In this document: one piece after another, positions 1 through 64,000 of the stretch
Layout: each line of letters starts with the position of its first letter
Position numbering within the stretch: position 1 is the first letter of the stretch
Source: a virus
Lineage: Duplodnaviria; Caudoviricetes
Virus record (IMG/VR): IMGVR_UViG_3300046383_000032
Span: 161 to 64,160 of that record
Reading direction: 5' to 3' (one strand)
Length of the DNA stretch: 64,000 nucleotides
Program-made: the position numbers and the translations under genes
Notes under the pieces: model-generated
The model's input: the letters and a program-made list of their open reading frames with translations, nothing else
The model's database searches: none
What the model was told of the DNA's origin: nothing

Positions 1-14
1 CCTACCATCAACAA

Positions 15-45
15 AGGGGGGCAGCCTGCGCTGCCCCCCTGCTTT
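15..45 (+). terminator. GC-rich hairpin, possible terminator
   Basis: AGGGGGGCAGC (15-25) pairs with GCTGCCCCCCT (30-40), followed by GCTTT; only a short U tract. Confidence 0.4.
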
Positions 46-81
46 ACCTTCGAAGGTATCAACGAGGAGACCGCAACACTC

Positions 82-426
82 ATGATCGACGTACTCAAGA
101 TAGGCGTGCCGTTGGGCGCGCTCATGGGCCTGCTGCTGGCAGCCGAGCCGCTGCCCGCTCAGAACCGCGTGCCGTGCTGGACGGTGCCCAACGGGGCCGC
201 CTTCACGACGCAGTGTGCCAACGGTTGGTTCATGTCGCTGATGCCCGACGGCACCGTCGTCGAGGGCGTCCTGACCGACCCGACCGCAACCAATCCCGGC
301 TCGACCATCCCGATGGACGACAAGGGCAACGTCATCAACCGTGGTGCCGTGCAGGCACCGCCACCCAACCAGAACAACGCCGCTCCCGGCAGCTGGTACT
401 ACTATGGAGGTCAACCCCCGCAATGA
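82..426 (+). CDS. hypothetical secreted protein
   Basis: GAGGAG RBS upstream; hydrophobic N-terminus ending AAEPLPAQ resembles a signal peptide; Pro/Asn-rich tail. Confidence 0.7.
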   Translation: MIDVLKIGVPLGALMGLLLAAEPLPAQNRVPCWTVPNGAAFTTQCANGWFMSLMPDGTVVEGVLTDPTATNPGSTIPMDDKGNVINRGAVQAPPPNQNNAAPGSWYYYGGQPPQ

Positions 427-608
427 GCACCCTACGTACAATGCGAATTATTGTCCTGTCGCTGGCCTTCGCCGTCTTTACGGCATTGGCCATTGGGCTG
501 GCCGTCACCTACGACCGGGAGAACTGGGCGTGGTGGTGGGTCGGCATCGTCACCGTGCTGATGCTCGCCATCGTGGCGGACATCTGGCGCGACATGTGGA
601 GGTCGTGA
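423..608 (+). CDS. small two-TM membrane protein
   Basis: ATGA overlap with the previous stop; two hydrophobic stretches (IIVLSLAFAVFTALAIGLAV and WWWVGIVTVLMLAIVA). Confidence 0.65.
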   Translation: MSTLRTMRIIVLSLAFAVFTALAIGLAVTYDRENWAWWWVGIVTVLMLAIVADIWRDMWRS

Positions 609-955
609 TGACACTCAAGTCGCGGCGCTTCTACATGCTCATGGCCTACCTTGCGGGGAGCTTCCCGAATGGTCGGCCCCGCGTGATCCCCGTGCCGCCG
701 CCGCCCGGCGTCGCCGGCGACTGCCTGCTGTGGGAAGGGGCCAAGTCGGTGTCCGGCGACGGCAGGCACTACGCCAAGGCCAAGGTGGAGGGCAAGACCG
801 GGCACCTGCGGACCGCCATCTGCTGCGCCAACTACGGCTGGGCGGACATCACCGGCTACGCGGGCGTCGTCGCCGTCTGCGACCAGCCGCTGTGCTGCAA
901 CCCCGACCATCTCAAGCCCGGCGTCAGGCCGGAGGCAAGGCTGGTGGCGTCGTGA
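608..955 (+). CDS. HNH-endonuclease-like protein, probably degenerate
   Basis: TGATG coupling; CLLWEGAK...CDQPLCCNPDHL resembles the phage HNH pattern CW.W.G...H.CDN..C.NP.HL but lacks the His before CD. Confidence 0.55.
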   Translation: MTLKSRRFYMLMAYLAGSFPNGRPRVIPVPPPPGVAGDCLLWEGAKSVSGDGRHYAKAKVEGKTGHLRTAICCANYGWADITGYAGVVAVCDQPLCCNPDHLKPGVRPEARLVAS

Positions 956-1152
956 CCACCCGCGAAGCCAAGCTCGAGGAGGTCGTGCAGGCTCTCCTCG
1001 CGTGGGGCCGGGACAACGTCAGCCCGTCTGACAGCCCGAGCCTGCACCTCCTGCTGATCGCAGCCGCAACTGCGCTCAACACTCCGAAAGACGACTACCA
1101 CCCGACGGCGCAGAACCTCGCCATCGACACCATCCTCAACGACCGAAGCTAA
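952..1152 (+). CDS. hypothetical protein
   Basis: GTGA overlap; GC3-rich codons (VTTREAKLEE...). Confidence 0.55.
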   Translation: MTTREAKLEEVVQALLAWGRDNVSPSDSPSLHLLLIAAATALNTPKDDYHPTAQNLAIDTILNDRS

Positions 1153-1209
1153 CCTTCGAAGGTAAGGGGGGTACTGCGCGGTGCAGTACCCCAACACAGG
1201 AGAGAAGTC

Positions 1210-1458
1210 ATGAACGACAAGATCATCGGCAAGTGGGTGCGCTCCTTCGGGTCGCGCTACTGGGAAGGGCCCTGCACCTGCGGTTCAGGCAGGGAAGGCC
1301 ATGAGTTGTACGACGGCAACGGCATCTACTGCGGCATCAGCTGCTCGAAGTGCAGGCGCGAGGACACCTACCGTCCCGAGATCATGAACCGGGCCTACGA
1401 CAGCAACGACGTCGACGAGCAGATCGAGCCCGACGACGATGGCGGGGAGCGCTGGTGA
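1210..1458 (+). CDS. small Cys-rich, probably Zn-binding protein
   Basis: CTCG and CSKC pairs; AGGAGA leader. Confidence 0.7.
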   Translation: MNDKIIGKWVRSFGSRYWEGPCTCGSGREGHELYDGNGIYCGISCSKCRREDTYRPEIMNRAYDSNDVDEQIEPDDDGGERW

Positions 1459-1916
1459 TGGACGGCACCCCAATTCATCCGCTCGCCGGGCGACCCGAGA
1501 TCATCTTCGACGTCCTGATCAACGCCAAGGGGCAGCGCGTGCCGGTCGTCGCCGTCAGCGAGGACGAGCCCGCCGTCGTCTCCGCGCAGAAGGCGCTGAT
1601 GTACGGCAGCAACCGCCTCTGCGCGACCTGCGGCGGGCCGATGGGGGAGCTGGCGTGGTTCGTGCTGAAGGGCAGGGCACCCGTGCGCTTCGGTCCCAAT
1701 GGACGCCGCCACATCCACTTTCTGGAGATGGCCAACGTCAACGCCGACAAGAACCCGCCGATGCACCTCGAGTGCGCCCGCCTCACCGTGGGCGGCGGCT
1801 GCCCGTTCATGTCGCGGCAGCCGACGACCTTGGCTGCCGTCCGCTCCTACACATGGCAGGACAACGGCACCGACTGGGTGTTCAGTGGCCGCATCGTCGA
1901 GATGAGGAGGAAGTAG
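1458..1916 (+). CDS. hypothetical Zn-binding protein
   Basis: TGATG coupling; CATC...PPMHLECA...CP motif. Confidence 0.7.
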   Translation: MDGTPIHPLAGRPEIIFDVLINAKGQRVPVVAVSEDEPAVVSAQKALMYGSNRLCATCGGPMGELAWFVLKGRAPVRFGPNGRRHIHFLEMANVNADKNPPMHLECARLTVGGGCPFMSRQPTTLAAVRSYTWQDNGTDWVFSGRIVEMRRK

Positions 1917-2141
1917 ATGGCCAACACTCAGAACGAACGCTGCGGCCAGTGCGACGTCGAGTGGATAGACGAGGATGCGCTGTACTGCATCGCCTGCGGT
2001 GCGCCGCGCGTCGATGAGCTGGTGCGCTGCCGCTACTGCAACGAGGAGCGCGAGGGCGTCGAGGTCGCCTCGACGTGGCAGCAGTGGCAGTGCGGGGCGT
2101 GCGGCAACTGGAACCAGAGAGGCAAGGAGGAACTCGACTGA
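1917..2141 (+). CDS. multi-CxxC zinc-ribbon protein
   Basis: four CxxC pairs (CGQC, CIAC, CRYC, CGAC). Confidence 0.7.
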   Translation: MANTQNERCGQCDVEWIDEDALYCIACGAPRVDELVRCRYCNEEREGVEVASTWQQWQCGACGNWNQRGKEELD

Positions 2142-2491
2142 TGTCGCGCAAGAAACGCCGCACGCTCGACAACTTGGCGAGGCAGTCCATCGCCCTTGCC
2201 AAGGCGCGCGCCCTTCAGCCGGTCCGCCGGGTGCCCATGCTGTTCTACAATCCCGAGGATGCCGTCCGGCACTATGGGCGCAGCGTGATGTTCAAGCTGG
2301 TGCGTCACGACGACCACCGTCTGGCCTACGGCGGCAAGAAAGAGGACTGGGACCCGTGGGTGCCGTTCGACCATGGCCTCGTCTACACCTTGGACGAGGC
2401 CGTCTTCATCGAGACGCACGGCCTGCATTACGACACCACGGTGTGGTGGCCGGTCGGCTGGCGCATCGCGTTCAAGGAGGAGGAACTGTGA
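2141..2491 (+). CDS. hypothetical protein
   Basis: TGATG coupling; AAGGAGG RBS; MSRKKRR start. Confidence 0.7.
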   Translation: MSRKKRRTLDNLARQSIALAKARALQPVRRVPMLFYNPEDAVRHYGRSVMFKLVRHDDHRLAYGGKKEDWDPWVPFDHGLVYTLDEAVFIETHGLHYDTTVWWPVGWRIAFKEEEL

Positions 2492-2889
2492 CGACCATAC
2501 TCGACGACCTGCCCAGCCCCTGCGACATCGGCTGGCATACCTGCCTGCGCAGCTACCGCATCAACCGGGCCGTTACACTCCGGCGGCTGCTGGCGCTCTA
2601 CGACCGGGCCCGCCAAGTCGACAGCTGGTCGACCGAGATCGAGCACAGGCGGCCCATGAACAACGACGAGGTGCAGGAGGCCCACGACCGGCTGCGCTCG
2701 CTTGCCATCCGGCTCAACATGGAGCGCGACCGGCTGCTTGGCCTGCGCCTCTACCTCGAGCACTGCCGGGTGGTCCATCGCCGTGCCGACCGGCACGAGT
2801 ACGAACAGATCGTGCGCAACCTCGACGCGGGCATACCGGCCAGCGTCACGCGCCAGCTGCTGCGACGAATGAAGGCGTCCGTGCACTGA
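2488..2889 (+). CDS. hypothetical protein
   Basis: GTG start overlapping the previous stop; GGAGGAGG RBS. Confidence 0.65.
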   Translation: MTTILDDLPSPCDIGWHTCLRSYRINRAVTLRRLLALYDRARQVDSWSTEIEHRRPMNNDEVQEAHDRLRSLAIRLNMERDRLLGLRLYLEHCRVVHRRADRHEYEQIVRNLDAGIPASVTRQLLRRMKASVH

Positions 2890-3140
2890 TGAAGAACCGC
2901 AACGCCAACGTCGGCGCGGTCCGGCGCACGGCGAAGGAGATGGGAGCCGAGGTCCTCGAGATCAGGGGCGGCCACAAGCACAACCGCGTCAGGCTGCGCA
3001 CCCGGTCGGGTGTGGAGTTCTGGATGCATATCTCGTCGGGCACCCAGCACGACGTGCTCGTCCATCGCAACTGGACGAGGCAGGCGATACGGCGGGCCGA
3101 GGCCCGCAAGGAGGTGAACAGCTCATACCGTCAAAGGTAA
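2889..3140 (+). CDS. small basic protein, possibly HicA-like fold
   Basis: TGATG coupling; EIRGGHKHNRVRL...FWMHISSG loosely resembles the HicA beta-hairpin His motif; weak. Confidence 0.5.
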   Translation: MKNRNANVGAVRRTAKEMGAEVLEIRGGHKHNRVRLRTRSGVEFWMHISSGTQHDVLVHRNWTRQAIRRAEARKEVNSSYRQR

Positions 3141-3211
3141 GAACTTTCCATCAACAGGGGGTACTGCGCGGTGCAGTACCGCACCTGACCAAACACAGGA
3201 TAAAATACGTC

Positions 3212-4342
3212 ATGGACCTTTCAAAGATCGTCAAGCTCCTGCCCGGCTACATCCGCGCAGGCATCTGCCTCGAGATCAGGGGCAACTCCGGCATCGGCAA
3301 GACCGACATGATCAGGCAGTTCGTCTGGGACATGAACAGCAAGCTGGTCGGCGGGACATGGGGCATCGGCTCGCACTTCTTCGCGACCTACACTCCGAGC
3401 GACGTCACCGGCTACCTGATGCCGCGTGAGATCACCGTGGTCAACGCCGACGGCACGACCACCGTGCAGACCATCAGCGTCTGGTCGACGCCCGCGTGGG
3501 CTCGCGCCGACAAGGGTCAGAAGTTCGAGATGCTGAACGACTTCGACAATGGCGTGCTCGCCATGGAGGAGTACGACAAGGCCGGTCTCGAGGTCAAGAA
3601 GGCGGCGGCTCCCGTGCAGCTCTACGGCGGCATCGGCGACTTCATGCTGAAGCCGACCATCGGGCGCATCATGCTGACCAACCACGCCGCCGAAGGGCGG
3701 CAGGGCTCGACCAAGGAGTTCGACTTCACGATCAGCCGCAAGATACTCGTGAACGCGACGCAGTCGGTCAGCGGCTGGATGGACTGGGCGCTGCAGAACG
3801 GGGTCAACCCGGTCACGGTAGCCTTCGCCGAGGAGCACCCCAACGCGGTGTTCGGCAACATCCTGCCGGAGAAGCAGGGGCCGTTCTGCAATCCTCGCAC
3901 GCTGGTCATGCTCGATAGCGTGGCGCGCGAGACCGGCCTGCTCACCAACGACGGCGAGTTGACCGACGCGGAAGCGTTCTACGAGACGGCAACGGGTGCC
4001 ATCGGATCGGTGGCGACCAAGGACCTGACGACGTTCCTGAAGTTCAGGGACGACGTGCCCAAGTGGGATGAGATCGTGGCCAGCCCCGGCAAGGCCAAGG
4101 TCTCGAGCAACTCGGGGGCGCAGCTGATGGCTGCCCACATCTGCGCCTTCAACGTGGACGACAAGACCATCGAGGCGGCGGTGACCTACATCCGCAGGCT
4201 GACCCCGTCGTTCCACATCGTCTTCATCAAGGCTGCCACGCGCCGCAACTTCCGGCTGGTGATCAGCAAGGCGATGAAGAAGTGGACATCGGAAGAGCCG
4301 AGGCTGGTCGCCCTGATCAACGCCTTGGGCGGCAACAAGTAG
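3212..4342 (+). CDS. MoxR-type AAA+ ATPase
   Basis: Walker A GNSGIGKT; Walker B-like LAMEEYDK; NPRT motif; lies upstream of a vWA gene, a known phage pairing. Confidence 0.85.
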   Translation: MDLSKIVKLLPGYIRAGICLEIRGNSGIGKTDMIRQFVWDMNSKLVGGTWGIGSHFFATYTPSDVTGYLMPREITVVNADGTTTVQTISVWSTPAWARADKGQKFEMLNDFDNGVLAMEEYDKAGLEVKKAAAPVQLYGGIGDFMLKPTIGRIMLTNHAAEGRQGSTKEFDFTISRKILVNATQSVSGWMDWALQNGVNPVTVAFAEEHPNAVFGNILPEKQGPFCNPRTLVMLDSVARETGLLTNDGELTDAEAFYETATGAIGSVATKDLTTFLKFRDDVPKWDEIVASPGKAKVSSNSGAQLMAAHICAFNVDDKTIEAAVTYIRRLTPSFHIVFIKAATRRNFRLVISKAMKKWTSEEPRLVALINALGGNK

Positions 4343-4376
4343 ATTACCTTCGAAGGTAATCAGGCGAAACCTGCTT

Positions 4377-4404
4377 CCTTGCTACCGCTATAGCGGTAGC
4401 AAGG
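4377..4404. repeat. 28-bp perfect palindrome
   Basis: CCTTGCTACCGCTATAGCGGTAGCAAGG is its own reverse complement. Confidence 0.9.
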
Positions 4405-4449
4405 TTGGGGGGTAAATGTCAAGAAACAATTCAGGTAAAGGACAAGTCA

Positions 4450-4671
4450 ATGAACATCGTGTTTCATGTTGAACTGCGCGTGCAGAACGCCGAGACGGAA
4501 GACCACATCGAGGCCATCAGCGAGAGCCTGCGGCGGGCAGCGGGGCTCCTACACTCCGACTGCGCGCTGATCCTCGGCGAGGCTTCCGATCCGAAGCTCG
4601 AGATGTGGGGCGAGACGCTGACCGGCGGGCGCTTCGACATCGACCTGCCGAAGCCCGAGGAGGTGCTGTGA
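4450..4671 (+). CDS. small hypothetical protein, paralog of 4808-4987
   Basis: MNIVFHVELR...LLHSDCALILGEASDPKLEMWG. Confidence 0.7.
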   Translation: MNIVFHVELRVQNAETEDHIEAISESLRRAAGLLHSDCALILGEASDPKLEMWGETLTGGRFDIDLPKPEEVL

Positions 4672-4811
4672 TGCCGGTCTATCGCGTCACCACCCAGCGG
4701 GTGTTCGTCGTCGAGGCCGATAACGACGGCGCGGCCATCGACGAGATCAATGCCGAACTGCACTGGGACAACGAGAGCATCGTGTCCTGCGTGGAGGTCG
4801 AGATCGAATGA
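4671..4811 (+). CDS. 46-aa acidic hypothetical protein
   Basis: TGATG coupling; GGAGG RBS; MPVYRVTTQRVFVVEAD. Confidence 0.6.
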   Translation: MPVYRVTTQRVFVVEADNDGAAIDEINAELHWDNESIVSCVEVEIE

Positions 4812-4987
4812 GGCGCTTCCATATCGCCATTACCTGCAAAGGTATCACCAACCGGCAGATGGACCGGATCGTAGACGCGATGCAGCGGCCCGCAAGGCTG
4901 CTGCACGCCGACGCTGTTCTGATCTTGGGGGATGATCCCGCCCCCAAGGTCGAGATGTGGGGTCAGGACGAGGAGGACTATACGTGA
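4808..4987 (+). CDS. 59-aa hypothetical protein, not in the ORF track
   Basis: translated by hand: MRRFHIAITCKG...LLHADAVLILGDDPAPKVEMWGQDEEDYT; overlaps start/stop codons on both sides. Confidence 0.7.
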   Translation: MRRFHIAITCKGITNRQMDRIVDAMQRPARLLHADAVLILGDDPAPKVEMWGQDEEDYT

Positions 4988-6246
4988 ATAAATCACCGCT
5001 GAAGAAGGTCAAGCTGGACGCCCAGCAGCGCAAGCTCTGGGAAGACACCTTGGCCGCGCTGAGCTGGGTCGCGCCCGGCTTCGTGCACATCATCTACGAG
5101 ATGCTGAACAACACGGGTGACGACGAAGTCGCCCTGTTCACCGAGGACATCGCCTACACGGCGGCAACCGACGGCTTCCAGATCATCCTGAAGCCCTCGA
5201 GCTTCTTCGGCTATACGCTGATGGAGCGGGTGTTCATCGTGCTGCACGAGACCATGCACGAGATACTCAACCACTGCCGGATGAGCTTCAACCTGCGCAA
5301 GGTTGGCAAGGTTACCGTCGCAGGTAAGACGCTGCCCTACGACCTGATGTTCGCCAACATCGTGCAGGACTTGGTGATCAACGCCATCCTGATCGCATCC
5401 AAGCTCGGGCTCTACAACAAGGCGTGGCTGTTCGACGCCAAGCTGCAGGCCGAGACGAAGGACTGGATCGACCTGTACTTCGAACTGTGGAAGGACATGC
5501 CCAAGGTGTCCAAGCTCGACGGCTTCGACCAGCACATGGAGCCGAACGAGAGCAAGGGCGAGGACCCCAACGAGGCGCAGCCGCGCAACGACACTCAGTG
5601 GGAGATCGCCGTCGCGGCGGGCATGGAGATACAGCGCGCCCACGGCAAGCTGCCTCAGGCACTCGAGCACTTCTTCGACATGGTGCTCAATCCCAAGGTG
5701 CCGTGGGCCGAACACGTCCGGGGGCTCATCGCCCGGATGTCGAACTCGGGCGGCTACGACTGGCACAGGCTCGACCGGCGTCTCATCGTGCGGGGCATCG
5801 GCGCGCCAAGCATGACGGGCTTCGGAGCCGACATCATCGTGGTCGGCGGCGACACATCGGGCTCGGTGTTCATGGACAAGACGCTGATCGCAAGGTGGAT
5901 CGGCGAGATCGGCGGCGTCATCGAGGACCTCAACCCGCGCGAGGTCCACGTCGTCTGGTGCGATTGGGAGGTCAAGCGTGTCGACATCTGCACTGACCCG
6001 TCCGATGTTCGCCAGATGATCTACAAGGGCGTGCCGGGCGGTGGCGGCACGAGCTTCGAGCCGGTGTTCAGATACATCGAGGAGAACGATCTGCGCCCCG
6101 ACGCGCTGATCTACCTGACCGACGGCTTCGGAACTTTCCCGAAGCAGCAGCCGGACTTCCCCGTAGTCTGGGGGAATATATCGGGTAAGGCCGCAACCTA
6201 CCCGTGGGGCGACGTCGTCGATGTCCCGACCTCCGCAGAAGCGTAG
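4984..6246 (+). CDS. metallopeptidase-vWA domain protein (MoxR partner)
   Basis: AATDG and HETMH (HExxH) in the N-terminal half; MIDAS DTSGS, GGGGTSF and YLTDG in the C-terminal half; GTG start after GAGGAGG. Confidence 0.85.
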   Translation: MNKSPLKKVKLDAQQRKLWEDTLAALSWVAPGFVHIIYEMLNNTGDDEVALFTEDIAYTAATDGFQIILKPSSFFGYTLMERVFIVLHETMHEILNHCRMSFNLRKVGKVTVAGKTLPYDLMFANIVQDLVINAILIASKLGLYNKAWLFDAKLQAETKDWIDLYFELWKDMPKVSKLDGFDQHMEPNESKGEDPNEAQPRNDTQWEIAVAAGMEIQRAHGKLPQALEHFFDMVLNPKVPWAEHVRGLIARMSNSGGYDWHRLDRRLIVRGIGAPSMTGFGADIIVVGGDTSGSVFMDKTLIARWIGEIGGVIEDLNPREVHVVWCDWEVKRVDICTDPSDVRQMIYKGVPGGGGTSFEPVFRYIEENDLRPDALIYLTDGFGTFPKQQPDFPVVWGNISGKAATYPWGDVVDVPTSAEA

Positions 6247-6259
6247 GACGCACCGGGCG

Positions 6260-6505
6260 ATGCGGCTGGGCTACGGCTCAGCCGCCTTCGCGCGCATCAA
6301 GCACCCCACCGAGCAGGGGCGCTACTACAACGGCGACACGGCGGAGTGGTCGGATACCGACTTCACGTCGTGGGAAATGGACAACTGGCACTACGTCTTC
6401 GGGCGGAACGGTCTTCCGCCCAAAGGGGCTCGCGAATGGACGGACAGCCAAGGACGCCTCTGGGAGTTCTACGGCTTCCACATCCCGTTCGTCGAGGTCG
6501 AGTAG
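6260..6505 (+). CDS. aromatic-rich hypothetical protein
   Basis: GC3-biased ORF between vWA and the motif block. Confidence 0.6.
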   Translation: MRLGYGSAAFARIKHPTEQGRYYNGDTAEWSDTDFTSWEMDNWHYVFGRNGLPPKGAREWTDSQGRLWEFYGFHIPFVEVE

Positions 6506-6567
6506 GTACTGCGCGGTGCAGTACTTACCTTTGAAGGTTAAACGTCAAACACAGGAACTACACTCAA

Positions 6568-7131
6568 ATGGCTAGCACCAGACTGAACCGCAAGATGCGG
6601 GACGAACTGCTCGTGATCGCAAAGAACGAGATCAAGGTCTCGGAGACCTCGGTCATCGAGGCCGAGAAGGTCTTCTTCAAGGCCTTCACCAACCTCCTCA
6701 GGGAGACCTACCCGCAGAAGGACATGAAGGTCCTGCAGAAGTATGGGCTGGCGGGCGAGGGTCTCACCCGCTTCGAGGTCGAGGTTAAGGACGACACCGA
6801 CCGCTACAACTACGACTACTTCACGTACGACGCCAAGGCCAAGCAGCTGCCGACCTTGCTGCCTTCGCAGCGTCGTCGCATGCGGCTGGAGAACGACGTC
6901 GCCAAGCTCTACTGGGCGTGGAAGCACGCCCTGCGCGACGTCGCTAAGGAGCGCGACGAGCGCTATCAGGCGTTCAAGACGCTGGTCACCTGCGCCGTCA
7001 ACCTCGAGCAGGTCGAGGCCGCATGGCCGTCCGCCCGCAAGGTGCGCGGCTACACGGCGAACCTGCCCGCCGTCGCCATCGGTCCGCTGCAGGATCAGGT
7101 GAAGGCGATCCTCGAGAGGATGAAGGCCTAG
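6568..7131 (+). CDS. hypothetical protein, Nmad5-like
   Basis: N-terminal RLNRKMRD and C-terminal LEQVEAAWP recall the phage Nmad5 family; recalled resemblance only. Confidence 0.55.
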   Translation: MASTRLNRKMRDELLVIAKNEIKVSETSVIEAEKVFFKAFTNLLRETYPQKDMKVLQKYGLAGEGLTRFEVEVKDDTDRYNYDYFTYDAKAKQLPTLLPSQRRRMRLENDVAKLYWAWKHALRDVAKERDERYQAFKTLVTCAVNLEQVEAAWPSARKVRGYTANLPAVAIGPLQDQVKAILERMKA

Positions 7132-7144
7132 CAGCAGACCGCTG

Positions 7145-7414
7145 CTACCGTCCGACACCCACACGGACGCCACCGCGCGGCCCCACGGCCACGCTGACCC
7201 CCCCGAAAGGGTAGTTGCCGTAGCCACCTCCGTAATAGGGCTGCGGCACGATCACGGGCACGGGCTGAACGTAGACCGGCGGCGGGTAGTAGACCTGCGG
7301 CTGGGCATAGTATCCGCTCTGGGCGTAGGCATAGCCTCCGCTCTGGGCGTAGGCGTACTGCGGCACGTAATTTGGGTTGCAGAGGTAGAACGCCGCGAGA
7401 AGACATCCAAGCAT
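7145..7414 (-). CDS. small Tyr/Pro/Gly-rich protein, possibly exported, on the opposite strand
   Basis: AAGGAG RBS 6 nt before ATG; hydrophobic N-terminus; YAYAQSG twice; YYPPP and VPQPYY. Confidence 0.7.
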   Translation of the reverse strand: MLGCLLAAFYLCNPNYVPQYAYAQSGGYAYAQSGYYAQPQVYYPPPVYVQPVPVIVPQPYYGGGYGNYPFGGVSVAVGPRGGVRVGVGR

Positions 7415-7502
7415 GGCGCACTCCTTGGGGGCATAGGATCAGTCTACCTCCTACGTCCCCAAGGGGCCAGACATCCCCAACGTTAATCACAGGATCACGA
7501 CA

Positions 7503-8240
7503 ATGGCAATGACCAAGAAAGACACGTCTGTCTTCGGCAGGCACCGGGCGGGCGAGATCAGAGAAGTCGTCCGAGACATGCGAAGCAAGCAGATCGAGCT
7601 GACCAAGGAGGAGTTCACCGCCGAGGAGCTGCTCGACCTGTTCGTCCACCCCGACCATCAGGAACTGATGCGGCAGAGCTACGCTCTGGTCGAGCCGAGC
7701 GGCAACATGGTGGACCTCTACACTCACCATCCCGTTGCCGACGAGTACGGCAAGTCGAGCGGCTACGTCCGGTTCCGCTGGCACCACCGCACGCTCAACG
7801 ACGGCTTCTACGTGCCGCACAAGAAGGGCGCGGAGGAACGCTACAAGGTTACCGTCAACGGTAATGCCAAGCCCGAGAACATCGCCAAGTTCTCCCGCGT
7901 CTGGGACGGGCTGATGGATGTCGAATGGCGCTTCGCCATGGTCGAGCGGGTGTTCGCTAGCCTGAACGGCCTGCTGACCACGCCGGGCCAGATGTTCTAC
8001 GTGTGGCCCTGCATCATGCCCCTGCTGCGCAAGGCAGGGATGGCCGAGGAGGCCGCCAAGCTCGAGCGGCTGACGCGGGCACCAGTCGTCGCCCTGCCGG
8101 ATGGCGTGCGGTCGATGCTGAAGGAGACCAACGACATCGTCTCGGCAGCCTTCATGCTGGAGGACATCGCCAAGCCGAACAACAACAGCTGGCCGATCAG
8201 CTACGACATACACGTCACCATAAGCCTGTCGGTAAAGTAA
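7503..8240 (+). CDS. hypothetical protein
   Basis: 245-aa GC3-biased ORF; CACAGGA leader. Confidence 0.8.
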   Translation: MAMTKKDTSVFGRHRAGEIREVVRDMRSKQIELTKEEFTAEELLDLFVHPDHQELMRQSYALVEPSGNMVDLYTHHPVADEYGKSSGYVRFRWHHRTLNDGFYVPHKKGAEERYKVTVNGNAKPENIAKFSRVWDGLMDVEWRFAMVERVFASLNGLLTTPGQMFYVWPCIMPLLRKAGMAEEAAKLERLTRAPVVALPDGVRSMLKETNDIVSAAFMLEDIAKPNNNSWPISYDIHVTISLSVK

Positions 8241-8244
8241 ACAC

Positions 8245-8273
8245 TTGACATATCACCCCCATGCTGCCATAGT
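8245..8273 (+). promoter_or_regulatory. sigma70-like promoter upstream of the DNA polymerase
   Basis: TTGACA-17 nt-CATAGT. Confidence 0.65.
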
Positions 8274-8345
8274 GGCGGCATGGGGTTCTTTTCTTTTGTC
8301 CGAAATTCGGGTACTGCACCGCGCAGTACCTTGAAAGGTAAGCCA

Positions 8346-10217
8346 ATGACCGAGCCGCTGCAGTACTGGTTCGTCGATTTCGAAACATATTACGGTGACG
8401 GCTACACGCTCACCACCATGGACCCGCCGTCGTACATCCTCGACCCGCGCTTCGAAGCGATATGCCTTGGCGTAGCCAAGGGCTTCAACGATCCACCGAC
8501 GCTTGTGGACGGTCCCCATATCCCCAGCTTTCTCAACAGCCTCCCGCCAAATGTCGCGATGGTCAGCCACAACGCCCTGTTCGACATGTGCATCATGTCG
8601 TGGCGCTACGGCTATGTGCCCAAGCTGATCGTCGACACCTTGGCTATGGCGCGCACCCTGCTGGCCCACCGGCTGGACAGCCTGTCGCTGGGCAGCGTGG
8701 CCAAGCACATCGGGCTGCAGAAGGGCGACTTCATCCACAACGTCCGCAACATGACCCGCGCCGACATCATCGCCAACGGCCTGTGGCGGGGCTACACCGA
8801 GTACTGCCTCGGCGACACGGCGATCTGCCGGGCGATCTTCCTGCACCTGATCGAGAGCCTCCCTGCCGAGGAGGTGATCCTGCACGACATGGTCGCGCGC
8901 TGCGCCGTCGAGCCTACACTCAAACTCGACATGGATGTGCTCCACGAGCACCTCGGCAACGAGGAGACGCGGAAGTCGGAATTGTTCTTCAAGGCGATGT
9001 GCGCCGGGCTGACCGACAGGTCCGAGCTGATGAGCAATCCGCAGTTCAGCGAACTGCTGCTCAAGCTGGGCGTCAACCCGCCGACCAAGGTCAGCAAGAC
9101 GACCGGGCTGCGCACTTGGGCCTTCTCGCGCAACGACCGGGCGTTCCTCGAGCTGCTCGAGCACGACGACCCGCGCGTCGGCGCGCTGGTCGAGGCCCGC
9201 ATCAGCCACAAGAGCACGCTGGAGGAGACCCGCACCCGCCGCATGATCAACATCGGGCAGTTGGACTTTCCGCACCACGGCGGCACGGAGACCATGCCCA
9301 TCCCGCTGATCGTCGGTGCCGCCCACACCCACCGCTTCGGCGGCGGCTGGAAGCTCAACTGCCAGAACTGGGGCCGCGAGAGCCCGATCAGGAAGGCCGT
9401 GATCGCACCCGAGGGCCACAAGATCGTCGCCGCCGACAGCCGCCAGATCGAGGCCCGCATGAACGCTTGGTTCTGCGGGCAGGACGACCTGCTCGAGCAG
9501 TTCCGGCAGGGCATCGACGTCTACTCGGCCTTCGCCTCCGAGATTTACCTTCGACACGTAACCCCTGCTGACAAGAACGAGCGCTTTGTCGGCAAAACCG
9601 GGGTACTCCAATTGGGCTATCAGGCTGGGTGGCGTAACTTCCAAGCCAGCGTATGGCTCAAGTCTTACGATGGCGTGAACGAACCGATCACGCTCACTGA
9701 CGATGAAGCCAACAACGTGGTCAACAAATACCGCATGCGCTATGCCAATATTTCTGGTATGTGGCGCATCCTTCCGAACATGTTTTCGGTTCTGCAAGGA
9801 AGAGAGCGCCCGGTGGAGATGGGTCCGCTGCGGTTCGAAAAGGGGAGGGTCGTCGGGCCTAACGGGCTATGCCTGCATTACCACAACCTGCGGTTCGAGA
9901 ACGGCCAGTGGTGCTACGACCACGGCGGTCGGACCTATAAAATCTACGGCGGCAAGTTCTTGGAGAACATCATCCAGTTCCTGTCGCGCATCGCCACGAT
10001 GCAGGCAGCCTTTCGACTGCGCAAACCTTTGGGTCGCTTAAGTTCACGCTTGACACATACGTCCCACGATGAAATAGTCTATCTTGCAAAAGACGACGTC
10101 GTGGGAGCCGTCAAGGAAATGCTGGAAGAAGAGATGCGCCGCTCGCCCTCGTGGGCCAAGACGCTCCCCCTCGACGTGGCAATCGGCGTGGGGCTGAGCT
10201 ATGGCGACGCAAAATGA
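8346..10217 (+). CDS. family A DNA polymerase with 3'-5' exonuclease
   Basis: ExoI DFET, ExoII HNALFD; motif A ADSRQIEAR, motif B GKTGVLQLGY, motif C HDEIV; start taken at MTEP. Confidence 0.9.
   Translation: MTEPLQYWFVDFETYYGDGYTLTTMDPPSYILDPRFEAICLGVAKGFNDPPTLVDGPHIPSFLNSLPPNVAMVSHNALFDMCIMSWRYGYVPKLIVDTLAMARTLLAHRLDSLSLGSVAKHIGLQKGDFIHNVRNMTRADIIANGLWRGYTEYCLGDTAICRAIFLHLIESLPAEEVILHDMVARCAVEPTLKLDMDVLHEHLGNEETRKSELFFKAMCAGLTDRSELMSNPQFSELLLKLGVNPPTKVSKTTGLRTWAFSRNDRAFLELLEHDDPRVGALVEARISHKSTLEETRTRRMINIGQLDFPHHGGTETMPIPLIVGAAHTHRFGGGWKLNCQNWGRESPIRKAVIAPEGHKIVAADSRQIEARMNAWFCGQDDLLEQFRQGIDVYSAFASEIYLRHVTPADKNERFVGKTGVLQLGYQAGWRNFQASVWLKSYDGVNEPITLTDDEANNVVNKYRMRYANISGMWRILPNMFSVLQGRERPVEMGPLRFEKGRVVGPNGLCLHYHNLRFENGQWCYDHGGRTYKIYGGKFLENIIQFLSRIATMQAAFRLRKPLGRLSSRLTHTSHDEIVYLAKDDVVGAVKEMLEEEMRRSPSWAKTLPLDVAIGVGLSYGDAK
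10050..10078 (+). promoter_or_regulatory. intragenic sigma70-like promoter inside polymerase motif C
   Basis: TTGACA-17 nt-AATAGT; shares TTGACACATAC with the promoter at 21954. Confidence 0.5.
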
Positions 10218-10450
10218 CCGGCCAGCTCGAGACGCGCTTCAGGTGCGACCGTTGCATGAGCGAGGTCAACGTCCCCCTGCAGAACACCCCCATGCATTCC
10301 CGCTCGACCGCGCCAGACGGCTGGACAACGCTGTGGATCAGCGACCCGACCACAGTCGCCAAGCACCTCTGCGAGGCCTGCAGCGAGCAGTTCACCAACT
10401 TCATGGTGAAGACACTCAGAAGTTCAACGGACGTCCACAAGGACACATGA
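10214..10450 (+). CDS. small Zn-binding protein
   Basis: CDRC...HLCEAC; ATGA overlap. Confidence 0.7.
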   Translation: MTGQLETRFRCDRCMSEVNVPLQNTPMHSRSTAPDGWTTLWISDPTTVAKHLCEACSEQFTNFMVKTLRSSTDVHKDT

Positions 10451-10554
10451 AGCGGGGTGAAGCATGGAACTCGGGCCAGCAACGTGCCCTTACCTTCAGA
10501 GGTAAGGGCATGAGGCAAATCATCGTTCGATCAATCTTCGCAAAGGATAACAAG

Positions 10555-10962
10555 ATGAAGGCACTCAAGGCACTCCTGCTCGGTACCGTCGGCGCGTTCG
10601 CGCTGTCGTTCGCCGCGCAGGCTCAGACGTTCACTCTCGGCGTGGGCGGCAGCAACGCTGCTTCCAACAGCACCTCGGCCAGCAACAGCACCAGCGCGGG
10701 CGCGACCGCGATCCTCGGCGCGACGGCGGGCACCACGAGCGGTGCGGCGCAGTCCTCGGGCGCGGCGCAGGGCACGAGCGCTCTGGTCAATGGCGGCATC
10801 CAGAACACCGCCAGCTCGACCCACCTCAACCAGTCGACCGCGAACAACGCTTCGTTCGCCATCGGCGGTGCCGTCAACCTGTCCGGCTCGCAGTCGGGCG
10901 CGAACGGCACGTCGGGCGCGAACGCGGCTGGCAACTTCATCAGCTTCAAGATCGGACCGTGA
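10555..10962 (+). CDS. secreted Ser/Ala/Gly/Asn-rich low-complexity protein
   Basis: signal peptide MKALKALLLGTVGAFALSFAAQA; start could also be 10447 or 10510. Confidence 0.75.
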   Translation: MKALKALLLGTVGAFALSFAAQAQTFTLGVGGSNAASNSTSASNSTSAGATAILGATAGTTSGAAQSSGAAQGTSALVNGGIQNTASSTHLNQSTANNASFAIGGAVNLSGSQSGANGTSGANAAGNFISFKIGP

Positions 10963-11101
10963 TCTGAAGTTGGCGGTGTTTCGATAGGTTCGGTTCTCCC
11001 CAAACAGAACTTCTCACCTGTCGGAGCAGGTCCCCGGTGCCCCACGCACCGGGGGCCACCTTCTTGTTCATCGTGGGAAGCAACGAGGAGTTAGAAACTC
11101 A

Positions 11102-11914
11102 ATGTCTATTCGGAAGGCCATAGCGGGTATCGCCTTCGGCGTCAGTCTTTTAGCGCTGACCGCAGGAGCGATGGCCCAGACTGCAACGGGTACTGGCACG
11201 TCCAACTCGACGTCGACCAGCGGCTCGTCTTCGGGTGCGCAAGGCGTCGTCGGCCCCGGCGGCTCCAACTCGATCATCGGCAGCAATGCCAACTCGGGAT
11301 CGAACTCGAACTCCAACTCGGCCTCGAGCACGCGCTCGTCGTCGAACGGCAACGCCACCAATCAGTCGATCAACTTCAATTCGCCGGGCGAGACCCGCTC
11401 GACCAATTCGACGGCGGTCAGCGGTGGCACCAACAACCGCGACAACGTCAACTATTCGGGCGGCACGACCAACTCGTCGTATGTCTCGGGCGATCAGACT
11501 ATCCGCACCACGCCGACCGTCTATGCGCCCCCTGTCAGCGGCGGAAACCCGTGCACGCTGGCCGTGTCGGGTGGCGTCAGCGTGATCGGCTGGGGTGCCG
11601 CCGCTGGCGGCACGTTCGTCGATGCCGACTGCGCTCGCCGCCAGCAGGCTGCGATGATGCACAACGCGGGCTACGCGGGTGCCGCCAAGGAGATGATGTG
11701 CGACGACAAGTCGGCATACATGGCGTTCCGCCGGGCTGGCCAGCCCTGCGCGCCGCGTCCCGACTGGGAGCCGCCCATGCCTCCGGGCGCTGCCGTGCCG
11801 CAGCCCATCATCCAGCAGCAGCCCACGCCTGTCGTGGCCCCGGCTCCGACGGCGACACGGGCCACCCTGCCGCGCTGCTCGCGGACGATCACGGACAACT
11901 GCTACAGTGGGTAG
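11102..11914 (+). CDS. secreted Ser/Asn/Thr-rich protein with a Cys-containing C-terminal domain
   Basis: GAGGAG RBS; signal peptide ending AMA-Q; APPVSGGNPC...DADCARRQ...EMMC domain. Confidence 0.8.
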   Translation: MSIRKAIAGIAFGVSLLALTAGAMAQTATGTGTSNSTSTSGSSSGAQGVVGPGGSNSIIGSNANSGSNSNSNSASSTRSSSNGNATNQSINFNSPGETRSTNSTAVSGGTNNRDNVNYSGGTTNSSYVSGDQTIRTTPTVYAPPVSGGNPCTLAVSGGVSVIGWGAAAGGTFVDADCARRQQAAMMHNAGYAGAAKEMMCDDKSAYMAFRRAGQPCAPRPDWEPPMPPGAAVPQPIIQQQPTPVVAPAPTATRATLPRCSRTITDNCYSG

Positions 11915-12145
11915 CTGGGTCCCGGCGCTCGCCGCCTTCGGGATGGGGTGGGGGCAAGCGCCTCCACCCCCGCCCTTCCTGATCGGGTATCATTTTTCGC
12001 AGGGCGTTGCTGCGCAGACGCTGATCCTCGGGCCTGTCACGCAACCGGAGCGCGCCATGTTCATTGTTCAGCCACGGTATCGGCAGACACGGATTTAAGG
12101 AGGGGGCAAACGACGTTGGCATAGGCGTCGTTTGTCACGCTACCC

Positions 12146-12184
12146 CCGGCTCCCAACTCCCCCGTGGAGCCGGGGGGATTTTCC
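12146..12184 (+). terminator. hairpin, possible terminator
   Basis: CCCCCGGCTCC pairs with GGAGCCGGGGG, then GATTTT. Confidence 0.45.
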
Positions 12185-12334
12185 GTGCCGGAGTTCCTAT
12201 ATACAAGACGGCATCTAGACGGCGCTTTGATCCTGTGTGCGTCGTCGCCTGAAGGCCGGGATGGTAGTACGGTTGTTGCGGGCCGGACATACCGTCCCGG
12301 CCTTTTTACCTTCGACGGTAACTGGGGGAACGCG

Positions 12335-12793
12335 ATGCCCACGATCATGCTCAGCCCGCACTTTACTCTCGACGAGTTCACTGCCAGCCAGACAGCAGCC
12401 CGCGAGGGCATTCCGAACACGCCGGATGCGGCGGCGCTGGCCAACCTCAAGAAGACAGCCGAGACGATGGAGAAGGTCCGCACGCTGTGCGGCAACAAGC
12501 CAGTCATCATCTCGAGCGGCTATCGCGGACCGCAGCTCAACGCTGCCGTCGGCGGCGCGTCGTCGAGCGCGCACTGCTATGGCCTCGCTGCCGATTTCAC
12601 CATCCCCGGCTTCGGCGATCCACACGCCATCTGCAAGGCCATCGAGCCGCACCTCAAGGAATGGAACATCGACCAGCTGATCTACGAGTATGCGAGCTGG
12701 GTTCATCTCGGTCTCGCCATCCCGCCCAGCACCGTGGCGCGCAATCAAACACTCACCATCAACAACAGCGGCACGACCTACGGCATAGCCTAA
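12335..12793 (+). CDS. peptidase M15A-type endolysin
   Basis: LSPHFTLDEF, ISSGYR, SAHCYGLAADF, WVH are the M15A Zn-peptidase motifs. Confidence 0.9.
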   Translation: MPTIMLSPHFTLDEFTASQTAAREGIPNTPDAAALANLKKTAETMEKVRTLCGNKPVIISSGYRGPQLNAAVGGASSSAHCYGLAADFTIPGFGDPHAICKAIEPHLKEWNIDQLIYEYASWVHLGLAIPPSTVARNQTLTINNSGTTYGIA

Positions 12794-12801
12794 GTTCCTA
12801 G

Positions 12802-12830
12802 TTGACAAGTCCCTCCTGCTATGCCATATT
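12802..12830 (+). promoter_or_regulatory. sigma70-like promoter
   Basis: TTGACA-17 nt-CATATT. Confidence 0.6.
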
Positions 12831-12854
12831 ATGGTCACCACAGGAGGGACTACT

Positions 12855-13691
12855 ATGCCGGGAACGCAGCCCCGTCTTCAGCCGTTGCTTTTGACCGTCA
12901 TCGCCAAGATCAATGACAAGACGGCACACGCCGAGTGGATGATCCACCGGCACAAGATCAGGCACTACTTCAGCGTCGAGTGGGATATCGCCAAGAAGGA
13001 AATTCACAAGGGCGTGCTGACGATCCGCACGCCCTACGCCAAGGACACCCGCGACATCATGCGGCTGAAGAAGCCCGGCCAAGAGCCGCCGCTGATGAAG
13101 CTGAAGGACGTGTCGGCCAACAACACCGTCTACAAGGGCATGGTGCAGTCCATCGCCAAGGTGCTGACGTTCGACAGCGCCGTCGAGGACGCGCTGACCA
13201 GCGTGCAGAACATGGTCGAGGTCCCGGTGCCCGACTTCATCCCACCCAAGTGGCACGGCACCGTCGGCGGCTACGGCTACGACGCTCCGCTGACGATGCC
13301 GACGACACCAATCGAGGAGGCGATCAAGACCATGGGCACCGTGAACGGCACGACCAAGGCTGACGTTGACGACGCGCTGAGTGCCGAGGACGAGGCGCGC
13401 ATCGACCGCATCCTCAACGAGCCCGCATTACCTTTGAAGGTAAGCGCAGCCGAAGCCGCTGCCGCCATCGCAGGCGAAATCCTCGCCGAGGACAGCGAGT
13501 GGCAGCGTGGCTACGAGAATGGCGTCAAGGAAACGATGGCCATCCTCGAGCAGATGCGCGATGCTATGATCGACCTCTCGAAACAGCATCCCGACAGCAT
13601 CAACAAGCGCAACAACGACACCTTGCGGGGCTTCGCCAAGATGCTTCAGGAAGCAACCGACCGTGCAGGCCATCTGATCAAGGGCGTGTGA
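12855..13691 (+). CDS. hypothetical protein
   Basis: AGGAGG RBS before MPGTQ; GC3-biased. Confidence 0.8.
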   Translation: MPGTQPRLQPLLLTVIAKINDKTAHAEWMIHRHKIRHYFSVEWDIAKKEIHKGVLTIRTPYAKDTRDIMRLKKPGQEPPLMKLKDVSANNTVYKGMVQSIAKVLTFDSAVEDALTSVQNMVEVPVPDFIPPKWHGTVGGYGYDAPLTMPTTPIEEAIKTMGTVNGTTKADVDDALSAEDEARIDRILNEPALPLKVSAAEAAAAIAGEILAEDSEWQRGYENGVKETMAILEQMRDAMIDLSKQHPDSINKRNNDTLRGFAKMLQEATDRAGHLIKGV

Positions 13692-13996
13692 TGTCCATAG
13701 GCAAGGCTCCTGACAAGTACTTCGGAGTAGGCGTCGGCACCAGTCCGTACTCGGACGATGCGCCGCCGCCGAGTTTCCCGCGCTGGAGCGCCTACGAGAA
13801 GCTGGCGATGCGTCTCAACGTGCCGGAAGGGGAGGATATCAGGCCGACGGTGGCGATCCTCCCCGGCATAACCAAGATGTTCATCTTCGTGCTGAAGGGC
13901 GACAGCGCCCTGATCCTCGAGGATGCCATGGACATGTACCCGAGCGACCGTCTCGTCGCCGAGTTCCGGCTCTTTCAGCAGGCAGTGCAGGAATGA
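13691..13996 (+). CDS. hypothetical protein
   Basis: TGATG coupling; MSIGKAPD. Confidence 0.7.
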   Translation: MSIGKAPDKYFGVGVGTSPYSDDAPPPSFPRWSAYEKLAMRLNVPEGEDIRPTVAILPGITKMFIFVLKGDSALILEDAMDMYPSDRLVAEFRLFQQAVQE

Positions 13997-14721
13997 ATTT
14001 ACCTTCGAAGGTAACAGACGTCGACGGCAACGTCGTCGTCAGGCCGCAGGCTTGGAGCTTCTCGGCGCTCGAGGGCTTCGAGAACTGCGCGCTCAAGCAC
14101 TACGAGACCAAGGTCGCCAAGAACTTCAAGGACGACTTCGGTCCCGACGCCAAGTGGGGCAACCGCGTCCACGACGCGCTCGCCGACCGCGTCGCCAAGG
14201 GCACCCCCCTGCCGGACGGCATGCAGCAATGGGAGAAGTGGGCGCAGTGGGCTCTCAGGCACAAGGAGCTGCCCGGCATGGTGATCTACGCCGAGCGGAA
14301 GATGGCGCTGACAGCCAAGTTCCGGCCCTGCGAATACTTCGACAAGAGCGTGCCGGTGTGGTTCCGAACCGTCGCCGACGTGCTCAAGATCAACGGCCAA
14401 GTCGCCCGCATCATCGACTGGAAGACCGGCAAACCCAAGGAGGACACCGACCAGATCAAGCTCTCCGCCGCCGCCGTGTTCGCGACCTTCCCCGTGGTCG
14501 AGGCCGTCGCCATGAACTTCGTCTGGCTGAAGGAGGACTACAAGACCGACGACCTGATCCGGCGTGTCGACCTGCCCGCCTTCTGGCAGACCATGCTGCC
14601 GCGCGTCGACGAGTTCCAGCTGGCCCACGCCACGGGCGTGTTCCCGCCGTCGCCCTCCGGCCTGTGCAAGAGGCACTGCCCGGTCAGCAGCTGCGCCTAC
14701 CACGGCAAGGGCAACCGATAG
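13993..14721 (+). CDS. PD-(D/E)XK (RecB/Cas4-like) exonuclease
   Basis: WSFSAL...C; VADVL...IIDWKTGK; C-terminal LC...C...C Fe-S cysteines. Confidence 0.85.
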   Translation: MNLPSKVTDVDGNVVVRPQAWSFSALEGFENCALKHYETKVAKNFKDDFGPDAKWGNRVHDALADRVAKGTPLPDGMQQWEKWAQWALRHKELPGMVIYAERKMALTAKFRPCEYFDKSVPVWFRTVADVLKINGQVARIIDWKTGKPKEDTDQIKLSAAAVFATFPVVEAVAMNFVWLKEDYKTDDLIRRVDLPAFWQTMLPRVDEFQLAHATGVFPPSPSGLCKRHCPVSSCAYHGKGNR

Positions 14722-14806
14722 ATTTGTCAACTAGGAACTAATCCAAAAATTGAGCCCGCCAAAATTTTGAATTTTGAATTTCTAATTTTGAAAATTGGGG
14801 CGAGAG

Positions 14807-15334
14807 ATGACACGACGCAAAGTTATTCTTGAGCGCAGTGTGAAGCGTATGGTAAGTGGATACTTATTAAGTTTGCGGGGCCTGCAGTCCGGCGTCCAGT
14901 GCTACTACCGGATGACGGTGCCCTCGGGCTTCGGCAAGCAGGGCTTGGACTACGACGGCTGTATCGACGGCTGGTACTTCGCCATCGAGACGAAGGTGCC
15001 GGGAGAGTGGCTGACGCCACGGCAAAGGGAGACCGCGCTCGACGTCCTGAACGGCGGCGGCAAGGTCTTCATCATCAGCGGGCCCGACGGGCTCGAGGCG
15101 TTCCAGAGTTGGGTAGGCAAGGTCAGGGAGCGGTTCGACGATGCCAAAGAAGTACTGCAGGCACTGCGGTCAATTGCTGCCCAAGAAGGAGAGGACGCCG
15201 CGCGCCTACCCGAAGCTGAACCGCGTCGTGGTCGAGGATATCTGGCAGTCGAAGCACAAGCGCACCCATCTGGCGGCGGACCACGCCGTGCCGGTCAGGC
15301 TGGTGACGCTGATCAAGACGAAGGCAACGGTTAA
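14807..15334 (+). CDS. VRR-NUC nuclease (Holliday-junction resolvase-like)
   Basis: GLDYDGC...FAIETK...LTPRQ; the C-terminal ~64 codons overlap the next ORF. Confidence 0.75.
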   Translation: MTRRKVILERSVKRMVSGYLLSLRGLQSGVQCYYRMTVPSGFGKQGLDYDGCIDGWYFAIETKVPGEWLTPRQRETALDVLNGGGKVFIISGPDGLEAFQSWVGKVRERFDDAKEVLQALRSIAAQEGEDAARLPEAEPRRGRGYLAVEAQAHPSGGGPRRAGQAGDADQDEGNG

Positions 15335-15362
15335 GGAGGCGCTCGATGCTTACTCGGCTTAG
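15141..15362 (+). CDS. small basic Zn-ribbon protein
   Basis: CRHCG; codon bias favours this frame over the overlapping VRR-NUC tail. Confidence 0.65.
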   Translation: MPKKYCRHCGQLLPKKERTPRAYPKLNRVVVEDIWQSKHKRTHLAADHAVPVRLVTLIKTKATVKEALDAYSA

Positions 15363-16779
15363 GGACATGGGCGTCGACGTCCACCCGCACATCAACAACA
15401 CCGACTACGACTACTGCGGGGCCAAGCCCTTCGACATCCAGAAGAACACCGTCGAGCTGCTGACCGAGAACCATCGCGCGTATGTCTTGAACTCGATGGG
15501 CACCGGCAAGACCAAGGCGGCGCTGTGGGCGTTCGATTACCTTCGGCGCGTAAAGGCGGCGAGCCGCATGCTGGTGGTCGCTCCGCTCAGCACGCTGCAC
15601 TTCACTTGGGGCCGCGAGGTCATGATGACGACCCCGCAGTACAGGTTCAACGTGCTGCACGGCAGCCGAGACAAGCGCTTCAAGCTGCTCGACGAGGACA
15701 AGGACATCTACATCGTCAACCACGACGGCCTCGCCATCCTCGCCGACGAGATCGCCAAGCGCGAGGACATCGACGTGATCTGCCTCGACGAGCTGGCGGT
15801 CTACCGCAACCGCACCAAGCGCACGTCCATCGTGCAGGAGCTGGCCAAGATCAAGCCCATCGTCTGGGGCATGACCGGCGCGCCGACACCCAACTCGCCG
15901 ACCGACGTCTTCCAGCAGTGCAAGATCATCACGCCGCACACCGTGCCGAAGTACTTCTCGACGTTCCGCGACCAGACCATGATAAAAATCAACCAGTTCC
16001 GCTGGGCACCCAAGCGCGAGGCCCTCGAGATCGCGCGCAAGGCCATGTCCCCTGCCGTCCGCTTCACGCTCGACGACGTGACCGAGCTGCCGCCCTTCAT
16101 CTCACGCACCGTGGACGTGAGCTTGGGCACCAAGCAGGAGGCGATCTACAAGGCGCTGAAGAAGGACTGCTTCGCCCTCCTGCAGAGCGGCGACATCAGG
16201 GCGGCCAACGCCGCCGCCGTCCTGTCCAAGCTGCTGCAGGTCAGCCTCGGCTGGGTCTACAAGTCGGACGGCACGGCGGTCCACCTCGACAACCACCAGC
16301 GCAACGACGCCCTGCTCGACATCATCTCCGGGTGCGAGCGCAAGGTCATCGTCTTCCTGCCGTTCGTGCATGCCCTGCAGGGCATCAAGAAGCTGCTCGA
16401 CAAGGAGGGGATCACCAACGAGATGGTGTCGGGCGATACGCCGCTCGGCGAGCGCGACCGCATCTTCCGCGCCTTCCAGAACACCAGCGACCCGAAGGTG
16501 CTGATCGCTCACCCGCAGTGCCTCGCGCACGGCATCACGCTGACGGCAGCCGACACCGTGGTGTGGTACGGACCGATCACGTCGCTCGAGATTTATGATC
16601 AGGCCAACGCCAGAATTCGAAGGGTAGGCCAGAAGCACAAGCAGCTCTTCCTGCACATGCAGGCGACCGGCGCGGAGAAGCACATCTATAACCTGCTGAC
16701 CCGCAAGCTCGTAGTTCAGGACGAACTCTTGAAGATGTTGGAAGAAGAGAGTAAGAACGCATTTGCAAATGAGGGTTAG
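15346..16779 (+). CDS. SNF2/SF2 DNA helicase
   Basis: MGTGKT Walker A, CLDELA, MTGAPTPN, HGITLT, QANARIRR. Confidence 0.9.
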   Translation: MLTRLRDMGVDVHPHINNTDYDYCGAKPFDIQKNTVELLTENHRAYVLNSMGTGKTKAALWAFDYLRRVKAASRMLVVAPLSTLHFTWGREVMMTTPQYRFNVLHGSRDKRFKLLDEDKDIYIVNHDGLAILADEIAKREDIDVICLDELAVYRNRTKRTSIVQELAKIKPIVWGMTGAPTPNSPTDVFQQCKIITPHTVPKYFSTFRDQTMIKINQFRWAPKREALEIARKAMSPAVRFTLDDVTELPPFISRTVDVSLGTKQEAIYKALKKDCFALLQSGDIRAANAAAVLSKLLQVSLGWVYKSDGTAVHLDNHQRNDALLDIISGCERKVIVFLPFVHALQGIKKLLDKEGITNEMVSGDTPLGERDRIFRAFQNTSDPKVLIAHPQCLAHGITLTAADTVVWYGPITSLEIYDQANARIRRVGQKHKQLFLHMQATGAEKHIYNLLTRKLVVQDELLKMLEEESKNAFANEG

Positions 16780-16781
16780 CT

Positions 16782-17180
16782 ATGCCTGACGTAGAAGGGA
16801 CGCTGGAGAAGATGGTCTCCGGCTACATCAAGTTGCGCGACAAGCGTGACGCACTGAAAAAAGTCCACAGCGCCGAGATCAAGAAGTTCAACGACGCTAT
16901 GGGAGAGATCGAGGACTACCTGCGGGGCCACCTGCAGGCTAGCAACCTCACATCCATATCTTGTAGGGACGCCACCGCGTTCCTCAAGATGGACACCTCG
17001 GCCACCGTTGCCGACATGGGTGTCTTTCGTGAGCACGTTATTTCAACAAGGAACTTTGACCTTGCTGACTTCCGTGCTAAGAAGGAAGCCGTAGAGGAGT
17101 TCGTCGCCAACAACGACGGGCAGCTCCCTCCCGGTGTGAATTATAGCCAGCACCAAGGCGTTCAGGTTCGCCGAAAGTAA
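16782..17180 (+). CDS. conserved phage replication-module protein
   Basis: YIKLRDKR...LPPGVN pattern typical of the gene after the helicase in such phages. Confidence 0.7.
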   Translation: MPDVEGTLEKMVSGYIKLRDKRDALKKVHSAEIKKFNDAMGEIEDYLRGHLQASNLTSISCRDATAFLKMDTSATVADMGVFREHVISTRNFDLADFRAKKEAVEEFVANNDGQLPPGVNYSQHQGVQVRRK

Positions 17181-17190
17181 GAGGAACACT

Positions 17191-18468
17191 ATGGCAAACG
17201 AACTGACAATCTTCCGCACCGGAGCAGTCGCCTCAACCAAGTTCGACACCGTCGACCTGCCGAAGGAACGGCTCGACGATGGCGTCGGCGGCGGCTTCGC
17301 CCGCGTCGGCTACAAGGCCAAGGAGTGGAGCATCCGCTACCAAGGTGCCGTCCACACGCTCAAGGTCCGCACCGCCGATGGCGACGAGGTCAACTCGTCG
17401 TTCTTCGACTGCGTCATCCTGCGCGCCAGCAAGCACCCGAACAAGACGTTCTACATGGACGCCTACACGGAGGAGAACTCGGCCCGCAAGCCGCCCGACT
17501 GCTGGTCGAGCAATGGGGTCAGGCCGGACAGCGGCGTGCCGATCATGGACCACCCGAGCAAGGGCGGACGGCAGAGCCCGACCTGCGTCTCGTGCCCGTG
17601 GAACGTCTGGGGCTCCAAGATCAACCGCGAGACCGGGCAGGCCACCCGAGGCAAGGCCTGCATGGACAGCAAGCACGTAGCCGTGGTGCCGGTGGGCGAC
17701 ATCGAGAACGTGATGTACGGCGGCCCGATGCTGCTCTCGATCCCGCCGTCCTCGCTGAAGAAGCTGGGCCCCTACCAGAACATGCTGGAGGCCAACCACT
17801 TCAGCTACACCATGGTGTGGACCCGTATCGGCTTCGAGCCGAGCGAGGTGGCGGCCTACCCGATGTTCAAGTTCGACGCCATGGCGGCGCTGAACGACGT
17901 TCAGGCGGATCAGGTCATCCGCATGCTCAACCACCCGCTGATCGACCGCATCCTCGAGGCCGAGGTCGTCAGCACGGAGGCGTGGGACGAGAGCGCGCAG
18001 GAAGTTCACCAGTCGATCAAGCCGCCGCCCCCGCCTGTCGCTGCCGTACCTTCGAAGGTAACCGACGTCGAGCCGGAGGAGCCCGCCGAGAAGGCCCCGC
18101 CTGCGGCCACAGCTGCCCCTGTGGTGGCCGGGAAGCCTCCGGCCACGGTGACCATGCCCAACGGCATGGTGCTCACCATGGAGCAGCTGCAGGCCTTGTC
18201 GCCCGATCAGATCAGGGCGATGAGCGGGAACGGCAGCGCACCGGCAGAGGCACCGGCACCGGCAGGACCAGCCAAGCGACAGACCAAGCCGCGCACTCCG
18301 CCGGTCAGCCCGACGCCGACCGACAGCGCGAAGGTGACGGGCATGTCAGGCAACGACCTGCCAACCCCCGTGCCGATGCCCGTCCCCGCGCAGGCGGCCA
18401 AGCCTGCAGCCAACGGTGGCGCAGACCCTGCCTCCAAGCTCCTCCAGACAATCGACGAGATGACGTAG
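17191..18468 (+). CDS. putative ssDNA-binding/annealing protein with a Pro/Ala-rich tail
   Basis: PDCWSSNG, CVSCPWN..GS, KAC and LLSIPPSSLK motifs; position between helicase and primase. Confidence 0.55.
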   Translation: MANELTIFRTGAVASTKFDTVDLPKERLDDGVGGGFARVGYKAKEWSIRYQGAVHTLKVRTADGDEVNSSFFDCVILRASKHPNKTFYMDAYTEENSARKPPDCWSSNGVRPDSGVPIMDHPSKGGRQSPTCVSCPWNVWGSKINRETGQATRGKACMDSKHVAVVPVGDIENVMYGGPMLLSIPPSSLKKLGPYQNMLEANHFSYTMVWTRIGFEPSEVAAYPMFKFDAMAALNDVQADQVIRMLNHPLIDRILEAEVVSTEAWDESAQEVHQSIKPPPPPVAAVPSKVTDVEPEEPAEKAPPAATAAPVVAGKPPATVTMPNGMVLTMEQLQALSPDQIRAMSGNGSAPAEAPAPAGPAKRQTKPRTPPVSPTPTDSAKVTGMSGNDLPTPVPMPVPAQAAKPAANGGADPASKLLQTIDEMT

Positions 18469-18480
18469 TCCTGTGGCGTA

Positions 18481-18509
18481 GGCTGGCCGGGGAGAGCCCC
18501 CGGTCAGCC
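18481..18509 (+). other. intergenic hairpin
   Basis: GGCTGGCCGGGG pairs with CCCCGGTCAGCC. Confidence 0.5.
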
Positions 18510-18546
18510 GTCGCTGGTGTTCGTTCTAGGGGAGTTGAACGAAGCC

Positions 18547-21500
18547 ATGAGCGAGATTTCGGATTTCCTGTCGCGTGCGCTGCTGTGGCCTGAGGGCGGT
18601 CCCGGCTTCGTCACCATCCACATGCCCTACACCGTGCCGGGCCAGACGCGCGCGACCATGCCGGGCCGGGCGTTCACCTCCTTCGAGAGCTGCGTCGGCT
18701 ACATCGGTGCCGTCGCCAAGTTCAACAAGGACATCTACTGCTGCATGTCCCTGCAGGCCACGGCGCAGCCCGGCAAGAAGCGCAAGGCGATCCGGGGCGA
18801 GGGCAATACCCTAGCGCTGAAGGGGGTATGGCTCGACGTCGACATCAAGGACGGGATGTTCCGCGACACCAGCCACGCCCTCGCCGAGCTGGGCAGGTGG
18901 CGCAAGGCCATCGGCCTGCCCCAGCCCAACCTGATCGTCTTCACCGGCAGCGGCGGCTTCCACGCCCACTGGACCTTCGACAAGGCCATCGGCCTCGACG
19001 TCTGGCGTCCCCTTGCCCATGCGCTGACCGCCGCCGTGCTCGACCCGGTACGGGGCTTCCATCCCCTGCCGGGGCCGGACGGCAAGGCGCGCAAGATCGA
19101 CCTCAACCTCACCGTCAACCCGGTGTGCCTGCTGCGCGTCCCCGGCACCCATAACCACAAGCACACGCCGCCGCGCCCGGTGCAGCTCGCCCTCGACAAG
19201 GGCTACAACTACCCGCTCGAGCTGATCTCCGGGCCGCTCGCGGCCTTCAAGACGTCATACACTCCGCCGCCCACCCAAGCCCGCCTCAACCTCGGCAGGC
19301 CCTCCCCCAAGTTCGCGGGCATCGCCGCGCCGCGCCTAGACGCAGGCCTCGAGAGCTACGCGCCGACCATCGACGACGTCGGTCGCGGCTGCCCGTTCAT
19401 TGCCGAGACGCTGGCCACGGGCGGCGCGGGCTACGGCGAGCCGCTGTGGTTCGAGAGCCTCAAGGTGGCGCACTACTGCTCGGACCGCGACGCGGCGGCC
19501 CACCGGCTGGGCAGCGGCCACGCCACCTACAGCGCCGCCGCGACCAAGGACAAGCTCGGCGAGGTCGAGAAGAGCCACTCTCTGGGCCGCTTCGGCTGGC
19601 CCCAGTGCGAGACCATATGGTCGGCAGGGTCGACCAAGTGCGTCGGCTGCCCCCACCACAAGCGCGGCGGCTCGCCGCTGAATTACGCAGTACCAATCTC
19701 ACAGGCCCCAGCTTCGTCACAGCAGTCGTCGAATGGCCCGCCATTACCTTCGCAGGTAAGTCCGATCCCACTGCCACCAAATGTCAGCCGCCAGACAGTC
19801 TTCCCATCGGGCGCACCCCTGCTCGGCCTGCTGCCGGACGGGTACTTTCACGAGACTGACGGCACCGTGTTCCGCTACGGCGACAAGGGCGACGACGGCC
19901 AGCCGGAGAAGGAGGTCGTGGCCCCCTTCCCACTGCGGCAGCTGCAGGCGCTGAAGCCGAGGGAAGGCTCCGGCGAGTGGGGCTACAGCTTCGAATGCGA
20001 CATCGAAAAGTCGGGCCCGACAGCCATCAAGATCGGCAGCAAGGACGTAGGCGACCTGCGCCGCCTGCAGAGCGTGCTCGGCGGCTCGGGCATGGACATG
20101 CGGCAGGTCTACACCAAGAGGCTTCAGGCTATGGTCATGTCGTTCAAGGAGCAGCTCCTCGCCAAGAAGGTCGACGTGCACTCGGCGGAGCACTACGGCT
20201 GGGCGACCGAGAACGGCACCGAGGTCGCGTTCAACTACGACCGCATGCGCTACAATGGAGTAGGGCACCGGGCCATCGTCCACCTCGACGAGGGTCTGGC
20301 CAAGAACTATCAGGTGACCGGCGACCCGCTGATATGGCGCAAGGCCTGCCAGATGATCACCGACCAGAAGCGGCCCGAGCTGGACGCCGTCATCGGTGCA
20401 GCGTTCGGAGCGCCGCTCGTCAGGCTCACCGGCCACAGCGGGTTCGTCATGTCGATCTTCTCGCCCGACAGCGGCGTGCAGAAGACGGCAGCGATGCGGG
20501 TGTCGCAGGCCGTCTGGGGCCACCCAATCACCGGCATGGGCGGCCTCGACGACACGGCCAATTACGTCGTCCACAAGGTCAGCGTGCTGCGCCACCTGCC
20601 GTTCATGTTCGACGAGGTGAAGGCACCGAAGGACATCGACAAGCTGGCCAACCTCGTGTTCGCGATGTCGCAGGGCAAGTCGAAGGGCAAGCTGATGCGG
20701 AGCACGGGCGCGCACGACATCGTCGACTTCAACACGCTCTTGGTCACGGCATCGAACTCGTCGCTGATCGGCCACGTCTCGGAGAGCGTGACGACCACGA
20801 CGGCAGGGCTCTACCGCATCTTCGAGTATCAGGTCGGGCGCAACGTTACCGGCAAAGGTATGATCAGCGTGCCGCAGGCGCAGATCATCATCGGCGACCT
20901 GCAGAAGGGCTTCGGCCATGCGGGCCGGGCCTACGCCGAGTACCTCGGCATGAACATCGAGCCGGTGCGCAAGGCCGTCCTACACACGCTCGACGCCATC
21001 AACAACGCCGTGCAGGGCACGTCCGACGAGCGGTTCTGGATCGCCAACTGCGCGGTCACCCTGCTCGGCGCGCGGTTCGCCAACCGCATCGGCTGGACGA
21101 GCATCGACGAGAAGCCCCTGCTGTCCTTCCTGCTCGACGAGTTCAACCGACAACGCGACAGCCGGACAAAATCAACCGTCGACATCACAAGCTCGACCGG
21201 CGTCGAGCGCTACATCAGCGGCTACCTCAACGCTCGCCGGGGCCAGACGCTGATCACCGACGTGGTGTGGCGGCAGGCCAGCCGTCCGCCCACCACCTTC
21301 AGGGCGAGCCCGCGCAACCCGCCCATGAATGCCGACAGGTTCACCGTGCGGGTGTCGGAGCAGGACCGGGTGATCCGCATCTCGATCAGCGACTTCGGCC
21401 TGTGGCTGAAGAAGGAGCGCGGCGTCGAGCGGGCTGGCGTGCTCTCCGCCATAAGGTCCGTCCTGCAGCCCACCATCGTGCGGGCCCCCATCACGTCGCA

Positions 21501-21579
21501 CACGTCCTACCACAGCGCCCGCGAGGACCTGTTCGAGTTCGACCTCAACCTGATGCCCGGCTTCTACAGCATCGACTAG
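18547..21579 (+). CDS. primase-helicase (primase N-terminus, Cys-rich linker, DUF927-like SF3 helicase)
   Basis: WLDVD, TGSGGFHAHW and LLRVPGTHN primase motifs; CPF...CETI...CVGCPH; degenerate Walker A SPDSGVQKT; FDE Walker B. Confidence 0.85.
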   Translation: MSEISDFLSRALLWPEGGPGFVTIHMPYTVPGQTRATMPGRAFTSFESCVGYIGAVAKFNKDIYCCMSLQATAQPGKKRKAIRGEGNTLALKGVWLDVDIKDGMFRDTSHALAELGRWRKAIGLPQPNLIVFTGSGGFHAHWTFDKAIGLDVWRPLAHALTAAVLDPVRGFHPLPGPDGKARKIDLNLTVNPVCLLRVPGTHNHKHTPPRPVQLALDKGYNYPLELISGPLAAFKTSYTPPPTQARLNLGRPSPKFAGIAAPRLDAGLESYAPTIDDVGRGCPFIAETLATGGAGYGEPLWFESLKVAHYCSDRDAAAHRLGSGHATYSAAATKDKLGEVEKSHSLGRFGWPQCETIWSAGSTKCVGCPHHKRGGSPLNYAVPISQAPASSQQSSNGPPLPSQVSPIPLPPNVSRQTVFPSGAPLLGLLPDGYFHETDGTVFRYGDKGDDGQPEKEVVAPFPLRQLQALKPREGSGEWGYSFECDIEKSGPTAIKIGSKDVGDLRRLQSVLGGSGMDMRQVYTKRLQAMVMSFKEQLLAKKVDVHSAEHYGWATENGTEVAFNYDRMRYNGVGHRAIVHLDEGLAKNYQVTGDPLIWRKACQMITDQKRPELDAVIGAAFGAPLVRLTGHSGFVMSIFSPDSGVQKTAAMRVSQAVWGHPITGMGGLDDTANYVVHKVSVLRHLPFMFDEVKAPKDIDKLANLVFAMSQGKSKGKLMRSTGAHDIVDFNTLLVTASNSSLIGHVSESVTTTTAGLYRIFEYQVGRNVTGKGMISVPQAQIIIGDLQKGFGHAGRAYAEYLGMNIEPVRKAVLHTLDAINNAVQGTSDERFWIANCAVTLLGARFANRIGWTSIDEKPLLSFLLDEFNRQRDSRTKSTVDITSSTGVERYISGYLNARRGQTLITDVVWRQASRPPTTFRASPRNPPMNADRFTVRVSEQDRVIRISISDFGLWLKKERGVERAGVLSAIRSVLQPTIVRAPITSHTSYHSAREDLFEFDLNLMPGFYSID

Positions 21580-21589
21580 GGAGCAGCCC

Positions 21590-21763
21590 ATGAAACCGCA
21601 GCGATGGTCTGACGAGTTCATCAAGAACATGCTGGCCAAGGGCTCGATCCATCCACCACCGGAGGGGTACTCCGTTTGGGACCGTATGCCCGGCGGCCTG
21701 TTCTGGGTAGGCTTCGGCCTCACGGCGGCAGCCGTGATCGTCGTGCTGGCGGCGCTGCGATGA
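21590..21763 (+). CDS. 57-aa membrane protein, not in the ORF track
   Basis: translated by hand; C-terminal hydrophobic helix LFWVGFGLTAAAVIVVLAAL; GGAG RBS. Confidence 0.55.
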   Translation: MKPQRWSDEFIKNMLAKGSIHPPPEGYSVWDRMPGGLFWVGFGLTAAAVIVVLAALR

Positions 21764-21957
21764 TCGCCCCCTACTGGGTCACCCGGAACGCCCGCACCTT
21801 TGGGGAAAGCACCGTGCAGTACCGCTGGGCCATAAGCCACGTCGGCGATGGCGTGGTCTGCTGGACCGACGACGTCAACTTCGCGTACCGTGTAGTCGAC
21901 CTGCTCAACCAACAGGAACTTACCGTCAAAGGTAAACCCATTGAAGTTCGTAGTTGA
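21760..21957 (+). CDS. hypothetical protein
   Basis: ATGA overlap; MIAPYW. Confidence 0.55.
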   Translation: MIAPYWVTRNARTFGESTVQYRWAISHVGDGVVCWTDDVNFAYRVVDLLNQQELTVKGKPIEVRS

Positions 21958-21981
21958 CACATACCCACCCACTGCTATGAT
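21954..21981 (+). promoter_or_regulatory. sigma70-like promoter
   Basis: TTGACA-16 nt-TATGAT. Confidence 0.55.
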
Positions 21982-22017
21982 GCTCCTCGCACACAGGTAC
22001 GTCTAGAAGGAGACATC

Positions 22018-22614
22018 ATGCCAAAGACAAAGGTACGCAACGTGCCTACACACGGGATCAAGTTCGAATACGACCTCGGCAACGGTGAACGCCACGTTCA
22101 GGTTCACCCGGTCAAGGTCAGGCTGGCAGTCAAGCCAGTCGTCCTCGAGCTGAAGGCAGAGGACATCTTGGCCTCCATGAAGGCCAACGGCATCGCCAAC
22201 TCTCTCAAGTGCTCGATGGCGATGTGCTGCAGGCGGGAGGTCGACAAGTTCCCGCATCCCTACGTCGGCCCCATCGACTGGTTCAAGTCGACGGCCTTCG
22301 TGGTCTCCAAGCAGAACAAGAACGGCATTCCGACCGAGGCTTACCGCTACAAGCATCGCGACGACATCGCCAAGTACAACGACAGCAAGGCGGGCTACCA
22401 GCGCCTGCTGAAGATGGTCGAGGCGGGAGGCGGCTCGGTCCCCATCAAGCTCCTGCCGTCGCCCAGCCGCGCCGGACAGCAGCGCACGGGCGTGCCGATG
22501 GGCAAGACCACCGGCACCCGACGCAAGCCGGGCGCGACGGGCCGCTTCATGAAGCAGCGCTTCGCGTCGAACGTGCCGTACCCCGGTCTCGATACCAAGA
22601 AGAAAGAGGACTAG
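22018..22614 (+). CDS. basic hypothetical protein
   Basis: AAGGAG RBS; own promoter; GC3 bias. Confidence 0.8.
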   Translation: MPKTKVRNVPTHGIKFEYDLGNGERHVQVHPVKVRLAVKPVVLELKAEDILASMKANGIANSLKCSMAMCCRREVDKFPHPYVGPIDWFKSTAFVVSKQNKNGIPTEAYRYKHRDDIAKYNDSKAGYQRLLKMVEAGGGSVPIKLLPSPSRAGQQRTGVPMGKTTGTRRKPGATGRFMKQRFASNVPYPGLDTKKKED

Positions 22615-22621
22615 GGGTGCC

Positions 22622-22652
22622 CCGACCTGCGCGGCTCAGTCGCGCAGGTCGG
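22622..22652. terminator. 12-bp-stem hairpin at the convergence of the + and - modules
   Basis: CCGACCTGCGCG-7 nt-CGCGCAGGTCGG; no U tract. Confidence 0.55.
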
Positions 22653-22917
22653 TCGGCTTGTAGCCCTTGCGCTTGAAGACGTCCTTGTCGCCGCGATTGT
22701 CGTGGACGTCGCGGATGCGCCAGTTGCTAGGATCGTTCGACCCACCAGCCTGCAGGGGCACCGTATGGTCGATATCTTTTCCCCGGAGGGCAGCCTCGCC
22801 GTATTTCTTGACCATCCAATAGCGCGCCTTCATGCGAGCACGCTGCTTGGCATTGTCGTGCTTGGCATACTCGCGATCATAGTCGCTGTAGACGCGCCCT
22901 GACGGTGCGGCCATCAC
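22636..22917 (-). CDS. small HNH endonuclease
   Basis: DIDHTVPLQAGGSNDPSNWR...HDNR. Confidence 0.85.
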   Translation of the reverse strand: MMAAPSGRVYSDYDREYAKHDNAKQRARMKARYWMVKKYGEAALRGKDIDHTVPLQAGGSNDPSNWRIRDVHDNRGDKDVFKRKGYKPTDLRD

Positions 22918-23147
22918 TTATCCTTCCGGTTGAAGCCGCCTGCGAACGCCAGCGCCGCCGCCAGTGCGCCCGACAGCAGCTCCGACAGACGCCCTTGGGT
23001 GTCGCAGCCGTACTTCATCTCAACGGCCAGCCTGAAGTTGTAGATGCACCAGACGAGCCCCGTGCCGACGACGAAGCACTGGAACGCCAGCATGCCCGCG
23101 ATCAAGTAGAAGCACGCCTTGGTCGCGTCGAACGGAGGCTTGTCCAA
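22914..23147 (-). CDS. two-TM membrane protein, holin candidate
   Basis: hydrophobic FYLIAGMLAFQCFVVGTGLVW and LLSGALAAALAFAGG; basic C-terminus; TTG start. Confidence 0.55.
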   Translation of the reverse strand: MDKPPFDATKACFYLIAGMLAFQCFVVGTGLVWCIYNFRLAVEMKYGCDTQGRLSELLSGALAAALAFAGGFNRKDK

Positions 23148-23159
23148 CTCGCATGGCCC

Positions 23160-23309
23160 TCACCCCGGCGGGAATACTTTCAGTCCCAGCAGGGCAATCA
23201 GTACGAGGATGACGCCCAAGCCGGGCAGGAACGGTTGGGTGCGCCAGTACCAGAAGCCGCCGACGGCGCTCAAGATGAGGAGCACCCAGAACAGGACCAT
23301 GAACACCAT
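23160..23309 (-). CDS. 49-aa two-TM membrane protein, not in the ORF track
   Basis: AGGAGG RBS; MVFMVLFWVLLILSAVGGFWYWRTQPFLPGLGVILVLIALLGLKVFPPG. Confidence 0.65.
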   Translation of the reverse strand: MVFMVLFWVLLILSAVGGFWYWRTQPFLPGLGVILVLIALLGLKVFPPG

Positions 23310-23318
23310 GACGTCCTC

Positions 23319-23738
23319 CTAGACACTGAGCTTCACATTGGTGAGCACGCCAGCCGTCACCGTGATCGTGCCGGGCGAGCCGGAGACGGCGGCGTTGGCT
23401 TGGTTGACCACGTTGCACGCCCCGCCGTTCTGCACCAGCACGGTCGAAGCCGAGGCGGGCAGTCGGGCAGCAGTAAGCGAGCCGCCCGTAACGATGGCGA
23501 CCGCAGGAGTGACCGGGTAGGCACCGCCCACAGAGTTCTGGATCGGGATAAGATCGCCGTTATGGACCTCGGCGATCATCGGGTCGGGCGGCGGGTCGAG
23601 GTCAGCCGCGATCTTGGCCGCCATCAGAGAGCCCAGCGGCGATGGCGTGCGCGACATGATGTACTGCTGAGCTGCGGTCACCGCGCCGGGCTTCAGCTTG
23701 GCGTACATGTCGTCGACTTCTTGCTGCGGTGTCGTCAT
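23319..23738 (-). CDS. hypothetical virion-module protein
   Basis: 139-aa ORF; beta-rich C-terminus. Confidence 0.7.
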   Translation of the reverse strand: MTTPQQEVDDMYAKLKPGAVTAAQQYIMSRTPSPLGSLMAAKIAADLDPPPDPMIAEVHNGDLIPIQNSVGGAYPVTPAVAIVTGGSLTAARLPASASTVLVQNGGACNVVNQANAAVSGSPGTITVTAGVLTNVKLSV

Positions 23739-23741
23739 GGT

Positions 23742-23957
23742 TTACCCCCACCTGCCTGTGACCTTGCCACCCTTTTTGTACCAGAAGCCGCCCGCCTTGC
23801 CGCCCTGCATGCCCATGCCGCCAGCCTGCGGCGACGGCTTCAGCGGCTTGGGCGCTCGGGTCGGCAGCGGGCTCGACAGCACCGCCTCGTTGGCGGCCTC
23901 GATGTCTTCGAGGTCGCGCGCCGAGAACTCAGGTGCCACACGCGGTCGCTTGGCCAT
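23742..23957 (-). CDS. tiny basic protein with a YKKGGKV motif
   Basis: GGAG RBS; C-terminal WYKKGGKVTG. Confidence 0.7.
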   Translation of the reverse strand: MAKRPRVAPEFSARDLEDIEAANEAVLSSPLPTRAPKPLKPSPQAGGMGMQGGKAGGFWYKKGGKVTGRWG

Positions 23958-23959
23958 GG

Positions 23960-24181
23960 CTATCTCCCATAGGTTCTGATGACCTTGCCGCCCTTGCAGA
24001 AGCTCTTGGCGCTCGAGCCGCCGGGCGCGCTATCGAGCGATTTGGCGCTCGATCCGCTCGGCACGCTGCCCATGCCGCTGCGCTCGATCCACACCTTGGC
24101 CTTCTCCTCGGCCTCTTTCTCCTGTCCCCTTCGGGTGACCGCGCCGCCGCTCTGGTAGCGCCCAACCTTGTTGGCCATCAC
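23960..24181 (-). CDS. tiny basic protein with YQSGGAV and FCKGGKV motifs
   Basis: overlaps the previous stop; two motif copies. Confidence 0.7.
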   Translation of the reverse strand: MMANKVGRYQSGGAVTRRGQEKEAEEKAKVWIERSGMGSVPSGSSAKSLDSAPGGSSAKSFCKGGKVIRTYGR

Positions 24182-24315
24182 TTCTTCCCCTTGCGCTGAT
24201 CAGCGCGGTTGAACTCCTTGGCTACCTTCGAAGGTATCCCGACCTTCTTGGCGAAGGCCGGGTCGTGGGCAGCAGCAGCCATCGTCCGCTTCTGCTTCGG
24301 CGTCTTGCTCGGCAT
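24178..24315 (-). CDS. 45-aa basic phage protein
   Basis: MPSKTPKQKRTMAAAAHDPAFAKKVGIPSKVAKEF; I recall similar small phage proteins. Confidence 0.7.
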   Translation of the reverse strand: MPSKTPKQKRTMAAAAHDPAFAKKVGIPSKVAKEFNRADQRKGKK

Positions 24316-24316
24316 G

Positions 24317-24580
24317 TCAGCCCCGCTTGTGCTCCATGGCGGCGTTGCGGAAGCCGCCCTCGCTGTAGGGCGCGATGCTGTCCTTGGCAGGACGCTTGCC
24401 GCCCGACATGGTGCTGCCGCCGCCACCGGGCTTGCTCTCGTCCTGATTGGTCGGGTGCTTGTTGGCGACGCCGCCGATCATGGCGCTGACCTCCGGTTCG
24501 GTGCCCGGCCCCTTCATCGGCTTGTCGCTGATCTCCTTGCCGACGCGGTCCTTGTCGGCACTGCCGTGTCCGTTCTTCAT
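24317..24580 (-). CDS. tiny Gly/Lys-rich protein
   Basis: ATGA overlap; YSEGG. Confidence 0.6.
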   Translation of the reverse strand: MKNGHGSADKDRVGKEISDKPMKGPGTEPEVSAMIGGVANKHPTNQDESKPGGGGSTMSGGKRPAKDSIAPYSEGGFRNAAMEHKRG

Positions 24581-24726
24581 CGCTTGACCTTCCCTCCCTT
24601 CTTCATGAACGGCGGAGCCTTCTCGGTGTCGGGGCCGCCGCCCTTCTTGGCGAACGGGTTGGGCTTGCCGCCCTTGCCGCCAAACGGTGGAGCCTTCTTG
24701 CCTGCGAACGGATTACCCTTGGCCAT
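24577..24726 (-). CDS. 49-aa Lys/Gly/Pro protein ending FMKKGGKVKR, not in the ORF track
   Basis: AGGAG RBS; NPFAxK and KAPPF each occur twice; translated by hand. Confidence 0.7.
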   Translation of the reverse strand: MAKGNPFAGKKAPPFGGKGGKPNPFAKKGGGPDTEKAPPFMKKGGKVKR

Positions 24727-24735
24727 GCGTGTCTC

Positions 24736-27700
24736 CTATTGGGTTTTGTACATGTTGTAGTTCGGCAGGAGAGACTGCTGACGCCTCGAGAGGGTGAGGC
24801 CGAGCAGTCTCGGATCGGCATCGCCCTTGTTGTCGTGCCGCACCTGCGCGCGGTGCAGCGCATCGAATGTGATCTGCATCTCCGGCGGGTACTTCGGGTT
24901 CCAGTTGGTCTGGATGTCCCGCCATATCGCCATCTTCTCGGCGTTGGTGCTGGCCTTGGCGAACTGAGCATACAGGGCGTCGCGCTGGGTGTCGTGCCGG
25001 GTGAGGTCGCGGCGCACCTGCCCGCGCTCCTCGGCGATCTCCTGTGACCTGCCGGAGCGCAGGCCGAAGGCTTCGCCCAACGCCTCGAGGCCGGACGGCT
25101 TGTAGCCGCTGTCCTTCCTGCCGGTCGGCCACTGGCCGAAGCGCTGCGCGCTGGTCAGCACGTCGGCCATTACCTTCGAAGGTATGATCTGGGCGATGCC
25201 GTCGGTGAAGTTGGCCTGCGCCGAGGTGTTGCGCCCGTGCGCCATGTCGCCGAAGGCGTCGACCAGCTTGCCGGTGCCCTGCACGGCATCGACCATGTAG
25301 CCGCCCGGCGCGCCGCCGATGAAGTGGCCGAAGGCCGCCCACCAGTCGTCGGGCTTGCGGCCCAGCGAGCCGAAGGTCCACAGGCTGTCGTGCGCGACGC
25401 GGCTGCCGATGCCGAGGCCGAAGTAGCGCGGCACGCCGCGCGTCACGATCTGCGCGAGGTCGTCGCCCATCACGCGGGACATGCCGCTGCGGAAGTAGTG
25501 CTCGGCATCCTCGGCGTTGAAGTCGATGATGTGCAGGGCGTTGGCGATATTGATCGGTGCCTTGATCAGCTCGGTCGGCCAGCCCAGCATGCCCGCCATG
25601 AACATCTGGGTGCCCAGCGTGACCATCATCTGGTTGCGGGCGACCCGCCGTTCGTCCGCCGACAGCTCCTTGTTCATCATGTTCGACCACATGCGGATGT
25701 AGTTCGCTGTGATCCTCTGGGCGTAGCGCTTGAACTGCAGGGCGAAGCGCAGGTAGGGGTGCTTGAACAGCTCGGGCGTATTGTAGTGGGCGTAGTTGCC
25801 AGCGACGTCGTGGACCGTCTTCTCGGCGTGCGCCATCGCCTGCTCGTGCGTCATGCCGTCCATGATGCCCAGCCGGTAGGCCGAGATGCCGGTGACGGCA
25901 CGGTTCATGTTCTCGATCTGCTGGTTGATCTGGCGCGTGGCGTTGTCGACGCGGTCGGCAGCCGACCAGATGCGGTCGCCGGTCTCGCCGATGCGCCCGA
26001 TCTCCATGCCAGCGTCCTTGTCGAGCAGGTTGCGCTCCTCGAGCCAGTCGATCAGCTTGGAGAGCTGGGCGGCGTCCTTCTCGTTCTTGATGTTGTCGCG
26101 TAACCGCGCGAGGTTCTCGGGCAGCTCCTTGCGCATGAACGCCTTCGGCGCGTTGCTGAAGCCCTCCTTCAGCATGCTAAGGCCGCCCACCGTGTTGTAG
26201 GCGTTGAGGATGACACCGTAGGCCTTGATGCCGTGCCGCCCGGCCAGCAGGGGCGACGTCATCATGCCGACCTCCATGGCATTCAGGGCCCAATGCATCG
26301 GGCTCATCAGCTTGTCCATGTAGCTCAGCTGCATCACGCGGTTGGCCGCCTTGGTCCACCACGGCGAGGTGAACTCGCTGTGGTCCTGCAGGCCGACGTT
26401 GCGCAGCTTGTTCCTGATCTCGTGCCGCAGGTAGCCGTACTTGCCCTGCGGGTCGTTGGGCGAGGCGGCGCTGTCGTTCTGGTCGACGTAGTCCTCCATC
26501 GCCTTGTAGGCGCGGCTGGTCTCGGCGCGGTGCTGCAGCTCGGCCAAGGTGTAGGAGGTGTTCTGGGCGTACTGCGTGAAGTTGCGCAGCATGTCGTTGT
26601 TGGCACCCAAGGCGTAGCGGCGCGGCAGGTAGGAGGCCCGCGCGCTGGTCGACATCAGGTGGCGGGCGGCACCCTCGGCGAGGTCGCGCTTGATGGAGGC
26701 GCGGGTCCGCGTGTCGAGGTCGCCCCATGCGTCGCCGTTCTCGATGCTGCCCATCAGCTTCTGCATGTGCCGGTCGGCAGTGATGCTGTCCAAGAACGTG
26801 CCGTCGCGGTCGCGCTGCGGCTGGACGTGGCTGAGATCGAAGTCGTCCCTCGAGTGGCCCGCCTTGAGCTGGGCGTGGCGCTCGTAGGCCTCGCGCTGCT
26901 TCTCGTAGAACTCGAGCAGCAGCGGGTTGTAGGTGACGCGGTAGCGGTTGACGACGTCGTCGCGGCCCTCGGTCTCCCTGACGCCCTTGCGGCGCTCGGC
27001 GGTGGTGACCGTGCCCCGGTAGCCGACCTCGCCCGGCTCGCCCTGCTGGCGGGTCTGGCGCGTCGACGGCTCGGTCTCGAAGACCGGCGCGCCGTCCTCC
27101 ATCAGGGGGCCGCCGGTCGCCGGGTCCTTCTTGTAGACGACGTCCTCGGTGTCGATCAGGCGGAGGTCGCGCAGCACCGGGTCGTTGTCCATGTCCTGAA
27201 TGAACTTGGCCCGCTTCTCTGCCGTCTCGAACTCCCACTCGCCGCGCCCGCGCTCGACGCCGCCGTTGGGTTCGGCGTGCTTGGCCAGCTTGTAGACGCC
27301 TTCGACGACGTGCTGGCCGCGCCGCATCATGGCGTAGAAGACGCCGGGCAGCTTGCGGAACTGCGGCACCGCGCGCAGCTCGCGCACCTGCTGGCGGAAC
27401 TTGAGGTGCTGCGGCGTCTTGGTGGTCTCGTCGATCTCGCTGGCGTAGCCCGGTATCTTCTCCAGCTCGGCCTTGTCGGCGGCACTGAGGTCGCGCTTCA
27501 TGATGTACTTCATCAGCGCTTCGGTCTGCGCCTTGTCGTTGCCGGGCACCATCCTGCGCAGGTTGATCAGGTGGCCGAGCGACGTGTTGAGCATGTCGTT
27601 GTGGCGCTTCTCGTAGAACTCGAGCAGCTCGTTGCGCAGCTCGCGCTCCTTGGGCGTGAGCTTGGCCCAGTCGGCGGCCAGCTCGCCGTGGCGTCGGCGG

Positions 27701-30700
27701 TGCTGGGTGTGCTCGACGCTGTCCCTGCTGACCCAAGCGTTGCGGCCCTCGTGCAGGGGATCGGCACCGGACATGCCGCCGTAGTTCTCCTTGTGGATGT
27801 AGTCCTGCACGCGGTCGTAGCTCTGCTGCGACAGGCGCTTGTGGTCGGCGAGCTTGCGGGCGAGCCGCTCGGTGCCGATGTCGTGCAGCAGCTTGCGCGC
27901 CGTGTGGAAGGTTTTGTCGAGCACCAGCTTGATCTCGCGGGTCACCGCCTGCATGCCGGGCTCGGCGCGGCGGCTCATCTCGTCGAGGTCGTGCATGCCC
28001 AGCCCGAGGCTGGTGCCGCTCAGCGTGTCCCACCTGCGCTTGACGTCGACGGCGAGCTTGCCCGCGTGCTCGACCACCTGCTCGCGGCTGAACGGCAGGA
28101 TGCCTTCGCCGGGCGTCGCGCGCATCGGGCCCTTGCGCTCGACCAGCGCCTCGAGCGACTGGAACAGGTCGAGGCTGTTCAGCGTCATGTCGTTGAGGAG
28201 CTGCTTCTTGTTGGCGGTGAAGAACAGGTCGCGCAGCCCCTTCTTCATGGCTGACAGCAGCGACTGCAGCAGCGTCCTGCGGTTCTCCGGCACCGCCGTG
28301 TCGGCACGCTCGACGCCGCTCAGCCGGTCGTGGCGGATGCCGTGCAGCGCCGCCTCGAGCTTGCCGCCGTCGTTGAAGAACTCAGTGATGAACTCGTGGA
28401 CGTTGGTCAGCGCCTGCGGATCGAAGTCGAGCAGCGGGTGGCCCTCGGCCTCGCCGCCGAAGCGCGCCATGCGGGCCCGCCGCAGCTCGAGGTCGTGGCG
28501 CTCGCGGGCCAGTATCTGGCGGATGCGGTCGATGCGGTTGCCGATGGCCGGGAACTTCTCGATGGCGAGTTCGGTCAGCGGGTGGCCGAACTCGTGGCCC
28601 ATGATGCGGGCGCGGTCGGGACCGGCCAGCGTCTCGTGCGTCGTGAAGATGCGCTGCGTGCGGCGGTCGTAGAAGGCGGGCGTGTCGGCAGGGTCGACGT
28701 CGCGCAGCTCGGCGGCGCGGGCGTACTGCTCGTTGGTCAGCGCCACCACGTCGTGGTCGCCGACCAGCTTGCGGACCATGCCGTAGAAGTGCTTGAGCAG
28801 CGAGCCCTCGCTGCCGTCCATGATCGAGCGGTCGTGGCCCGGCATCAGGAAATTACTTACCTTCGACACGTAAGAGCCGCGCGGCATGACGCCCGGCGTG
28901 CGCAGGTCGACGCCGCCGTCGAGCACCTGCTTGATCGAGAAGTCGTTGTCGAGCGAGCCGGGGACGTTCTTCTCGTAGAGGTCCTTCTGCTCGGTCGTGA
29001 TGCGGTCGACCTCGCGCTCGGCGTCCCAGATCAGCTGCTGGAGATTGTTCTTGGTGCCGCGCTTGCGGTCGACGCCGAGTGCGTCGCTCAGCCGGTCGCT
29101 CAGCTCCTGATACCTGCCGACCCAGTCGGCAGGGTCCTTGGGCGTGCTCTCCACGGCATCGCGGATGGCGTCGACCTTCTCGGAGTTCCTGACGATCTTG
29201 TCGGCGTTCTCCTCGAGCACCTTGGCGGGCTCGCGCTCGGCCAGCACTTCCTTCTCGAGGGCGGCCCTGCGGTCGGCTTCGCGCTTGGCCTGCAGGTGCT
29301 CGTCGAGCGGCTTGCCGATGATCTCGTCGCGGATGAAGTCGAGCTTCAGCTCGCGCTGCCACTCCGGCAGGTCGCGCTGCCGCCACAGCTCGTCGATGCG
29401 CGCCTCGATCCTCGGGAAGCCCCAGCCCTTCCAGCGCGCCGTCCCGACCAGCGTTGCCGAGGTGCCGCTGTCGCTGATGTGTATCTGGCCGCCGAACTGG
29501 CCGCCCTTCTCGGGCCGCGCCTCCATCATGGCCTTGGAGCCCTGCATGGTGGCCCCTTCGATCTGGCTCAGCGTCTCGCGCAGTACGGCGGCGCGCTTGC
29601 GCAGGCTGTCCTGCTCGGCACGGAAGCCCTCGAAGATTTCCGGCACCGACTTGTTGGGGTCGAACCTGACGCCCGCATCCTCGAGGAACCTGACGTAGTT
29701 GACCTTGAGTTCCTTGGGGCCGCTGTCGGCGGTGCGCTTCTTCAGGGCGTCGCGCGCGGCGGCAACGCGCTTGGCGTTCTCGCTGACCGTGAGCTTGGGA
29801 TCGAACGCCGTGTTGGCCTGCCGCAGCAGCTCGCGGTACTCAAGCTCGGCGCGCTGCTTGTCGGCGATGGCCAGCGCATCCTTGGCGTCGCTGCCGCCCG
29901 CCCGCTCGCGCTCGCGCTCGGCACGGGCGATGGCGTTGTCGACGTCGGCCATGCGGTCGAGCTGGGCCATGACCTTGGACAGCTCGGACTTGGTCGCGTC
30001 GTAGGCGATGTTCTTCTGGTGGCGGTCCTCCTTCTCCCACTCGGCGATGCGGCCCTTCTCCAGCATCTTCTCGCGGATGTAGAAGTCGAGGATGTCCTCC
30101 TTGAGCTTGCTGTGGTTCTTGGCGATCAGGTGGTCGTTCATCGTGCGGCCCATCGACCGCGTCTCGCCCAGCCTGTCGTACCAGCCGCCGCGCCCGCCCC
30201 GGTTCATCGGCACGGCCCAGCTGATCTGCGTGCCCGGACGCGCCGCCTCCGCCTTGGCGAACAGGTCGGCGGCCATCGAGCGCTTGGCGTCGATCACGGC
30301 GACGATCTTGGCGGCGATCCGCTCGATGGTCTCGCGCGACGCCGTGTCGAGCGGCAGCACGCTGCCCTTCTTCTGCTCGCCCTGCGTCTTCTCGCGCAGC
30401 CGGAACTCGCCGGTCACGCCGATCATGTTGTCGAGCACGTCGCCGATGGTGCGCCGCCCCTTGCCGGTCTCGGCGTCGACGTCCCAGAAGTCGTCGAGCA
30501 CGCTGAGACCGCTGTGCTGGTCCATCATGACGTCGCGGGCCAGCGCCTCGCGGTCCTCGTAGTCGAACTTGGTGCGGCCTTCCTTGCGGGCGCGCTCGCG
30601 GCCCCGCGCGGCGGCACGCTTGCGGTCGGTCGCCGACATCTCGCGGATCGCCGGGATGCGGTTGAAGGCGAGCTTGAGCGCGCGGCTCACCCGGCCATGG

Positions 30701-33700
30701 AAGCCGACGATGTTCTTGAAGTCCTCGGCGAGCTGGTGGCGCAGCCTCGTCTTGGCTGCCGCCTCCTCGACCTTGGCGCGCTCGCTGTCGCGCGCCGCCT
30801 GCGCCGCGTCGCGCTGGCCGCGCTGCCACTCCGTCATCGGCTTGAAGCCGACCCACTCGCCCGCGACGTTGGAGCCCTTGCGGTTGGCCTCGCGCTCGAT
30901 CTCTTCGTAGGTCAAGCCCTCGCGTCCCTTGTAGATGACGCGCTCGCCGGGATGGGCCGCCGCCTTGACGTTGCGCGACCAGTACTTCTTCACCCGGTCC
31001 TGCAGGTCGGCGAGCTTGGTCGTGAACTTGGCGCTGAGCTTGGGCCGCTCGACCTTGTGCTCGGGTGCGCGCGGCGCAGGCAGCACGTCGGACACCGCCT
31101 CGAGCGCGTCGGCGGCACGCTGGTGCGGCGCACGGTCGTCACGCCGCAGCTCGTCGACCGGCACCATGCCCTCTTGCCCGTTGTAGAGGACGCGCTGGTG
31201 CAGCCTGCCGTCGGGCCCGACCTCGGGCGGCTCGTTGAAGACGCGGACGTCCTTCTCGCCGTCGGGCCCGTCCCAAGTTCCTTCGCGGGTGTCTACCTGA
31301 CGCGCAGCTTCTTTCGATGCTTCGCCTTGACCCTTGCCCGCCTCCTTACCTTCGACGGTAACTTCGCCTTCGGCTGGTTCTTCTTTGACTTCGACACGCC
31401 CGGCGCGCGTCGTTTCACCTTTGCGACGGTACTCGCGCGGCGGCTCTTGGTACTCCCTGCCCCGGAGGATATCTGCGGCATGGTGGGGGTTCTCCACGAT
31501 TGCGTCGACGACTTCCTTGCGGATGTCGTGCTTGTCCATCGCCTCGCGCATCTCGTCGACGAGGCGGTTCCACGGCACACGACCCTTCAGCGCGGTGGCG
31601 AGCTTGTCGATGCGCTCGCCCCACAGCTTGTGATCGGCACCCTTGGTCTTCTCCATCAGCCCGGTCAGCGCGTCGACTGATTTCTTGCTGAGCCTGTCGC
31701 CGCCCGGCACGCGCTCGACCTGCTTGCCTTGGATGCTGGCGATGGTCTCTTCGGGGTTGTGGCGCAGCAGGTTCTCGATGCGCTCGAGGTTGCTGCCGAA
31801 CATCCGCCGCCCGATCTCGGGGATGTCGTTCAGCGTGACGTCGCGGCCTGCCTCGTGGGCGCGGCGCAGGCGGTCGGCCCACTGCCCGCGCGTCGTCGGC
31901 GAGACGTTCACGAGCTGCGTCTCGATGGCCTTCTTGTCGCGCCAGTCGAGCGGGTAGCGCGGCTTCGCCTCGACGCCGTGCTCGGCACCGACCGGACGAC
32001 CGGGCTTGCCGACCTCCATCTTGGCGGCAGCCGCCTGCTTGTGGCGCTGCTTCAGCGCCTCGACGTACTTCTCCCCTGCCGTCGGCTCGCGCTTGGGCTC
32101 GACCGTCACCGGCTTGGCGCGCTCGGTCGGCAGCGTCGGCACGTTGAAGATCGACTTGGCCGGGGCGGCCTCGACGAACTCCTCGCCGCCCTTGATGCCG
32201 ATGTCGCCGCGCGTCATGTCGCGCTCGCCCGCCTCGTAGGGCCGCCAGCTCTCCGGCGTGCGCGCCGGACGCGCCGCGAACGGGGCCTGCTCCTGCCCGT
32301 ACTCGCCGTAGAGGTCCTCGGCCCGCATCTGCACGCGCGGCGTGCGCGCGAGCTTGCCCTTGGCCTCGGGCCCCATCTCGCTAACGCCGATGTCGCCGTG
32401 CTCCATCGCCCGGCCACCCGTGACCGGCGCGCGCGGGGCCTGCTCCTGCCCGTACTCGGTCGGCCAGATGTCGGTCTCGTGCATCGGTCGGCCAGCGGCG
32501 CGTCGGCGGCCTGCGGCGGCCCCAGCGCCAGCTGACGTCGGGGTCGGGCCGGGCGTGGTCCTCGGGGCGACGCCGGGCGCACCGGGCGCGCCGGGCGCAA
32601 CAGGAGGGGCCGCGTGCAGCGGGCCGGTGTGCGCGCCCGGCAGGGGACCCGGCGCGGCCATGCCGCCCAGCTCGCTCATGCCAAGCTCGGCGGGCTCCAT
32701 CGGGCGGCCACCCGTGACCGGCGGGCGCGACGGCCCCTCCGGCCCAAGCTCGCTGGTGCCGAGGTCGCCGTGCTCCATCGGGCGACCGGGCTCGATCTCC
32801 ATGGTGCGCGGCGGACCGATGGCGCGTCCGCCCGGCCCGCCGTAGTTCTGCTCCTGCATGCGGGCGACGCTCTCGACGTCGAGGCCGACCGGGGGCACCT
32901 CCTTGCGCCGCCGCGACACCGCGCCGAGCGCCCCGAAGGTGAGCGCCTGCTTGCCCGCCTCCTCGGCGACCTCGCCGTAGTCCATCTCCTTGCGCAGGCC
33001 CGCGTCGACTTCGAGAGCCTGCGTGGTGTAGGCGGTGCCGCCGCCCATGCCGACGCCGAGCGCGGCACCTTGGCCCGCACCGATGGCGCGCCGCCCGGCG
33101 AAGTTGGCGACGCCCGTGCCTTGGTCGATACCTTTGACGGTATTGGCCAGCACGCTGTCGGTGATCCTCTCCGTCGTCTTGCGCATGAAGCCCTTCGACA
33201 GGGCGTGGAAGGCACCGCCGCCGATCATGTTGCCGATGACTTCGGGGGCGGCGCTCTTGAGGAACTCGAGCGACGTCGGATCAGCCGTGGCCTCGTAGAG
33301 CTTCTCGCGGGCCTCTTCGTCCGACAGGCCCGAGGCGACCAGCTCGCGGTACTTCGGGCTCTGCTTGAGCTGGTCGAGGCTGGCCTGCCGGATGGTCTCG
33401 CGAATGTCGGAGCGGGCGTGGCCGAACGCCGTCGCCCCCATGATCGGCACGCCCCACGGACCGGCGGCGGCGATGGGCGCGTAGGGCAGGATGCCCGACA
33501 CGGTCTGGCCGACGTAGTCGGCGCTCAGCATGCCGGGGCGCAGCTCCGGGTTCTCGTCGCGCACCTTCGCGGTCTCGGTGCGGCCCGAGCGGATGTAGCT
33601 CTCGAGGTCGGCCAGCGCATCCATGTCGCCGCGCGCCTGCTTGACGGCAGGGGGACTGGTCTGGATCGCCTCCTTGACGCCCGCGATGTCGCGCACCACC

Positions 33701-33867
33701 CCGACACCGCCCGCCACGGTGTTGAGGAACATGTCCTGCATGTAGCCGAAGACGTCGCGGCCCGGATCGTGCGGCAGCGGCGCTGCGAGGCCGCCAAGCT
33801 CGGTCGGGCCGAAGCCCTCCATGCTTGGCCGGATGTCGGCGTCCTTGTCGGTGACTGGCGGCGGCAT
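24736..33867 (-). CDS. giant internal-virion (ejection) protein, large-polyvalent-protein-like
   Basis: 3043 aa at the end of the virion module; MGHEFGH zincin motif; helical C-terminus. Confidence 0.8.
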   Translation of the reverse strand: MPPPVTDKDADIRPSMEGFGPTELGGLAAPLPHDPGRDVFGYMQDMFLNTVAGGVGVVRDIAGVKEAIQTSPPAVKQARGDMDALADLESYIRSGRTETAKVRDENPELRPGMLSADYVGQTVSGILPYAPIAAAGPWGVPIMGATAFGHARSDIRETIRQASLDQLKQSPKYRELVASGLSDEEAREKLYEATADPTSLEFLKSAAPEVIGNMIGGGAFHALSKGFMRKTTERITDSVLANTVKGIDQGTGVANFAGRRAIGAGQGAALGVGMGGGTAYTTQALEVDAGLRKEMDYGEVAEEAGKQALTFGALGAVSRRRKEVPPVGLDVESVARMQEQNYGGPGGRAIGPPRTMEIEPGRPMEHGDLGTSELGPEGPSRPPVTGGRPMEPAELGMSELGGMAAPGPLPGAHTGPLHAAPPVAPGAPGAPGVAPRTTPGPTPTSAGAGAAAGRRRAAGRPMHETDIWPTEYGQEQAPRAPVTGGRAMEHGDIGVSEMGPEAKGKLARTPRVQMRAEDLYGEYGQEQAPFAARPARTPESWRPYEAGERDMTRGDIGIKGGEEFVEAAPAKSIFNVPTLPTERAKPVTVEPKREPTAGEKYVEALKQRHKQAAAAKMEVGKPGRPVGAEHGVEAKPRYPLDWRDKKAIETQLVNVSPTTRGQWADRLRRAHEAGRDVTLNDIPEIGRRMFGSNLERIENLLRHNPEETIASIQGKQVERVPGGDRLSKKSVDALTGLMEKTKGADHKLWGERIDKLATALKGRVPWNRLVDEMREAMDKHDIRKEVVDAIVENPHHAADILRGREYQEPPREYRRKGETTRAGRVEVKEEPAEGEVTVEGKEAGKGQGEASKEAARQVDTREGTWDGPDGEKDVRVFNEPPEVGPDGRLHQRVLYNGQEGMVPVDELRRDDRAPHQRAADALEAVSDVLPAPRAPEHKVERPKLSAKFTTKLADLQDRVKKYWSRNVKAAAHPGERVIYKGREGLTYEEIEREANRKGSNVAGEWVGFKPMTEWQRGQRDAAQAARDSERAKVEEAAAKTRLRHQLAEDFKNIVGFHGRVSRALKLAFNRIPAIREMSATDRKRAAARGRERARKEGRTKFDYEDREALARDVMMDQHSGLSVLDDFWDVDAETGKGRRTIGDVLDNMIGVTGEFRLREKTQGEQKKGSVLPLDTASRETIERIAAKIVAVIDAKRSMAADLFAKAEAARPGTQISWAVPMNRGGRGGWYDRLGETRSMGRTMNDHLIAKNHSKLKEDILDFYIREKMLEKGRIAEWEKEDRHQKNIAYDATKSELSKVMAQLDRMADVDNAIARAERERERAGGSDAKDALAIADKQRAELEYRELLRQANTAFDPKLTVSENAKRVAAARDALKKRTADSGPKELKVNYVRFLEDAGVRFDPNKSVPEIFEGFRAEQDSLRKRAAVLRETLSQIEGATMQGSKAMMEARPEKGGQFGGQIHISDSGTSATLVGTARWKGWGFPRIEARIDELWRQRDLPEWQRELKLDFIRDEIIGKPLDEHLQAKREADRRAALEKEVLAEREPAKVLEENADKIVRNSEKVDAIRDAVESTPKDPADWVGRYQELSDRLSDALGVDRKRGTKNNLQQLIWDAEREVDRITTEQKDLYEKNVPGSLDNDFSIKQVLDGGVDLRTPGVMPRGSYVSKVSNFLMPGHDRSIMDGSEGSLLKHFYGMVRKLVGDHDVVALTNEQYARAAELRDVDPADTPAFYDRRTQRIFTTHETLAGPDRARIMGHEFGHPLTELAIEKFPAIGNRIDRIRQILARERHDLELRRARMARFGGEAEGHPLLDFDPQALTNVHEFITEFFNDGGKLEAALHGIRHDRLSGVERADTAVPENRRTLLQSLLSAMKKGLRDLFFTANKKQLLNDMTLNSLDLFQSLEALVERKGPMRATPGEGILPFSREQVVEHAGKLAVDVKRRWDTLSGTSLGLGMHDLDEMSRRAEPGMQAVTREIKLVLDKTFHTARKLLHDIGTERLARKLADHKRLSQQSYDRVQDYIHKENYGGMSGADPLHEGRNAWVSRDSVEHTQHRRRHGELAADWAKLTPKERELRNELLEFYEKRHNDMLNTSLGHLINLRRMVPGNDKAQTEALMKYIMKRDLSAADKAELEKIPGYASEIDETTKTPQHLKFRQQVRELRAVPQFRKLPGVFYAMMRRGQHVVEGVYKLAKHAEPNGGVERGRGEWEFETAEKRAKFIQDMDNDPVLRDLRLIDTEDVVYKKDPATGGPLMEDGAPVFETEPSTRQTRQQGEPGEVGYRGTVTTAERRKGVRETEGRDDVVNRYRVTYNPLLLEFYEKQREAYERHAQLKAGHSRDDFDLSHVQPQRDRDGTFLDSITADRHMQKLMGSIENGDAWGDLDTRTRASIKRDLAEGAARHLMSTSARASYLPRRYALGANNDMLRNFTQYAQNTSYTLAELQHRAETSRAYKAMEDYVDQNDSAASPNDPQGKYGYLRHEIRNKLRNVGLQDHSEFTSPWWTKAANRVMQLSYMDKLMSPMHWALNAMEVGMMTSPLLAGRHGIKAYGVILNAYNTVGGLSMLKEGFSNAPKAFMRKELPENLARLRDNIKNEKDAAQLSKLIDWLEERNLLDKDAGMEIGRIGETGDRIWSAADRVDNATRQINQQIENMNRAVTGISAYRLGIMDGMTHEQAMAHAEKTVHDVAGNYAHYNTPELFKHPYLRFALQFKRYAQRITANYIRMWSNMMNKELSADERRVARNQMMVTLGTQMFMAGMLGWPTELIKAPINIANALHIIDFNAEDAEHYFRSGMSRVMGDDLAQIVTRGVPRYFGLGIGSRVAHDSLWTFGSLGRKPDDWWAAFGHFIGGAPGGYMVDAVQGTGKLVDAFGDMAHGRNTSAQANFTDGIAQIIPSKVMADVLTSAQRFGQWPTGRKDSGYKPSGLEALGEAFGLRSGRSQEIAEERGQVRRDLTRHDTQRDALYAQFAKASTNAEKMAIWRDIQTNWNPKYPPEMQITFDALHRAQVRHDNKGDADPRLLGLTLSRRQQSLLPNYNMYKTQ

Positions 33868-36800
33868 CTATTCCCCCAGCTTGCTGACGGCGCGCCCGGC
33901 GGCGTCGCCCACTCCGGGCGGCAGGCCCGGCACGAACGGAGCCACCGTCCTGATCGCGGCACCCACGCCCTGCAGCGCCCGCTTGCCGGTGGGCCGCTTG
34001 GCGTCCTTCTCCTTCTGCGCCGTATACTCCGCCCAGTTGCGCTGGTGGATGTTGGTGATGTCGCGATAGGTGTTGGGGTCGACGATGTACTCGCGCCCGT
34101 CGGCCATCTGGATGACGACGTGGCCCTTGCGGTGGCTCTCGCGCACCGGCCTGAAGTGGGTCGCCTTGTCGCCGGTCTGGCGGTTGAGCCCCACCGGGTT
34201 CTTGTCCTTGCCGTCCTTGTCCTTGGTCGGCAGCATGATCGAGGTCGACGCCAGCGCCACCTCGTAGGCGGTCTTGGCGTCGAGCCCGTGGTTGGTGCGC
34301 CACAGGTTGCGGGCGATGCTGTCGAGCTTCTCGCGGTCGGCGTCGGTCTTGAGGTAGCGCAGCGGCGACTGGTCGTACTCGACCTTGAGGCCCTTGTTGG
34401 AGGCCGAGCCGTCTCTGGTCGCCTCGCGCTGCTTGGAGAAGCCGGTCTTCAGCGTGCCCTCGTCGGCCAGCTTGACCTCGCGCGGCTTGCTCTCGGCGCG
34501 CTCGGTGTCGGCGTCCTTGGCCTGCCGGGCGCGGGCCTTCTCGACGCGGTCGAGGAAGAGCTTCTTCTTGGCTTCGAACTCCTTGTCGTACCCGGCCAGC
34601 AGCTTGGTCACCATGCGGCTGTCGTTGCCCTTGACCAGCCCGAGCTTGACCGCGTCGCGCATCCGCTCCTCGCGGCCCTTGCGGTGCTCGGCGTCCATGC
34701 GCGCCAGCTCGGAGTTGACCGCGCCCTCGCTGATCTGGCCCCGGTTGCGGTCGCTGTCCGGCAGGGGGTTGTACGGGTTCTTGGCCCAGTGCTCGGCCTC
34801 GAGCCGCTCCGCCGACTTCTGCTCCTTGCCGGACGCGGTCTTGGGCGTCGTCTCGATAGCCCCGCCCGACGCCCCCGCCCCCGACTGCTGGGTGGCAGGT
34901 GTTGAAGACGAGGGCGTCGTGCCCGGTGCGGGAGCACCGGCACCTGCCGCCGCCTTTGCCGGTGGCGCAGCCGGTGGCGTTGCCGGTGGCGTTGCCGTGG
35001 GCTTGGGCGGCGCAGGTGAGGCTGCGGGGGCCGCTGGAGGGGCTCCAGCGGGAGGGGTAGCCGGAGGCACCGGAGGACGCGGCGCTGGCGTAGCGGCAGG
35101 CTGAGCAGCAGGGGGAGGCGCTGCCGCAGCCGGAGGAGCAGCGGGTGGCGTAGCGGGCGGTGTAGCAGGGGGTGCGGCTGGAGGTTGGGGAGGCCCAGCC
35201 GGAGCCGCCGAAGGCTGGGCCCCCGAGGCGGCGGGCGGCCCCGGCTGCGCAGGCTGCTGGGCCTGCGCGGTCTGGCGTCCCCCACCACCCGCCTGCTGCA
35301 TGACATCCCAACCGAGCTGGCCGGTCGACATGCCGAGGGCGATGTTCTGGATCATCTTGGGATCGAGCGGGAACTGCTGGGTGACCTGACCCTGCTTGTT
35401 CACCAGCACGATGTTGCTGCCGCGCTGCTCTGCGGTCTGGCCGTTGGGTATCCAGTTGTAGCCCGCCAGCAGGTGGCCGACGGCACCGGCCACGTTGCCC
35501 TGCTGGATGAGCTTCATGGCGTCGCTGCCGTGCTTGGTCGACATCTTGATGCCGAACTGGGTGACTTCGAAGGCGGCGTTCTCGGCGGCCTTCTGGTCGC
35601 CCTGCTGCATGAACCTGTCGTAGACCTGCTGGGCGGCCAGCTCGATCTTCTGGTTCATCGGCAGCTTGTTGTCGGGGTCGATGACCTTGAAGACCTCCTG
35701 CATGGCCTTGGGGTCGGGCGCACCGGCACCGGAGTACATCGCGGCCTTGCCGCGCTCGGTGTTGGCGTCCTGCCGGTCCTGATGGAACAGGCGGTTGGCG
35801 AACGACGTCGCGCCCTGCGCCGCCGCTTGGCCCACGCGCTGGTCGTAGACCACGGGTCCCGGCGGCGTGCGGTCGGGCGCAGTCTTGTCGCCCGGCACCA
35901 CCGGGTCCGCCGTCGGCGTGCCGCCCGGACGCGACTGCGCCCACAGCGCCGTCTCTCCCGTGCTCTCGCGGCCCTCGCGCAGCGGGCCCGTGTTGTGCGG
36001 GTCCATGCGATCCTTCTCGGGATCGTAGGCTTCGGTGCGGGTCTGGTCGCGCAGCTTCTTCCACTGCGGCGGGCCGGTCTTGATCGCCCCGTCGCGCGGA
36101 GCCGTCACCGTCGTGGGCGGCATCGTCGGCGGAGGCGTCGGGGCGTTGACGTAGTCGTCCTCGGGATAGACCGTCGGCACGTACTTGGGCTCGCCGCCCT
36201 GCCTCGGGTCGACGTCAGCACCGCCGCCCGGCCCTACCTGATCGGAGTAGGTGCTGCGCGGGATGTGCCGAGTCCCGACCTTGGCGTCGACGTTGCCGAT
36301 GCGGCGCGTCTGGGTCGCCTCGTCGGTCTTCACTCCGGCCAGCACCTCGGGCCTCGAGCGCGTGCCGAGCAGCTCGGTCTCCTTGAGGTTCCGGTCGTCC
36401 AGCACGACGGTGCGCCCGTCGGGGCCGACCACCGTCATGCCGCTGTAGATCGCCTCGGGCGACAGGTCGTAGGTGACCGGGCCGCCGCCTGCGTAGTGCC
36501 GCACCGCGCGGCCACCGCGCCGCATGTACTCGCCGCCCTGCTCGGGCAGGCCCGGCGCATAGATCGGCTCGATGGCCTGCGGCGCGGGCTGCACGGGAGC
36601 GGGCGGCTGCACGACCGGCGGTGCCGCCGTGTCACCATAGCCGGAGCCCGGCCCGGTCGTGCCCGCCCCCTCATATGCCTGCGTCGAAGACGTGCGCGTG
36701 ATCGGCGAGACCTTCGGCTGCTCGCGCTGCTGGTCGGCCAAGTAGCTGCGGCTGCCCGCTGCGGCGGCGTTGTTGAAGGAGGTGGCGAAGCGGTTGGCCC

Positions 36801-37272
36801 GGCCACCCTTGGCCATGCGCGAGATGCGCCCGCCGCGCGCCGCGCCCGTGTCGACGGTATCGCCGCCACCGTCCCCGTCGCCGTCGTTCGGCAGCTGGAT
36901 CGGTCCCTCGTTCGCCTCGACGGTGACGTTCTGGTTGACCGGGGCGCTGTCGTTCTCGAGGCCCGCTGCGCCGTACTTGTTGATGTAGGCCAGCATGCCG
37001 GGCGACGGGCCCGCGCTGGCCCCCGTGCCGCCGCGCGCCTTGGCCAGCAGGCGCTGGGCGTTGGCGTTGGCCTGATTGACGTAGGCGTCGGTGCGCCGCG
37101 TCGTGTCGCCCATCTTCCACTGGTTGTACTGGGCGGCGACGCGGTTCTTTTCGCGAGCGATCTCGTTGGCCTCGCGGCGGATCGTGCGGTTCTCCTCACG
37201 GTCCAAGTGCTTGTCGCCGTGCTCCCATCCCTTGAAGAAGCTGTCGACGAAGCGCTGCATCAGCTTGCTCAT
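33868..37272 (-). CDS. internal-virion/ejection protein with a long Pro/Ala linker
   Basis: 1134 aa between two other ejection-type genes. Confidence 0.75.
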   Translation of the reverse strand: MSKLMQRFVDSFFKGWEHGDKHLDREENRTIRREANEIAREKNRVAAQYNQWKMGDTTRRTDAYVNQANANAQRLLAKARGGTGASAGPSPGMLAYINKYGAAGLENDSAPVNQNVTVEANEGPIQLPNDGDGDGGGDTVDTGAARGGRISRMAKGGRANRFATSFNNAAAAGSRSYLADQQREQPKVSPITRTSSTQAYEGAGTTGPGSGYGDTAAPPVVQPPAPVQPAPQAIEPIYAPGLPEQGGEYMRRGGRAVRHYAGGGPVTYDLSPEAIYSGMTVVGPDGRTVVLDDRNLKETELLGTRSRPEVLAGVKTDEATQTRRIGNVDAKVGTRHIPRSTYSDQVGPGGGADVDPRQGGEPKYVPTVYPEDDYVNAPTPPPTMPPTTVTAPRDGAIKTGPPQWKKLRDQTRTEAYDPEKDRMDPHNTGPLREGRESTGETALWAQSRPGGTPTADPVVPGDKTAPDRTPPGPVVYDQRVGQAAAQGATSFANRLFHQDRQDANTERGKAAMYSGAGAPDPKAMQEVFKVIDPDNKLPMNQKIELAAQQVYDRFMQQGDQKAAENAAFEVTQFGIKMSTKHGSDAMKLIQQGNVAGAVGHLLAGYNWIPNGQTAEQRGSNIVLVNKQGQVTQQFPLDPKMIQNIALGMSTGQLGWDVMQQAGGGGRQTAQAQQPAQPGPPAASGAQPSAAPAGPPQPPAAPPATPPATPPAAPPAAAAPPPAAQPAATPAPRPPVPPATPPAGAPPAAPAASPAPPKPTATPPATPPAAPPAKAAAGAGAPAPGTTPSSSTPATQQSGAGASGGAIETTPKTASGKEQKSAERLEAEHWAKNPYNPLPDSDRNRGQISEGAVNSELARMDAEHRKGREERMRDAVKLGLVKGNDSRMVTKLLAGYDKEFEAKKKLFLDRVEKARARQAKDADTERAESKPREVKLADEGTLKTGFSKQREATRDGSASNKGLKVEYDQSPLRYLKTDADREKLDSIARNLWRTNHGLDAKTAYEVALASTSIMLPTKDKDGKDKNPVGLNRQTGDKATHFRPVRESHRKGHVVIQMADGREYIVDPNTYRDITNIHQRNWAEYTAQKEKDAKRPTGKRALQGVGAAIRTVAPFVPGLPPGVGDAAGRAVSKLGE

Positions 37273-38621
37273 GCGCGGGCTCCTTCGCTTCGGAACATCG
37301 GCGGCATCATGTCGATGGCAGGCGGACCCTGCCCCGGCTCAGCCATCTCGGGCTCGGCCACCGTCTGCGCGTCCTGTTCCTTGTCGCCCTTGGCGATCAG
37401 GTTCTGGAAGAACTTGTCGCCGTACCAGTCGACGGTGCGCTTGGGGATGACGAACTCGCCCTCACTCACCATCGCGGGAACATCGTCGATCACCTGCCCA
37501 CCACTCGGCGAGGCCTCCGGCGGCACGAGATTACCTTCGCCGGTAACGGGGGCTCCGGTGTCGATGGCTCCACCCTTGGCGTAGGCGACGCGCCGACCAC
37601 GGATCGCGCCGCCGCTCGCCGCCTTGGTGAGCGCGGAACCGGCGGCCTTGCCGACGGCGCTGCCCGCCGCCGTGCCCATCGGCCCGAGGAACGATCCGGC
37701 GATGCCGCCAGCGATGGGCAGGAGCGCGCCCATGATGCCGCCGTCGTCGTTCTCTTGGTTCATCTGCCACTCGCGCGAGGCCTGCTGGCGCTGGGCCATG
37801 CCCTGCTCGAAGTTCTTGCCCATCGTCGCTCCCCACTGCTGCAGGTAGGGGAAGGCCGAGTTGTACATCGACGTCGCCGGGCTATAGAGGCCTGCCGTCG
37901 TCGAGGCGGCAGCGAGCGGCGCATTGAGCGCTTGGTTGCGGTTGCCGGTCGCCTGCCCCTGCTGCGTGGCCGCCACGCCGGGAATGAACTTGCCGCTCTC
38001 GAGCGCCGTGTTGGTGACGTTGCGCGCCTCGGTGCGCGCCGCCAGCCGTCCCTGCTCGGCAGCCGCCGTCGTCGCTGCCGAACGCTGGATGGCAGCCGAC
38101 GTGTCGAGTGCCTGACTGGCGACGCCCGGACGGGTCAGACCCTGCGCCTGCAGCTTGCGCTGCTCCGTCGCCTTGGCCTGATCGAGCGCGATGGCAGTGT
38201 CGGCACCGAACTTGCCCGCGTACTGCTCCTCGGTCCTCGGCAGCTCGCCGATCATGCGCTGGGCGTCCGCCGCCTGCGCCTGATAGAGCGGCTTGTACAT
38301 CGTCTCCCAGTCGCCCATCAGACGGTCGCCCGTGGCCTGCTGGGTGTCGGCGGCGGACGACGCCTTGTCGGAGACCGACTTGGCGAGAGCGGTCAGGTCG
38401 ACGCCGGTCTTCTTGGCCCACTCGTAGATATCGCCGCCGTAGCCCGCGAGCTTGTTGCCCACGTCGGTCATCGCCGTGATGTACTTGGAGTAATCCGGCA
38501 TATCGAGCATCGGCATATTGAAGCCGCCGCCACCGCCGCCACCGCCGTTCATGATGTGGCGGTTGACGACCGGATGCTCAGCCCATGGATCGCTGAGAAG
38601 ATGAACTTCAGGCGTGAACAT
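37269..38621 (-). CDS. internal-virion/ejection protein
   Basis: Ala/Gln-rich; hydrophobic GALLPIAGGIAGSFLG; YAKGG...DDVPAMVSEGEFVIP segment as in tape-measure-type proteins. Confidence 0.75.
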   Translation of the reverse strand: MFTPEVHLLSDPWAEHPVVNRHIMNGGGGGGGGFNMPMLDMPDYSKYITAMTDVGNKLAGYGGDIYEWAKKTGVDLTALAKSVSDKASSAADTQQATGDRLMGDWETMYKPLYQAQAADAQRMIGELPRTEEQYAGKFGADTAIALDQAKATEQRKLQAQGLTRPGVASQALDTSAAIQRSAATTAAAEQGRLAARTEARNVTNTALESGKFIPGVAATQQGQATGNRNQALNAPLAAASTTAGLYSPATSMYNSAFPYLQQWGATMGKNFEQGMAQRQQASREWQMNQENDDGGIMGALLPIAGGIAGSFLGPMGTAAGSAVGKAAGSALTKAASGGAIRGRRVAYAKGGAIDTGAPVTGEGNLVPPEASPSGGQVIDDVPAMVSEGEFVIPKRTVDWYGDKFFQNLIAKGDKEQDAQTVAEPEMAEPGQGPPAIDMMPPMFRSEGARA

Positions 38622-39066
38622 CAGCCAACTCCCCGTGGCCGTTTTCCCGCAGATATCGGCTGCGGAGCTTAAGCCACTTGCAGTTCGGGCGCGACATTGA
38701 AAGCATCACGAGGTCGCCGTCCGGTGTACCATCCTTGATGGTGTGCTCGTAGACGAAGCCTGCACGCTTCACCTGATCGAGCGACGTCAGGTTCTTCGAG
38801 CCGACCGTGCAGAGCAGTCGGCGCAGCTTCAGGTAATTGAACGAGTAATCGAACAGCACCCACATCAGGCGCGGGCTGCACCAGCCGGGCGAGCCCGCCA
38901 TGTGGACCATGGCGATAGCGCCGTTGTAGTTCGTGACGACGAAGCCGCCGAGCAGCTGGCCATCGCCGGAAGTCCTCGCGACGCAGCCATCGACGTTGGG
39001 GTCGAAGCCGGTCTGCGCCCCTCGAGCGATCATCACGCCGTGCGTCAGGTCACCGAAGACGATCAT
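38608..39066 (-). CDS. GNAT acetyltransferase-like protein
   Basis: FDYSFNYLKLRRL...N..S......GFVYE pattern; usual position between tail tube and ejection genes in podoviruses. Confidence 0.75.
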   Translation of the reverse strand: MIVFGDLTHGVMIARGAQTGFDPNVDGCVARTSGDGQLLGGFVVTNYNGAIAMVHMAGSPGWCSPRLMWVLFDYSFNYLKLRRLLCTVGSKNLTSLDQVKRAGFVYEHTIKDGTPDGDLVMLSMSRPNCKWLKLRSRYLRENGHGELADVHA

Positions 39067-39338
39067 GTGATCGCACCGACCTGACGCCACTTGCCGCCGA
39101 CCATGACGTTGAGCGTGGTCATCGTCGGTGCCTTGCTCAGCCACAGGTCGCCGTCGATGGCCTGCGGCCCCTGCGGCGGCTGCTCCGTCGTGTACATCGT
39201 CGGCATGCGCTCCTCGCCCTTGTTGCCGACCATCATGTCGACTGCCTGCTTGAGCGCGAGCACCGTCGCGTAGAGCGCGTCGGGATTGTTGAGCGGCATC
39301 GGGATCGACGGATAGGCGGGCTTGTTCGCTTGCTCCAT
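39063..39338 (-). CDS. hypothetical tail-module protein
   Basis: PQAIDGDLWL...GGKW resembles the repeated fibre motif. Confidence 0.65.
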   Translation of the reverse strand: MEQANKPAYPSIPMPLNNPDALYATVLALKQAVDMMVGNKGEERMPTMYTTEQPPQGPQAIDGDLWLSKAPTMTTLNVMVGGKWRQVGAIT

Positions 39339-41278
39339 CAGATGGACCTCAACTCGTGCGCCGTCTGGGCGCAGTGAATGGCGTCGATGTTGAGGTAGCC
39401 CTCAACCTCGAACTGGTAGTACTGCGCCTTGTAGCCGGACGGCAGCCGGAACATCTGTCCCGACTTGGTCATCTTCTGCTGGAAGCGCAGCGTCAACCCG
39501 GCGTCGAGATCGCTCGCCTTGGCGTCGGCGTAGACGCGGAACCAGCTCGGCTCGGTGATCGAAGGATCGGCGGGCGTCCAGTAGACCTTGGCCGCGCCCA
39601 TGTTCTGCAGGTAGGGCAGCGTGAAAATCTTGGAGCGCCAGCGGTACTTGGCGTAGGGCGCGAGCTTGCGCAGGTCGACGAGGAAGACGATGCCGTCGCG
39701 CACCAGCATGGTCTCGCCGTTGAAGATGTCCTGTATGACGTTAAGCACTTCGCTCGGCGTCGGATCGAGCGACGTCACGCCGAGGCGCGGGTCGTTGAGC
39801 GAGATGTAGACGCCCGGTCGCGTGCCGTAGTGGCTCTCGATCTGGAAGGCTCCCTCACCCGGCGTCGTCACCTCGTTCTGGAAGCTGTCCTCCTGAAACA
39901 CACCGACCGTCGGGCCCGAGTAGCAGTAGTAGCCTTGGCTCACGATAGTGGCCATGACGCTGTCGAGGTTCACCATCTTGGCCCACTGATCCTTGAGGAT
40001 CATCTGCAGGGTGAGGTTGACGGCACCGGCAGGGGTGATGTTGATCAGGCCGTTGGGCGAGCTGTAGAGCACGCCGTTGGGCGTGTTGACGATGGAGAGC
40101 CGCGCAGTGCAGGGCTCGAGCGGCTGTATCTTGGAGAGCGCCATGGCCTCCGGCAGGATGCCGGTCGCGGCGTAGGGCTGGCCTTCGGTGAGGATGATGA
40201 CCGACTGGTTGTAGACGCCCAGTCCCTTGATGGTGGCGTCGACGCCGATGATGTAGCGCACCGGCCACGCATGCGGGTAGTAGGGCTCGCAGAACCAGAC
40301 CTCGTTCTTGCGCCAGCCGACCACCATGCCGTTGGGCATCGTGACGAGACCCTGCAGGTCCTCGGGCGGCTCCGACCAGTCGACGGTCATGAGCTGCTCG
40401 TTGTTGACGATCACCGCATCGGTCGTCACCGCGCAGTCGTCGTCGTAGGTCAGGTCGGTGATCACCTGCTCGGCCACGAAGAAGAACGTCGCCACGCCCT
40501 GCGCGCTCACCACCGTGCGGTAGATGCGCGTCTTGGTGAGGTGCCGGTCGGCAGCGTCGGTGCCCGACGGTGCCGTCATCGTGACGTGGTAGACCGCGTC
40601 GAGCTTGTTGGTGATTGCGGTCGGATGGCTGGGCGGCCCCTCCTCGCCGAGGTCGGTCACCCATGTGTAGACGTAGTTCACCGTCTTGTTGATCGTCGAC
40701 ACGCCGCCCGTCGCCGTCACGCCCGGCGGCACGCTGGGTGCGGGCACGCCGAGCCGTGCGGGCTTCGGCATGACGACCCAGAAAGTCGGCGACGTTGCGG
40801 GCGGATGGTTGATGCCTGTCTGAATGGAGACGTAGGTGATCCCGGCATTGGTAACGGCTTGGTTGAGGCCATAGTCCGTCGCGGCGTTCCACGGGCCCGT
40901 CATCGGCGCATTGATCTGCTTGATCTGGGTGCCGGTCAGGTACTTCGGATAGATGCCGTCTGCCCAGTAGTAGCGACCGTCGTCATCCTGCCCGACGATG
41001 GGCGAGCGGATCACGCGGATGTTCTCGTTCTCGAACTCGAGCCAGTAGCTGTCGACCATGTAGTCGATGCCCGACTGGCCGATGGGCAGCCTGAACACCG
41101 AGCGGGCCGACTGGTTCTCGAGGGTGTGGATCGGCACCAGCGAGTGCAGCGGCTCGATACGTCCCGAAAACAGCCACGAGTTCACGGCTTGAGCAGCCAG
41201 AGCCTCCGGCAGCAGACGCGGGTCCACTGCCGGGGTCTGACCTCCAAACCCGAGGATCGAGATCGGGGGTACTGGCAT
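39338..41278 (-). CDS. tail tube/nozzle (DNA stabilisation) protein
   Basis: GQTPAVDPRLLP start; YVYTWVTDLGEEGPPS; FCEPYYPHAWP; beta-propeller-like; position. Confidence 0.7.
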   Translation of the reverse strand: MPVPPISILGFGGQTPAVDPRLLPEALAAQAVNSWLFSGRIEPLHSLVPIHTLENQSARSVFRLPIGQSGIDYMVDSYWLEFENENIRVIRSPIVGQDDDGRYYWADGIYPKYLTGTQIKQINAPMTGPWNAATDYGLNQAVTNAGITYVSIQTGINHPPATSPTFWVVMPKPARLGVPAPSVPPGVTATGGVSTINKTVNYVYTWVTDLGEEGPPSHPTAITNKLDAVYHVTMTAPSGTDAADRHLTKTRIYRTVVSAQGVATFFFVAEQVITDLTYDDDCAVTTDAVIVNNEQLMTVDWSEPPEDLQGLVTMPNGMVVGWRKNEVWFCEPYYPHAWPVRYIIGVDATIKGLGVYNQSVIILTEGQPYAATGILPEAMALSKIQPLEPCTARLSIVNTPNGVLYSSPNGLINITPAGAVNLTLQMILKDQWAKMVNLDSVMATIVSQGYYCYSGPTVGVFQEDSFQNEVTTPGEGAFQIESHYGTRPGVYISLNDPRLGVTSLDPTPSEVLNVIQDIFNGETMLVRDGIVFLVDLRKLAPYAKYRWRSKIFTLPYLQNMGAAKVYWTPADPSITEPSWFRVYADAKASDLDAGLTLRFQQKMTKSGQMFRLPSGYKAQYYQFEVEGYLNIDAIHCAQTAHELRSI

Positions 41279-41296
41279 CGCTTACCTTCGAAGGTA

Positions 41297-41515
41297 TCAG
41301 GCCGGAGGCGCTGCAGGTGCAGGCTGGCCCTGCGTATCCTTGTCGGGCGGGTCCTTCTCCGCCTGCGCCTTGGCCGAAGCCTTGCTCTCCTCGATCAGCT
41401 CGAGGGTCGTCTTCTCCGGCGGCGGAGGCGGCTCGTAACGCTTCTGGTACTCCTTAGCTACAGCAGCAGCCTCCTCGTCGCTGACGACGGGAGGGGCAGT
41501 CTCAGTCTCAGTCAT
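41297..41515 (-). CDS. 72-aa acidic Pro-rich protein
   Basis: AGGAGAG RBS; MTETETAPP. Confidence 0.6.
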   Translation of the reverse strand: MTETETAPPVVSDEEAAAVAKEYQKRYEPPPPPEKTTLELIEESKASAKAQAEKDPPDKDTQGQPAPAAPPA

Positions 41516-41532
41516 TGCTCTCTCTCCTCTGG

Positions 41533-42285
41533 TTAAAGCTTGATGATGCTCGGAATGGCGATGGTCGGCTGGATGATGTTGAACTGGCTGGTCACGCCAC
41601 CCGACGCGCCGAAGCTGTTGATGTAGACGTTGAGGTTCTGACCGTCCGTCCAGAAGCCGCCGTTGACGATATGAGTATGATCGCCATGCAGCACGTCGCC
41701 GCCGCCGACGATGCCGCCGTACCAGTTGCCGCCCTGCACGCCGCTCGTGCCCACGTAGACCTGCACGGTCTGCTGGCCGGTCGTGTAGCCCGAGCCGGTG
41801 AAGCCGCCACCGCCGAACCAGCCACCGACCTGCACGCCCAAGCTGCTGCCGGGGACGTAGTAAGCACCGCCCGCCACGCCGATATTGTAGCCCGGCAGGC
41901 GTCCCGTGCCGCCATCGGGGTGCGACGCCACGCGCCCGCGCTTGTCGGGCAGGCTGAAGTGCGTCGCATCGACCGCGCCATAGGTCGTGCCGATGGCAGT
42001 GAACAGGGCCGGATGGGCGGTACGCTCGAGCGACTGGCCCTCGCACAACATCCAGCCGGGCGGGGCCACCGCGCCACCGTACTCGATGATCATGCCGGGC
42101 AGAAAGAAACTGCTGACCGGAAGCTCGTCCATCGGACCCGGACCGGCACCGGGTGCGCGACCGATGACGACGCCGTCGGTCGACGCCAAGACCTGATGCT
42201 CTTTGTTCCAGTCGGACGGCTTGACGAGGGTGTTGTCGGTCCCGTCTGCCTTCGACGACTGGAAGAGATGCTTGATGCTGAACAT
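41533..42285 (-). CDS. tail collar domain protein
   Basis: PGMIIEYGGAVAPPGWMLCEGQ...LFTAIGTTYG...FSLPDKRGR; Gly-rich C-terminus. Confidence 0.85.
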   Translation of the reverse strand: MFSIKHLFQSSKADGTDNTLVKPSDWNKEHQVLASTDGVVIGRAPGAGPGPMDELPVSSFFLPGMIIEYGGAVAPPGWMLCEGQSLERTAHPALFTAIGTTYGAVDATHFSLPDKRGRVASHPDGGTGRLPGYNIGVAGGAYYVPGSSLGVQVGGWFGGGGFTGSGYTTGQQTVQVYVGTSGVQGGNWYGGIVGGGDVLHGDHTHIVNGGFWTDGQNLNVYINSFGASGGVTSQFNIIQPTIAIPSIIKL

Positions 42286-42929
42286 CAGGTCCAACCCTTT
42301 CTCGTCGTCGTGGCGAAGGACTGCGGATACATCCAGCGCTGTCCGCCGAACACGTTGGCCTTGAGCGCGTCGGTGCGCGCCTTACTGCGCTCGGCGACGT
42401 AGGTCTGCCAGTTCGACGCGCCAAGCTTGGCGTTGCTGTAGGTTTTCGCCGGGCTCAACTGCAGACGCCCCATGATGCCGTACATGAAGCCGTCGGCATA
42501 CTTGTCGATGATCCACCAGTCTGACGGGTCGATGTCGGGGATGCCGTCGCTGCCGACCGTGCTCAAGGTCTTGGCAACGACAGCGCTCCACGTCGCCGCC
42601 TCGGACGGCGCGTAGCGCAGCGTGATCACGCCGGGCTTCATCATGCCGACACCGCCCTGCACCCACTGCTTGTCGGGCGGCGAGTAAGCCGGGTTGTAGA
42701 CCAGCATCAGCCGGTTGGGGATGCCGAACTTGGTGAGCGTGATGTTGTAGCTCAGCACGTTGGGCTCGACGTTCATCGGCGCTTCCTCGGTCCAGATATT
42801 GGTCCGGTCGAAGAAGTCGTTGAGCACCTGATAGACCATGTTCCAGAACACGGCATCGGTCAGCCCCGGCATGGTGAGCTTGACGTCGGCGTAAACGCGG
42901 CCCCAAGGCGGGTCGGGCAATTTCGGCAT
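42285..42929 (-). CDS. head-tail adaptor-like protein
   Basis: DFFDRTNIW...LQLSPAKTYSN pattern; position. Confidence 0.6.
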   Translation of the reverse strand: MPKLPDPPWGRVYADVKLTMPGLTDAVFWNMVYQVLNDFFDRTNIWTEEAPMNVEPNVLSYNITLTKFGIPNRLMLVYNPAYSPPDKQWVQGGVGMMKPGVITLRYAPSEAATWSAVVAKTLSTVGSDGIPDIDPSDWWIIDKYADGFMYGIMGRLQLSPAKTYSNAKLGASNWQTYVAERSKARTDALKANVFGGQRWMYPQSFATTTRKGWT

Positions 42930-42932
42930 CGG

Positions 42933-43412
42933 CTACCCCACCGTCAGCACGGCTTGAGTGAACGTCTTCAAGAAGGCCATCGCGCGCTGGTCTTGGTTCT
43001 GCTCGTCGTCGCGCACCTGCACGAGGCCGACGACATAATACACCAGCGGCGGGACATACTGCTCCTCGATGCCGAACAGGGCATTGAGCGCGCCAACGCT
43101 GAAGACCGGCACCTTGAACTTGCTCTCGAGGAACAGGTCAGGCCTGATCCTGAAGAGGTCGAGCATGCCCTGATTGAGCGCGGTGATGATGCTGTCGGTC
43201 GAGTAGCGGTACTGGCCCGAGCTGTTGTCGACATCCTGCAGCAGCGTCCGCACCTGATCGAGCACGTCGCCGACGACGCTCATCTCCTGCGTGCCGCTGT
43301 CGTAGAAGCCTACCGTCCAGCCGTAGCCGTCCCACGCATAGACCACGCCGGATGGCGCGGTGTACTTCTGGCCGACGATCGGCGCGATGGGGAAGTCCAT
43401 AGGGTCTGCCAT
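42933..43412 (-). CDS. head-tail adaptor-like protein with an N-terminal fibre-type motif
   Basis: VRTLLQDVD...RYST..I..ALN...IRPD. Confidence 0.6.
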   Translation of the reverse strand: MADPMDFPIAPIVGQKYTAPSGVVYAWDGYGWTVGFYDSGTQEMSVVGDVLDQVRTLLQDVDNSSGQYRYSTDSIITALNQGMLDLFRIRPDLFLESKFKVPVFSVGALNALFGIEEQYVPPLVYYVVGLVQVRDDEQNQDQRAMAFLKTFTQAVLTVG

Positions 43413-43421
43413 GGCTACCTC

Positions 43422-44999
43422 CTACGAAATCCTGAAGCCGCTGGCGAAGGTAAGCGTGGCACCGCCCGTGATCACCGTGGCGTCCTCGGCGTGCTGCGTC
43501 CACGCGATGGCGTTAGGGTTGGCCAACATGAAGCGGACCTTCTCGCCCGCGTTCATGTTCAAGGTCTGCGTCGTCGTCATCGGCGAGTTGGCACCCGAGG
43601 TGTTGATGACGCGCGGCGTGGCGTAGTTGCGAATGACCGCCGCCGCCGACGTGAGATGCGAGATCACCGAGCCGCTGTACTGGCCGCCCGATGTCGGATC
43701 ACCGTGGTGCGTCAGGCTGAACTGGTAGCGGCCCGTCGCCGGGCAGGTGAACTCGGCATTGGCGAGGCTCCACACGCCCTCGGGATCGTAGTCGACGACC
43801 GGCGTCGCGGCGGCGCGGAAAATATTCGTCGAGCCGGGGCCGGTGTAGCTGGCATTGGTCGTGGTGCGGATGTTGAACGCCGAGCGCCCGGTGTTGCCGA
43901 CGATGGCACCCGTCGTGTCGGTCATGCCGTACAGGCTGATCGTGCTGCCCGCCGCGAGGTTGCCAGCGGGTTGGGGGATGAAGCTCAAACCAGTGATCGG
44001 ACCATTGAGCGTACGATAACCGCTGCCGGTGACCGCCATAAAAACTGTGCCGTCATTGCTGACGTAATTGGATTGGTAGTCAGCAGCCGTGAGCCGTGCG
44101 GCGCGGATGTTGCGGACATAACCGCCACCGCGAATGCCTGTGAGGTTGCCGACGACGCGATTAACGAGAGGGTAATCAAACGCGATCATGGTGGTGAGGC
44201 CCGACCCCGCGCTGCCCATTACGCCCGGCGACGTGTTGTTCTGGGTATGGATGCCCGTCGTATTCGCGAAAGCATAGTTTCCCGCCGTGTCGAGCACCCC
44301 GGCGGAGTTGAAGAAGCGCATGCAGAAGTCGACGCCATTGGTGACCGGCGTCACGTCGAAGCTGAACTGCAGATCGGTGATGTTGGGCGGAATGCCGGTG
44401 AAGTCGATGCTGGGCGCGTTAGCAGCGAGCGTCTGCTTGGAGAGCAACTGCCAAGTGCCGGGCGCTGCCATCGACTGCACGACGCCGACCGGGATCGCGC
44501 CGAACCAGATCGTCCCCGACATATTGGTCGCGAGGTTTCCTGAAATCTGACAGTCGAACCAGTCCGTGCCGTTAGCATCAAGGGTCGTCTGCGCCTCAGG
44601 CATGACATACATGTTTCCCGAGGGCGAATGGCCGAAACCCGAAATGATATTTGTTCCGTTCTTGCGGATCGTAATGATGCCAATGACGCCGCCCGTCGTC
44701 AGGCCAGTCCTACCGCCGCAATAGATGAAATATCGTCCGGCGGGTGGCGTGAAGCGTCCGTTCGATGCGTTGTACCACCCTCCTGCATTGCCAGTCTGAA
44801 CGACAAAACTGCTGACCGTGGCGGCTGTGCCGGGCCACGCAGCCGCATCCACCGTCGCCCAGAAGTCGCCGCCGCCCTGCGGCGCGACGCTGATCGTGCG
44901 CCACGACGTGCTTCCGCTGTCGTACTGGTAGACGACGCCGGTCGGCGCGTAGAACAGCTGACCGTTGGTCGGCGAGGCGGGGAAGTCTAGTGCTGCCAT
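43422..44999 (-). CDS. tail fibre/receptor-binding protein with two C1q-like jelly-roll segments
   Basis: N-terminal LDFPASPTNGQ; WYNASNGRFTPPAGRY and EFTCPATGRYQF. Confidence 0.7.
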   Translation of the reverse strand: MAALDFPASPTNGQLFYAPTGVVYQYDSGSTSWRTISVAPQGGGDFWATVDAAAWPGTAATVSSFVVQTGNAGGWYNASNGRFTPPAGRYFIYCGGRTGLTTGGVIGIITIRKNGTNIISGFGHSPSGNMYVMPEAQTTLDANGTDWFDCQISGNLATNMSGTIWFGAIPVGVVQSMAAPGTWQLLSKQTLAANAPSIDFTGIPPNITDLQFSFDVTPVTNGVDFCMRFFNSAGVLDTAGNYAFANTTGIHTQNNTSPGVMGSAGSGLTTMIAFDYPLVNRVVGNLTGIRGGGYVRNIRAARLTAADYQSNYVSNDGTVFMAVTGSGYRTLNGPITGLSFIPQPAGNLAAGSTISLYGMTDTTGAIVGNTGRSAFNIRTTTNASYTGPGSTNIFRAAATPVVDYDPEGVWSLANAEFTCPATGRYQFSLTHHGDPTSGGQYSGSVISHLTSAAAVIRNYATPRVINTSGANSPMTTTQTLNMNAGEKVRFMLANPNAIAWTQHAEDATVITGGATLTFASGFRIS

Positions 45000-45000
45000 G

Positions 45001-45777
45001 TCATATCCCCGCCGGTTTCCAGACGCCGCCGGACTTCACGAACGTGCTGGCCGGCTTCCACACGCCGTTGTGCTTGACGAAGGTGTCGGCCTCTTTCCAA
45101 GTACCATTCTGGTTGACCATCGTCTTGCCGCCAGCGTCGGCCAGCAACTCGATCATGCGGGCCGCCCACATGTTCGCGCCTGACAACGAGTTGCCGTTGG
45201 GGTTCTGCACCCGGTCGCCAGTCGCACCCGCCGTCGCGCGCAACTCGTAGGCCCCGAACTGCAGCGTGTTGAACAATTGCGTCATGCCCGGCGGCACCGC
45301 GCCTGCCGAAGCCGACCAGTTGTGGCCGAGATACATCAGCCACGATCCCGCAGCCGTCGTGGTGATGCTGAGCCCGGTCGACAGTTGGTTGACGCCGTTG
45401 TCGCCGCTGTTGTTGGTGGTGTTCGGGCCGATGGGCGTGCCGGATGAAAGACAGCCGCTCAACGAGAAGACGGCGACCTCGGTATTCATCGTGGTGTGCA
45501 GGAAGTCGTAAGTCGCAGGCTCCGATGCGGTTGCGCGCTTCCAATAAATCCGCTCCTGCCCTCGGAACCCACTGGTGTCGATCACCTCCGTAGCGGTGCC
45601 GAAGGCCGTGAACCCGGACGGTACTAACGTAGGAGTTGGCGGCGAGGAACCCAGGAGCCCAGCAAAGAACTGCATCAGCACGATATCGCTCGCAACAACG
45701 GTCGCAGGCTTGGGCACCGTGCTGTTGGCGCGTGTGGCGTAGCCCAGCGACGACTGCGAGCGAAGGGCGATGGCCAT
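45001..45777 (-). CDS. tail-associated beta-rich protein
   Basis: C-terminal NGTWKEADTFVKHNGVWKPASTFVKSGGVWK repeats; start at MAIALR. Confidence 0.7.
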   Translation of the reverse strand: MAIALRSQSSLGYATRANSTVPKPATVVASDIVLMQFFAGLLGSSPPTPTLVPSGFTAFGTATEVIDTSGFRGQERIYWKRATASEPATYDFLHTTMNTEVAVFSLSGCLSSGTPIGPNTTNNSGDNGVNQLSTGLSITTTAAGSWLMYLGHNWSASAGAVPPGMTQLFNTLQFGAYELRATAGATGDRVQNPNGNSLSGANMWAARMIELLADAGGKTMVNQNGTWKEADTFVKHNGVWKPASTFVKSGGVWKPAGI

Positions 45778-48230
45778 TAGGGCGCAACCTGATACCAGAC
45801 ATCGCCGTCGATGCCTCCTGACGGGGCCGAAGTCGAGATGGTGGGCTGGCGCACGCCCGGCATGCCGGTGAGGATCGGATGCGCGCCGAACCAGCACCAC
45901 ATATTAAGATTAGCGCCGTTGTTGGCCGACACCTGAATGTCGATCCAGTCGGTGCCGTTCATATCGAGGATGGCTTCTACACAGGGGTCACCATACCAAC
46001 CAGAATTGGCTGGCACCTGAATGCTCCCGAGCAAGGGAGTGCCATTCTTGCGCATGATAGCATTGACCAGCGTCGCGCCAGAACTGAGACCCGCGCCAAT
46101 TGTTGAAAAGACCCGATAGCGGCCCGGCGGTGGCGTCCACCTCCCGTTTGCCGGGTTGTACCAGCCCTGCTCATTGCCAGTAAGCACCTGTCCGGCGGTC
46201 CACACCATGGTGGCCGGTGTTGAAGTAAAGCCAGTGATACTGACCGCCGCGAAGAACGTCCCGCCCGCCGTCTGCTGCGGCCCGGTCATGGGCGCAGCAG
46301 GTACCCACTGCGAGCTGTTGGCGTCGGTGTAGTAGACGAAGAGCTGACCAGTCTCCGAGTTCCACCACAACTTGCCCGCTGTCGGCGATGCCGGTGGCGT
46401 CGTACCAATGCTGACCGAACCACCCAACGGCACGCCCGCGACAGTCGGTGTCGCAGCGAAGTCGGCGATGCCGGTCGCGCGGTTGATCGCCAACGGTGTG
46501 CCGAGCAGGGTTCCGGCGTCGTTGTAGCGAGCGATGGCGAAGTTCGAGCCCGCGTTCGATCCGCTCTCGGCAGTCGCGTCGGCACCCGTCTCCCAGCGCC
46601 GGTCAGCCGCCGTCCGGTAGCTCTGGATGCGGTTCGTTCCAGCCGCGCCGGTAATGATGTAGCTAACGCCCCAAATCTGATCCCACGGCGCAAAGAAGTT
46701 GCCGAGCTGGCGGCCCGCAACCGCCGGGAACACCCCGGTGTCGTAGACCTGCACCGTAACCGCGTTGTTGCCGCCAAGCTCAAGGTAGCCCGACGCCGTC
46801 GTCACCAGCTTGCTGTTCACGCCGCTGGTGGTCAGCGCCGCCACGTTGTTGGCGTTGAACGATAGCGCGCTCACCGCGCCGCTGAAGGCGGCATTGCCGG
46901 TCGCGCGATTGAGCGCCAGCGCATTGCCCAGCGAGGTCCCGGCATCGTTGAAGCGGACGATCTCGAAGTCTGAACCGGCGTTGCTACCGCTCTCGGCGGT
47001 GGCGTTCGCGCGCAGCGTCCAGCGATTGAGCGCGGCGCTCTGGAAAATCAGCGAGCGGTGGAGGCCAGCGGCGTTGGTGACGGACACGCCCATCGCCCAC
47101 GCCGATATCCACGGATTGGCCTGCGCGCCAAGCTGGCGCGTGCCGCTCGATGGCACGATATCCTGTGCCGTCAGAGTGCCGGTCAGCGTGCCACCGGCCA
47201 GCGGCAGGTAGTTACCGAGCGATGCTGCCGGTGCCGCGCCGATCGCCGCTGGGGTAATCATATAGGCGACCTTGCTGGTCACCCGCCCCTTGGTGTCGGT
47301 AGTGATCGAGATCGTCGTGTCGGCCCCCGTGCCGACCGTGCCGGAGCTACCGACCGCCGCCAACGTCGGGTTGGGATACGTCCCGGTGAGATCACCACCA
47401 GCCGGACCGGACGGCGCACCGCCGCCACCAACAACGACAGACCACGCCGAGGACTGGCGTGCGTACTGCTGACCGTCGGTCGGCGCTTCCGGCACCGGAC
47501 CGGGCGGTCCCGTTGGACCTGTTGCACCCGCTGGGCCGGGATCGCCTTGTGGCCCTTGCACGCCTTGCGGACCTTGCGGACCGGGCACCGTGCTGTCAGC
47601 GCCAGCCGCACCTGTCGGTCCTTGTGGCCCTTGCACGCCTTGCGGACCTTGCGCGCCGGTCGCGCCGGTCGCACCGGGCGGACCTTCCGGTCCCGTCGCC
47701 CCCTGCGGACCCGTCGCGCCGTCAGTGCCGGGCGGGCCGGGCGGACCCGACTGGCCGACCGGACCTATCGGGCCTTCAGGCCCTTGCGGTCCTTCAGCTC
47801 CGACAGGCCCCTGCGGCCCCTGCGGCCCGGTTAGCCCGGTGTCGCCCTTCTTGCCGGTGCCCCAGTTCGATATCACCCACTGCGTCGTGTTGCCGTCGTC
47901 GTACCAGACCATCTGCTGGCCGGTGACCGGCGACCACCACAGGTCTCCAATTGAGGGGCCAGAGGGAGATACGGGTGAAACGGTAATGAAGGGCTCTCGA
48001 GTGACGTCCTGCGGCGTCGAAGCGGGCGGCGGTTCTGGAGTGACGAGGGGATCGCTGGGAGACGTGACAGCGCCGCCCGAAGGCTGCGTCTGCACCCAAG
48101 CGCCGACACCCGTCGACGGGCTCGTGTACCAGACGTACTCACGACCCGTGACGGTGTTGAACCACAGATCGCCTTCCACCGGACCGGCTGGTGGCGTAGG
48201 CGAGTTGGTGACGGTCGGCGGTGCGGGCAT
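45777..48230 (-). CDS. collagen-repeat tail fibre
   Basis: GGAGG RBS before MPAPP; Gly-X-Y run around 47490-47860; duplicated AESGSNAGS module; C1q-like C-terminus. Confidence 0.85.
47545..47653. repeat. 34-bp exact direct repeat in the collagen region
   Basis: CCTTGTGGCCCTTGCACGCCTTGCGGACCTTGCG at 47545-47578 and 47620-47653. Confidence 0.85.
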
Positions 48231-48307
48231 CGTACCTCCGGGTTTCCAGCGTGCGCGCGAATGAGGACCCTTACCGTTGAAGGTAAGGGCCCCCAATCAT
48301 CGCCCGA

Positions 48308-49327
48308 TCACGGTGGAACAGGCTCGGTAACGATAGCCTCTGCCAGTGCGATCCCGTCGAGGACCTTGTAACCGAACACCTGCAGACCACGCAGCAGCGT
48401 ACCGAAAGTGAACTCGGAGCGCAGCGTCTCGACCTTGCTGATCTGCGACGCGAAGGTGAGCGCGTGCGGATGACCGGCGTAGACCGCCCACTCGCCAGCC
48501 GCCAGCGCGGGCGGTCCGGTGACCGCGCCCTTGGGTGTCAGGTTCGACACGTAGAGCGTGAAGCGGTCGATCATGCCGAGGCGACCGTTGCGCAGGATCG
48601 AGGTCGCGTCGCCCGACAGGTAAGCCTGCCTGAGTTCGCTCTCCTTGATCAGCGCAGCCATCCACGCGGGCATGACGATCCAGCGGCCCTGCTCGGGGAT
48701 GTTCTGCTCGTCGAGCACCAGCCCGAGCCGGAGCACGATCTGCAGGACGGTGGCCTGCCCGGCGACCGGCGGGCTCGCCTGATTGGCGACCACCGGCACG
48801 GGTGTGCCCGTCACGCCGAGGTTCAGGTTGGCGCTGATCTTACCAGCGGTGATGCCACGGTTGGACGCATTCGCCTGCCCGAGGATGCCGAGCAGCACCA
48901 TCGTGTCGACGGTGATCTTCATCTGTTGGGCGGCGTCGTCGGACCAGATGCCCATCAGGTTGATGTCGCTCTGGATTTCCATGACGTCGTCCAAAATCTC
49001 GTTGAAGTAGAGACCTTGGTCGATCTTGAGGTCGACGATGTTGGAGCCGGGGCGCTCGACGGCGAGGCTGCCGCCAGCGAGGTAGGGCTTGATCGAGATC
49101 GTCGGCTTGGTTCGGATGTGAACCGTGTCGCCTTGGTTCCTGATCTCGCCCTCGTAGTCGGTGTTGCTGATCGCCGCCAGCACGGTGCTGGCATAGAACT
49201 TCTCGATCAGCTTGCCCGACCAGATTTCGGGGATGAACGTGCCGCTGTACGCGGGTGTCGGTTGGATGGAGCCGGTCGGGAAGATCGGAGGTGTGGTGCC
49301 CGCACCGGCAAGAGGATAACCAGCCAT
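48308..49327 (-). CDS. major capsid protein (P22 coat-like)
   Basis: FIPEIWSGKL, NTDYEGEI, GDTVHI, LRGLQVFGYKV; follows scaffold and portal. Confidence 0.9.
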   Translation of the reverse strand: MAGYPLAGAGTTPPIFPTGSIQPTPAYSGTFIPEIWSGKLIEKFYASTVLAAISNTDYEGEIRNQGDTVHIRTKPTISIKPYLAGGSLAVERPGSNIVDLKIDQGLYFNEILDDVMEIQSDINLMGIWSDDAAQQMKITVDTMVLLGILGQANASNRGITAGKISANLNLGVTGTPVPVVANQASPPVAGQATVLQIVLRLGLVLDEQNIPEQGRWIVMPAWMAALIKESELRQAYLSGDATSILRNGRLGMIDRFTLYVSNLTPKGAVTGPPALAAGEWAVYAGHPHALTFASQISKVETLRSEFTFGTLLRGLQVFGYKVLDGIALAEAIVTEPVPP

Positions 49328-49362
49328 GCCATGCTCCTAGAGTTGGATGACCAACCGGAGCG

Positions 49363-50517
49363 TCAGCGATTGCCGCGAACGTCCCCCATGTTGATCATCG
49401 TGCGACGATCAGCAATGACCCGCCCCTCGGTCTGCGCAGCAATGATGTCGGCGTCGATGGCAGCTCGCTCGGCCTCGCGCGTTCGCCACTTGCCTGCAGC
49501 ACAGTCGGTATAGAACCGAGTGATATCGGCGGCGGTGTACACAGGTTTGCCGGTGGGCGATTGCGCACCTGACTGGCCTCTGCCGGGCGCGGCGAGGGCG
49601 TCGAGTGACAGGCTGGTCCGTATCGGCACCGTCCCCCCCATCGGCGACGGTATCGGCGATGGATTTATCGGTGGCGCTACATCTCCGCGTGGCACTGACC
49701 CCACCGGGTCTACGGCTGCCTGCTCATTCAGGAAGGCCCGGAAGAACGCCGCCACTCTGATGGCGTCACCGTTGTTCCATGCCTCTTGCATGAGCTGCTG
49801 ACGAATAACACCGCTAAAGACGTCAGGCAACTGCGTCCATTCGACGAACGCAGGATGCCGGTTGAGTTCCTGCCAGCCATTGACCATGCCGGAGATCGTC
49901 GCGTTCATGCGCGTGAGGAAGGCGTTCGACGTCTCCTGCTGCACGCTGCCGAGTTGCTGACGCAGGTTCTGTATCTCGGTCTGGAGAGGTCCGGCGACCT
50001 CTGCAGCGGCACGCCGGATGACGTCCACGAACTCGGGCCCGTACTCCTGCACTTCCTCCTCGGTCAACAGGTTCAGCGTCGTCGACTGCGGTCCCGTCGA
50101 GGTGACGCGCATCGAGGCGTTCTCACTCTGCAGGCGCTGTAGCTGCTCGGACATCTGGCCGACTTCGCCGCGCAGGCCGTCGTAGCGGCCCTTCATCGCC
50201 CGGTAGCGCTTCTCCCATTCCTCCGGCGACACGACTTCATCTCCCGAAGAGCCAGCCGCAGGTGGGGATGGTTGTTGATCCTGCGGCGGCCCCGCCTCCT
50301 GCGAAGGGACAGCAGGCGGCGCGACAGTGCCCTCGGGAGGGGCAGTGCCGTTCGGAGGAATGACAGGCGGCTCGCTCTCGCCCAGCAGCTCCTGCTGGAT
50401 GGTGCTCGAGCGCAGCGCCTGAGCCTTGATCTGTGCCGGGACCTTCAAGTCCGGGTCGACCCCGGCGAGGGTGTGCCGCTTGCGCAGCTCGTCGGCTGTA
50501 ACGGGGAGTGCCATCAT
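49363..50517 (-). CDS. scaffolding protein
   Basis: Pro-rich N-terminus, coiled coil WEKRYRAMKGRY, C-terminal IIAAQTEGRV; directly upstream of the coat. Confidence 0.75.
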   Translation of the reverse strand: MMALPVTADELRKRHTLAGVDPDLKVPAQIKAQALRSSTIQQELLGESEPPVIPPNGTAPPEGTVAPPAVPSQEAGPPQDQQPSPPAAGSSGDEVVSPEEWEKRYRAMKGRYDGLRGEVGQMSEQLQRLQSENASMRVTSTGPQSTTLNLLTEEEVQEYGPEFVDVIRRAAAEVAGPLQTEIQNLRQQLGSVQQETSNAFLTRMNATISGMVNGWQELNRHPAFVEWTQLPDVFSGVIRQQLMQEAWNNGDAIRVAAFFRAFLNEQAAVDPVGSVPRGDVAPPINPSPIPSPMGGTVPIRTSLSLDALAAPGRGQSGAQSPTGKPVYTAADITRFYTDCAAGKWRTREAERAAIDADIIAAQTEGRVIADRRTMINMGDVRGNR

Positions 50518-50765
50518 GCCCTCATCTGGTAATTCTTGCGCTGCTCGAGACAGTTCTCGAGGCGGCCTACGAGCTGGCTGGCCAGCCACGACCGCGCCTG
50601 CGCACCGAAGATCACGTCGGGACCGGCGATGCTGAACTCGGTGCGGTACTTAGTCTCCAGATGACGAAAGCCCTCCACCAGTGCCGCGAACTGTTCGGGT
50701 GCCGCCACCTTGAGGTTCGCCGCCGCCATGGTGATCGAGTACAGGGGATCGCTTATCTCACTCAT
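50514..50765 (-). CDS. hypothetical protein
   Basis: 83 aa ending LFGAQ-type helix, between portal and scaffold. Confidence 0.7.
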   Translation of the reverse strand: MSEISDPLYSITMAAANLKVAAPEQFAALVEGFRHLETKYRTEFSIAGPDVIFGAQARSWLASQLVGRLENCLEQRKNYQMRA

Positions 50766-50991
50766 CGAGCTTGGGGGCCTTCTCGCCCATCTGGATGATC
50801 GAATTATAGCTCGGCGCGGCGTTCGCGCCGGACGGCACGAACTTGGCGTAGTTGCCGATCAGCCCTTGGTCCGGCGTGCCCTTGATGATCTTGTTCATCG
50901 CCGCCCGGTTGGGCAGCAGCGCCTGCACGCCGCCCTTGCCCTTGTTGGCGTGGACGTTCGGGGCGGACTTGGATGGCTTGCCGAATTTCAT
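50758..50991 (-). CDS. small basic protein
   Basis: ATGA overlap; HANKGKGGV. Confidence 0.7.
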   Translation of the reverse strand: MKFGKPSKSAPNVHANKGKGGVQALLPNRAAMNKIIKGTPDQGLIGNYAKFVPSGANAAPSYNSIIQMGEKAPKLDE

Positions 50992-51248
50992 TTTGGCTGG
51001 AGCGCCTTGGAGATCGCGAAGTTGAACGGCTTGAAGCCGTGCTTGTAGGGCGCAGTCGACTGGCTGGTGCCGCCCTCCGAGCGCCGGTCTTCGTCGCCGA
51101 TCTGGTTGCCGCCGTGGAGCTTCAGGTTAGTGCCCGCGCCCATCGAGAACTTACCCTTGCGCGGATTGGTGCCGAGGATGTGCGACGTGCTCGAGGCACG
51201 CCCCGCCATCGTCGGCACCTGCGCCCGGTTGAACTTGGGCAGCTTCAC
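50988..51248 (-). CDS. small basic protein
   Basis: GTG start overlapping the previous stop (VKLPKFNR...). Confidence 0.55.
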   Translation of the reverse strand: MKLPKFNRAQVPTMAGRASSTSHILGTNPRKGKFSMGAGTNLKLHGGNQIGDEDRRSEGGTSQSTAPYKHGFKPFNFAISKALQPK

Positions 51249-51610
51249 GGTGCGGTCGATCCACCCTTCGCAGGGATAGACCCTCTGTTGCCATGCATGT
51301 GGCCCGAGCCGCCCTTGGCGAAGCCGTTCTTGTCGCCGGTCGGGCACGCAGCCGACTGGCCCGGCGTCTGCGTCCCGGCGAACGACTGGTTGGTGCCGTG
51401 CTTCTGGTTCATCTCGCGGCCCTGCTTGCCGTTCTCCGAGTAGAAGCCGACCTGCCCGCCAGCGTGCGGAGCGATGCCGCGCTTGGGACCGGAGCCCTCC
51501 TGCGCCGACTGGCCGGGCTCCTGCTTGCCGGTGCCGGACCAACCGTGCATCCGTCCGCTGCCGCCGCCGAGCTTGCCCCATGAGGTCGTCGTAGGCTTCA
51601 TGTCCTTCAT
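51245..51610 (-). CDS. Gly-rich disordered protein with FAKGG
   Basis: AGGAGG RBS; GGSGxMHG twice. Confidence 0.7.
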   Translation of the reverse strand: MKDMKPTTTSWGKLGGGSGRMHGWSGTGKQEPGQSAQEGSGPKRGIAPHAGGQVGFYSENGKQGREMNQKHGTNQSFAGTQTPGQSAACPTGDKNGFAKGGSGHMHGNRGSIPAKGGSTAP

Positions 51611-51619
51611 CTGATCCTC

Positions 51620-53830
51620 CTATTGAGCGCCAGCCACCCGCTTGCCGACGAGGTTGGTCTGCGGTCCCATCGAGCGCGACGTACCCGGTTGCTGTGGTGC
51701 TTGTCCACCTCCGGCCCCGCCCGCGCCCGACGGCGGCGGGCCTGCGGCCTTCTGGCCAGCGGGCGGTGCAGGCGGCTGCTGCGTCGCGCCGGGCATGCCC
51801 TGCGCGGTCGCCATGGCCTGCGCCTGCTGCTGCTGGGCTTCCATCTCGTCCTCGCTCGGAACGATCTCTTCGCCGCTGAGACCGATGCCGGTAGACACGG
51901 CGCGCAGGATCGCGGCGCGGCCCTTCGGCCCGATGATCTGCATGTCGATGGGGTTGCCGGTGAGCTGCAGGAACTCGAGCTGGCGTTGGCGCATCGTCTC
52001 GCGCTGGACCGAGACGGCGACGCCCTTGGGCACCACTTCCTCCTGACCCGTCAGCAGACCGGACGTGTCGGTCATCAGCAGCAGGTCGAGCAGCGCCCGC
52101 AGCGACGGCGTCATAATATCGGCGTCGATATTGGCGCAAACCGTCTGTAGGATTTTGCTCGCGTTGCCCATAAGCATGGCAAGCCCCGAAGCCGTCCGGC
52201 CCGCACCACCCCCCGGTGAATTGCCTGAAAGGTACTTCGGGATCGCGCTGACATCGTCAGCCAGTCCGTAGAACGCATTAAAGACACCGAACAGCTCCTG
52301 CGCGTTGGACTGCGGCTGGAAGAAGTCGATGGCCTTCTCGGTCGACCCGGCGACGGCAGGGTTGAGCGTGTGCCAGCGCTTCCACGGGTACAGCTCCTCG
52401 CCATTCTCCTGCCCCGCCAGCCGGTCGTCGTTGACGACCACCTGCGGGCCAGACGCAATGGACATGTTGTTCACGATTGAACGCAGCGTCGCGTTGCAGA
52501 CCTCTTGCAGGTCGCTGATGATGTCGGGCAGGCCGTTGCCGATGGGCGAGCCGGGCTGCTTCTCGAACGACGTGATGTAGAACGGGATGCGGCGGCGCGG
52601 GCTCGGGCTGAGCTGGACCTTGATCAGGTACTGCCCGATCAGCCACGCCTGAATGGCGTAGTCGCGCAGCGGGTCCGGTATCTGCTGCTCGTCGAAGCCG
52701 TACTCGCGCAGCATGGTGCCCTGCACGTTACCGTGGAACTCGAGCGTCGTGATGAGCTGCGAGAGATTGTAGACCGGGTTCTCGCGGTTCTCCATGACGG
52801 CGCGCGAAGCGTCGGTGCTGTCCCAGTTCTCGGTGAGCCCGGCGGAGCCGTAGTACTGCAGGACGGCGCGGATGTTCTCGGTGTTGTAGCCGGGCAGGCC
52901 GATCAGGTCGTTGAGGTCGGTGCGCGTGACGCGCAGCCGGTGGATCATCTGGGCATCCTCGACGTAGGCGACGCCCGGCGTCCACCACAGGTCGAAGGGA
53001 CTGATGCGCTCCCACCACAGCCGCGCCCGGCGGATCGGCGTCGCCACGCCGTTCTTCCACTGGATATCTTGCACCATGCGGACGGTCGGGCCCTTGATGC
53101 AGGCGAACGGGAAGCTCGGGACGTCGATCAGAACTTCAGCCAGCGCGTTGTAAAAATTCCCCTGCGTCAGGATTTCGTCGAGCTTGTCCTCGGCAATCAG
53201 CGTCTGTTCGTGGGCGTGTTTCTTGGCCGCCTCGCGCGCTGCCTGCATGAGCTGGAAGACGCGCTTCTGGATCATGTCCGGCTGTGGAGGCTGACCGGGC
53301 ATGGCGGGCTGCGTCACCTGCCCGGTCATCGGATCGACGACGGGTGGCGCACCCATCGCCGCCGACTGCGCCTCGAGCGTAACCAAACGCTCGATTGAAG
53401 TCAGTGCCTCGGCAGGAATGGTCGGATCGGCGGGCTCCTGCAGGCCCCATGCCCGGTCGGCCCCGAGGTATACGTCGCGCAGCAGTGACGTGGCCCCACG
53501 GCACTTCGCAGCGATCAACCTAGCGTACACCTCGGAGCCGCCGAACCTGCGTATCTCGGCGAGCTTCTGCGGATCGTACTGGCCCTGCATGGCGCGCAGG
53601 CTGGCCAGCAGTCGGTCCGACCATCCGTTCACCGTGTTGCGATGGCGGACAAACATGTCCCACTGCTGCCGGATGTAGCCAGCGAGACCGACGAACTGCG
53701 CCGTGTCGGGGATGAGCTGACGCTGCTCTTCGTTGGCGCGCTGCTCGGCAGCCATCAGCTCAGCGTTGCCGACGGTGCGAACGAGGCCCGGTTGCCGCTG
53801 TTGCGGGAAGGGGACGACGGCTTCGGCCAT
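51620..53830 (-). CDS. portal protein
   Basis: 736 aa upstream of scaffold and coat; ERISPFDLWW, GNGLPDII, ASGPQV, RTASGLAMLMGNA. Confidence 0.85.
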   Translation of the reverse strand: MAEAVVPFPQQRQPGLVRTVGNAELMAAEQRANEEQRQLIPDTAQFVGLAGYIRQQWDMFVRHRNTVNGWSDRLLASLRAMQGQYDPQKLAEIRRFGGSEVYARLIAAKCRGATSLLRDVYLGADRAWGLQEPADPTIPAEALTSIERLVTLEAQSAAMGAPPVVDPMTGQVTQPAMPGQPPQPDMIQKRVFQLMQAAREAAKKHAHEQTLIAEDKLDEILTQGNFYNALAEVLIDVPSFPFACIKGPTVRMVQDIQWKNGVATPIRRARLWWERISPFDLWWTPGVAYVEDAQMIHRLRVTRTDLNDLIGLPGYNTENIRAVLQYYGSAGLTENWDSTDASRAVMENRENPVYNLSQLITTLEFHGNVQGTMLREYGFDEQQIPDPLRDYAIQAWLIGQYLIKVQLSPSPRRRIPFYITSFEKQPGSPIGNGLPDIISDLQEVCNATLRSIVNNMSIASGPQVVVNDDRLAGQENGEELYPWKRWHTLNPAVAGSTEKAIDFFQPQSNAQELFGVFNAFYGLADDVSAIPKYLSGNSPGGGAGRTASGLAMLMGNASKILQTVCANIDADIMTPSLRALLDLLLMTDTSGLLTGQEEVVPKGVAVSVQRETMRQRQLEFLQLTGNPIDMQIIGPKGRAAILRAVSTGIGLSGEEIVPSEDEMEAQQQQAQAMATAQGMPGATQQPPAPPAGQKAAGPPPSGAGGAGGGQAPQQPGTSRSMGPQTNLVGKRVAGAQ

Positions 53831-53871
53831 CTACTAGTCCTAGCGATGGAAAGTGCGATAAGCTACTTTAC

Positions 53872-54402
53872 ATGGAAGTTGATGACAATGCCCCACCCGT
53901 GCGCAGGGTTTACGACGTAGAGACCATGATCTCGCGTCTCGCAAGGGACATCGCCCGCAATCTCATCACCGTCACCGAGGTTCGCGAGCGCTACCAGCTC
54001 GACGACTTCGAGTTCGACCGCCTGCTCAAGTCGCCGTTCTTCGCCGTGCGCTTCGAGGAAGAGCTGGCCGAATGGAACGCGGGCACCGCCAAGGCGGGCG
54101 AGCAGCGCGTGCAGGCCAAGTCGCTCACCATGATCGAGGAGAGCTTGCCCGAAATATTCGCCCTCATCCACGACAAGAACCAACCGATGGGTGCCAAAAT
54201 TCAAGCGTTGCAGTGGGCATCAAATGTAGCAGGCCTCGTCAAGAAGGATGCTCCGGCGGGCCTCGACGGGCGCAACGCCTCCGACCGGATCAGGTTCAAC
54301 ATCTTCATCGACAACAAGAAGGTGAGCTTCGACAAGCCCATCGACGAAGTACCTTCGAAGGTAATCGACGGCACGGCCACCCTCGTCGACAAGGAAGTCT
54401 AG
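53872..54402 (+). CDS. terS: terminase small subunit
   Basis: abuts terL; N-terminal HTH-like and helical core. Confidence 0.6.
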   Translation: MEVDDNAPPVRRVYDVETMISRLARDIARNLITVTEVRERYQLDDFEFDRLLKSPFFAVRFEEELAEWNAGTAKAGEQRVQAKSLTMIEESLPEIFALIHDKNQPMGAKIQALQWASNVAGLVKKDAPAGLDGRNASDRIRFNIFIDNKKVSFDKPIDEVPSKVIDGTATLVDKEV

Positions 54403-55845
54403 GTGCCCGACGTAGACTACCACGCACCGAAGACCGTCTCGCAATTGATGCTCGACGACACGTTCGTCAGGCTGATCGCCGGTCCCCTCGGCAGCGGCAA
54501 GACAACAGGTCTCATATTCGAACTGTTGCGCCGATCCCTGATGCAGACACCCGCCGCCGACGGCTACCGCTACACCCGATGGGCGATCCTCCGGCAGACC
54601 CTGCAGCAGCTCAAGCAGACCGTGCTCAAGGACATCAGCCACTGGTTCTCCGGCATCGCCCGCTGGAAGGTCAGCGAGAACACGATCTACTTCCACTTCG
54701 GCGACGTGCGCTCGGAGTGGATACTCCTGCCGCTCGAGGAGCCCGAGGACCGCCGCCGCGTGCTGTCGATGAACCTCACGGGCGCGATGCTCTCGGAGTG
54801 CATCGAGATCGACTACGAGCTGGTCAACGACGTCGCGGGCCGCTGTGGCCGCTTCCCCCTGCCGACCGACGGCGGCTGCACTTGGAACGGCATCGTGATG
54901 GACACCAACATGCCGCCCGAAGGCACGCCGTGGCACGCCGCCATGATCGCCCCGCCGCCCGACTGGAAGGTCTACATCCAGCCCGGCGGGCTCGATCCCG
55001 ACGCCGAGAACCTCGAGTGGCTGCTGCAGACCTCCGAGACGCTCAAGATGTCCGCCGACAACCCGGCCCGCCTCGCGCAGGGCCGGACCTACTACGAGCG
55101 TCTGGCGCGCGGCAACAACGAGAACTGGATCAAGCGCTACGTCCACGCCCAGTTCGGCCCCGACCCGTCGGGCACGGCGGTGTACGCGGGCAGCTTCCGC
55201 CACAGCTTCCACGCCGTCGACAACCTCGAGGTCGTGCCCAACACGCCGCTCTACATCGGGCAGGACTTCGGTCGCGACCCGTGGAGCGTCTTCATGCAGG
55301 TCGACTGGCGCGGTCGCCTGCTGGTGCTCGAGGAAGTGAAGGCCGTCGACATCGGGTTGATCACACACATCCGCAACAACCTGCGCCCGGCGCTGATGAA
55401 CCCGCGATATCAGGGACTTTCAGTTGTCGTGATCGGCGACCCGGCGGGCGTGGCGAAGTCGCAGTACGACGAGCTTAACGCCTTCGACATTTTCAAACGC
55501 GAGGGCATACCGGCAGTGCCTGCGGGGACCAACGACTTCGCCACCCGCATGCGCGACGTCGAGTACTACCTGCTGCAGCAGCGCGACGGCGGCCCGGCGA
55601 TGATCTTCGACAAGACGCGAGCGCCGGTCACCGTTCAGGGCATGGGCGGCATGTACCGCTTCGGCAAGACGCAGCTCGATGTCTCCAAGCCGCTGCCTGA
55701 CAAGAACCCGTGGAGCCATCCCTGCGAGGCTGTGCAGTACGGAGCGATGGGCACGAGAGGCAATACCGCCCGCGCCATCGCCCGTGTCCTGCGGCCCCGT
55801 GCCGGGGCGCGCAGGCCTGCTACGAACGCAGCAGGTTGGACCTAG
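54403..55845 (+). CDS. terL: terminase large subunit
   Basis: GPLGSGKT Walker A, ILRQT, LSECIE, DTNMP; nuclease GQDFGRDP, GDPAG, SHPCEAVQY. Confidence 0.92.
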   Translation: MPDVDYHAPKTVSQLMLDDTFVRLIAGPLGSGKTTGLIFELLRRSLMQTPAADGYRYTRWAILRQTLQQLKQTVLKDISHWFSGIARWKVSENTIYFHFGDVRSEWILLPLEEPEDRRRVLSMNLTGAMLSECIEIDYELVNDVAGRCGRFPLPTDGGCTWNGIVMDTNMPPEGTPWHAAMIAPPPDWKVYIQPGGLDPDAENLEWLLQTSETLKMSADNPARLAQGRTYYERLARGNNENWIKRYVHAQFGPDPSGTAVYAGSFRHSFHAVDNLEVVPNTPLYIGQDFGRDPWSVFMQVDWRGRLLVLEEVKAVDIGLITHIRNNLRPALMNPRYQGLSVVVIGDPAGVAKSQYDELNAFDIFKREGIPAVPAGTNDFATRMRDVEYYLLQQRDGGPAMIFDKTRAPVTVQGMGGMYRFGKTQLDVSKPLPDKNPWSHPCEAVQYGAMGTRGNTARAIARVLRPRAGARRPATNAAGWT

Positions 55846-56198
55846 CGCTTGGGCTGCGCCGTCGGCGGAGCACCGGGCAGCTGTCCGGCGCTCGGTCCCG
55901 GCAGCTTGACGTAGTTCCAGCCGTGGCCGGGAATGTAGGCGATGATGAAGCCCTGCTGCGGCGTCGGCGGCCAGATGCCCGGCGGGACCGGCTGGATGGG
56001 CTGCTCGGGCTGCGCCGGATCGGTCGGCGGCAGGCCCTGATCGGGAACTTCACCGCCACCCGTCGGCGGCAGGCCCTGATCAGGATGGCCGCCGCTGCCC
56101 GGCAGGCCCTGATCGGGCGCGACCGGCAGATGGAACGGACGGAGGGCGTAGACGTCGCCACCGACGTGGCTGACGTGGACGAGCTTGATTTCTGGCAT
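55842..56198 (-). CDS. Pro-rich protein with three PDQGLP repeats
   Basis: repeats visible at protein and DNA level (GGCAGGCCCTGATC). Confidence 0.75.
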   Translation of the reverse strand: MPEIKLVHVSHVGGDVYALRPFHLPVAPDQGLPGSGGHPDQGLPPTGGGEVPDQGLPPTDPAQPEQPIQPVPPGIWPPTPQQGFIIAYIPGHGWNYVKLPGPSAGQLPGAPPTAQPKR

Positions 56199-56261
56199 CG
56201 GTATCTCCGGTAGGGGTTTTTGGAGCGCCGCAACTTCCCACCGATGCGTTACCGCCGCAAG

Positions 56262-56588
56262 TCACGCCAGAAAAAGCACCAACAGGGCGGTCTGGTCGGG
56301 GTCGATCTCGAGCGTGCCTTCGTTGACAATGATCGACTTTAAGCTGTCGCGTCTTATCTGCAGGCGGGCGACGTTGTCGTCGCGAACGCGCCGGATCAGG
56401 AAGATGAACTCGTCGGCGTGCCGGTCGTAGCTCGTGATCACGTCGCGTATCTCGCCGAGCAGCTCCGGGCTGAGCACGCGCTCGAAAATCGCGCGCACGC
56501 CGATGAGGGTCGAGGTCTCGCGATTGTAGGCCGTAACGGGTATGTGGCTCATCCTGTCGTAGATTTCCACGATGTCGCTATCGCCCAT
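56262..56588 (-). CDS. hypothetical protein
   Basis: 108 aa, GC3 bias. Confidence 0.7.
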   Translation of the reverse strand: MGDSDIVEIYDRMSHIPVTAYNRETSTLIGVRAIFERVLSPELLGEIRDVITSYDRHADEFIFLIRRVRDDNVARLQIRRDSLKSIIVNEGTLEIDPDQTALLVLFLA

Positions 56589-56613
56589 GATTTTACCTTC
56601 AAAGGTACGAACT

Positions 56614-56712
56614 TCACCGCCACGGCCCCAGCCTGTGGGCTCCGCAGTTGCGGCAGCGGCTGCGCTCGGGGCTGTTGCCGGTGCCGCACTTGGCGCAGTG
56701 CCACTGGCTCAT
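56614..56712 (-). CDS. 32-aa RanBP2-type zinc-finger microprotein
   Basis: ATGA overlap; WHCAKCGTGNSPERSRCRNC matches W-x-C-x2-C-x3-N-x6-C-x2-C. Confidence 0.65.
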   Translation of the reverse strand: MSQWHCAKCGTGNSPERSRCRNCGAHRLGPWR

Positions 56713-56807
56713 GTGCCGATCCACATGCCGGCGGCGAACAGTGCCGCCCCGGCGACGAAGCCAAGCAGCGCCGGCAGCCAGCCAGAGAACGCCCACAGTC
56801 GGCTCAT
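56709..56807 (-). CDS. 32-aa hydrophobic microprotein
   Basis: GGAGGAG RBS; MSRLWAFSGWLPALLGFVAGAALFAAGMWIGT. Confidence 0.55.
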   Translation of the reverse strand: MSRLWAFSGWLPALLGFVAGAALFAAGMWIGT

Positions 56808-57034
56808 GTCTCCTCCCCAATGCCTGCAGCCTCGGCGGCGGCGATGGCAGTTCGACAATTGACGCAGGCGACCGAGTGCTCACCCTTGGGAAGGCCATAG
56901 TTCCGGCAATCCGCGTAGCAACCGTCGTCGTCGTCAAGGCTCTTCAGCGCGGCCAGCATGGTGCAGCAGACCTTGTTGAGATCGTCGATGCGCTTCCACT
57001 GCTCAATAGCGACCCGAGCGTCATCATCGGTCAT
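56804..57034 (-). CDS. Cys-rich hypothetical protein
   Basis: ATGA overlap; CYADC...H..ACVNC. Confidence 0.6.
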   Translation of the reverse strand: MTDDDARVAIEQWKRIDDLNKVCCTMLAALKSLDDDDGCYADCRNYGLPKGEHSVACVNCRTAIAAAEAAGIGEET

Positions 57035-57408
57035 GGGTTCACCTTCAACGGCACCACGTTGTAGTCGGGGTGCTTGGTCTTGATGTGACGCTGCATGTTG
57101 ACGAAGCTGCGGTTGCAGCACGGACAGAGCCCGGCCTTGGCGCGGGTCTTGTGGCGCTTGAGGTCGGCCTTGGCGGCGTCGCGGGCACGCTGGGCGGCAC
57201 GGGCTTCCTCGTGCAGCCGGGCGTTCTGCTGCTCGAGCTGCTGGCGCTTGCGGCGCTCGACGTCGACCTCGCGCTCTCCCAGATAGTGCCACGTATGTCC
57301 GTTCGGGCAGTAGATCGAGATGCGGCCCTTCTCCTGCTGCGCCTTGTAGTCGAGCGCGTCGGGGATGCCGTACTCGATCCAGCAGCTGGGGCAATTCACG
57401 GTGATCAT
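57031..57408 (-). CDS. zinc-finger/coiled-coil protein
   Basis: CPSC...CPNGH; coiled coil; CPCC...HIKTKH C2H2-like. Confidence 0.75.
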   Translation of the reverse strand: MITVNCPSCWIEYGIPDALDYKAQQEKGRISIYCPNGHTWHYLGEREVDVERRKRQQLEQQNARLHEEARAAQRARDAAKADLKRHKTRAKAGLCPCCNRSFVNMQRHIKTKHPDYNVVPLKVNP

Positions 57409-57599
57409 ATGTCCTCCTGCAACTCGTCCTCGAACACCCGCGCCTTGACCTCGCGGCCTTCGTGGAACCAGCGCACATCGTATTCGATAGAGCCAGTCAT
57501 ACCGATGACATGCAGGTCGACGACGCGCGCCTTGATGAGATCGCACGGCACCACAAGCACGCGCGCGCCGTACTCAAACCTAGGGACCGGCCACTTCAC
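57405..57599 (-). CDS. small SH3/YorP-like beta-barrel protein
   Basis: RFEYGARV...ARVV...YDVRWF...FEDEL. Confidence 0.65.
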   Translation of the reverse strand: MKWPVPRFEYGARVLVVPCDLIKARVVDLHVIGMTGSIEYDVRWFHEGREVKARVFEDELQEDI

Positions 57600-57614
57600 T
57601 GATCATGCTCGACT

Positions 57615-58163
57615 TCAGGCGTTCGCCGTGTCCATCCAGTAGCGCATCTCCTCGCCGTCCATGTTGGCGTCCTCGACGTAGCTCGCGACCTCGGTGTCGT
57701 AGGTCGCCGCCTCTCCCAATTGCTTCCACATGCCGATGGTTGTCGCGGCACCGTAGCCGACGCCGGTCCCCCATCCATTGCAGTTCTGGTTGCTGAACAG
57801 CACCGGCATCATTCCGGCGCTGATGCGGACGCAAGAATAGCCGTAGGCTGCAGCCACTCCCATGTTGGTGATCCGCCCGCTGGCGCAGTCAAGATCGTCC
57901 ACGCTGAACCGTACATTGCAGCGCAGTGGCGTATACATGTCAGGGACGTGGTTGTTGACCACGTCGAGTGGAGACGGTCCAGCGCCGCCGCCGAAGCTGC
58001 CGCCGAAGCCAAAGGAACCCCCCAGAAACAGGAACGCCGACCGCGTCTTGGCCTTCTTCGACTTGACGTCGGCGAAGAATATCCCGCCGCCGACGCCCTC
58101 GGCCCCGCCCATTTGACATATAATTGCTATTTCCCAGTCGTTCGCCGCAGTATGCTGTGCCAT
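57615..58163 (-). CDS. Gly-rich hypothetical protein
   Basis: AGGAG RBS; atypical codon usage. Confidence 0.7.
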   Translation of the reverse strand: MAQHTAANDWEIAIICQMGGAEGVGGGIFFADVKSKKAKTRSAFLFLGGSFGFGGSFGGGAGPSPLDVVNNHVPDMYTPLRCNVRFSVDDLDCASGRITNMGVAAAYGYSCVRISAGMMPVLFSNQNCNGWGTGVGYGAATTIGMWKQLGEAATYDTEVASYVEDANMDGEEMRYWMDTANA

Positions 58164-58164
58164 C

Positions 58165-58368
58165 CTAGTCTCCTATGCTCTGCGCTGACTTGAGTATCGC
58201 CGCCGCGAGTTCCAACGCCGTCGCCTTCGTCATGCCGATCCACGACACGTCCTTGCCGAACGCGATCACGACGGTGCGGTCCGTCGTGACGACCTGAAGC
58301 TTGAGCCCGCCCTCATCGCCCTCGTTGAGCTTGCCGCGCGGAAAGTCGCCGGTCGGACCGAGCGCCAT
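58165..58368 (-). CDS. small conserved-looking phage protein
   Basis: GGAGG RBS; GPTGDFPRGKLNEGDEG. Confidence 0.75.
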   Translation of the reverse strand: MALGPTGDFPRGKLNEGDEGGLKLQVVTTDRTVVIAFGKDVSWIGMTKATALELAAAILKSAQSIGD

Positions 58369-58369
58369 C

Positions 58370-58519
58370 CTAGTCCTCCAGTGAAATCTGCCGCTGCAGC
58401 TGGTCGATGTCGTGCATCATCTGGTTGAGCTTGCGGTCGATGCGCTCGAGGTACTCCACGAGGACGCGCAGGCGATCCTCGAGGCGCTGCGACAGCGCCC
58501 GGAGGTCGCTGTCGGTCAC
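58370..58519 (-). CDS. 49-aa coiled-coil protein
   Basis: GTG start overlapping the previous stop; heptad pattern. Confidence 0.6.
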   Translation of the reverse strand: MTDSDLRALSQRLEDRLRVLVEYLERIDRKLNQMMHDIDQLQRQISLED

Positions 58520-58764
58520 GGCAGCCCCTTGGTCGCCGCCAGCACGCACCACATCGACGCGGTCTGCAGCTGAGTAATGGCAACCGCCGCCTCGCGGCCG
58601 GCCGTGCCGCCATCGCGGTCGCGGATCGCCTCCATGATGGTGATGAGCTGAGCGGTGTAGTTCTTGATCAGCGCCACGTTCGCGCTGCCGGACGGATTGA
58701 ACTTCACGCGCACCGCGTCGGCTGCGCTCTCGCTGATCGCCACGGTGGCGGTCTTGTCGGTCAT
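58516..58764 (-). CDS. Acb2/Tad1-like helical-hairpin protein (candidate signal sponge)
   Basis: FNPSG...IK...LI...REAAVAITQLQTASMWCVLAAT resembles the RExSLAxTxLExAxMWAxKA hairpin of this family as I recall it. Confidence 0.55.
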   Translation of the reverse strand: MTDKTATVAISESAADAVRVKFNPSGSANVALIKNYTAQLITIMEAIRDRDGGTAGREAAVAITQLQTASMWCVLAATKGLP

Positions 58765-59066
58765 GATGCTTCTCCTGTCGGCTGGGCCTCGGTCCTAGGC
58801 TCGACCACCTGCAGGTGGACCGGCCCGGACGGGTGCTTGGCCTCGTACCACGCCCGCATCGCCTTGGCGCACTCGAGCGCCTCCTTGGCCTGCTCGGCGT
58901 CGCTCGCGGGCTTGAAGCCGCGCGCGATGTCGGCGCTGCGCGTGAGCGACCACATGTGGACGAGGTTCCACGCGCTGTAGTCGTTGGCGCGCAGCACGAA
59001 GTAGGGCTCGTCGGGCTCGATCTTGGCGAGGCAGTCGAACTCGCCCGGCTGGTTCTTGGTGCTCAT
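58761..59066 (-). CDS. conserved small phage protein (DEPxFxLRA family)
   Basis: GEFDCLAKIEPDEPYFVLRAND...W...AKEALECAKAMRAW. Confidence 0.75.
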   Translation of the reverse strand: MSTKNQPGEFDCLAKIEPDEPYFVLRANDYSAWNLVHMWSLTRSADIARGFKPASDAEQAKEALECAKAMRAWYEAKHPSGPVHLQVVEPRTEAQPTGEAS

Positions 59067-59067
59067 T

Positions 59068-59205
59068 TCACTTCTCCTTGCTGACAGGCCACGGCTTGCC
59101 GCCGCGCACGTAGTCGCCGACGACGATGACGACGCCCCACGCCAGCGCCGTCAAGATAAACGCCAGCACGATGGTCATGACGAGCCCCAGCCAGTCAGCC
59201 TTCAT
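59068..59205 (-). CDS. 45-aa single-TM protein
   Basis: GGAGG RBS; LGLVMTIVLAFILTALAWGVVIVV. Confidence 0.6.
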   Translation of the reverse strand: MKADWLGLVMTIVLAFILTALAWGVVIVVGDYVRGGKPWPVSKEK

Positions 59206-59707
59206 CCTTGGCCTCCTCCCCGGCGTAGCGCTGCTCGGCGGCGCTATCGTAGGGCGGCGGCACGGTCGCGCCAAGGCGCTCGAGCTTCTTCCTGAGTTCG
59301 CGATTGTCCTTGGCGAGCCAGTGCAGCTCCCTGACCAGCACGCCGATGTAGCGCGAGGCCAGCGTCAGCCGCCCTATCGCCCCCGCCCGAAACGGCGTCA
59401 TCGGCGAGGCGCGGTCGCGCGGCTGGACCTGCAGGACCTGCGCGAACTGGCGGAGCCACTCGACGTGGTTCATCTTGCGCAGCACCTTCTCGTCGACGTC
59501 GGGCACGCCGACCGCCTCCACCGCCGCCAAGCCGTCGCTCTCCCCGCTGCCCCCACTACTGGCCATGATCGACCCAACCTCCGCAACGATGCCTTCGAAT
59601 GTCGCCTTGCCGCCGCGTCCCCGGTTGATCGAGGCGACGAACACCCGCAGCACATCACTTTCTGCTCTTCTCGTTCGCGCCTGTCTCGCCGCCTCGCGCC
59701 CGCTCAC
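59195..59707 (-). CDS. hypothetical protein
   Basis: 170-aa ORF with a C-terminal coiled coil; start uncertain. Confidence 0.6.
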   Translation of the reverse strand: MSGREAARQARTRRAESDVLRVFVASINRGRGGKATFEGIVAEVGSIMASSGGSGESDGLAAVEAVGVPDVDEKVLRKMNHVEWLRQFAQVLQVQPRDRASPMTPFRAGAIGRLTLASRYIGVLVRELHWLAKDNRELRKKLERLGATVPPPYDSAAEQRYAGEEAKDEG

Positions 59708-59717
59708 TCGTTATCGC

Positions 59718-60008
59718 TTACTCGGCGTGGTGCTCGCCCGGCGCGGTCGGATCGAGCATCTCCCAGTCGCCGCCCAGCATCTCGTCGTTGTTGGCGACCC
59801 ACGGGGCCGAGAACTCGCCGCGCACGATGGCGACGTAGGCCTGCATGGCGGCCCCGCCGCCCATCTTGTGCGGCAGGTTGGAGACCTCCTTGGGGACGTA
59901 GACGAGGTGCTGGTCCTTGGGCCAGCCCTTGCGCGTCATGCGGTGCCCGGCGCGCAGGTGGCCGATCAGCCAGCCGATGGAGCCGTAGTGCTGGGTGTTC
60001 GCTTCCAT
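59718..60008 (-). CDS. DUF2829/Tad2-like protein (candidate Thoeris anti-defence sponge)
   Basis: GGAGG RBS; LRAGHRMTRKGW...QAY...PWVANNDEMLGGDW follows the DUF2829 pattern K.G..V.R.GW...Q.Y...PW..SQ.D.LA.DW. Confidence 0.7.
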   Translation of the reverse strand: MEANTQHYGSIGWLIGHLRAGHRMTRKGWPKDQHLVYVPKEVSNLPHKMGGGAAMQAYVAIVRGEFSAPWVANNDEMLGGDWEMLDPTAPGEHHAE

Positions 60009-60100
60009 TGAATTCCTCCGGTAAAAAATGTCGACGTTGTCGAGCAGCTTGCCCAGCACCAGCCGCCGGTAACGCAGCTGGTGCTTGGTCGGATGCGGCC

Positions 60101-60640
60101 TCACGCGGCCCTCGCCCTTTCTGCTTCGCGCTTCTTGCGCTCGCGCTGCTGGGTCCTGTGCCAGCGCGGCGCAGGCTCCTCGATGCCGAGCGCCTGCTCG
60201 ATGCTCCAGCCGCGCTCGAGCCGCCGGTAGGCCGTCACGTACTTGACGTCGGAGTGGTCCTTGACGGCGTCGGCAAGGGTCATCTTCCTACCTTTGAAGG
60301 TAACGATGGGGCTCGAGGCGCGATTGCCGGAAACAATCCGGTAGCCCTTGGCGAGAAAGAAGCGCTGCGAGGCGGCAACGGCGGCGAACGACTGGTGGAC
60401 GTCGACCTCGCCGGTCTTCATCACCTTGAAGACGTACTCGTCCGACGGATGCTTGGGCAGCTCCCGGATCGGCCAGTAGCTGGTGTCGTCCTCGTCCTGA
60501 CTGAGCAGCATGTGGCTCATCGAGTGGCTGCGCTTCTGCAGGTTCTGGGTGTAGCTGACGTAGGCGAAGCGACGCCTGCGGTTGATCAGCGCGAACACCC
60601 CGGCCTGCAGGGGGATGACGGAAGGCTCGCGGTACATCAT
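60101..60640 (-). CDS. GIY-YIG-like nuclease fused to a homing-endonuclease-type DNA-binding tail
   Basis: GVFALIN...YVSYTQNLQKR; VTFKGRKMTLADA...YRRLERGWSIEQALG. Confidence 0.65.
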   Translation of the reverse strand: MMYREPSVIPLQAGVFALINRRRRFAYVSYTQNLQKRSHSMSHMLLSQDEDDTSYWPIRELPKHPSDEYVFKVMKTGEVDVHQSFAAVAASQRFFLAKGYRIVSGNRASSPIVTFKGRKMTLADAVKDHSDVKYVTAYRRLERGWSIEQALGIEEPAPRWHRTQQRERKKREAERARAA

Positions 60641-60912
60641 CGAAGGTACTCCTTGGCTTCCTCGAGAACACGCTTCTGGCGGTCGCTCAGAGTGATCTGA
60701 CCGGCGTTGTGGCTGGCGCAGATGACGATCATCAGCGCGCGCGCGAGCTGCTTCATCTCGTCGAGCCTGCGCGACAGGCTGCCGGTCCACCAGCCGAGGG
60801 CGGCAACGACAGCATAGGGCAGCAGGTCGGCAGCGATTGTCAGATAATCCGGGGAAGTCTCGACCACCAGCGCTCTCGAGTTTTGGTTGGGAACATAGGC
60901 ACTATCTAACAA
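60637..60912 (-). CDS. hypothetical single-TM protein
   Basis: LLPYAVVAALGWW; start uncertain. Confidence 0.5.
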   Translation of the reverse strand: MLDSAYVPNQNSRALVVETSPDYLTIAADLLPYAVVAALGWWTGSLSRRLDEMKQLARALMIVICASHNAGQITLSDRQKRVLEEAKEYLR

Positions 60913-61286
60913 CTTAGGTGGGTAGTGTCAAGTAGGGATAATGCAACTTCTTATCGTGCGGATTTTTTCGGGTTCGAGGATTTTTGGGTGTGTCAAGTAC
61001 GTGTTCTTATGTGTCAAGTAGGAACTATCTCCAATACTCGAAATTTATTGTTCGCTGGGAAAAGGCCCGGCGACGGGAGGGGGGGCCCCGGCCATGTCGG
61101 GGTGGGGGCTGGCCACCAGCGCTAGCGTCGAGCCATCGAGCCCCTGCCGCCGCCGCTGCCCGCGAGTGCGCCGCTCCGTTCATCGCAACGCGCGGACCGC
61201 GCCCCCCTTAGATGTAGGACCGCTCGAAACCCGACGGCCACAGGTACTGCGCGGTGCAGTACCTTCGAAGGTAAAGGAACCACATC

Positions 61287-62021
61287 ATGGCTAAGCAATC
61301 GAAGACCGCTCGCAAGTCTCGCAAGGACGGCGGGCCACTTGACTTCACGACGCCATTTCTCGCCGAGGCACTCGGCGTCGGCGTCGGTCTCGCCGCCAAG
61401 AACGCTGGCGGCGCGTGGGCGCGCTACGGCGCGTGCATCAACGCCATCCGCTCCGGCGAGATGCTGCTTGATGACACTGCCGCATTCATCATGGCGGAGC
61501 AGCGCGCCTTGAACGAGTGGCGCGTTGCGAATGACCTGCCCGCACAACCCGTCGTCGAGCCGGGCAAGAACACGGTGAGCGACACGAAGACCGTGTTCAA
61601 ACTTCACATGCACAAGTGCTTCCCGACGTTGTGGAAGTTGCTTGAGCCGATGAAGCCGAGCGCTTCATCGCTGCAGGTGATCGCTCGCAACGTGCGCAAC
61701 ACGGTCGAGAAGAGCGAGACCGCGCCGCCGTCACTCGAGAAGATCAAGTCGTGGGTGATCAGCGGCAAGCTCGCAAAGAAGCCGGGCCGCACGGTTCGCG
61801 GCAAGTCGGCGAAGCGCAAGGGCGGCGGCAAGCTCGCCTGTCCCGTCGGTCGCCTGAAGGCGTTGCGTGATGCGGTGACTGACTATCGCACCACGTTCAA
61901 GCTCGCGAACGACCGCTCGATCAGCGCCATGCTTGGCGCGTGCGACAGCTTGAAGGTCGTCGCGGCCAAGATCATCGCCGACCGCAAGGCGGCGGCGGCG
62001 AAGGCGAAGGCGGCGGAGTAA
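61287..62021 (+). CDS. basic hypothetical early protein
   Basis: AAGGA RBS; preceded by motifs B and A; followed by a terminator. Confidence 0.8.
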   Translation: MAKQSKTARKSRKDGGPLDFTTPFLAEALGVGVGLAAKNAGGAWARYGACINAIRSGEMLLDDTAAFIMAEQRALNEWRVANDLPAQPVVEPGKNTVSDTKTVFKLHMHKCFPTLWKLLEPMKPSASSLQVIARNVRNTVEKSETAPPSLEKIKSWVISGKLAKKPGRTVRGKSAKRKGGGKLACPVGRLKALRDAVTDYRTTFKLANDRSISAMLGACDSLKVVAAKIIADRKAAAAKAKAAE

Positions 62022-62028
62022 TCAAACG

Positions 62029-62058
62029 GGGCGAGCCTTCGGGCTCGCCTCTTTTTTT
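62029..62058 (+). terminator. Rho-independent terminator
   Basis: GGCGAGCC-TTCG-GGCTCGCC followed by TCTTTTTTT. Confidence 0.9.
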
Positions 62059-62655
62059 GTGCGTGCTCGTACCTTGGAAGATAATTCGCGGGCTTACCGC
62101 CCTGCGCAGTACTGCGCGGCGCAGTACCTAGGCTCGGCCCCCATCGGGGGGCGATGTGTTATGCGTGCTATCACGCATAACACATCGAGTATTAGTTTGT
62201 CAACCCGCAGAGGGGTGATAAACACTCAGAAAGACCATGGGCGGGCGCGTTTGGGGGGACTGCACGAGCATATCTGTCACAGAATTGGCGAGGCTCCCGC
62301 AGTTAGCTCGGCTCGTAAGTGCTTGATCCGATTAATCGTTCGGTTCAGTCGTTCTGTTCGGTTTCGGAACTCGCGCACTTAGTTTTGGAAGCTAAGTCAT
62401 TGATATGATTAACTGCGCAGGTACCCCCCCCCTTATAATAACTGACTATTCAGACAGAGTATATTATATAGGGGGTAGGTCTGCACTAACACATATACCC
62501 CCTCCCCCCATTGACTATGACCTACGCTCCTGTACAGTCCTCTAGTTCCAGAATTCCGACACATACTTAATTTCGCAAATCAGTAAGTCGGATCATACAC
62601 TTAAACTGTTGCACAATCTCGGGCACTTCAGTCCCGACACTAACGGAGACCTACG

Positions 62656-63090
62656 ATGGATGCGAACAACAAGACCTACGCGGCCTACATGGCCCTGCCG
62701 ACCGACGCCCGCGAGGCGCTTGCCGAGCAGTTCACCCAGTTCACGGCGGGCATAGTGCCGGAGCATGTCTTCGCCATGCTGATCGACGAAGTGATGAACC
62801 CCTCCTCTTCCTTGCGGCTTTCGCTGGGGCTGGGGCCCATACTCACTGCCGCCGAGCGCGAGGCGAAGCGGGCCGAGCGTGCCGCCGAGCGCGCCGAGCA
62901 GAAGAAGCAGGCGAAGCTGGCCGAGCGCGAGGCGAAGCGTGCCGAGCGCGAGCGGCGGGTCGAGCAGGCCAAGCAGGCGAAGAGGGACAGGCACGCCGAG
63001 AGGCAGGCCATGTGGCGTCGGCATAAGGCCGAGCGTGCCGACCTCGAGGACCGGCAGGCCCGCGAGCGCGCCGAGTTCGAAGCGCAGTAA
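62656..63090 (+). CDS. charged coiled-coil protein
   Basis: GGAG RBS; AEREAKRAER repeats. Confidence 0.75.
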   Translation: MDANNKTYAAYMALPTDAREALAEQFTQFTAGIVPEHVFAMLIDEVMNPSSSLRLSLGLGPILTAAEREAKRAERAAERAEQKKQAKLAEREAKRAERERRVEQAKQAKRDRHAERQAMWRRHKAERADLEDRQARERAEFEAQ

Positions 63091-63104
63091 GAACCAAGTT
63101 TCAA

Positions 63105-63133
63105 TTGACAAGACTTACCTTCGACGGTAACGT
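63105..63133 (+). promoter_or_regulatory. sigma70-like promoter overlapped by motif A
   Basis: TTGACA-17 nt-TAACGT, with TTACCTTCGACGGTAA at 63115-63130. Confidence 0.6.
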
Positions 63134-63232
63134 CGGAGGTACTGCACCGTGCAGTACCAGCCCCGCTGCGCGGTTCAACACTCAGGGGCGAACACAGGTG
63201 CCGGGGGACCGGCCAAACAGGAGAAAGCCATC

Positions 63233-64000
63233 ATGGCTGTTCAAGTTGTGCAGACTACCAACATCGCTACCTCTACCTCGACGCCCAAGAGCAACCGCCA
63301 GCCCGTGCTGGATGCGTGGCTCGACGAGTGCCGCAAGCTCGGCGAGGCTGCCGGTGCCGGGGCCATGTCGAAGATCGGCTGGTTCGAGGGCATCGTCAGC
63401 CGCTCCTACCGGGGCGACTTGGTCGATGGCGACGGCGAGGTTGGCTACAAGGCCTACATCGACGCCAAGAAGAAGAAGGCCAGCATGCTGGTGCGGCGCT
63501 ACCAAGCCAAGAGCAAGGACCCGAAGAAGACGGAGGCTGCCGTCCGCATCTCCGAGGCCAACACCATGATCAGGCTCGGCGGGCTCGAGCAGATCAAGAC
63601 CGTCGACAACGGCGGGCTCGGCGTCTTCAACAAGACGCTGAAGTTCATCAAGGACCACGTCGACATCCGGGGCGAGGTCGACGACATGCTGCTCAAGGTG
63701 GCGCGCGAGCAGATCAAGCCCGCGCACTGCCATGTGCCGCTCACCATGGAGGACATCGAGCGGCTGCTCGCTCCCAACCTCGAGACCAAGGTCAAGACCG
63801 AGGGCGAGCTGCTCGAGATCGTCGCCAAGCAGCTGAAGGCCATCGCCGAGAAGGAGACCGAGGACCGTGCCGCCTACGGCTGGGACCCGCACAAGCGGGC
63901 TGCCGCTGCCGCCATCGAGCAGCGCATGGCCCAGCTCAACCACGTCACGGCGGAGGCGCGCAAGGCCGAGGAGAAGGCCAAGCGCGCGGTTGCCAAGGCA
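63233..64000 (+). CDS. hypothetical early protein, truncated by the window end
   Basis: AGGAG RBS; open for 256 codons (MAVQVVQTT...) with strong GC3 bias; absent from the track because there is no stop. Confidence 0.8.
   Translation, partial: MAVQVVQTTNIATSTSTPKSNRQPVLDAWLDECRKLGEAAGAGAMSKIGWFEGIVSRSYRGDLVDGDGEVGYKAYIDAKKKKASMLVRRYQAKSKDPKKTEAAVRISEANTMIRLGGLEQIKTVDNGGLGVFNKTLKFIKDHVDIRGEVDDMLLKVAREQIKPAHCHVPLTMEDIERLLAPNLETKVKTEGELLEIVAKQLKAIAEKETEDRAAYGWDPHKRAAAAAIEQRMAQLNHVTAEARKAEEKAKRAVAKA

Follow-up and report, generated by a model that had tools for sequence, protein, structure and literature searches.

The stoperators of L5 and other Cluster A mycobacteriophages are asymmetric 13-mers, oriented with respect to transcription and bound by the immunity repressor of these temperate phages. 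There are dozens of copies throughout each genome, including within genes, and they vary by lineage with their reader. Here we describe an array in a 64-kb soil phage (the window, a stretch of 64,000 nucleotides) and hundreds of its relatives, each of which carries its own 15-18-bp palindrome every 1-2 kb, in genes and gaps alike. Like stoperators, it comprises dozens of copies of one lineage-variable site that is also present in genes. Unlike stoperators, the sites are symmetric, and domain and family searches find no repressor or integrase, as the initial annotation had observed.

Cluster O mycobacteriophages such as Corndog contain a 17-bp dyad repeat, 5'-TGTTCGGNNNCCGAACA, in over 30 copies per genome. 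These repeats occur genome-wide, about a third in genes and mostly off promoters; a dimeric DNA-binding protein was predicted to bind them, and their function was left without assignment (PMC4351075). The present array is alike in being one short inverted repeat found genome-wide and mostly off promoters (>30 copies per genome; PMC4351075), in phages that are not obviously temperate. There is no relation between the two in phage group, host phylum or sequence. Cluster O sites are invariant in five near-identical genomes, whereas here lineage variants extend over hundreds of divergent relatives; fixed positions with changing sequence, statistically even spacing and a candidate reader are found only here. 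Cluster O phages encode proteins with ParB-like domains, whereas five genomes of this clade have none.

The KorB protein of plasmid RK2 recognises 12 OB operators, and the dimer acts up to ~1.5 kb from its site (PMC11790492). A range of this kind would account for a need of even coverage. KorB-OB, ParB-parS and Noc-NBS resemble the phage array in having a palindromic 13-16-bp site dispersed over a ~60 kb replicon (PMC11790492). They differ in that most phage sites are in genes, copies are 2-6 times more numerous and five complete clade genomes encode no detectable protein with a ParB_N/CTPase domain.

PriRep5, a SaPI protein, recognises iterons of 5-7 nt through the wing of its C-terminal winged helix, and melting has been proposed to occur where iterons are inverted (bioRxiv 10.64898/2026.10.17.759575). 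A SaPI origin is one ~300-bp cluster in which iterons, both direct and inverted, surround an AT-rich region that follows closely on rep (PMC9371898; bioRxiv 10.64898/2026.10.17.759575). The phage resembles the self-loading initiators SaPI Rep/PriRep and SCCmec Cch (8tch, 5dgk) in combining a primase, by fusion or pairing, with an SF3/DUF927 helicase that ends in a winged helix (predicted in the phage). The likeness would extend to recognition units of 5-7 nt, to the importance of inverted units for melting and to an initiator/site specificity that varies between related elements. Unlike SaPI origins, the phage sites are single inverted pairs with a 5-6-bp spacer, spread genome-wide, and their binding is as yet a candidate activity.

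A lineage-specific array across the clade

The TACC-N6-GGTA array is real: the sequence occurs 27 times in the window, whereas dinucleotide shuffles average 0.15 copies and never exceed 2. Our recount matches the initial annotation exactly in number and coordinates. Both one-mismatch copies reported there, at 1150 and 6525, are present, and there is a third (Table 1). The array lies far above chance, as had been claimed, although the expected number of 0.6 given for it was conservative; the G+C content, estimated at 67%, is ~65% when computed. The 16-mer consensus is TTACCTTCGAAGGTAA, that is T-TACC-TTCGAA-GGTA-A, with the outer T and the outer A each present in 19 of the 27 copies. Other spacer lengths are unused in this genome (no copies with N5 or N7).

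Our gene map places 18 copies within ORFs and nine between them. The site at 44-59 is probably intergenic because it lies between a strong terminator hairpin and a nearby ATG, which brings the counts to 17 in genes, the approximate number previously given, and 10 between genes. About a third of the sites are found 3-19 nt before start codons, where AGGTAA is the ribosome-binding site. Only one lies within a sigma-70-like promoter and most are away from promoters. The plus-strand early/replication arm, running from 61.3 kb via the record ends to 22.6 kb (~25 kb), holds 17 of the 27 sites and the rightward virion arm of 31 kb holds seven, in agreement with the unequal density noted earlier. Regularity of spacing is not significant in the window (coefficient of variation, CV, 0.76, P=0.10).

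Table 1. Palindromic sites and the candidate reader in the window
Feature	Position	Strand	Context
Site TTACCTTCGAAGGTAT	44-59		Directly 3' of terminator hairpin 15-40; ATG at 82 begins 23 nt on
One-mismatch site TAACCTTCGAAGGTAA	1150-1165		Motif-B hairpin 6 nt further on
Site	3125-3140		At stop of ORF 2889-3140; motif B 22 nt after
Site	4344-4359		MoxR ATPase stop codon 2 nt upstream
Site	4830-4845		Within small ORF 4808-4987; peptide I-T-C-K-G
Site	5312-5327		Within vWA/metallopeptidase gene; peptide V-T-V-A-G
One-mismatch site TTACCTTTGAAGGTTA	6525-6540		Adjoins motif B
Site	7849-7864		Within p245 gene 7503-8240; peptide V-T-V-N-G
Site	8326-8341		DNA polymerase start 5 nt on; shares TACC with motif B
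Intergenic site	10490-10505		ORF 10510 starts 5 nt on; flanks lengthen palindrome by 6 bp
Intergenic site	12306-12321		Endolysin gene 14 nt downstream
Site	13428-13443		Within ORF 12855-13691; peptide L-P-L-K-V
Site	13999-14014		RecB-like exonuclease gene, codons 3-7; peptide L-P-S-K-V
Site	18046-18061		Linker of SSB-like 425-aa gene; peptide V-P-S-K-V
Candidate reader, AEP primase + DUF927 SF3 helicase, 1010 aa	18547-21579	+	
C-terminal part of primase-helicase, Cch/Rep-like fold	~20617-21576	+	Predicted, AF2 model
Terminal winged helix of primase-helicase	~21346-21546	+	Predicted, AF2 model
Site	19744-19759		Primase-helicase gene, nt 1198; own palindromes of L108 and L109 at same place
Site	20846-20861		Primase-helicase gene, second copy
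Site	21920-21935		End of ORF 21760-21957; -35 box of promoter-like TTGACA-N17-TATGAT ~20 bp downstream
Site	24222-24237		Gene for 45-aa basic protein; peptide I-P-S-K-V
Site	25170-25185		Gene for 3043-aa virion protein
Site	31346-31361		Gene for 3043-aa virion protein
Site	33128-33143		Gene for 3043-aa virion protein
Site	37531-37546		Virion protein gene 37269-38552
Intergenic site	41282-41297		4 nt upstream of internal virion protein gene 39338-41278 (- strand)
Site	48271-48286		22 nt past major capsid stop codon; top of longer hairpin, -10 kcal/mol
Site	54349-54364		Small-terminase-like gene; VPSKV, TNTKT in G001
Intergenic site	56593-56608		5 nt upstream of ORF 56262-56588 (- strand)
Site	60288-60303		Within ORF 60101-60640 (- strand)
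Intergenic site	61259-61274		ORF 61287 starts 13 nt on; shares TACC with motif B
One-mismatch site GTACCTTGGAAGATAA	62069-62084		Between terminator 62028-62051 and motif B
Site	63115-63130		Inside spacer of TTGACA-N17-TAACGT; motif B 10 nt downstream

The array characterises the clade, its sequence is specific to each lineage and it is often evenly spaced. In the cultured Rhizobium phage RHph_TM3_14A there are 44 sites of the form GTTACC-N5/6-GGTAAC, and in an uncultured relative there are 68-80. Elsewhere in the clade lineages have palindromes of their own, such as TTACGCCCCGGGCGTAA, TTCCTCGTACGAGGAA and, in genome G002, TTGACA-N3-TGTCAA. Even close relatives, with capsids 85-87% identical, differ in palindrome, and those of the sister genomes G001 and G210 are one symmetric base apart. 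Spacing is more even than random in G003 (CV 0.58, longest gap 1969 bp, P<2e-4), G004 (CV 0.43, P<2e-4), TM3 (P=0.006) and G002 (P=0.045). The spread through the clade, the co-variation of sequence with lineage, the often regular spacing and a candidate reader are additions to the initial annotation.

Selection on DNA and independent half-sites

The sites are selected at the DNA level, as had been proposed. When codons were shuffled synonymously within genes of the window (400 shuffles) a mean of 1.5 and a maximum of four in-gene copies arose, compared with the 18 observed; shuffling codon order gave 0.32. Synonymous shuffling gave 4.3 against 60 in-gene sites in G003 and 2.9 against 28 in RHph_TM3_14A. 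Codons in the arms are rare, with a mean within-family frequency of 0.30 compared with 0.58 for all other codons. Both of the peptide classes and reading frames described before were recovered, (L/V/I)-P-S-K-V encoded by TTA/GTA/ATA CCT TCG AAG GTA and V/I/L-T-x-x-G-x encoded by GTT ACC nnn nnn GGT. Comparison with G001 indicates that the site in the small terminase gene arose through amino-acid-changing substitutions, without insertion.

The sites also behave as independent half-sites. A census of arm variants in 673 kb of TTACC-type genomes gave 381 perfect sites, 284 single-arm mismatches (19 in the control) and 29 compensated double changes (eight in the control), roughly the ratio predicted for independent half-sites. 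Spacer sequences are unrelated among sites in G003 and TM3. Since one arm changes without compensation in the other, a symmetric protein appears to read the palindromes in duplex form and not as a hairpin. This agrees with the earlier contrast between symmetric sites and the oriented L5 stoperators, and fits the earlier suggestion of one dimeric, or otherwise symmetric, protein acting genome-wide.

Candidate readers of the palindrome

It is improbable that the palindromes act instead as RNA or single-stranded DNA hairpins, which might serve as translational operators hiding the Shine-Dalgarno sequence, as mRNA-stabilising or terminator tops, or as hairpin elements like those of N4 or RSF1010 ssi, active as promoters or priming signals. 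Such roles would suit the sites next to start codons, the post-capsid palindrome, which tops a longer GC-rich hairpin in many relatives, and a weak sense-strand bias of the central base in G210 (13 versus 4). They would also suit the sites at 8326 and 61259, where TACC is common to the site and a motif-B hairpin so that the two folds would be mutually exclusive. However, single-arm mismatches that break pairing are almost as frequent as perfect sites and compensation is not favoured, two thirds of the sites lie within genes on either strand, and a phage RNA polymerase was not found. The stems are weak, with free energies between -3 and -6.5 kcal/mol, and of two G003 sites that were folded one (-4.0 kcal/mol) was no better than its own shuffles. 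The position of sites beside ribosome-binding sites needs no RNA role, because short intergenic gaps leave no other place.

The reader is probably a phage-encoded, symmetric binder of duplex DNA. A host regulator, nucleoid protein or defence/repair system, recruited or titrated by the phage, is very unlikely, though some variants look like host elements (the G002 palindrome is an example) and any phage-encoded reader is so far a candidate. Close relatives carry differing palindromes, which also speaks against the decoy for a host regulator suggested earlier. A sample of 201 bacterial genomes from one order gave 0-11 motif copies per genome, in most cases no excess over a reversed control, and the motif is not enriched in four genomes with related capsid genes; such counts could miss a regulator with few sites in the phage's true host. 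The parS-like loader of the initial annotation is not supported, given the lack of ParB_N at E<=1 in five complete clade genomes, with a working control, and neither is a classical operator or repressor role, given the majority of sites in genes, the single promoter site and the lack of a repressor or integrase. Another phage protein, p245 or a small, fast-evolving early protein, is a possible reader, and might organise, compact, protect or silence the whole chromosome in the manner of KorB, ParB or Noc while not itself a ParB. Half-sites, lineage-specific sequence and even spacing fit any symmetric duplex-DNA binder equally, and the Cluster O repeats have likewise been ascribed to some dimeric binder (PMC4351075). 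The p245 protein is clade-wide (70 clusters at 50% identity) and diverges about as fast as the primase (46% identity between G001 and G210), and in both G001 and L179 the gene call at its position follows a palindrome at a distance of 12-13 nt. Its model is confident, with a fold unmatched in the PDB, but has no recognisable DNA-binding module. Pfam, PHROGs and NCBIfam revealed no HTH, RHH or other DNA-binding family, and among the accessory gene families of the 21-kb replication module none is present or absent in step with the TTACC type.

Our best, though tentative, candidate is the primase-helicase, with a role in replication. Its C-terminal 320 amino acids have an initiator-like fold in the AF2 model (pLDDT 85.5), which matches SCCmec Cch (5dgk) with a Foldseek probability of 1.00 and the SaPIbov1 Rep initiator (8tch) with 0.99; the terminal beta-beta-alpha-alpha-beta-beta module has weaker matches to winged-helix DNA binders. 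We infer that this protein may bind the sites and that binding would start or restart replication. The palindromes are probably sequence-specific docking sites on double-stranded phage DNA, where single subunits of a symmetric phage protein each recognise one half-site (TTACC here), and selection keeps one site per ~1-2 kb wherever coding sequence tolerates it. With the primase-helicase as reader, each palindrome would constitute an inverted pair of 5-6-nt iterons at which helicase rings might load head to head, or reload and prime. If true, initiation or priming on the phage chromosome would be spread over a dispersed lattice of sites and not confined to one clustered origin. We know of no precedent for a lattice of 27-80 dispersed initiator sites; the SaPI and plasmid initiators known so far rely on a single clustered origin, which lies beside rep and flanks an AT-rich stretch.

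The sites may also be the ejection or packaging handle suggested in the initial annotation, although neither the small terminase nor any alignable virion protein has a residue that tracks motif type. A search for columns conserved in TTACC-type genomes and rare elsewhere found none in nine other replication-module and 11 alignable virion/packaging proteins, and none in the primase-helicase, where poor alignment of the wing leaves the test little power and where TTACT-type genomes and genomes with few sites, which have the common wing, blur it. No core protein has diverged more than the primase-helicase: it is 42% identical between G001 and G210, for which most other core proteins reach 72-87%. 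A comparison of the window with its five nearest relatives gives 34-39% identity for this protein and 65-73% for the SNF2 helicase. This fast divergence could reflect mere module exchange. The wing, (R/K)LG(S/A/G)GT, is conserved where lineages keep TTAC(C/T) and hypervariable in the subclade in which palindromes diversified. Within that subclade the window wing is closest to that of L110, also of TTACC type (37% versus 26-31%), yet both are unlike the wings of other TTACC lineages, so the link between wing and motif is not one-to-one. At nt ~1180-1198 of the primase gene the window, L108 and L109 each carry their lineage's own palindrome.

Motif A in the window and selection on its sequence

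The TACC-N6-GGTA palindrome (motif A) is present in 27 copies in the 64-kb window, which is the number counted by hand in the initial annotation. Dinucleotide-preserving shuffles contain a mean of 0.15 copies and a maximum of 2. The window makes up almost the whole length of an IMG/VR virus record of 64,160 bp that is rated complete, and the window's G+C content was computed as about 65%, where 67% had been estimated. Alignment of the copies gives the 16-bp palindrome T-TACC-TTCGAA-GGTA-A. The sites are symmetric, with many copies perfectly palindromic; no spacer length other than N6 is used by motif A in the window. Three further copies carry a mismatch in one arm, those at 1150 and 6525, which had already been recognised, and a third at 62069, which had been missed.

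On a gene map built from codon usage (see table) 18 copies lie in ORFs and nine between them, and the site at position 45 probably belongs with the intergenic copies. Sigma-70-like promoters are few in the window and motif A is mostly found away from promoters, the only site inside a sigma-70-like promoter being that at 63115. Many intergenic copies abut a ribosome-binding site or form the top of a terminator, which is explained by the tiny size of the gaps and by the tolerance of such places for a palindrome.

In 400 within-gene synonymous codon shuffles the mean number of in-gene sites was 1.5 (maximum 4), against 18 observed, and under codon-order shuffling 0.32 were left. The codons used by the motif arms are rare, with a mean within-family frequency of 0.30 versus 0.58. 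The in-gene sites use two reading frames, encoding (L/V/I)PSKV or (V/I/L)TxxG; the third frame would make a TAA stop codon. The site in the small-terminase gene was created by protein-changing substitutions, this segment reading VPSKV in the window and TNTKT in the nearest relative. The rare arm codons, the excess over shuffles and the terminase substitutions therefore indicate selection on the DNA that overrides codon preference and sometimes protein sequence, as the initial annotation had proposed. The sites cost the phage both rare codons and amino-acid changes.

Features of the window
Feature	Position	Strand	Remark
Early/replication arm	61.3 kb across record ends to 22.6 kb	+	
HNH endonuclease gene, small	608-955	+	
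VRR-NUC-type nuclease gene	14816-15144	+	in all relatives
SSB-like 425-aa protein	17191-18468		no Pfam family
AEP-primase/DUF927 helicase	18547-21579	+	1010 aa; annotated in window
Virion arm	22.6-53.8 kb	-	3043-aa protein, capsid gene, portal gene
HNH endonuclease gene, small	22636-22914	-	
3043-aa virion-module protein	24736-33867	-	sits where N4-like phages keep virion RNA polymerase
Capsid gene	48308-49327	-	
Block of small genes	55.8-60.9 kb	-	
Terminase genes		+	
MoxR ATPase, vWA protein			annotated in window
Family-A DNA polymerase			annotated in window
RecB-like exonuclease			annotated in window
SNF2 helicase			annotated in window
SU10-like portal, adaptor			annotated in window
Motif B copies	1170-1190, 3160-3180, 6505-6525, 8310-8330, 61243-61263, 62108-62128, 63138-63158		second palindrome class

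Palindromes and their spacing in related phages

A nucleotide search of 20 kb of the window against a phage collection gave no match. IMG/VR holds at least 589 relatives by capsid and 383 by helicase. Among cultured phages the closest relatives are four Rhizobium phages, RHph_TM3_14A (host Rhizobium etli), TM27A, TM27B and TM29, whose capsid proteins share 68% identity with that of the window. The literature search returned nothing relevant to the motif and no paper naming the RHph phages.

The motif A array is a trait of the clade and its sequence is lineage-specific. RHph_TM3_14A has 31 GTTACC-N6-GGTAAC sites and 13 with an N5 spacer (44 together), the spacers being unrelated. Among the relatives' genomes, G003 carries 68-80 copies of TTACC-N5/6-GGTAA with random spacers, G004 has TTACCA-N3-TGGTAA, G002 has TTGACA-N3-TGTCAA and G005 has GTTACA-N5-TGTAAC. 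The palindrome of G001, whose capsid is 87% identical to the window's, is TTACGCCCCGGGCGTAA and that of its sister G210 is TCACGCCCCGGGCGTGA, one symmetric base apart. Two relatives' loci, L108 and L109, have TTCCCCGTACGGGGAA and TTCCTCGTACGAGGAA.

Around nucleotides 1180-1198 of the primase gene, the window, L108 and L109 each contain their own lineage's palindrome. Directly past the capsid stop codon, in many relatives, the lineage's palindrome tops a longer GC-rich, terminator-like hairpin. These positions are shared while the palindromes at them change between lineages, therefore site positions can persist through rewriting of the sequence. Judged from these sequence comparisons, persisting positions with rewritten sequence point to a co-evolving reader, the protein presumed to bind motif A. 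The clade provides comparative material, with hundreds of relatives, many lineage-specific variants, conserved positions with changing sequence and cultured members.

In G003 the gaps between sites are more even than under random placement: their coefficient of variation (CV) is 0.58 (P<2e-4) and the longest is 1969 bp. This is also found in G004 (CV 0.43, P<2e-4), RHph_TM3_14A (P=0.006) and G002 (P=0.045); the regularity is not significant in the window (CV 0.76, P=0.10) or in G001. A 7-kb giant gene of G003 contains sites every ~1 kb throughout, so the regularity is unexplained by gene boundaries. No tight clustering of sites was seen, only single inverted pairs genome-wide.

Arm mismatches were analysed in a pool of 673 kb from 27 genomes of the TTACC type, the lineages whose half-site reads TTACC. 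The pool contains 381 perfect sites, 284 single-arm mismatches (19 for the control pattern) and only 29 compensated two-arm changes (control 8), approximately the split expected for independent half-sites. Arm positions 1, 2 and 5 carry most of the variation, and the central A-C is nearly fixed in each arm. Several lineages have unrelated spacers. Single-strand hairpins are predicted to be weak, at -3 to -6.5 kcal/mol, and one of two G003 sites that were folded was no better than its own shuffles. The independent half-sites, unrelated spacers and weak hairpins therefore indicate that a symmetric protein recognises the element as duplex DNA. An asymmetric centre base shows a weak sense bias with respect to transcription (13 versus 4 in G210, 9 versus 6 in G001). 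A role for motif A as an RNA or single-strand hairpin, including a terminator or translational operator, is quite improbable, since pairing lacks compensatory upkeep (284 versus 29) and the stems are weak. N4-type hairpin promoters are likewise unsupported, as arm pairing is not conserved and no virion RNA polymerase was matched. The 3043-aa protein, as a candidate for such an enzyme, showed no resemblance to an RNA polymerase in Pfam, in PDB sequences or by a DxDGD motif, a search that a very divergent enzyme could escape. Matches to PHROG families, one annotated DarB-like, are confined to its C-terminal 700 aa.

Candidate readers and comparable systems

The sites are probably docking sites for a phage-encoded, symmetric binder of duplex DNA, kept at intervals along the whole chromosome. 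A host protein as their reader, such as a regulator that has few binding sites, is very improbable given that near relatives carry different palindromes. In 201 genomes of one bacterial order, counts of the motif are 0-11 per genome and in most cases at or below those of the reversed control, and the phage host may lie elsewhere; four genomes with related capsid genes contain 0-1 copies. These counts and the differing palindromes speak against the decoy for a host regulator suggested in the initial annotation. Searching bacterial assemblies for the capsid gene, as a route to the host, matched mostly mis-binned MAG contigs.

Scans of all ORFs with Pfam, PHROGs and NCBIfam returned no DNA-binding family, immunity repressor, integrase or partition gene, and the window annotation contains no RNA polymerase, repressor, integrase or ParB; the earlier statement that no classical repressor, ParB or integrase is visible holds in these databases. 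ParB_N (PF02195) has no candidate at E<=1 in six frames of five complete genomes (G000-G004), a control having recovered this domain in 11 of 14 known genomes, and the Pfam scan of 83 window proteins contains no ParB domain. The parS-like loader that had been considered is accordingly disfavoured; the sites share with parS-type sites that they are dispersed palindromes of 13-16 bp (16 bp, 27 copies). An underpowered comparison (33-52 genomes) found no column conserved in the TTACC type yet rare elsewhere in 10 replication-module and 11 alignable virion/packaging proteins. No accessory gene family in the replication module is positively associated with motif type by presence or absence. Three small proteins were rejected. 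These are p101 (13691-13996), which was promising in seven genomes and failed on 52 loci (14/27 versus 8/25), p132 (16782-17180), which belongs to the virus-only DUF7307 family and offers no functional clue, and p73 (15141-15362), which is HTH-like by eye, has no family match and has no relative in other genomes.

Between G001 and G210 the primase-helicase is 42% identical and p245 (7503-8240) 46%, versus 72-87% for most other core proteins. The primase-helicase matches DUF927 (E=1.7e-11) and, weakly, an AEP domain (6zp9). A model of its C-terminal 320 residues (pLDDT 85.5) ends in a winged-helix-like module and matches two known structures, those of the SCCmec Cch helicase (5dgk) and the SaPIbov1 Rep initiator (8tch), with Foldseek probabilities of 0.99-1.00. 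SaPI PriRep5 is a primase-SF3 helicase fusion in which the wing of the C-terminal winged helix reads iterons of 5-7 nt, and inverted iterons have been proposed as melting points (bioRxiv 10.64898/2026.10.17.759575). In our alignment the wing is conserved in lineages keeping TTAC(C/T) and hypervariable in the subclade where the palindromes diversified; within that subclade L110, the only near relative with the same motif type, has the wing most similar to the window's. This pattern is suggestive of the primase-helicase as a candidate reader.

Each palindrome may, tentatively, be an inverted iteron pair for this candidate reader. A self-loading primase-helicase would assemble at every such pair, and loading or re-priming would occur from dispersed sites along the chromosome. 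Another binder, p245 or a small early protein, could be the reader instead, which we regard as somewhat less probable; if so, the phage would have a chromosome-marking system without ParB. The p245 protein (245 aa) occurs throughout the clade and evolves fast, forming 70 clusters at 50% identity. AF2 modelled it with very high confidence (pLDDT 94.6) and its Atlas model was poor, and no matching fold was found in the PDB with Foldseek or VIA-align (best Z 5.3). Were the primase-helicase the reader, phage replication could be multi-origin and lineage-coded, with consequences for phage incompatibility, recombination between relatives and orthogonal replicon design. In its fullest form, which we consider unlikely, replication would start or re-prime at 27-80 mini-origins that form an evenly spaced lattice, and co-evolving site and wing would form a private replication code marking DNA as the lineage's own.

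The window resembles SaPI Rep/PriRep systems in having a protein with a primase, an SF3/DUF927 helicase and a predicted C-terminal winged helix. It differs in that its sites are spread genome-wide, whereas SaPI elements gather their iterons into a single origin, around an AT-rich region beside rep. A few phages, Cluster O among them, have been observed to carry genome-wide dyad repeats, which to our knowledge have never been explained. Like Cluster O, the window has dozens of one short inverted repeat, genic and intergenic and mostly away from promoters, a descriptive class and not a homology family. The 17-bp dyad repeat of the Cluster O mycobacteriophages is the nearest published description; over 30 copies are present, one third of which are genic, and its authors predicted a dimeric binder and left the function open (PMC4351075). 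The closest mechanistic parallel is KorB on RK2, a protein that exerts its effect at a distance from its dispersed palindromic OB sites (PMC11790492), but the defining domain of KorB was not found in the five complete genomes searched from the window's clade. Cluster A stoperators are asymmetric and oriented with transcription, whereas the window sites are symmetric with a weak sense bias in asymmetric centres only, so the contrast with L5 drawn in the initial annotation stands. Stoperators also belong with an immunity repressor and a temperate lifestyle; neither a repressor nor integrase or partition genes were found in the window.

Further features of the window and its relatives

The VRR-NUC gene was missed by the gene caller, and a spurious minus-strand ORF covers it. 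In the 425-aa protein a conserved N-terminal domain containing four Cys is followed by a disordered linker rich in Pro/Ala and then by an acidic C-terminal tip that is also conserved; this layout resembles that of an SSB or annealing protein. A 92-aa HNH endonuclease is near-core and 66-76% identical in the five nearest relatives. The very basic 45-aa protein encoded at 24178-24315 (-) is 83% identical to its RHph_TM3_14A counterpart, versus 68% for the capsid.

Motif B, GGTACTGC-N5-GCAGTACC, has 8-bp arms and is present in seven copies. Six of them fall between genes of the early region, and the seventh overlaps ORF 63149 at its annotated start. Every copy adjoins or overlaps a copy of motif A, and TACC is common to both motifs at 8326 and 61259. 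The loop of motif B is found in either orientation. At 8245-8346 a promoter-like TTGACA-N17-CATAGT overlaps a strong terminator hairpin (8257-8285), with the -10 box in the terminator loop. Transcription begun here would bypass the terminator, giving the DNA polymerase mRNA a leader that contains motifs B and A. At 60900-61030 GTGTCAAGTA occurs three times, closely spaced, and on the minus strand these read as TTGACA -35 boxes facing the small-gene block, which includes Tad2-like and Acb2/Tad1-like genes by Pfam matches.

'Terminal repeats' of 123-127 nt in G001, G002 and G004 are located within genes, look like assembly overlaps and are uninformative on physical genome ends. A Candidimonas nitroreducens isolate scaffold (L196, 140-161 kb of 167 kb) contains a capsid gene 49% identical to the window's deep inside the scaffold, so distant relatives may be integrated or plasmid-like. 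In the RHph_TM3_14A record (MN988472.1) a repeated 14-mer, TCTCCGGCCCGCTG, at 26780-26793 and 56586-56599 is annotated attL/attR and the primase-helicase is labelled 'putative integrase'; both look like automatic mis-annotations.

Follow-up and report, generated by a model that had tools for sequence, protein, structure and literature searches.

Genes with which phages counter host defence have mostly been discovered by guilt by association. Characterised members of the Tad2 and Acb2/Tad1 families absorb the nucleotide signals of Thoeris and CBASS, and Tad2 (DUF2829, PF11195) is a Thoeris gcADPR sponge with a fold common to AcrIIA7. Sequestin (PF21825), Lockin, Acb4 and Acb5 are small phage proteins recently found to act against immune signalling, and a small size is among the traits of known sponges (10.1101/2025.07.12.664507); according to Tal et al. 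2025, sponges are short (~100–200 aa or less), form homo-oligomers with positively charged interface pockets, and occur in fusions to sponge domains. In the window analysed here, 64,000 nucleotides of a complete 64-kb virus genome from IMG/VR, one gene of the Tad2 family and one of the Acb2/Tad1 family share an operon with those of two small proteins, p101 and p67, which the original prediction had put forward as candidates for new sponges or immune inhibitors. Both are genuine genes, each from its own large, unannotated family that is restricted to phages, and the whole is, on balance, probably best described by a differentiated account, in which p101 is a backbone gene of the phage lineage, p67 is cargo, and the inferred roles of the two are distinct.

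The stretch between 57.6 and 60.8 kb makes up the distal part of a coupled accessory operon of ~56.2–60.9 kb, which runs leftward and terminates convergently against the large terminase gene (TerL). Its genes all lie on the minus strand and are translationally coupled, and every open reading frame that had been proposed is present on that strand where it had been placed (Table 1). The tight coupling claimed for these small ORFs is also seen in overlaps, 1-nt gaps and SD sites: successive gene junctions, as read from the sequence, lie between an 11-nt overlap at one extreme and a 1-nt gap at the other, and an AGGAG-type SD site stands ahead of every start in the coupled run. TM45 starts with the ATG at 59205 behind GGAGG and overlaps the p170 stop by 11 nt, a 1-nt gap separates TM45 from p101, and the p101 stop and the Acb2-like start overlap by 4 nt (ATGA), which agrees with the predicted position of p101 between the Tad2-like and Acb2-like genes and overlapping the latter. 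A GTGA overlap joins the Acb2-like stop to the start of the 49-aa ORF, and 1-nt gaps follow between that ORF and p67 and between p67 and p182; p67, described as lying just downstream, is thus located one small gene past the Acb2-like gene. A promoter and terminator scan yielded no signal exceeding shuffled sequences, and megablast of the region against GenBank phages gave no match.

Table 1. Features of the distal operon, in order of position
Feature	Positions	Strand	Description or basis
p182, Gly-rich, next coupled gene after p67	57615..58163	-	GC3 0.79
p67, 67 aa	58165..58368	-	member of second large uncharacterised phage family
49-aa ORF, predicted coiled coil (60 aa from upstream GTG at 58552)	58370..58519	-	GC3 0.89
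Acb2/Tad1-hairpin family gene, 82 aa, FNPSG subgroup	58516..58764	-	PF24729
p101, 101 aa, ~70-aa N-terminal domain	58761..59066	-	member of large uncharacterised phage family
TM45, 45 aa, predicted single-pass membrane protein	59068..59205	-	hydrophobic core
p170, start codon uncertain	59195..59707	-	GC3 0.86
Tad2-like (DUF2829) gene, 96 aa	59718..60008	-	PF11195
p229, 229 aa, GIY-YIG-like N-terminal motif by eye	60101..60790	-	sequence reading

The labels originally given to the two sponge-family genes are upheld by Pfam scores over the cut-offs. The Tad2-like gene, which opens with the ATG at 60008 behind a GGAGG SD site, scores 43.6 bits against PF11195 (cut-off 25, E=4.3e-11) over profile positions 2–72 of 73, and the Acb2-like gene scores 33.9 bits against PF24729 (Acb2_Tad1_hairpin; cut-off 27, E=3.7e-8) and aligns with 13 Pfam-positive proteins of other phages, of the FNPSG type, while phmmer gives it no solved relative at E≤1. 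Tad2 and Acb2 genes adjoin each other in several unrelated phages of the same data set (G028, G029 and L104). As for the other genes of the operon, Pfam and NCBIfam scans give no match for p229, and family scans none for p170, whose single homologue lies in L044, a related contig. A homologue of TM45 is absent from the fetched loci, as is one of the 49-aa ORF, for which Pfam yields weak coiled-coil noise only, and p182 has neither a family match nor a homologue among these loci. The 182-aa neighbours found at two p67 loci were considered as p182 relatives and rejected, because they have the same length by coincidence and no similarity.

The p101 family comprises 4441 clusters at E≤1e-3, with the domain motif MxTKNxPGxFDC...DEPxFxL..D...W and a conserved acidic/Cys cluster (D11, C12, D19, E20, D29, E62 and C66 in p101) and with K4, D11, C12, E20, D29 and W39 as invariant residues, and a profile search of genome contigs with an 11-row alignment places it in phages or prophages of many phyla, a breadth that suggests a universal target. 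No match to p101 was found in Pfam (E≤0.1), PHROGs, NCBIfam or PDB sequences, and sequence-profile searches of the PDB gave no meaningful match. Its AF2 monomer model (pLDDT 90.4) consists of a coil plus a helical hairpin, for which the fold search (Foldseek PDB/BFVD, VIA-wide) returned generic helical-hairpin matches only, with Z≤7. The p67 family, with at least 398 proteins at E≤0.01, is defined by the motif TGDFPRGKLN..DEGGL ... FGK.V.WIG, its invariant residues being R11, K13, F37 and W43; p67 matches nothing in Pfam, PHROGs, NCBIfam or PDB sequences either, and its AF2 monomer model (pLDDT 88.9), a beta-hairpin plus helix, has a best PDB match of Z=3 and no informative fold match. The median pI is 5.3 for the p101 core and 8.1 for the p67 family, values that do not settle whether either has the positively charged pockets of sponges. 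Comparison of p101 with p67 by hhalign was negative, and against the Acb2/Tad1 profile the hhalign probability is 0.07% for p101 and 0.1% for p67. None of 150 p101 relatives (72–315 aa) and none of 120 p67 relatives scanned matches, or is fused to, the Tad2, Acb4, Sequestin or Acb2 domains. A tblastn search of 50,697 GenBank phages with p101, p67 and consensus-like relatives found nothing, PLSDB plasmids gave one marginal match, and the two motif strings are absent from the literature full texts searched and from the supplementary tables of 10.1101/2025.07.12.664507. The ESM Atlas gave a lead to DUF6324 (0.83), one that Pfam scans of the 120 relatives do not bear out and that was rejected; otherwise the search with p101 and p67 returned unnamed viral clusters only.

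The surroundings of p101 relatives lend little weight to an anti-defence role. A homologue of p229 lies directly upstream of the p101 homologue in four related phages (L044, L014, L033 and L023; tblastn), with TerL convergent downstream and 52–62% identical to that of the present phage, and the stretch from p101 to the terminase varies from ~0.5 to 2.9 kb among them; p101 is a backbone gene of the lineage. Homologues of Tad2, Acb2 and p67 are found at none of these four loci, and the absence of the Tad2/p170/TM45 block from the p229–p101 junction in all four is consistent with its insertion there. More widely, replication, methylase or HNH genes (PolA, SF2 helicase, DUF5131, DUF1643, N6/N4 methylase and HNH) occur within 3 kb of the p101 homologue in 31 of 80 loci, the commonest single neighbour family reaching at most 8 of 80, and a RecT/YqaJ or RecA-like gene adjoins some relatives on metagenome contigs, in a minority of loci. 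The homologues of p101 do not co-localise with tad/acb genes: Tad2 or Acb2 is present in 7 of 50 carrier records, the median distance is 17 kb versus 16 kb under the null, and two of ten pairs fall within 6 kb (2.0 expected). With its random tad/acb distance and its place in the backbone, p101 is a weak candidate for the sponge or inhibitor that it had been proposed to be. A weak Acb2-like ORF (20.5 bits, below the cut-off) does lie directly downstream of a p101 homologue in L042/L043, and this single recurrence of the arrangement keeps an anti-defence link for p101 alive.

The case of p67 is different. The variable slot between p101 and the terminase is filled by Acb2, the 49-aa ORF, p67, p182 and later genes, and its position in this slot makes p67, like Acb2, swap-in cargo. 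Among the anti-defence families counted (Tad2, Acb2/Tad1 and, in part, Sequestin), Acb2 or Tad2 occurs in 14 of 50 p67 carrier records as compared with one of 40 random phages (Fisher p=0.001), the latter being random high-GC IMG/VR records unmatched for lineage, habitat or lifestyle; the separate counts are 11/50 and 0/40 for Acb2, and 5/50 and 1/40 for Tad2. Once relatives are collapsed, 8 of 42 lineages carry either gene, and the frequency of Acb2 in p67 records is not clearly significantly different from that in p101 records (4/50). Sequestin (PF21825) was found in 1/50 p67 records, which is uninformative. Within 10 kb the p67–tad/acb pairs are in excess (11 of 16 versus 5.5 expected, P=0.003), but within 6 kb they are not significantly so (5 of 16 versus 3.4), and direct adjacency is limited to one pair of the 16, in L115, where Acb2 lies directly upstream of the p67 homologue, the sole case besides the present operon. 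An Acb2-like gene lies within 6 kb of the p67 homologue in 4 of 80 loci, and in L104 the Tad2–Acb2 pair is 2.8 kb away from it. The neighbourhood statistics asked of p67 are mixed, with enrichment at the level of the genome and of 10 kb and no excess at 3–6 kb, and the original prediction is partly supported, in that p67 is a fair candidate. The rarity of sponge-gene adjacency among relatives nonetheless makes guilt by association weak for p67, and for p101 the principle largely fails.

Spurious ORFs are plentiful in high-GC DNA, and the genome has a GC content of 0.65, so p101 and p67 could in principle be chance open frames. Against this stand hundreds to thousands of homologues with strongly conserved motifs, together with a GC3 of 0.93 for p101 and 0.87 for p67, SD sites, translational coupling and confident AF2 models. 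So many homologues mark both as genes, and the conservation data refute chance frames, whose probability we regard as negligible. It is also improbable that p101 and p67 are both new sponges or direct inhibitors and form a four-gene anti-defence island with Tad2 and Acb2. The coupled operon shared with two sponge-family genes would fit such an island, as would the shortness, phage restriction and wide host range of both families, the presence of both no more than 12 kb apart on three further contigs, and the two tandem domain copies seen in ~8 of 150 p101 relatives, which hint at an oligomeric unit. However, p101 is not co-localised with tad/acb and belongs to the backbone of relatives that have no sponge genes, the 150 and 120 members scanned contain no sponge-domain fusion, and hhalign against Acb2/Tad1 stays below 1% with no fold match to solved sponges; moreover, true sponge genes cluster tightly, as in the three phages in which Tad2 and Acb2 adjoin, whereas the p101 and p67 families rarely do.

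A stronger competitor, although one that we still consider unlikely, is that neither protein has to do with host immunity and that both are ordinary early takeover, regulatory or DNA-metabolism proteins of a hypervariable early arm in which sponge genes land too. Replication, recombination, methylase and HNH genes recur as neighbours, neither family shows an excess of tad/acb within 3–6 kb, and the 10-kb enrichment of p67 is what would be expected of co-residents in the same non-structural half of the genome. This possibility agrees less well with the enrichment of Acb2/Tad2 in p67 carriers relative to the random sample, with the direct adjacency in L115 and in the present operon, and with the behaviour of p67 as mobile cargo rather than a core gene.

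In the differentiated account that we prefer, p101 might be a stand-alone accessory factor of a phage DNA replication, recombination or modification module, its likeliest role, to which we give slightly less than an even chance and which is a reading by genomic association throughout. Such a factor could modulate or inhibit a nuclease or replication protein, and its acidic/Cys cluster is a possible binding site for a metal or a basic partner; that p101 is a sponge or inhibitor itself is quite unlikely. As for p67, its likeliest role, rather tentatively, is that of a small oligomeric binder that would act early in infection to neutralise an immune component or signal of the host. The further step, that its family founds a new small counter-defence class (sponge or inhibitor, carried as cargo with Acb2), is doubtful, and a second class founded by p101 through its invariant N-terminal segment would be less probable again. 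The present case gauges guilt by association, in that Tad2 and Acb2 adjoin in several unrelated phages and the two families of unassigned function do not. Two very large families, confined to uncultured phages and absent from Pfam, PHROGs and GenBank phages, are defined as well, both with confident predicted folds and sharp motifs. The p67 family is the better candidate of the two for screens against signalling defence systems, and the p101 family is better treated as a component of phage DNA-metabolism modules with a putative role.

Some p101 relatives stand beside a RecT/YqaJ or RecA-like gene as gam stands beside bet/exo, but p101 has no sequence or fold similarity to modulators of the lambda Gam/Abc2 type and recombinases adjoin it in a minority of loci; the likeness is one of analogy only. 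The Tad2-like gene resembles the known Tad2 genes in being short, phage-encoded, part of an accessory operon and over the Pfam gathering threshold, and differs in being divergent, with weak phmmer matches (E 0.004–0.03) to the solved DUF2829 proteins (AcrIIA7 9kzr, 8kbi); neither p101 nor p67 shows similarity to the Tad2 family. The Acb2-like gene is over the threshold of its family, that of the Acb2/Tad1 sponges (PF24729), and aligns with FNPSG-type members. The AF2 model of p101 also contains a helical hairpin, but one without detectable relation to theirs, and p101 has in addition a unique, highly conserved N-terminal segment of 30 residues. Although p101 and p67 lack matches to PF21825 or PF13876, and their scanned relatives lack sponge-domain fusions, both p101, with its core of ~70 aa, and p67 have the shortness typical of sponges, and as short, phage-specific proteins of large metagenomic families they fit the profile of size and distribution that is shared by Sequestin, Lockin, Acb4 and Acb5.

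The window covers nearly all of its source, an IMG/VR virus record of 64,160 bp that is 100% complete by CheckV, and has a GC content of about 65%; no DNA-level relatives of the region were found among GenBank phages. A third-position GC filter reveals a minus-strand gene run from about 60.9 to 56.2 kb, which converges at its end on the large terminase (TerL) gene, recognised through a weak Terminase_6N match. All ORFs named in the original prediction exist in the sequence, and their description as tightly coupled is correct, with the gaps and overlaps read from the strand and an AGGAG-type Shine-Dalgarno site at every start. The two sponge assignments are also upheld: the Tad2-like protein matches Pfam PF11195 with 43.6 bits (cut-off 25), and the Acb2/Tad1-like protein matches Acb2_Tad1_hairpin, PF24729, with 33.9 bits (cut-off 27). 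By phmmer the former is weakly similar to AcrIIA7 and 8kbi, both solved DUF2829 proteins, and the latter, a member of the FNPSG-motif subgroup, can be aligned with 13 Pfam-positive proteins of other phages. The region proves to be a true accessory hot-spot, in which two known sponge families each have a new member.

Coordinates of the window features and of features in other IMG/VR loci (L) and records (G)
Feature	Position	Strand	Remark
p229	60101-60790	-	
Hairpin and T-run	60031-60043	-	in 92-nt p229/Tad2-like gap
Tad2-like	59718-60008	-	ATG at 60008
p170	59195-59707	-	next after Tad2-like
TM45, 45-aa single-pass membrane protein	59068-59205	-	11-nt overlap with p170 stop
p101	58761-59066	-	1-nt gap after TM45
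Acb2-like	58516-58764	-	ATGA overlap with p101
cc49, 49-aa coiled-coil ORF	58370-58519	-	start overlaps Acb2 stop (GTGA)
p67	58165-58368	-	1-nt gap after cc49
p182	57615-58163	-	1-nt gap after p67
p171	57031-57546	-	
107-aa ORF	56614-56937	-	
Large terminase	54403-55845	+	
p229 homologues	L044:1060-1626, L014:1367-1900, L033:5417-5917, L023:5464-5943		
192-aa ORF with p101 domain	L014:1903-2481		
p171 homologues	L103:1186-1581, L140:1477-1869		
p67-family pair	L139:4284-4622, L139:5890-6228		
Adjoining Acb2/Tad1-hairpin and Tad2-like genes	G028:C1:51500-51915, G029:C1:16804-17219, L104:7603-8099		

Four of the fetched loci come from relatives of the window phage, with TerL identities of 62% (L044) and 52-53% (L014, L033 and L023). 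In all four, a p229 homologue immediately precedes the p101 homologue, with TerL convergent 0.5-2.1 kb downstream of the latter, and homologues of the window Tad2, TM45, Acb2, cc49, p67, p182, p64, p171 and p108 are absent from these loci. In the window phage, p229 and p101 are separated by a block of 1.03 kb (Tad2-like, p170 and TM45), and beyond p101 a slot that extends to the terminase is filled with 2.9 kb of cargo comprising Acb2, cc49, p67, p182 and the following genes. Because the p229-p101 arrangement is kept in the relatives while the sponge genes and p67 are absent, p101 is part of a conserved frame and the recognised sponge genes and p67 are its variable filling. By eye, p229 begins with what resembles a degenerate GIY-YIG motif (GVFALIN...AYVSYTQNLQKR) and ends in what resembles a homing-endonuclease-type DNA-binding tail; the protein has no Pfam or NCBIfam match. 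The small hairpin with a T-run lies at the upstream border of this apparently inserted block, and such sites are not more numerous in the window than in shuffled background. TM45 and cc49 have no homologues in the fetched loci. The p182 protein is Gly-rich with GGSFGFGGSFGGG runs, and neither a family match nor a homologue among about 200 fetched loci was found for it. The 107-aa ORF of the same cargo slot carries a C-terminal RanBP-type zinc ribbon (PF00641, E=1.1e-7).

Both p101 and p67 are real genes, given their high GC3 (0.93 and 0.87), many homologues and conserved residues. An exhaustive search with a profile built from p101 and three homologues found by word index returned 4441 50%-identity clusters at E<=1e-3, 1428 of them at E<=1e-10. 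The domain of about 70 residues is nearly always N-terminal in proteins of 72-315 aa, and is present in two copies in about 8 of the best 150 hits. E20, F23, D29, W39 and A63 are invariant, M1, T3, K4, P7, G8, D11, C12, D19, P21, L25, A32, E62 and M70 are at least 95% conserved, and C66 is conserved in 85%. In L014 the domain is part of a 192-aa ORF that extends it N-terminally by 70 residues; this is either a fusion or an ORF whose internal Met is the true start. A p67 profile that included its homologues recovered 398 proteins at E<=0.01; their invariant positions are P10, G12, F37, W43, G45 and A51, and R11, K13, D18 and E19 come close to invariance. One DTR phage contig, L139, carries the p67-family gene twice, 1.6 kb apart and with identical E-values, which may reflect a recent local duplication. 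The p171 product carries a C2H2-like zinc-finger tail and matches phrog_33336 (E=4.8e-21); in two other contigs, homologues of p171 and p67 are 0.4-1.7 kb apart, and the gene may travel with p67.

No Pfam or PHROGs family covers either domain in p101 with 150 relatives or p67 with 120, the window proteins have no NCBIfam match, and neither profile found anything credible among PDB sequences. In confident AF2 monomer models from deep alignments, p101 (pLDDT 90.4) has an ordered 30-residue N-terminal coil packed against a helical hairpin (32-48, 54-77) and ends in a loose tail, and p67 (pLDDT 88.9) starts out extended, then forms a beta-hairpin (25-36) and a single helix (48-63). Fold searches with Foldseek (PDB and BFVD) and, independently, VIA matched p101 to nothing beyond generic hairpins (Z<=7), and for p67 all matches had Z<=3. 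In profile-profile comparisons the two families are unrelated to each other and to Acb2/Tad1. Each falls within unnamed ESM Atlas clusters that are 88-100% viral; neither has a member in 50,697 GenBank phage records, and plasmids are essentially devoid of both. MAG contigs with p101-family members come from Alphaproteobacteria, Burkholderiales, Planctomycetota, Chloroflexota, Bacillota, Myxococcota, Acidobacteriota, Eremiobacterota and Patescibacteria; one isolate, Vineibacter terrae, also carries the family.

The original prediction proposed both proteins as candidate new sponges or immune inhibitors from their association with the Tad2-like and Acb2/Tad1-like genes. For each family 80 IMG/VR loci were fetched, and the whole records of 50 were searched for the two Pfam sponge families, with 40 random high-GC IMG/VR records of at least 26 kb, drawn by an arbitrary 14-mer, as control. 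Among p67 carriers, 5/50 encode Tad2-like and 11/50 Acb2/Tad1 proteins above the cut-off, 14/50 having either (8/42 lineages after collapsing related loci); for p101 carriers the counts are 5/50, 4/50 plus 2 weak, and 7/50 (6/39 lineages), and for random records 1/40, 0/40 and 1/40. Against this control, which is unmatched for lineage and habitat, Fisher's exact test for either gene yields p=0.001 with the p67 carriers and p=0.07 with the p101 carriers; these two record sets do not differ clearly in sponge-gene content. Sequestin (PF21825) was found in one of the 50 p67 records. The distances of p101 to tad/acb genes (10 pairs) match the null, with 3 within 10 kb (3.2 expected), 2 within 6 kb (2.0 expected) and a median of 17 kb (null, 16 kb), and thus p101 does not co-localise with them. 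For p67 (16 pairs), 11 lie within 10 kb (5.5 expected, P=0.003), 4 of them from one lineage, but there is no clear excess within 6 kb (5; 3.4 expected) or 3 kb (2; 1.7 expected), a pattern that fits a shared non-structural arm and not a tight island. Outside the window each protein directly adjoins a sponge gene once: the p67 homologue of L115 has Acb2 as its immediate upstream neighbour, and in L042/L043 the p101 homologue is directly followed by a sub-threshold Acb2-like ORF of 65 aa. A custom Acb2/Tad1 HMM has matches within 6 kb in 4/80 loci of each family, and in metagenome contigs with precomputed Pfam hits neither Tad2 nor Acb2 was found within 5 kb of the relatives. Three other contigs carry members of both families no more than 12 kb apart.

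When all same-strand ORFs within 3 kb were clustered, neighbourhoods proved highly variable, every neighbour family being confined to at most 12 of 82 loci. Genes that recur nearby encode DNA polymerase A, SF2 helicases, PD-(D/E)XK and YqaJ nucleases, RecT, ssDNA-binding protein, UDG, several DNA methylases, HNH endonucleases, DUF5131 and DUF1643, and one cluster is Tad2-like. At least one of six replication/methylase/HNH-type clusters accompanies 31/80 p101 loci, as opposed to 13/80 p67 loci. In the metagenome contigs, p101 relatives adjoin RecT/YqaJ or a RecA-like gene, and ERF/YqaJ, methylase and HNH genes occur near p67 relatives. The proposal is hardly supported at all for p101, whose backbone status, usual replication-module context and random spacing to tad/acb genes point away from anti-defence and make such a role unlikely; an accessory role in phage DNA metabolism could quite possibly be its function. 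Since phages of many phyla keep the strictly conserved N-terminus and the acidic/Cys cluster of p101, its target may be a universal ligand, metal or partner, and a fast-evolving host protein seems less likely. For p67, the cargo status, genome-level co-occurrence with Acb2/Tad2 and occasional Acb2 adjacency lend the proposal weak support, and a counter-defence role is plausible, if doubtful.

Both families are well-defined dark-matter targets. Sponges are defined by homo-oligomers with basic pockets at the interfaces (10.1101/2025.07.12.664507). Acb2/Tad1-hairpin and Tad2-like genes directly adjoin each other in the phage contigs G028, G029 and L104; these pairs are true two-sponge cassettes and serve as a positive control for tight clustering. 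The island of the window is a further example of an already known kind.
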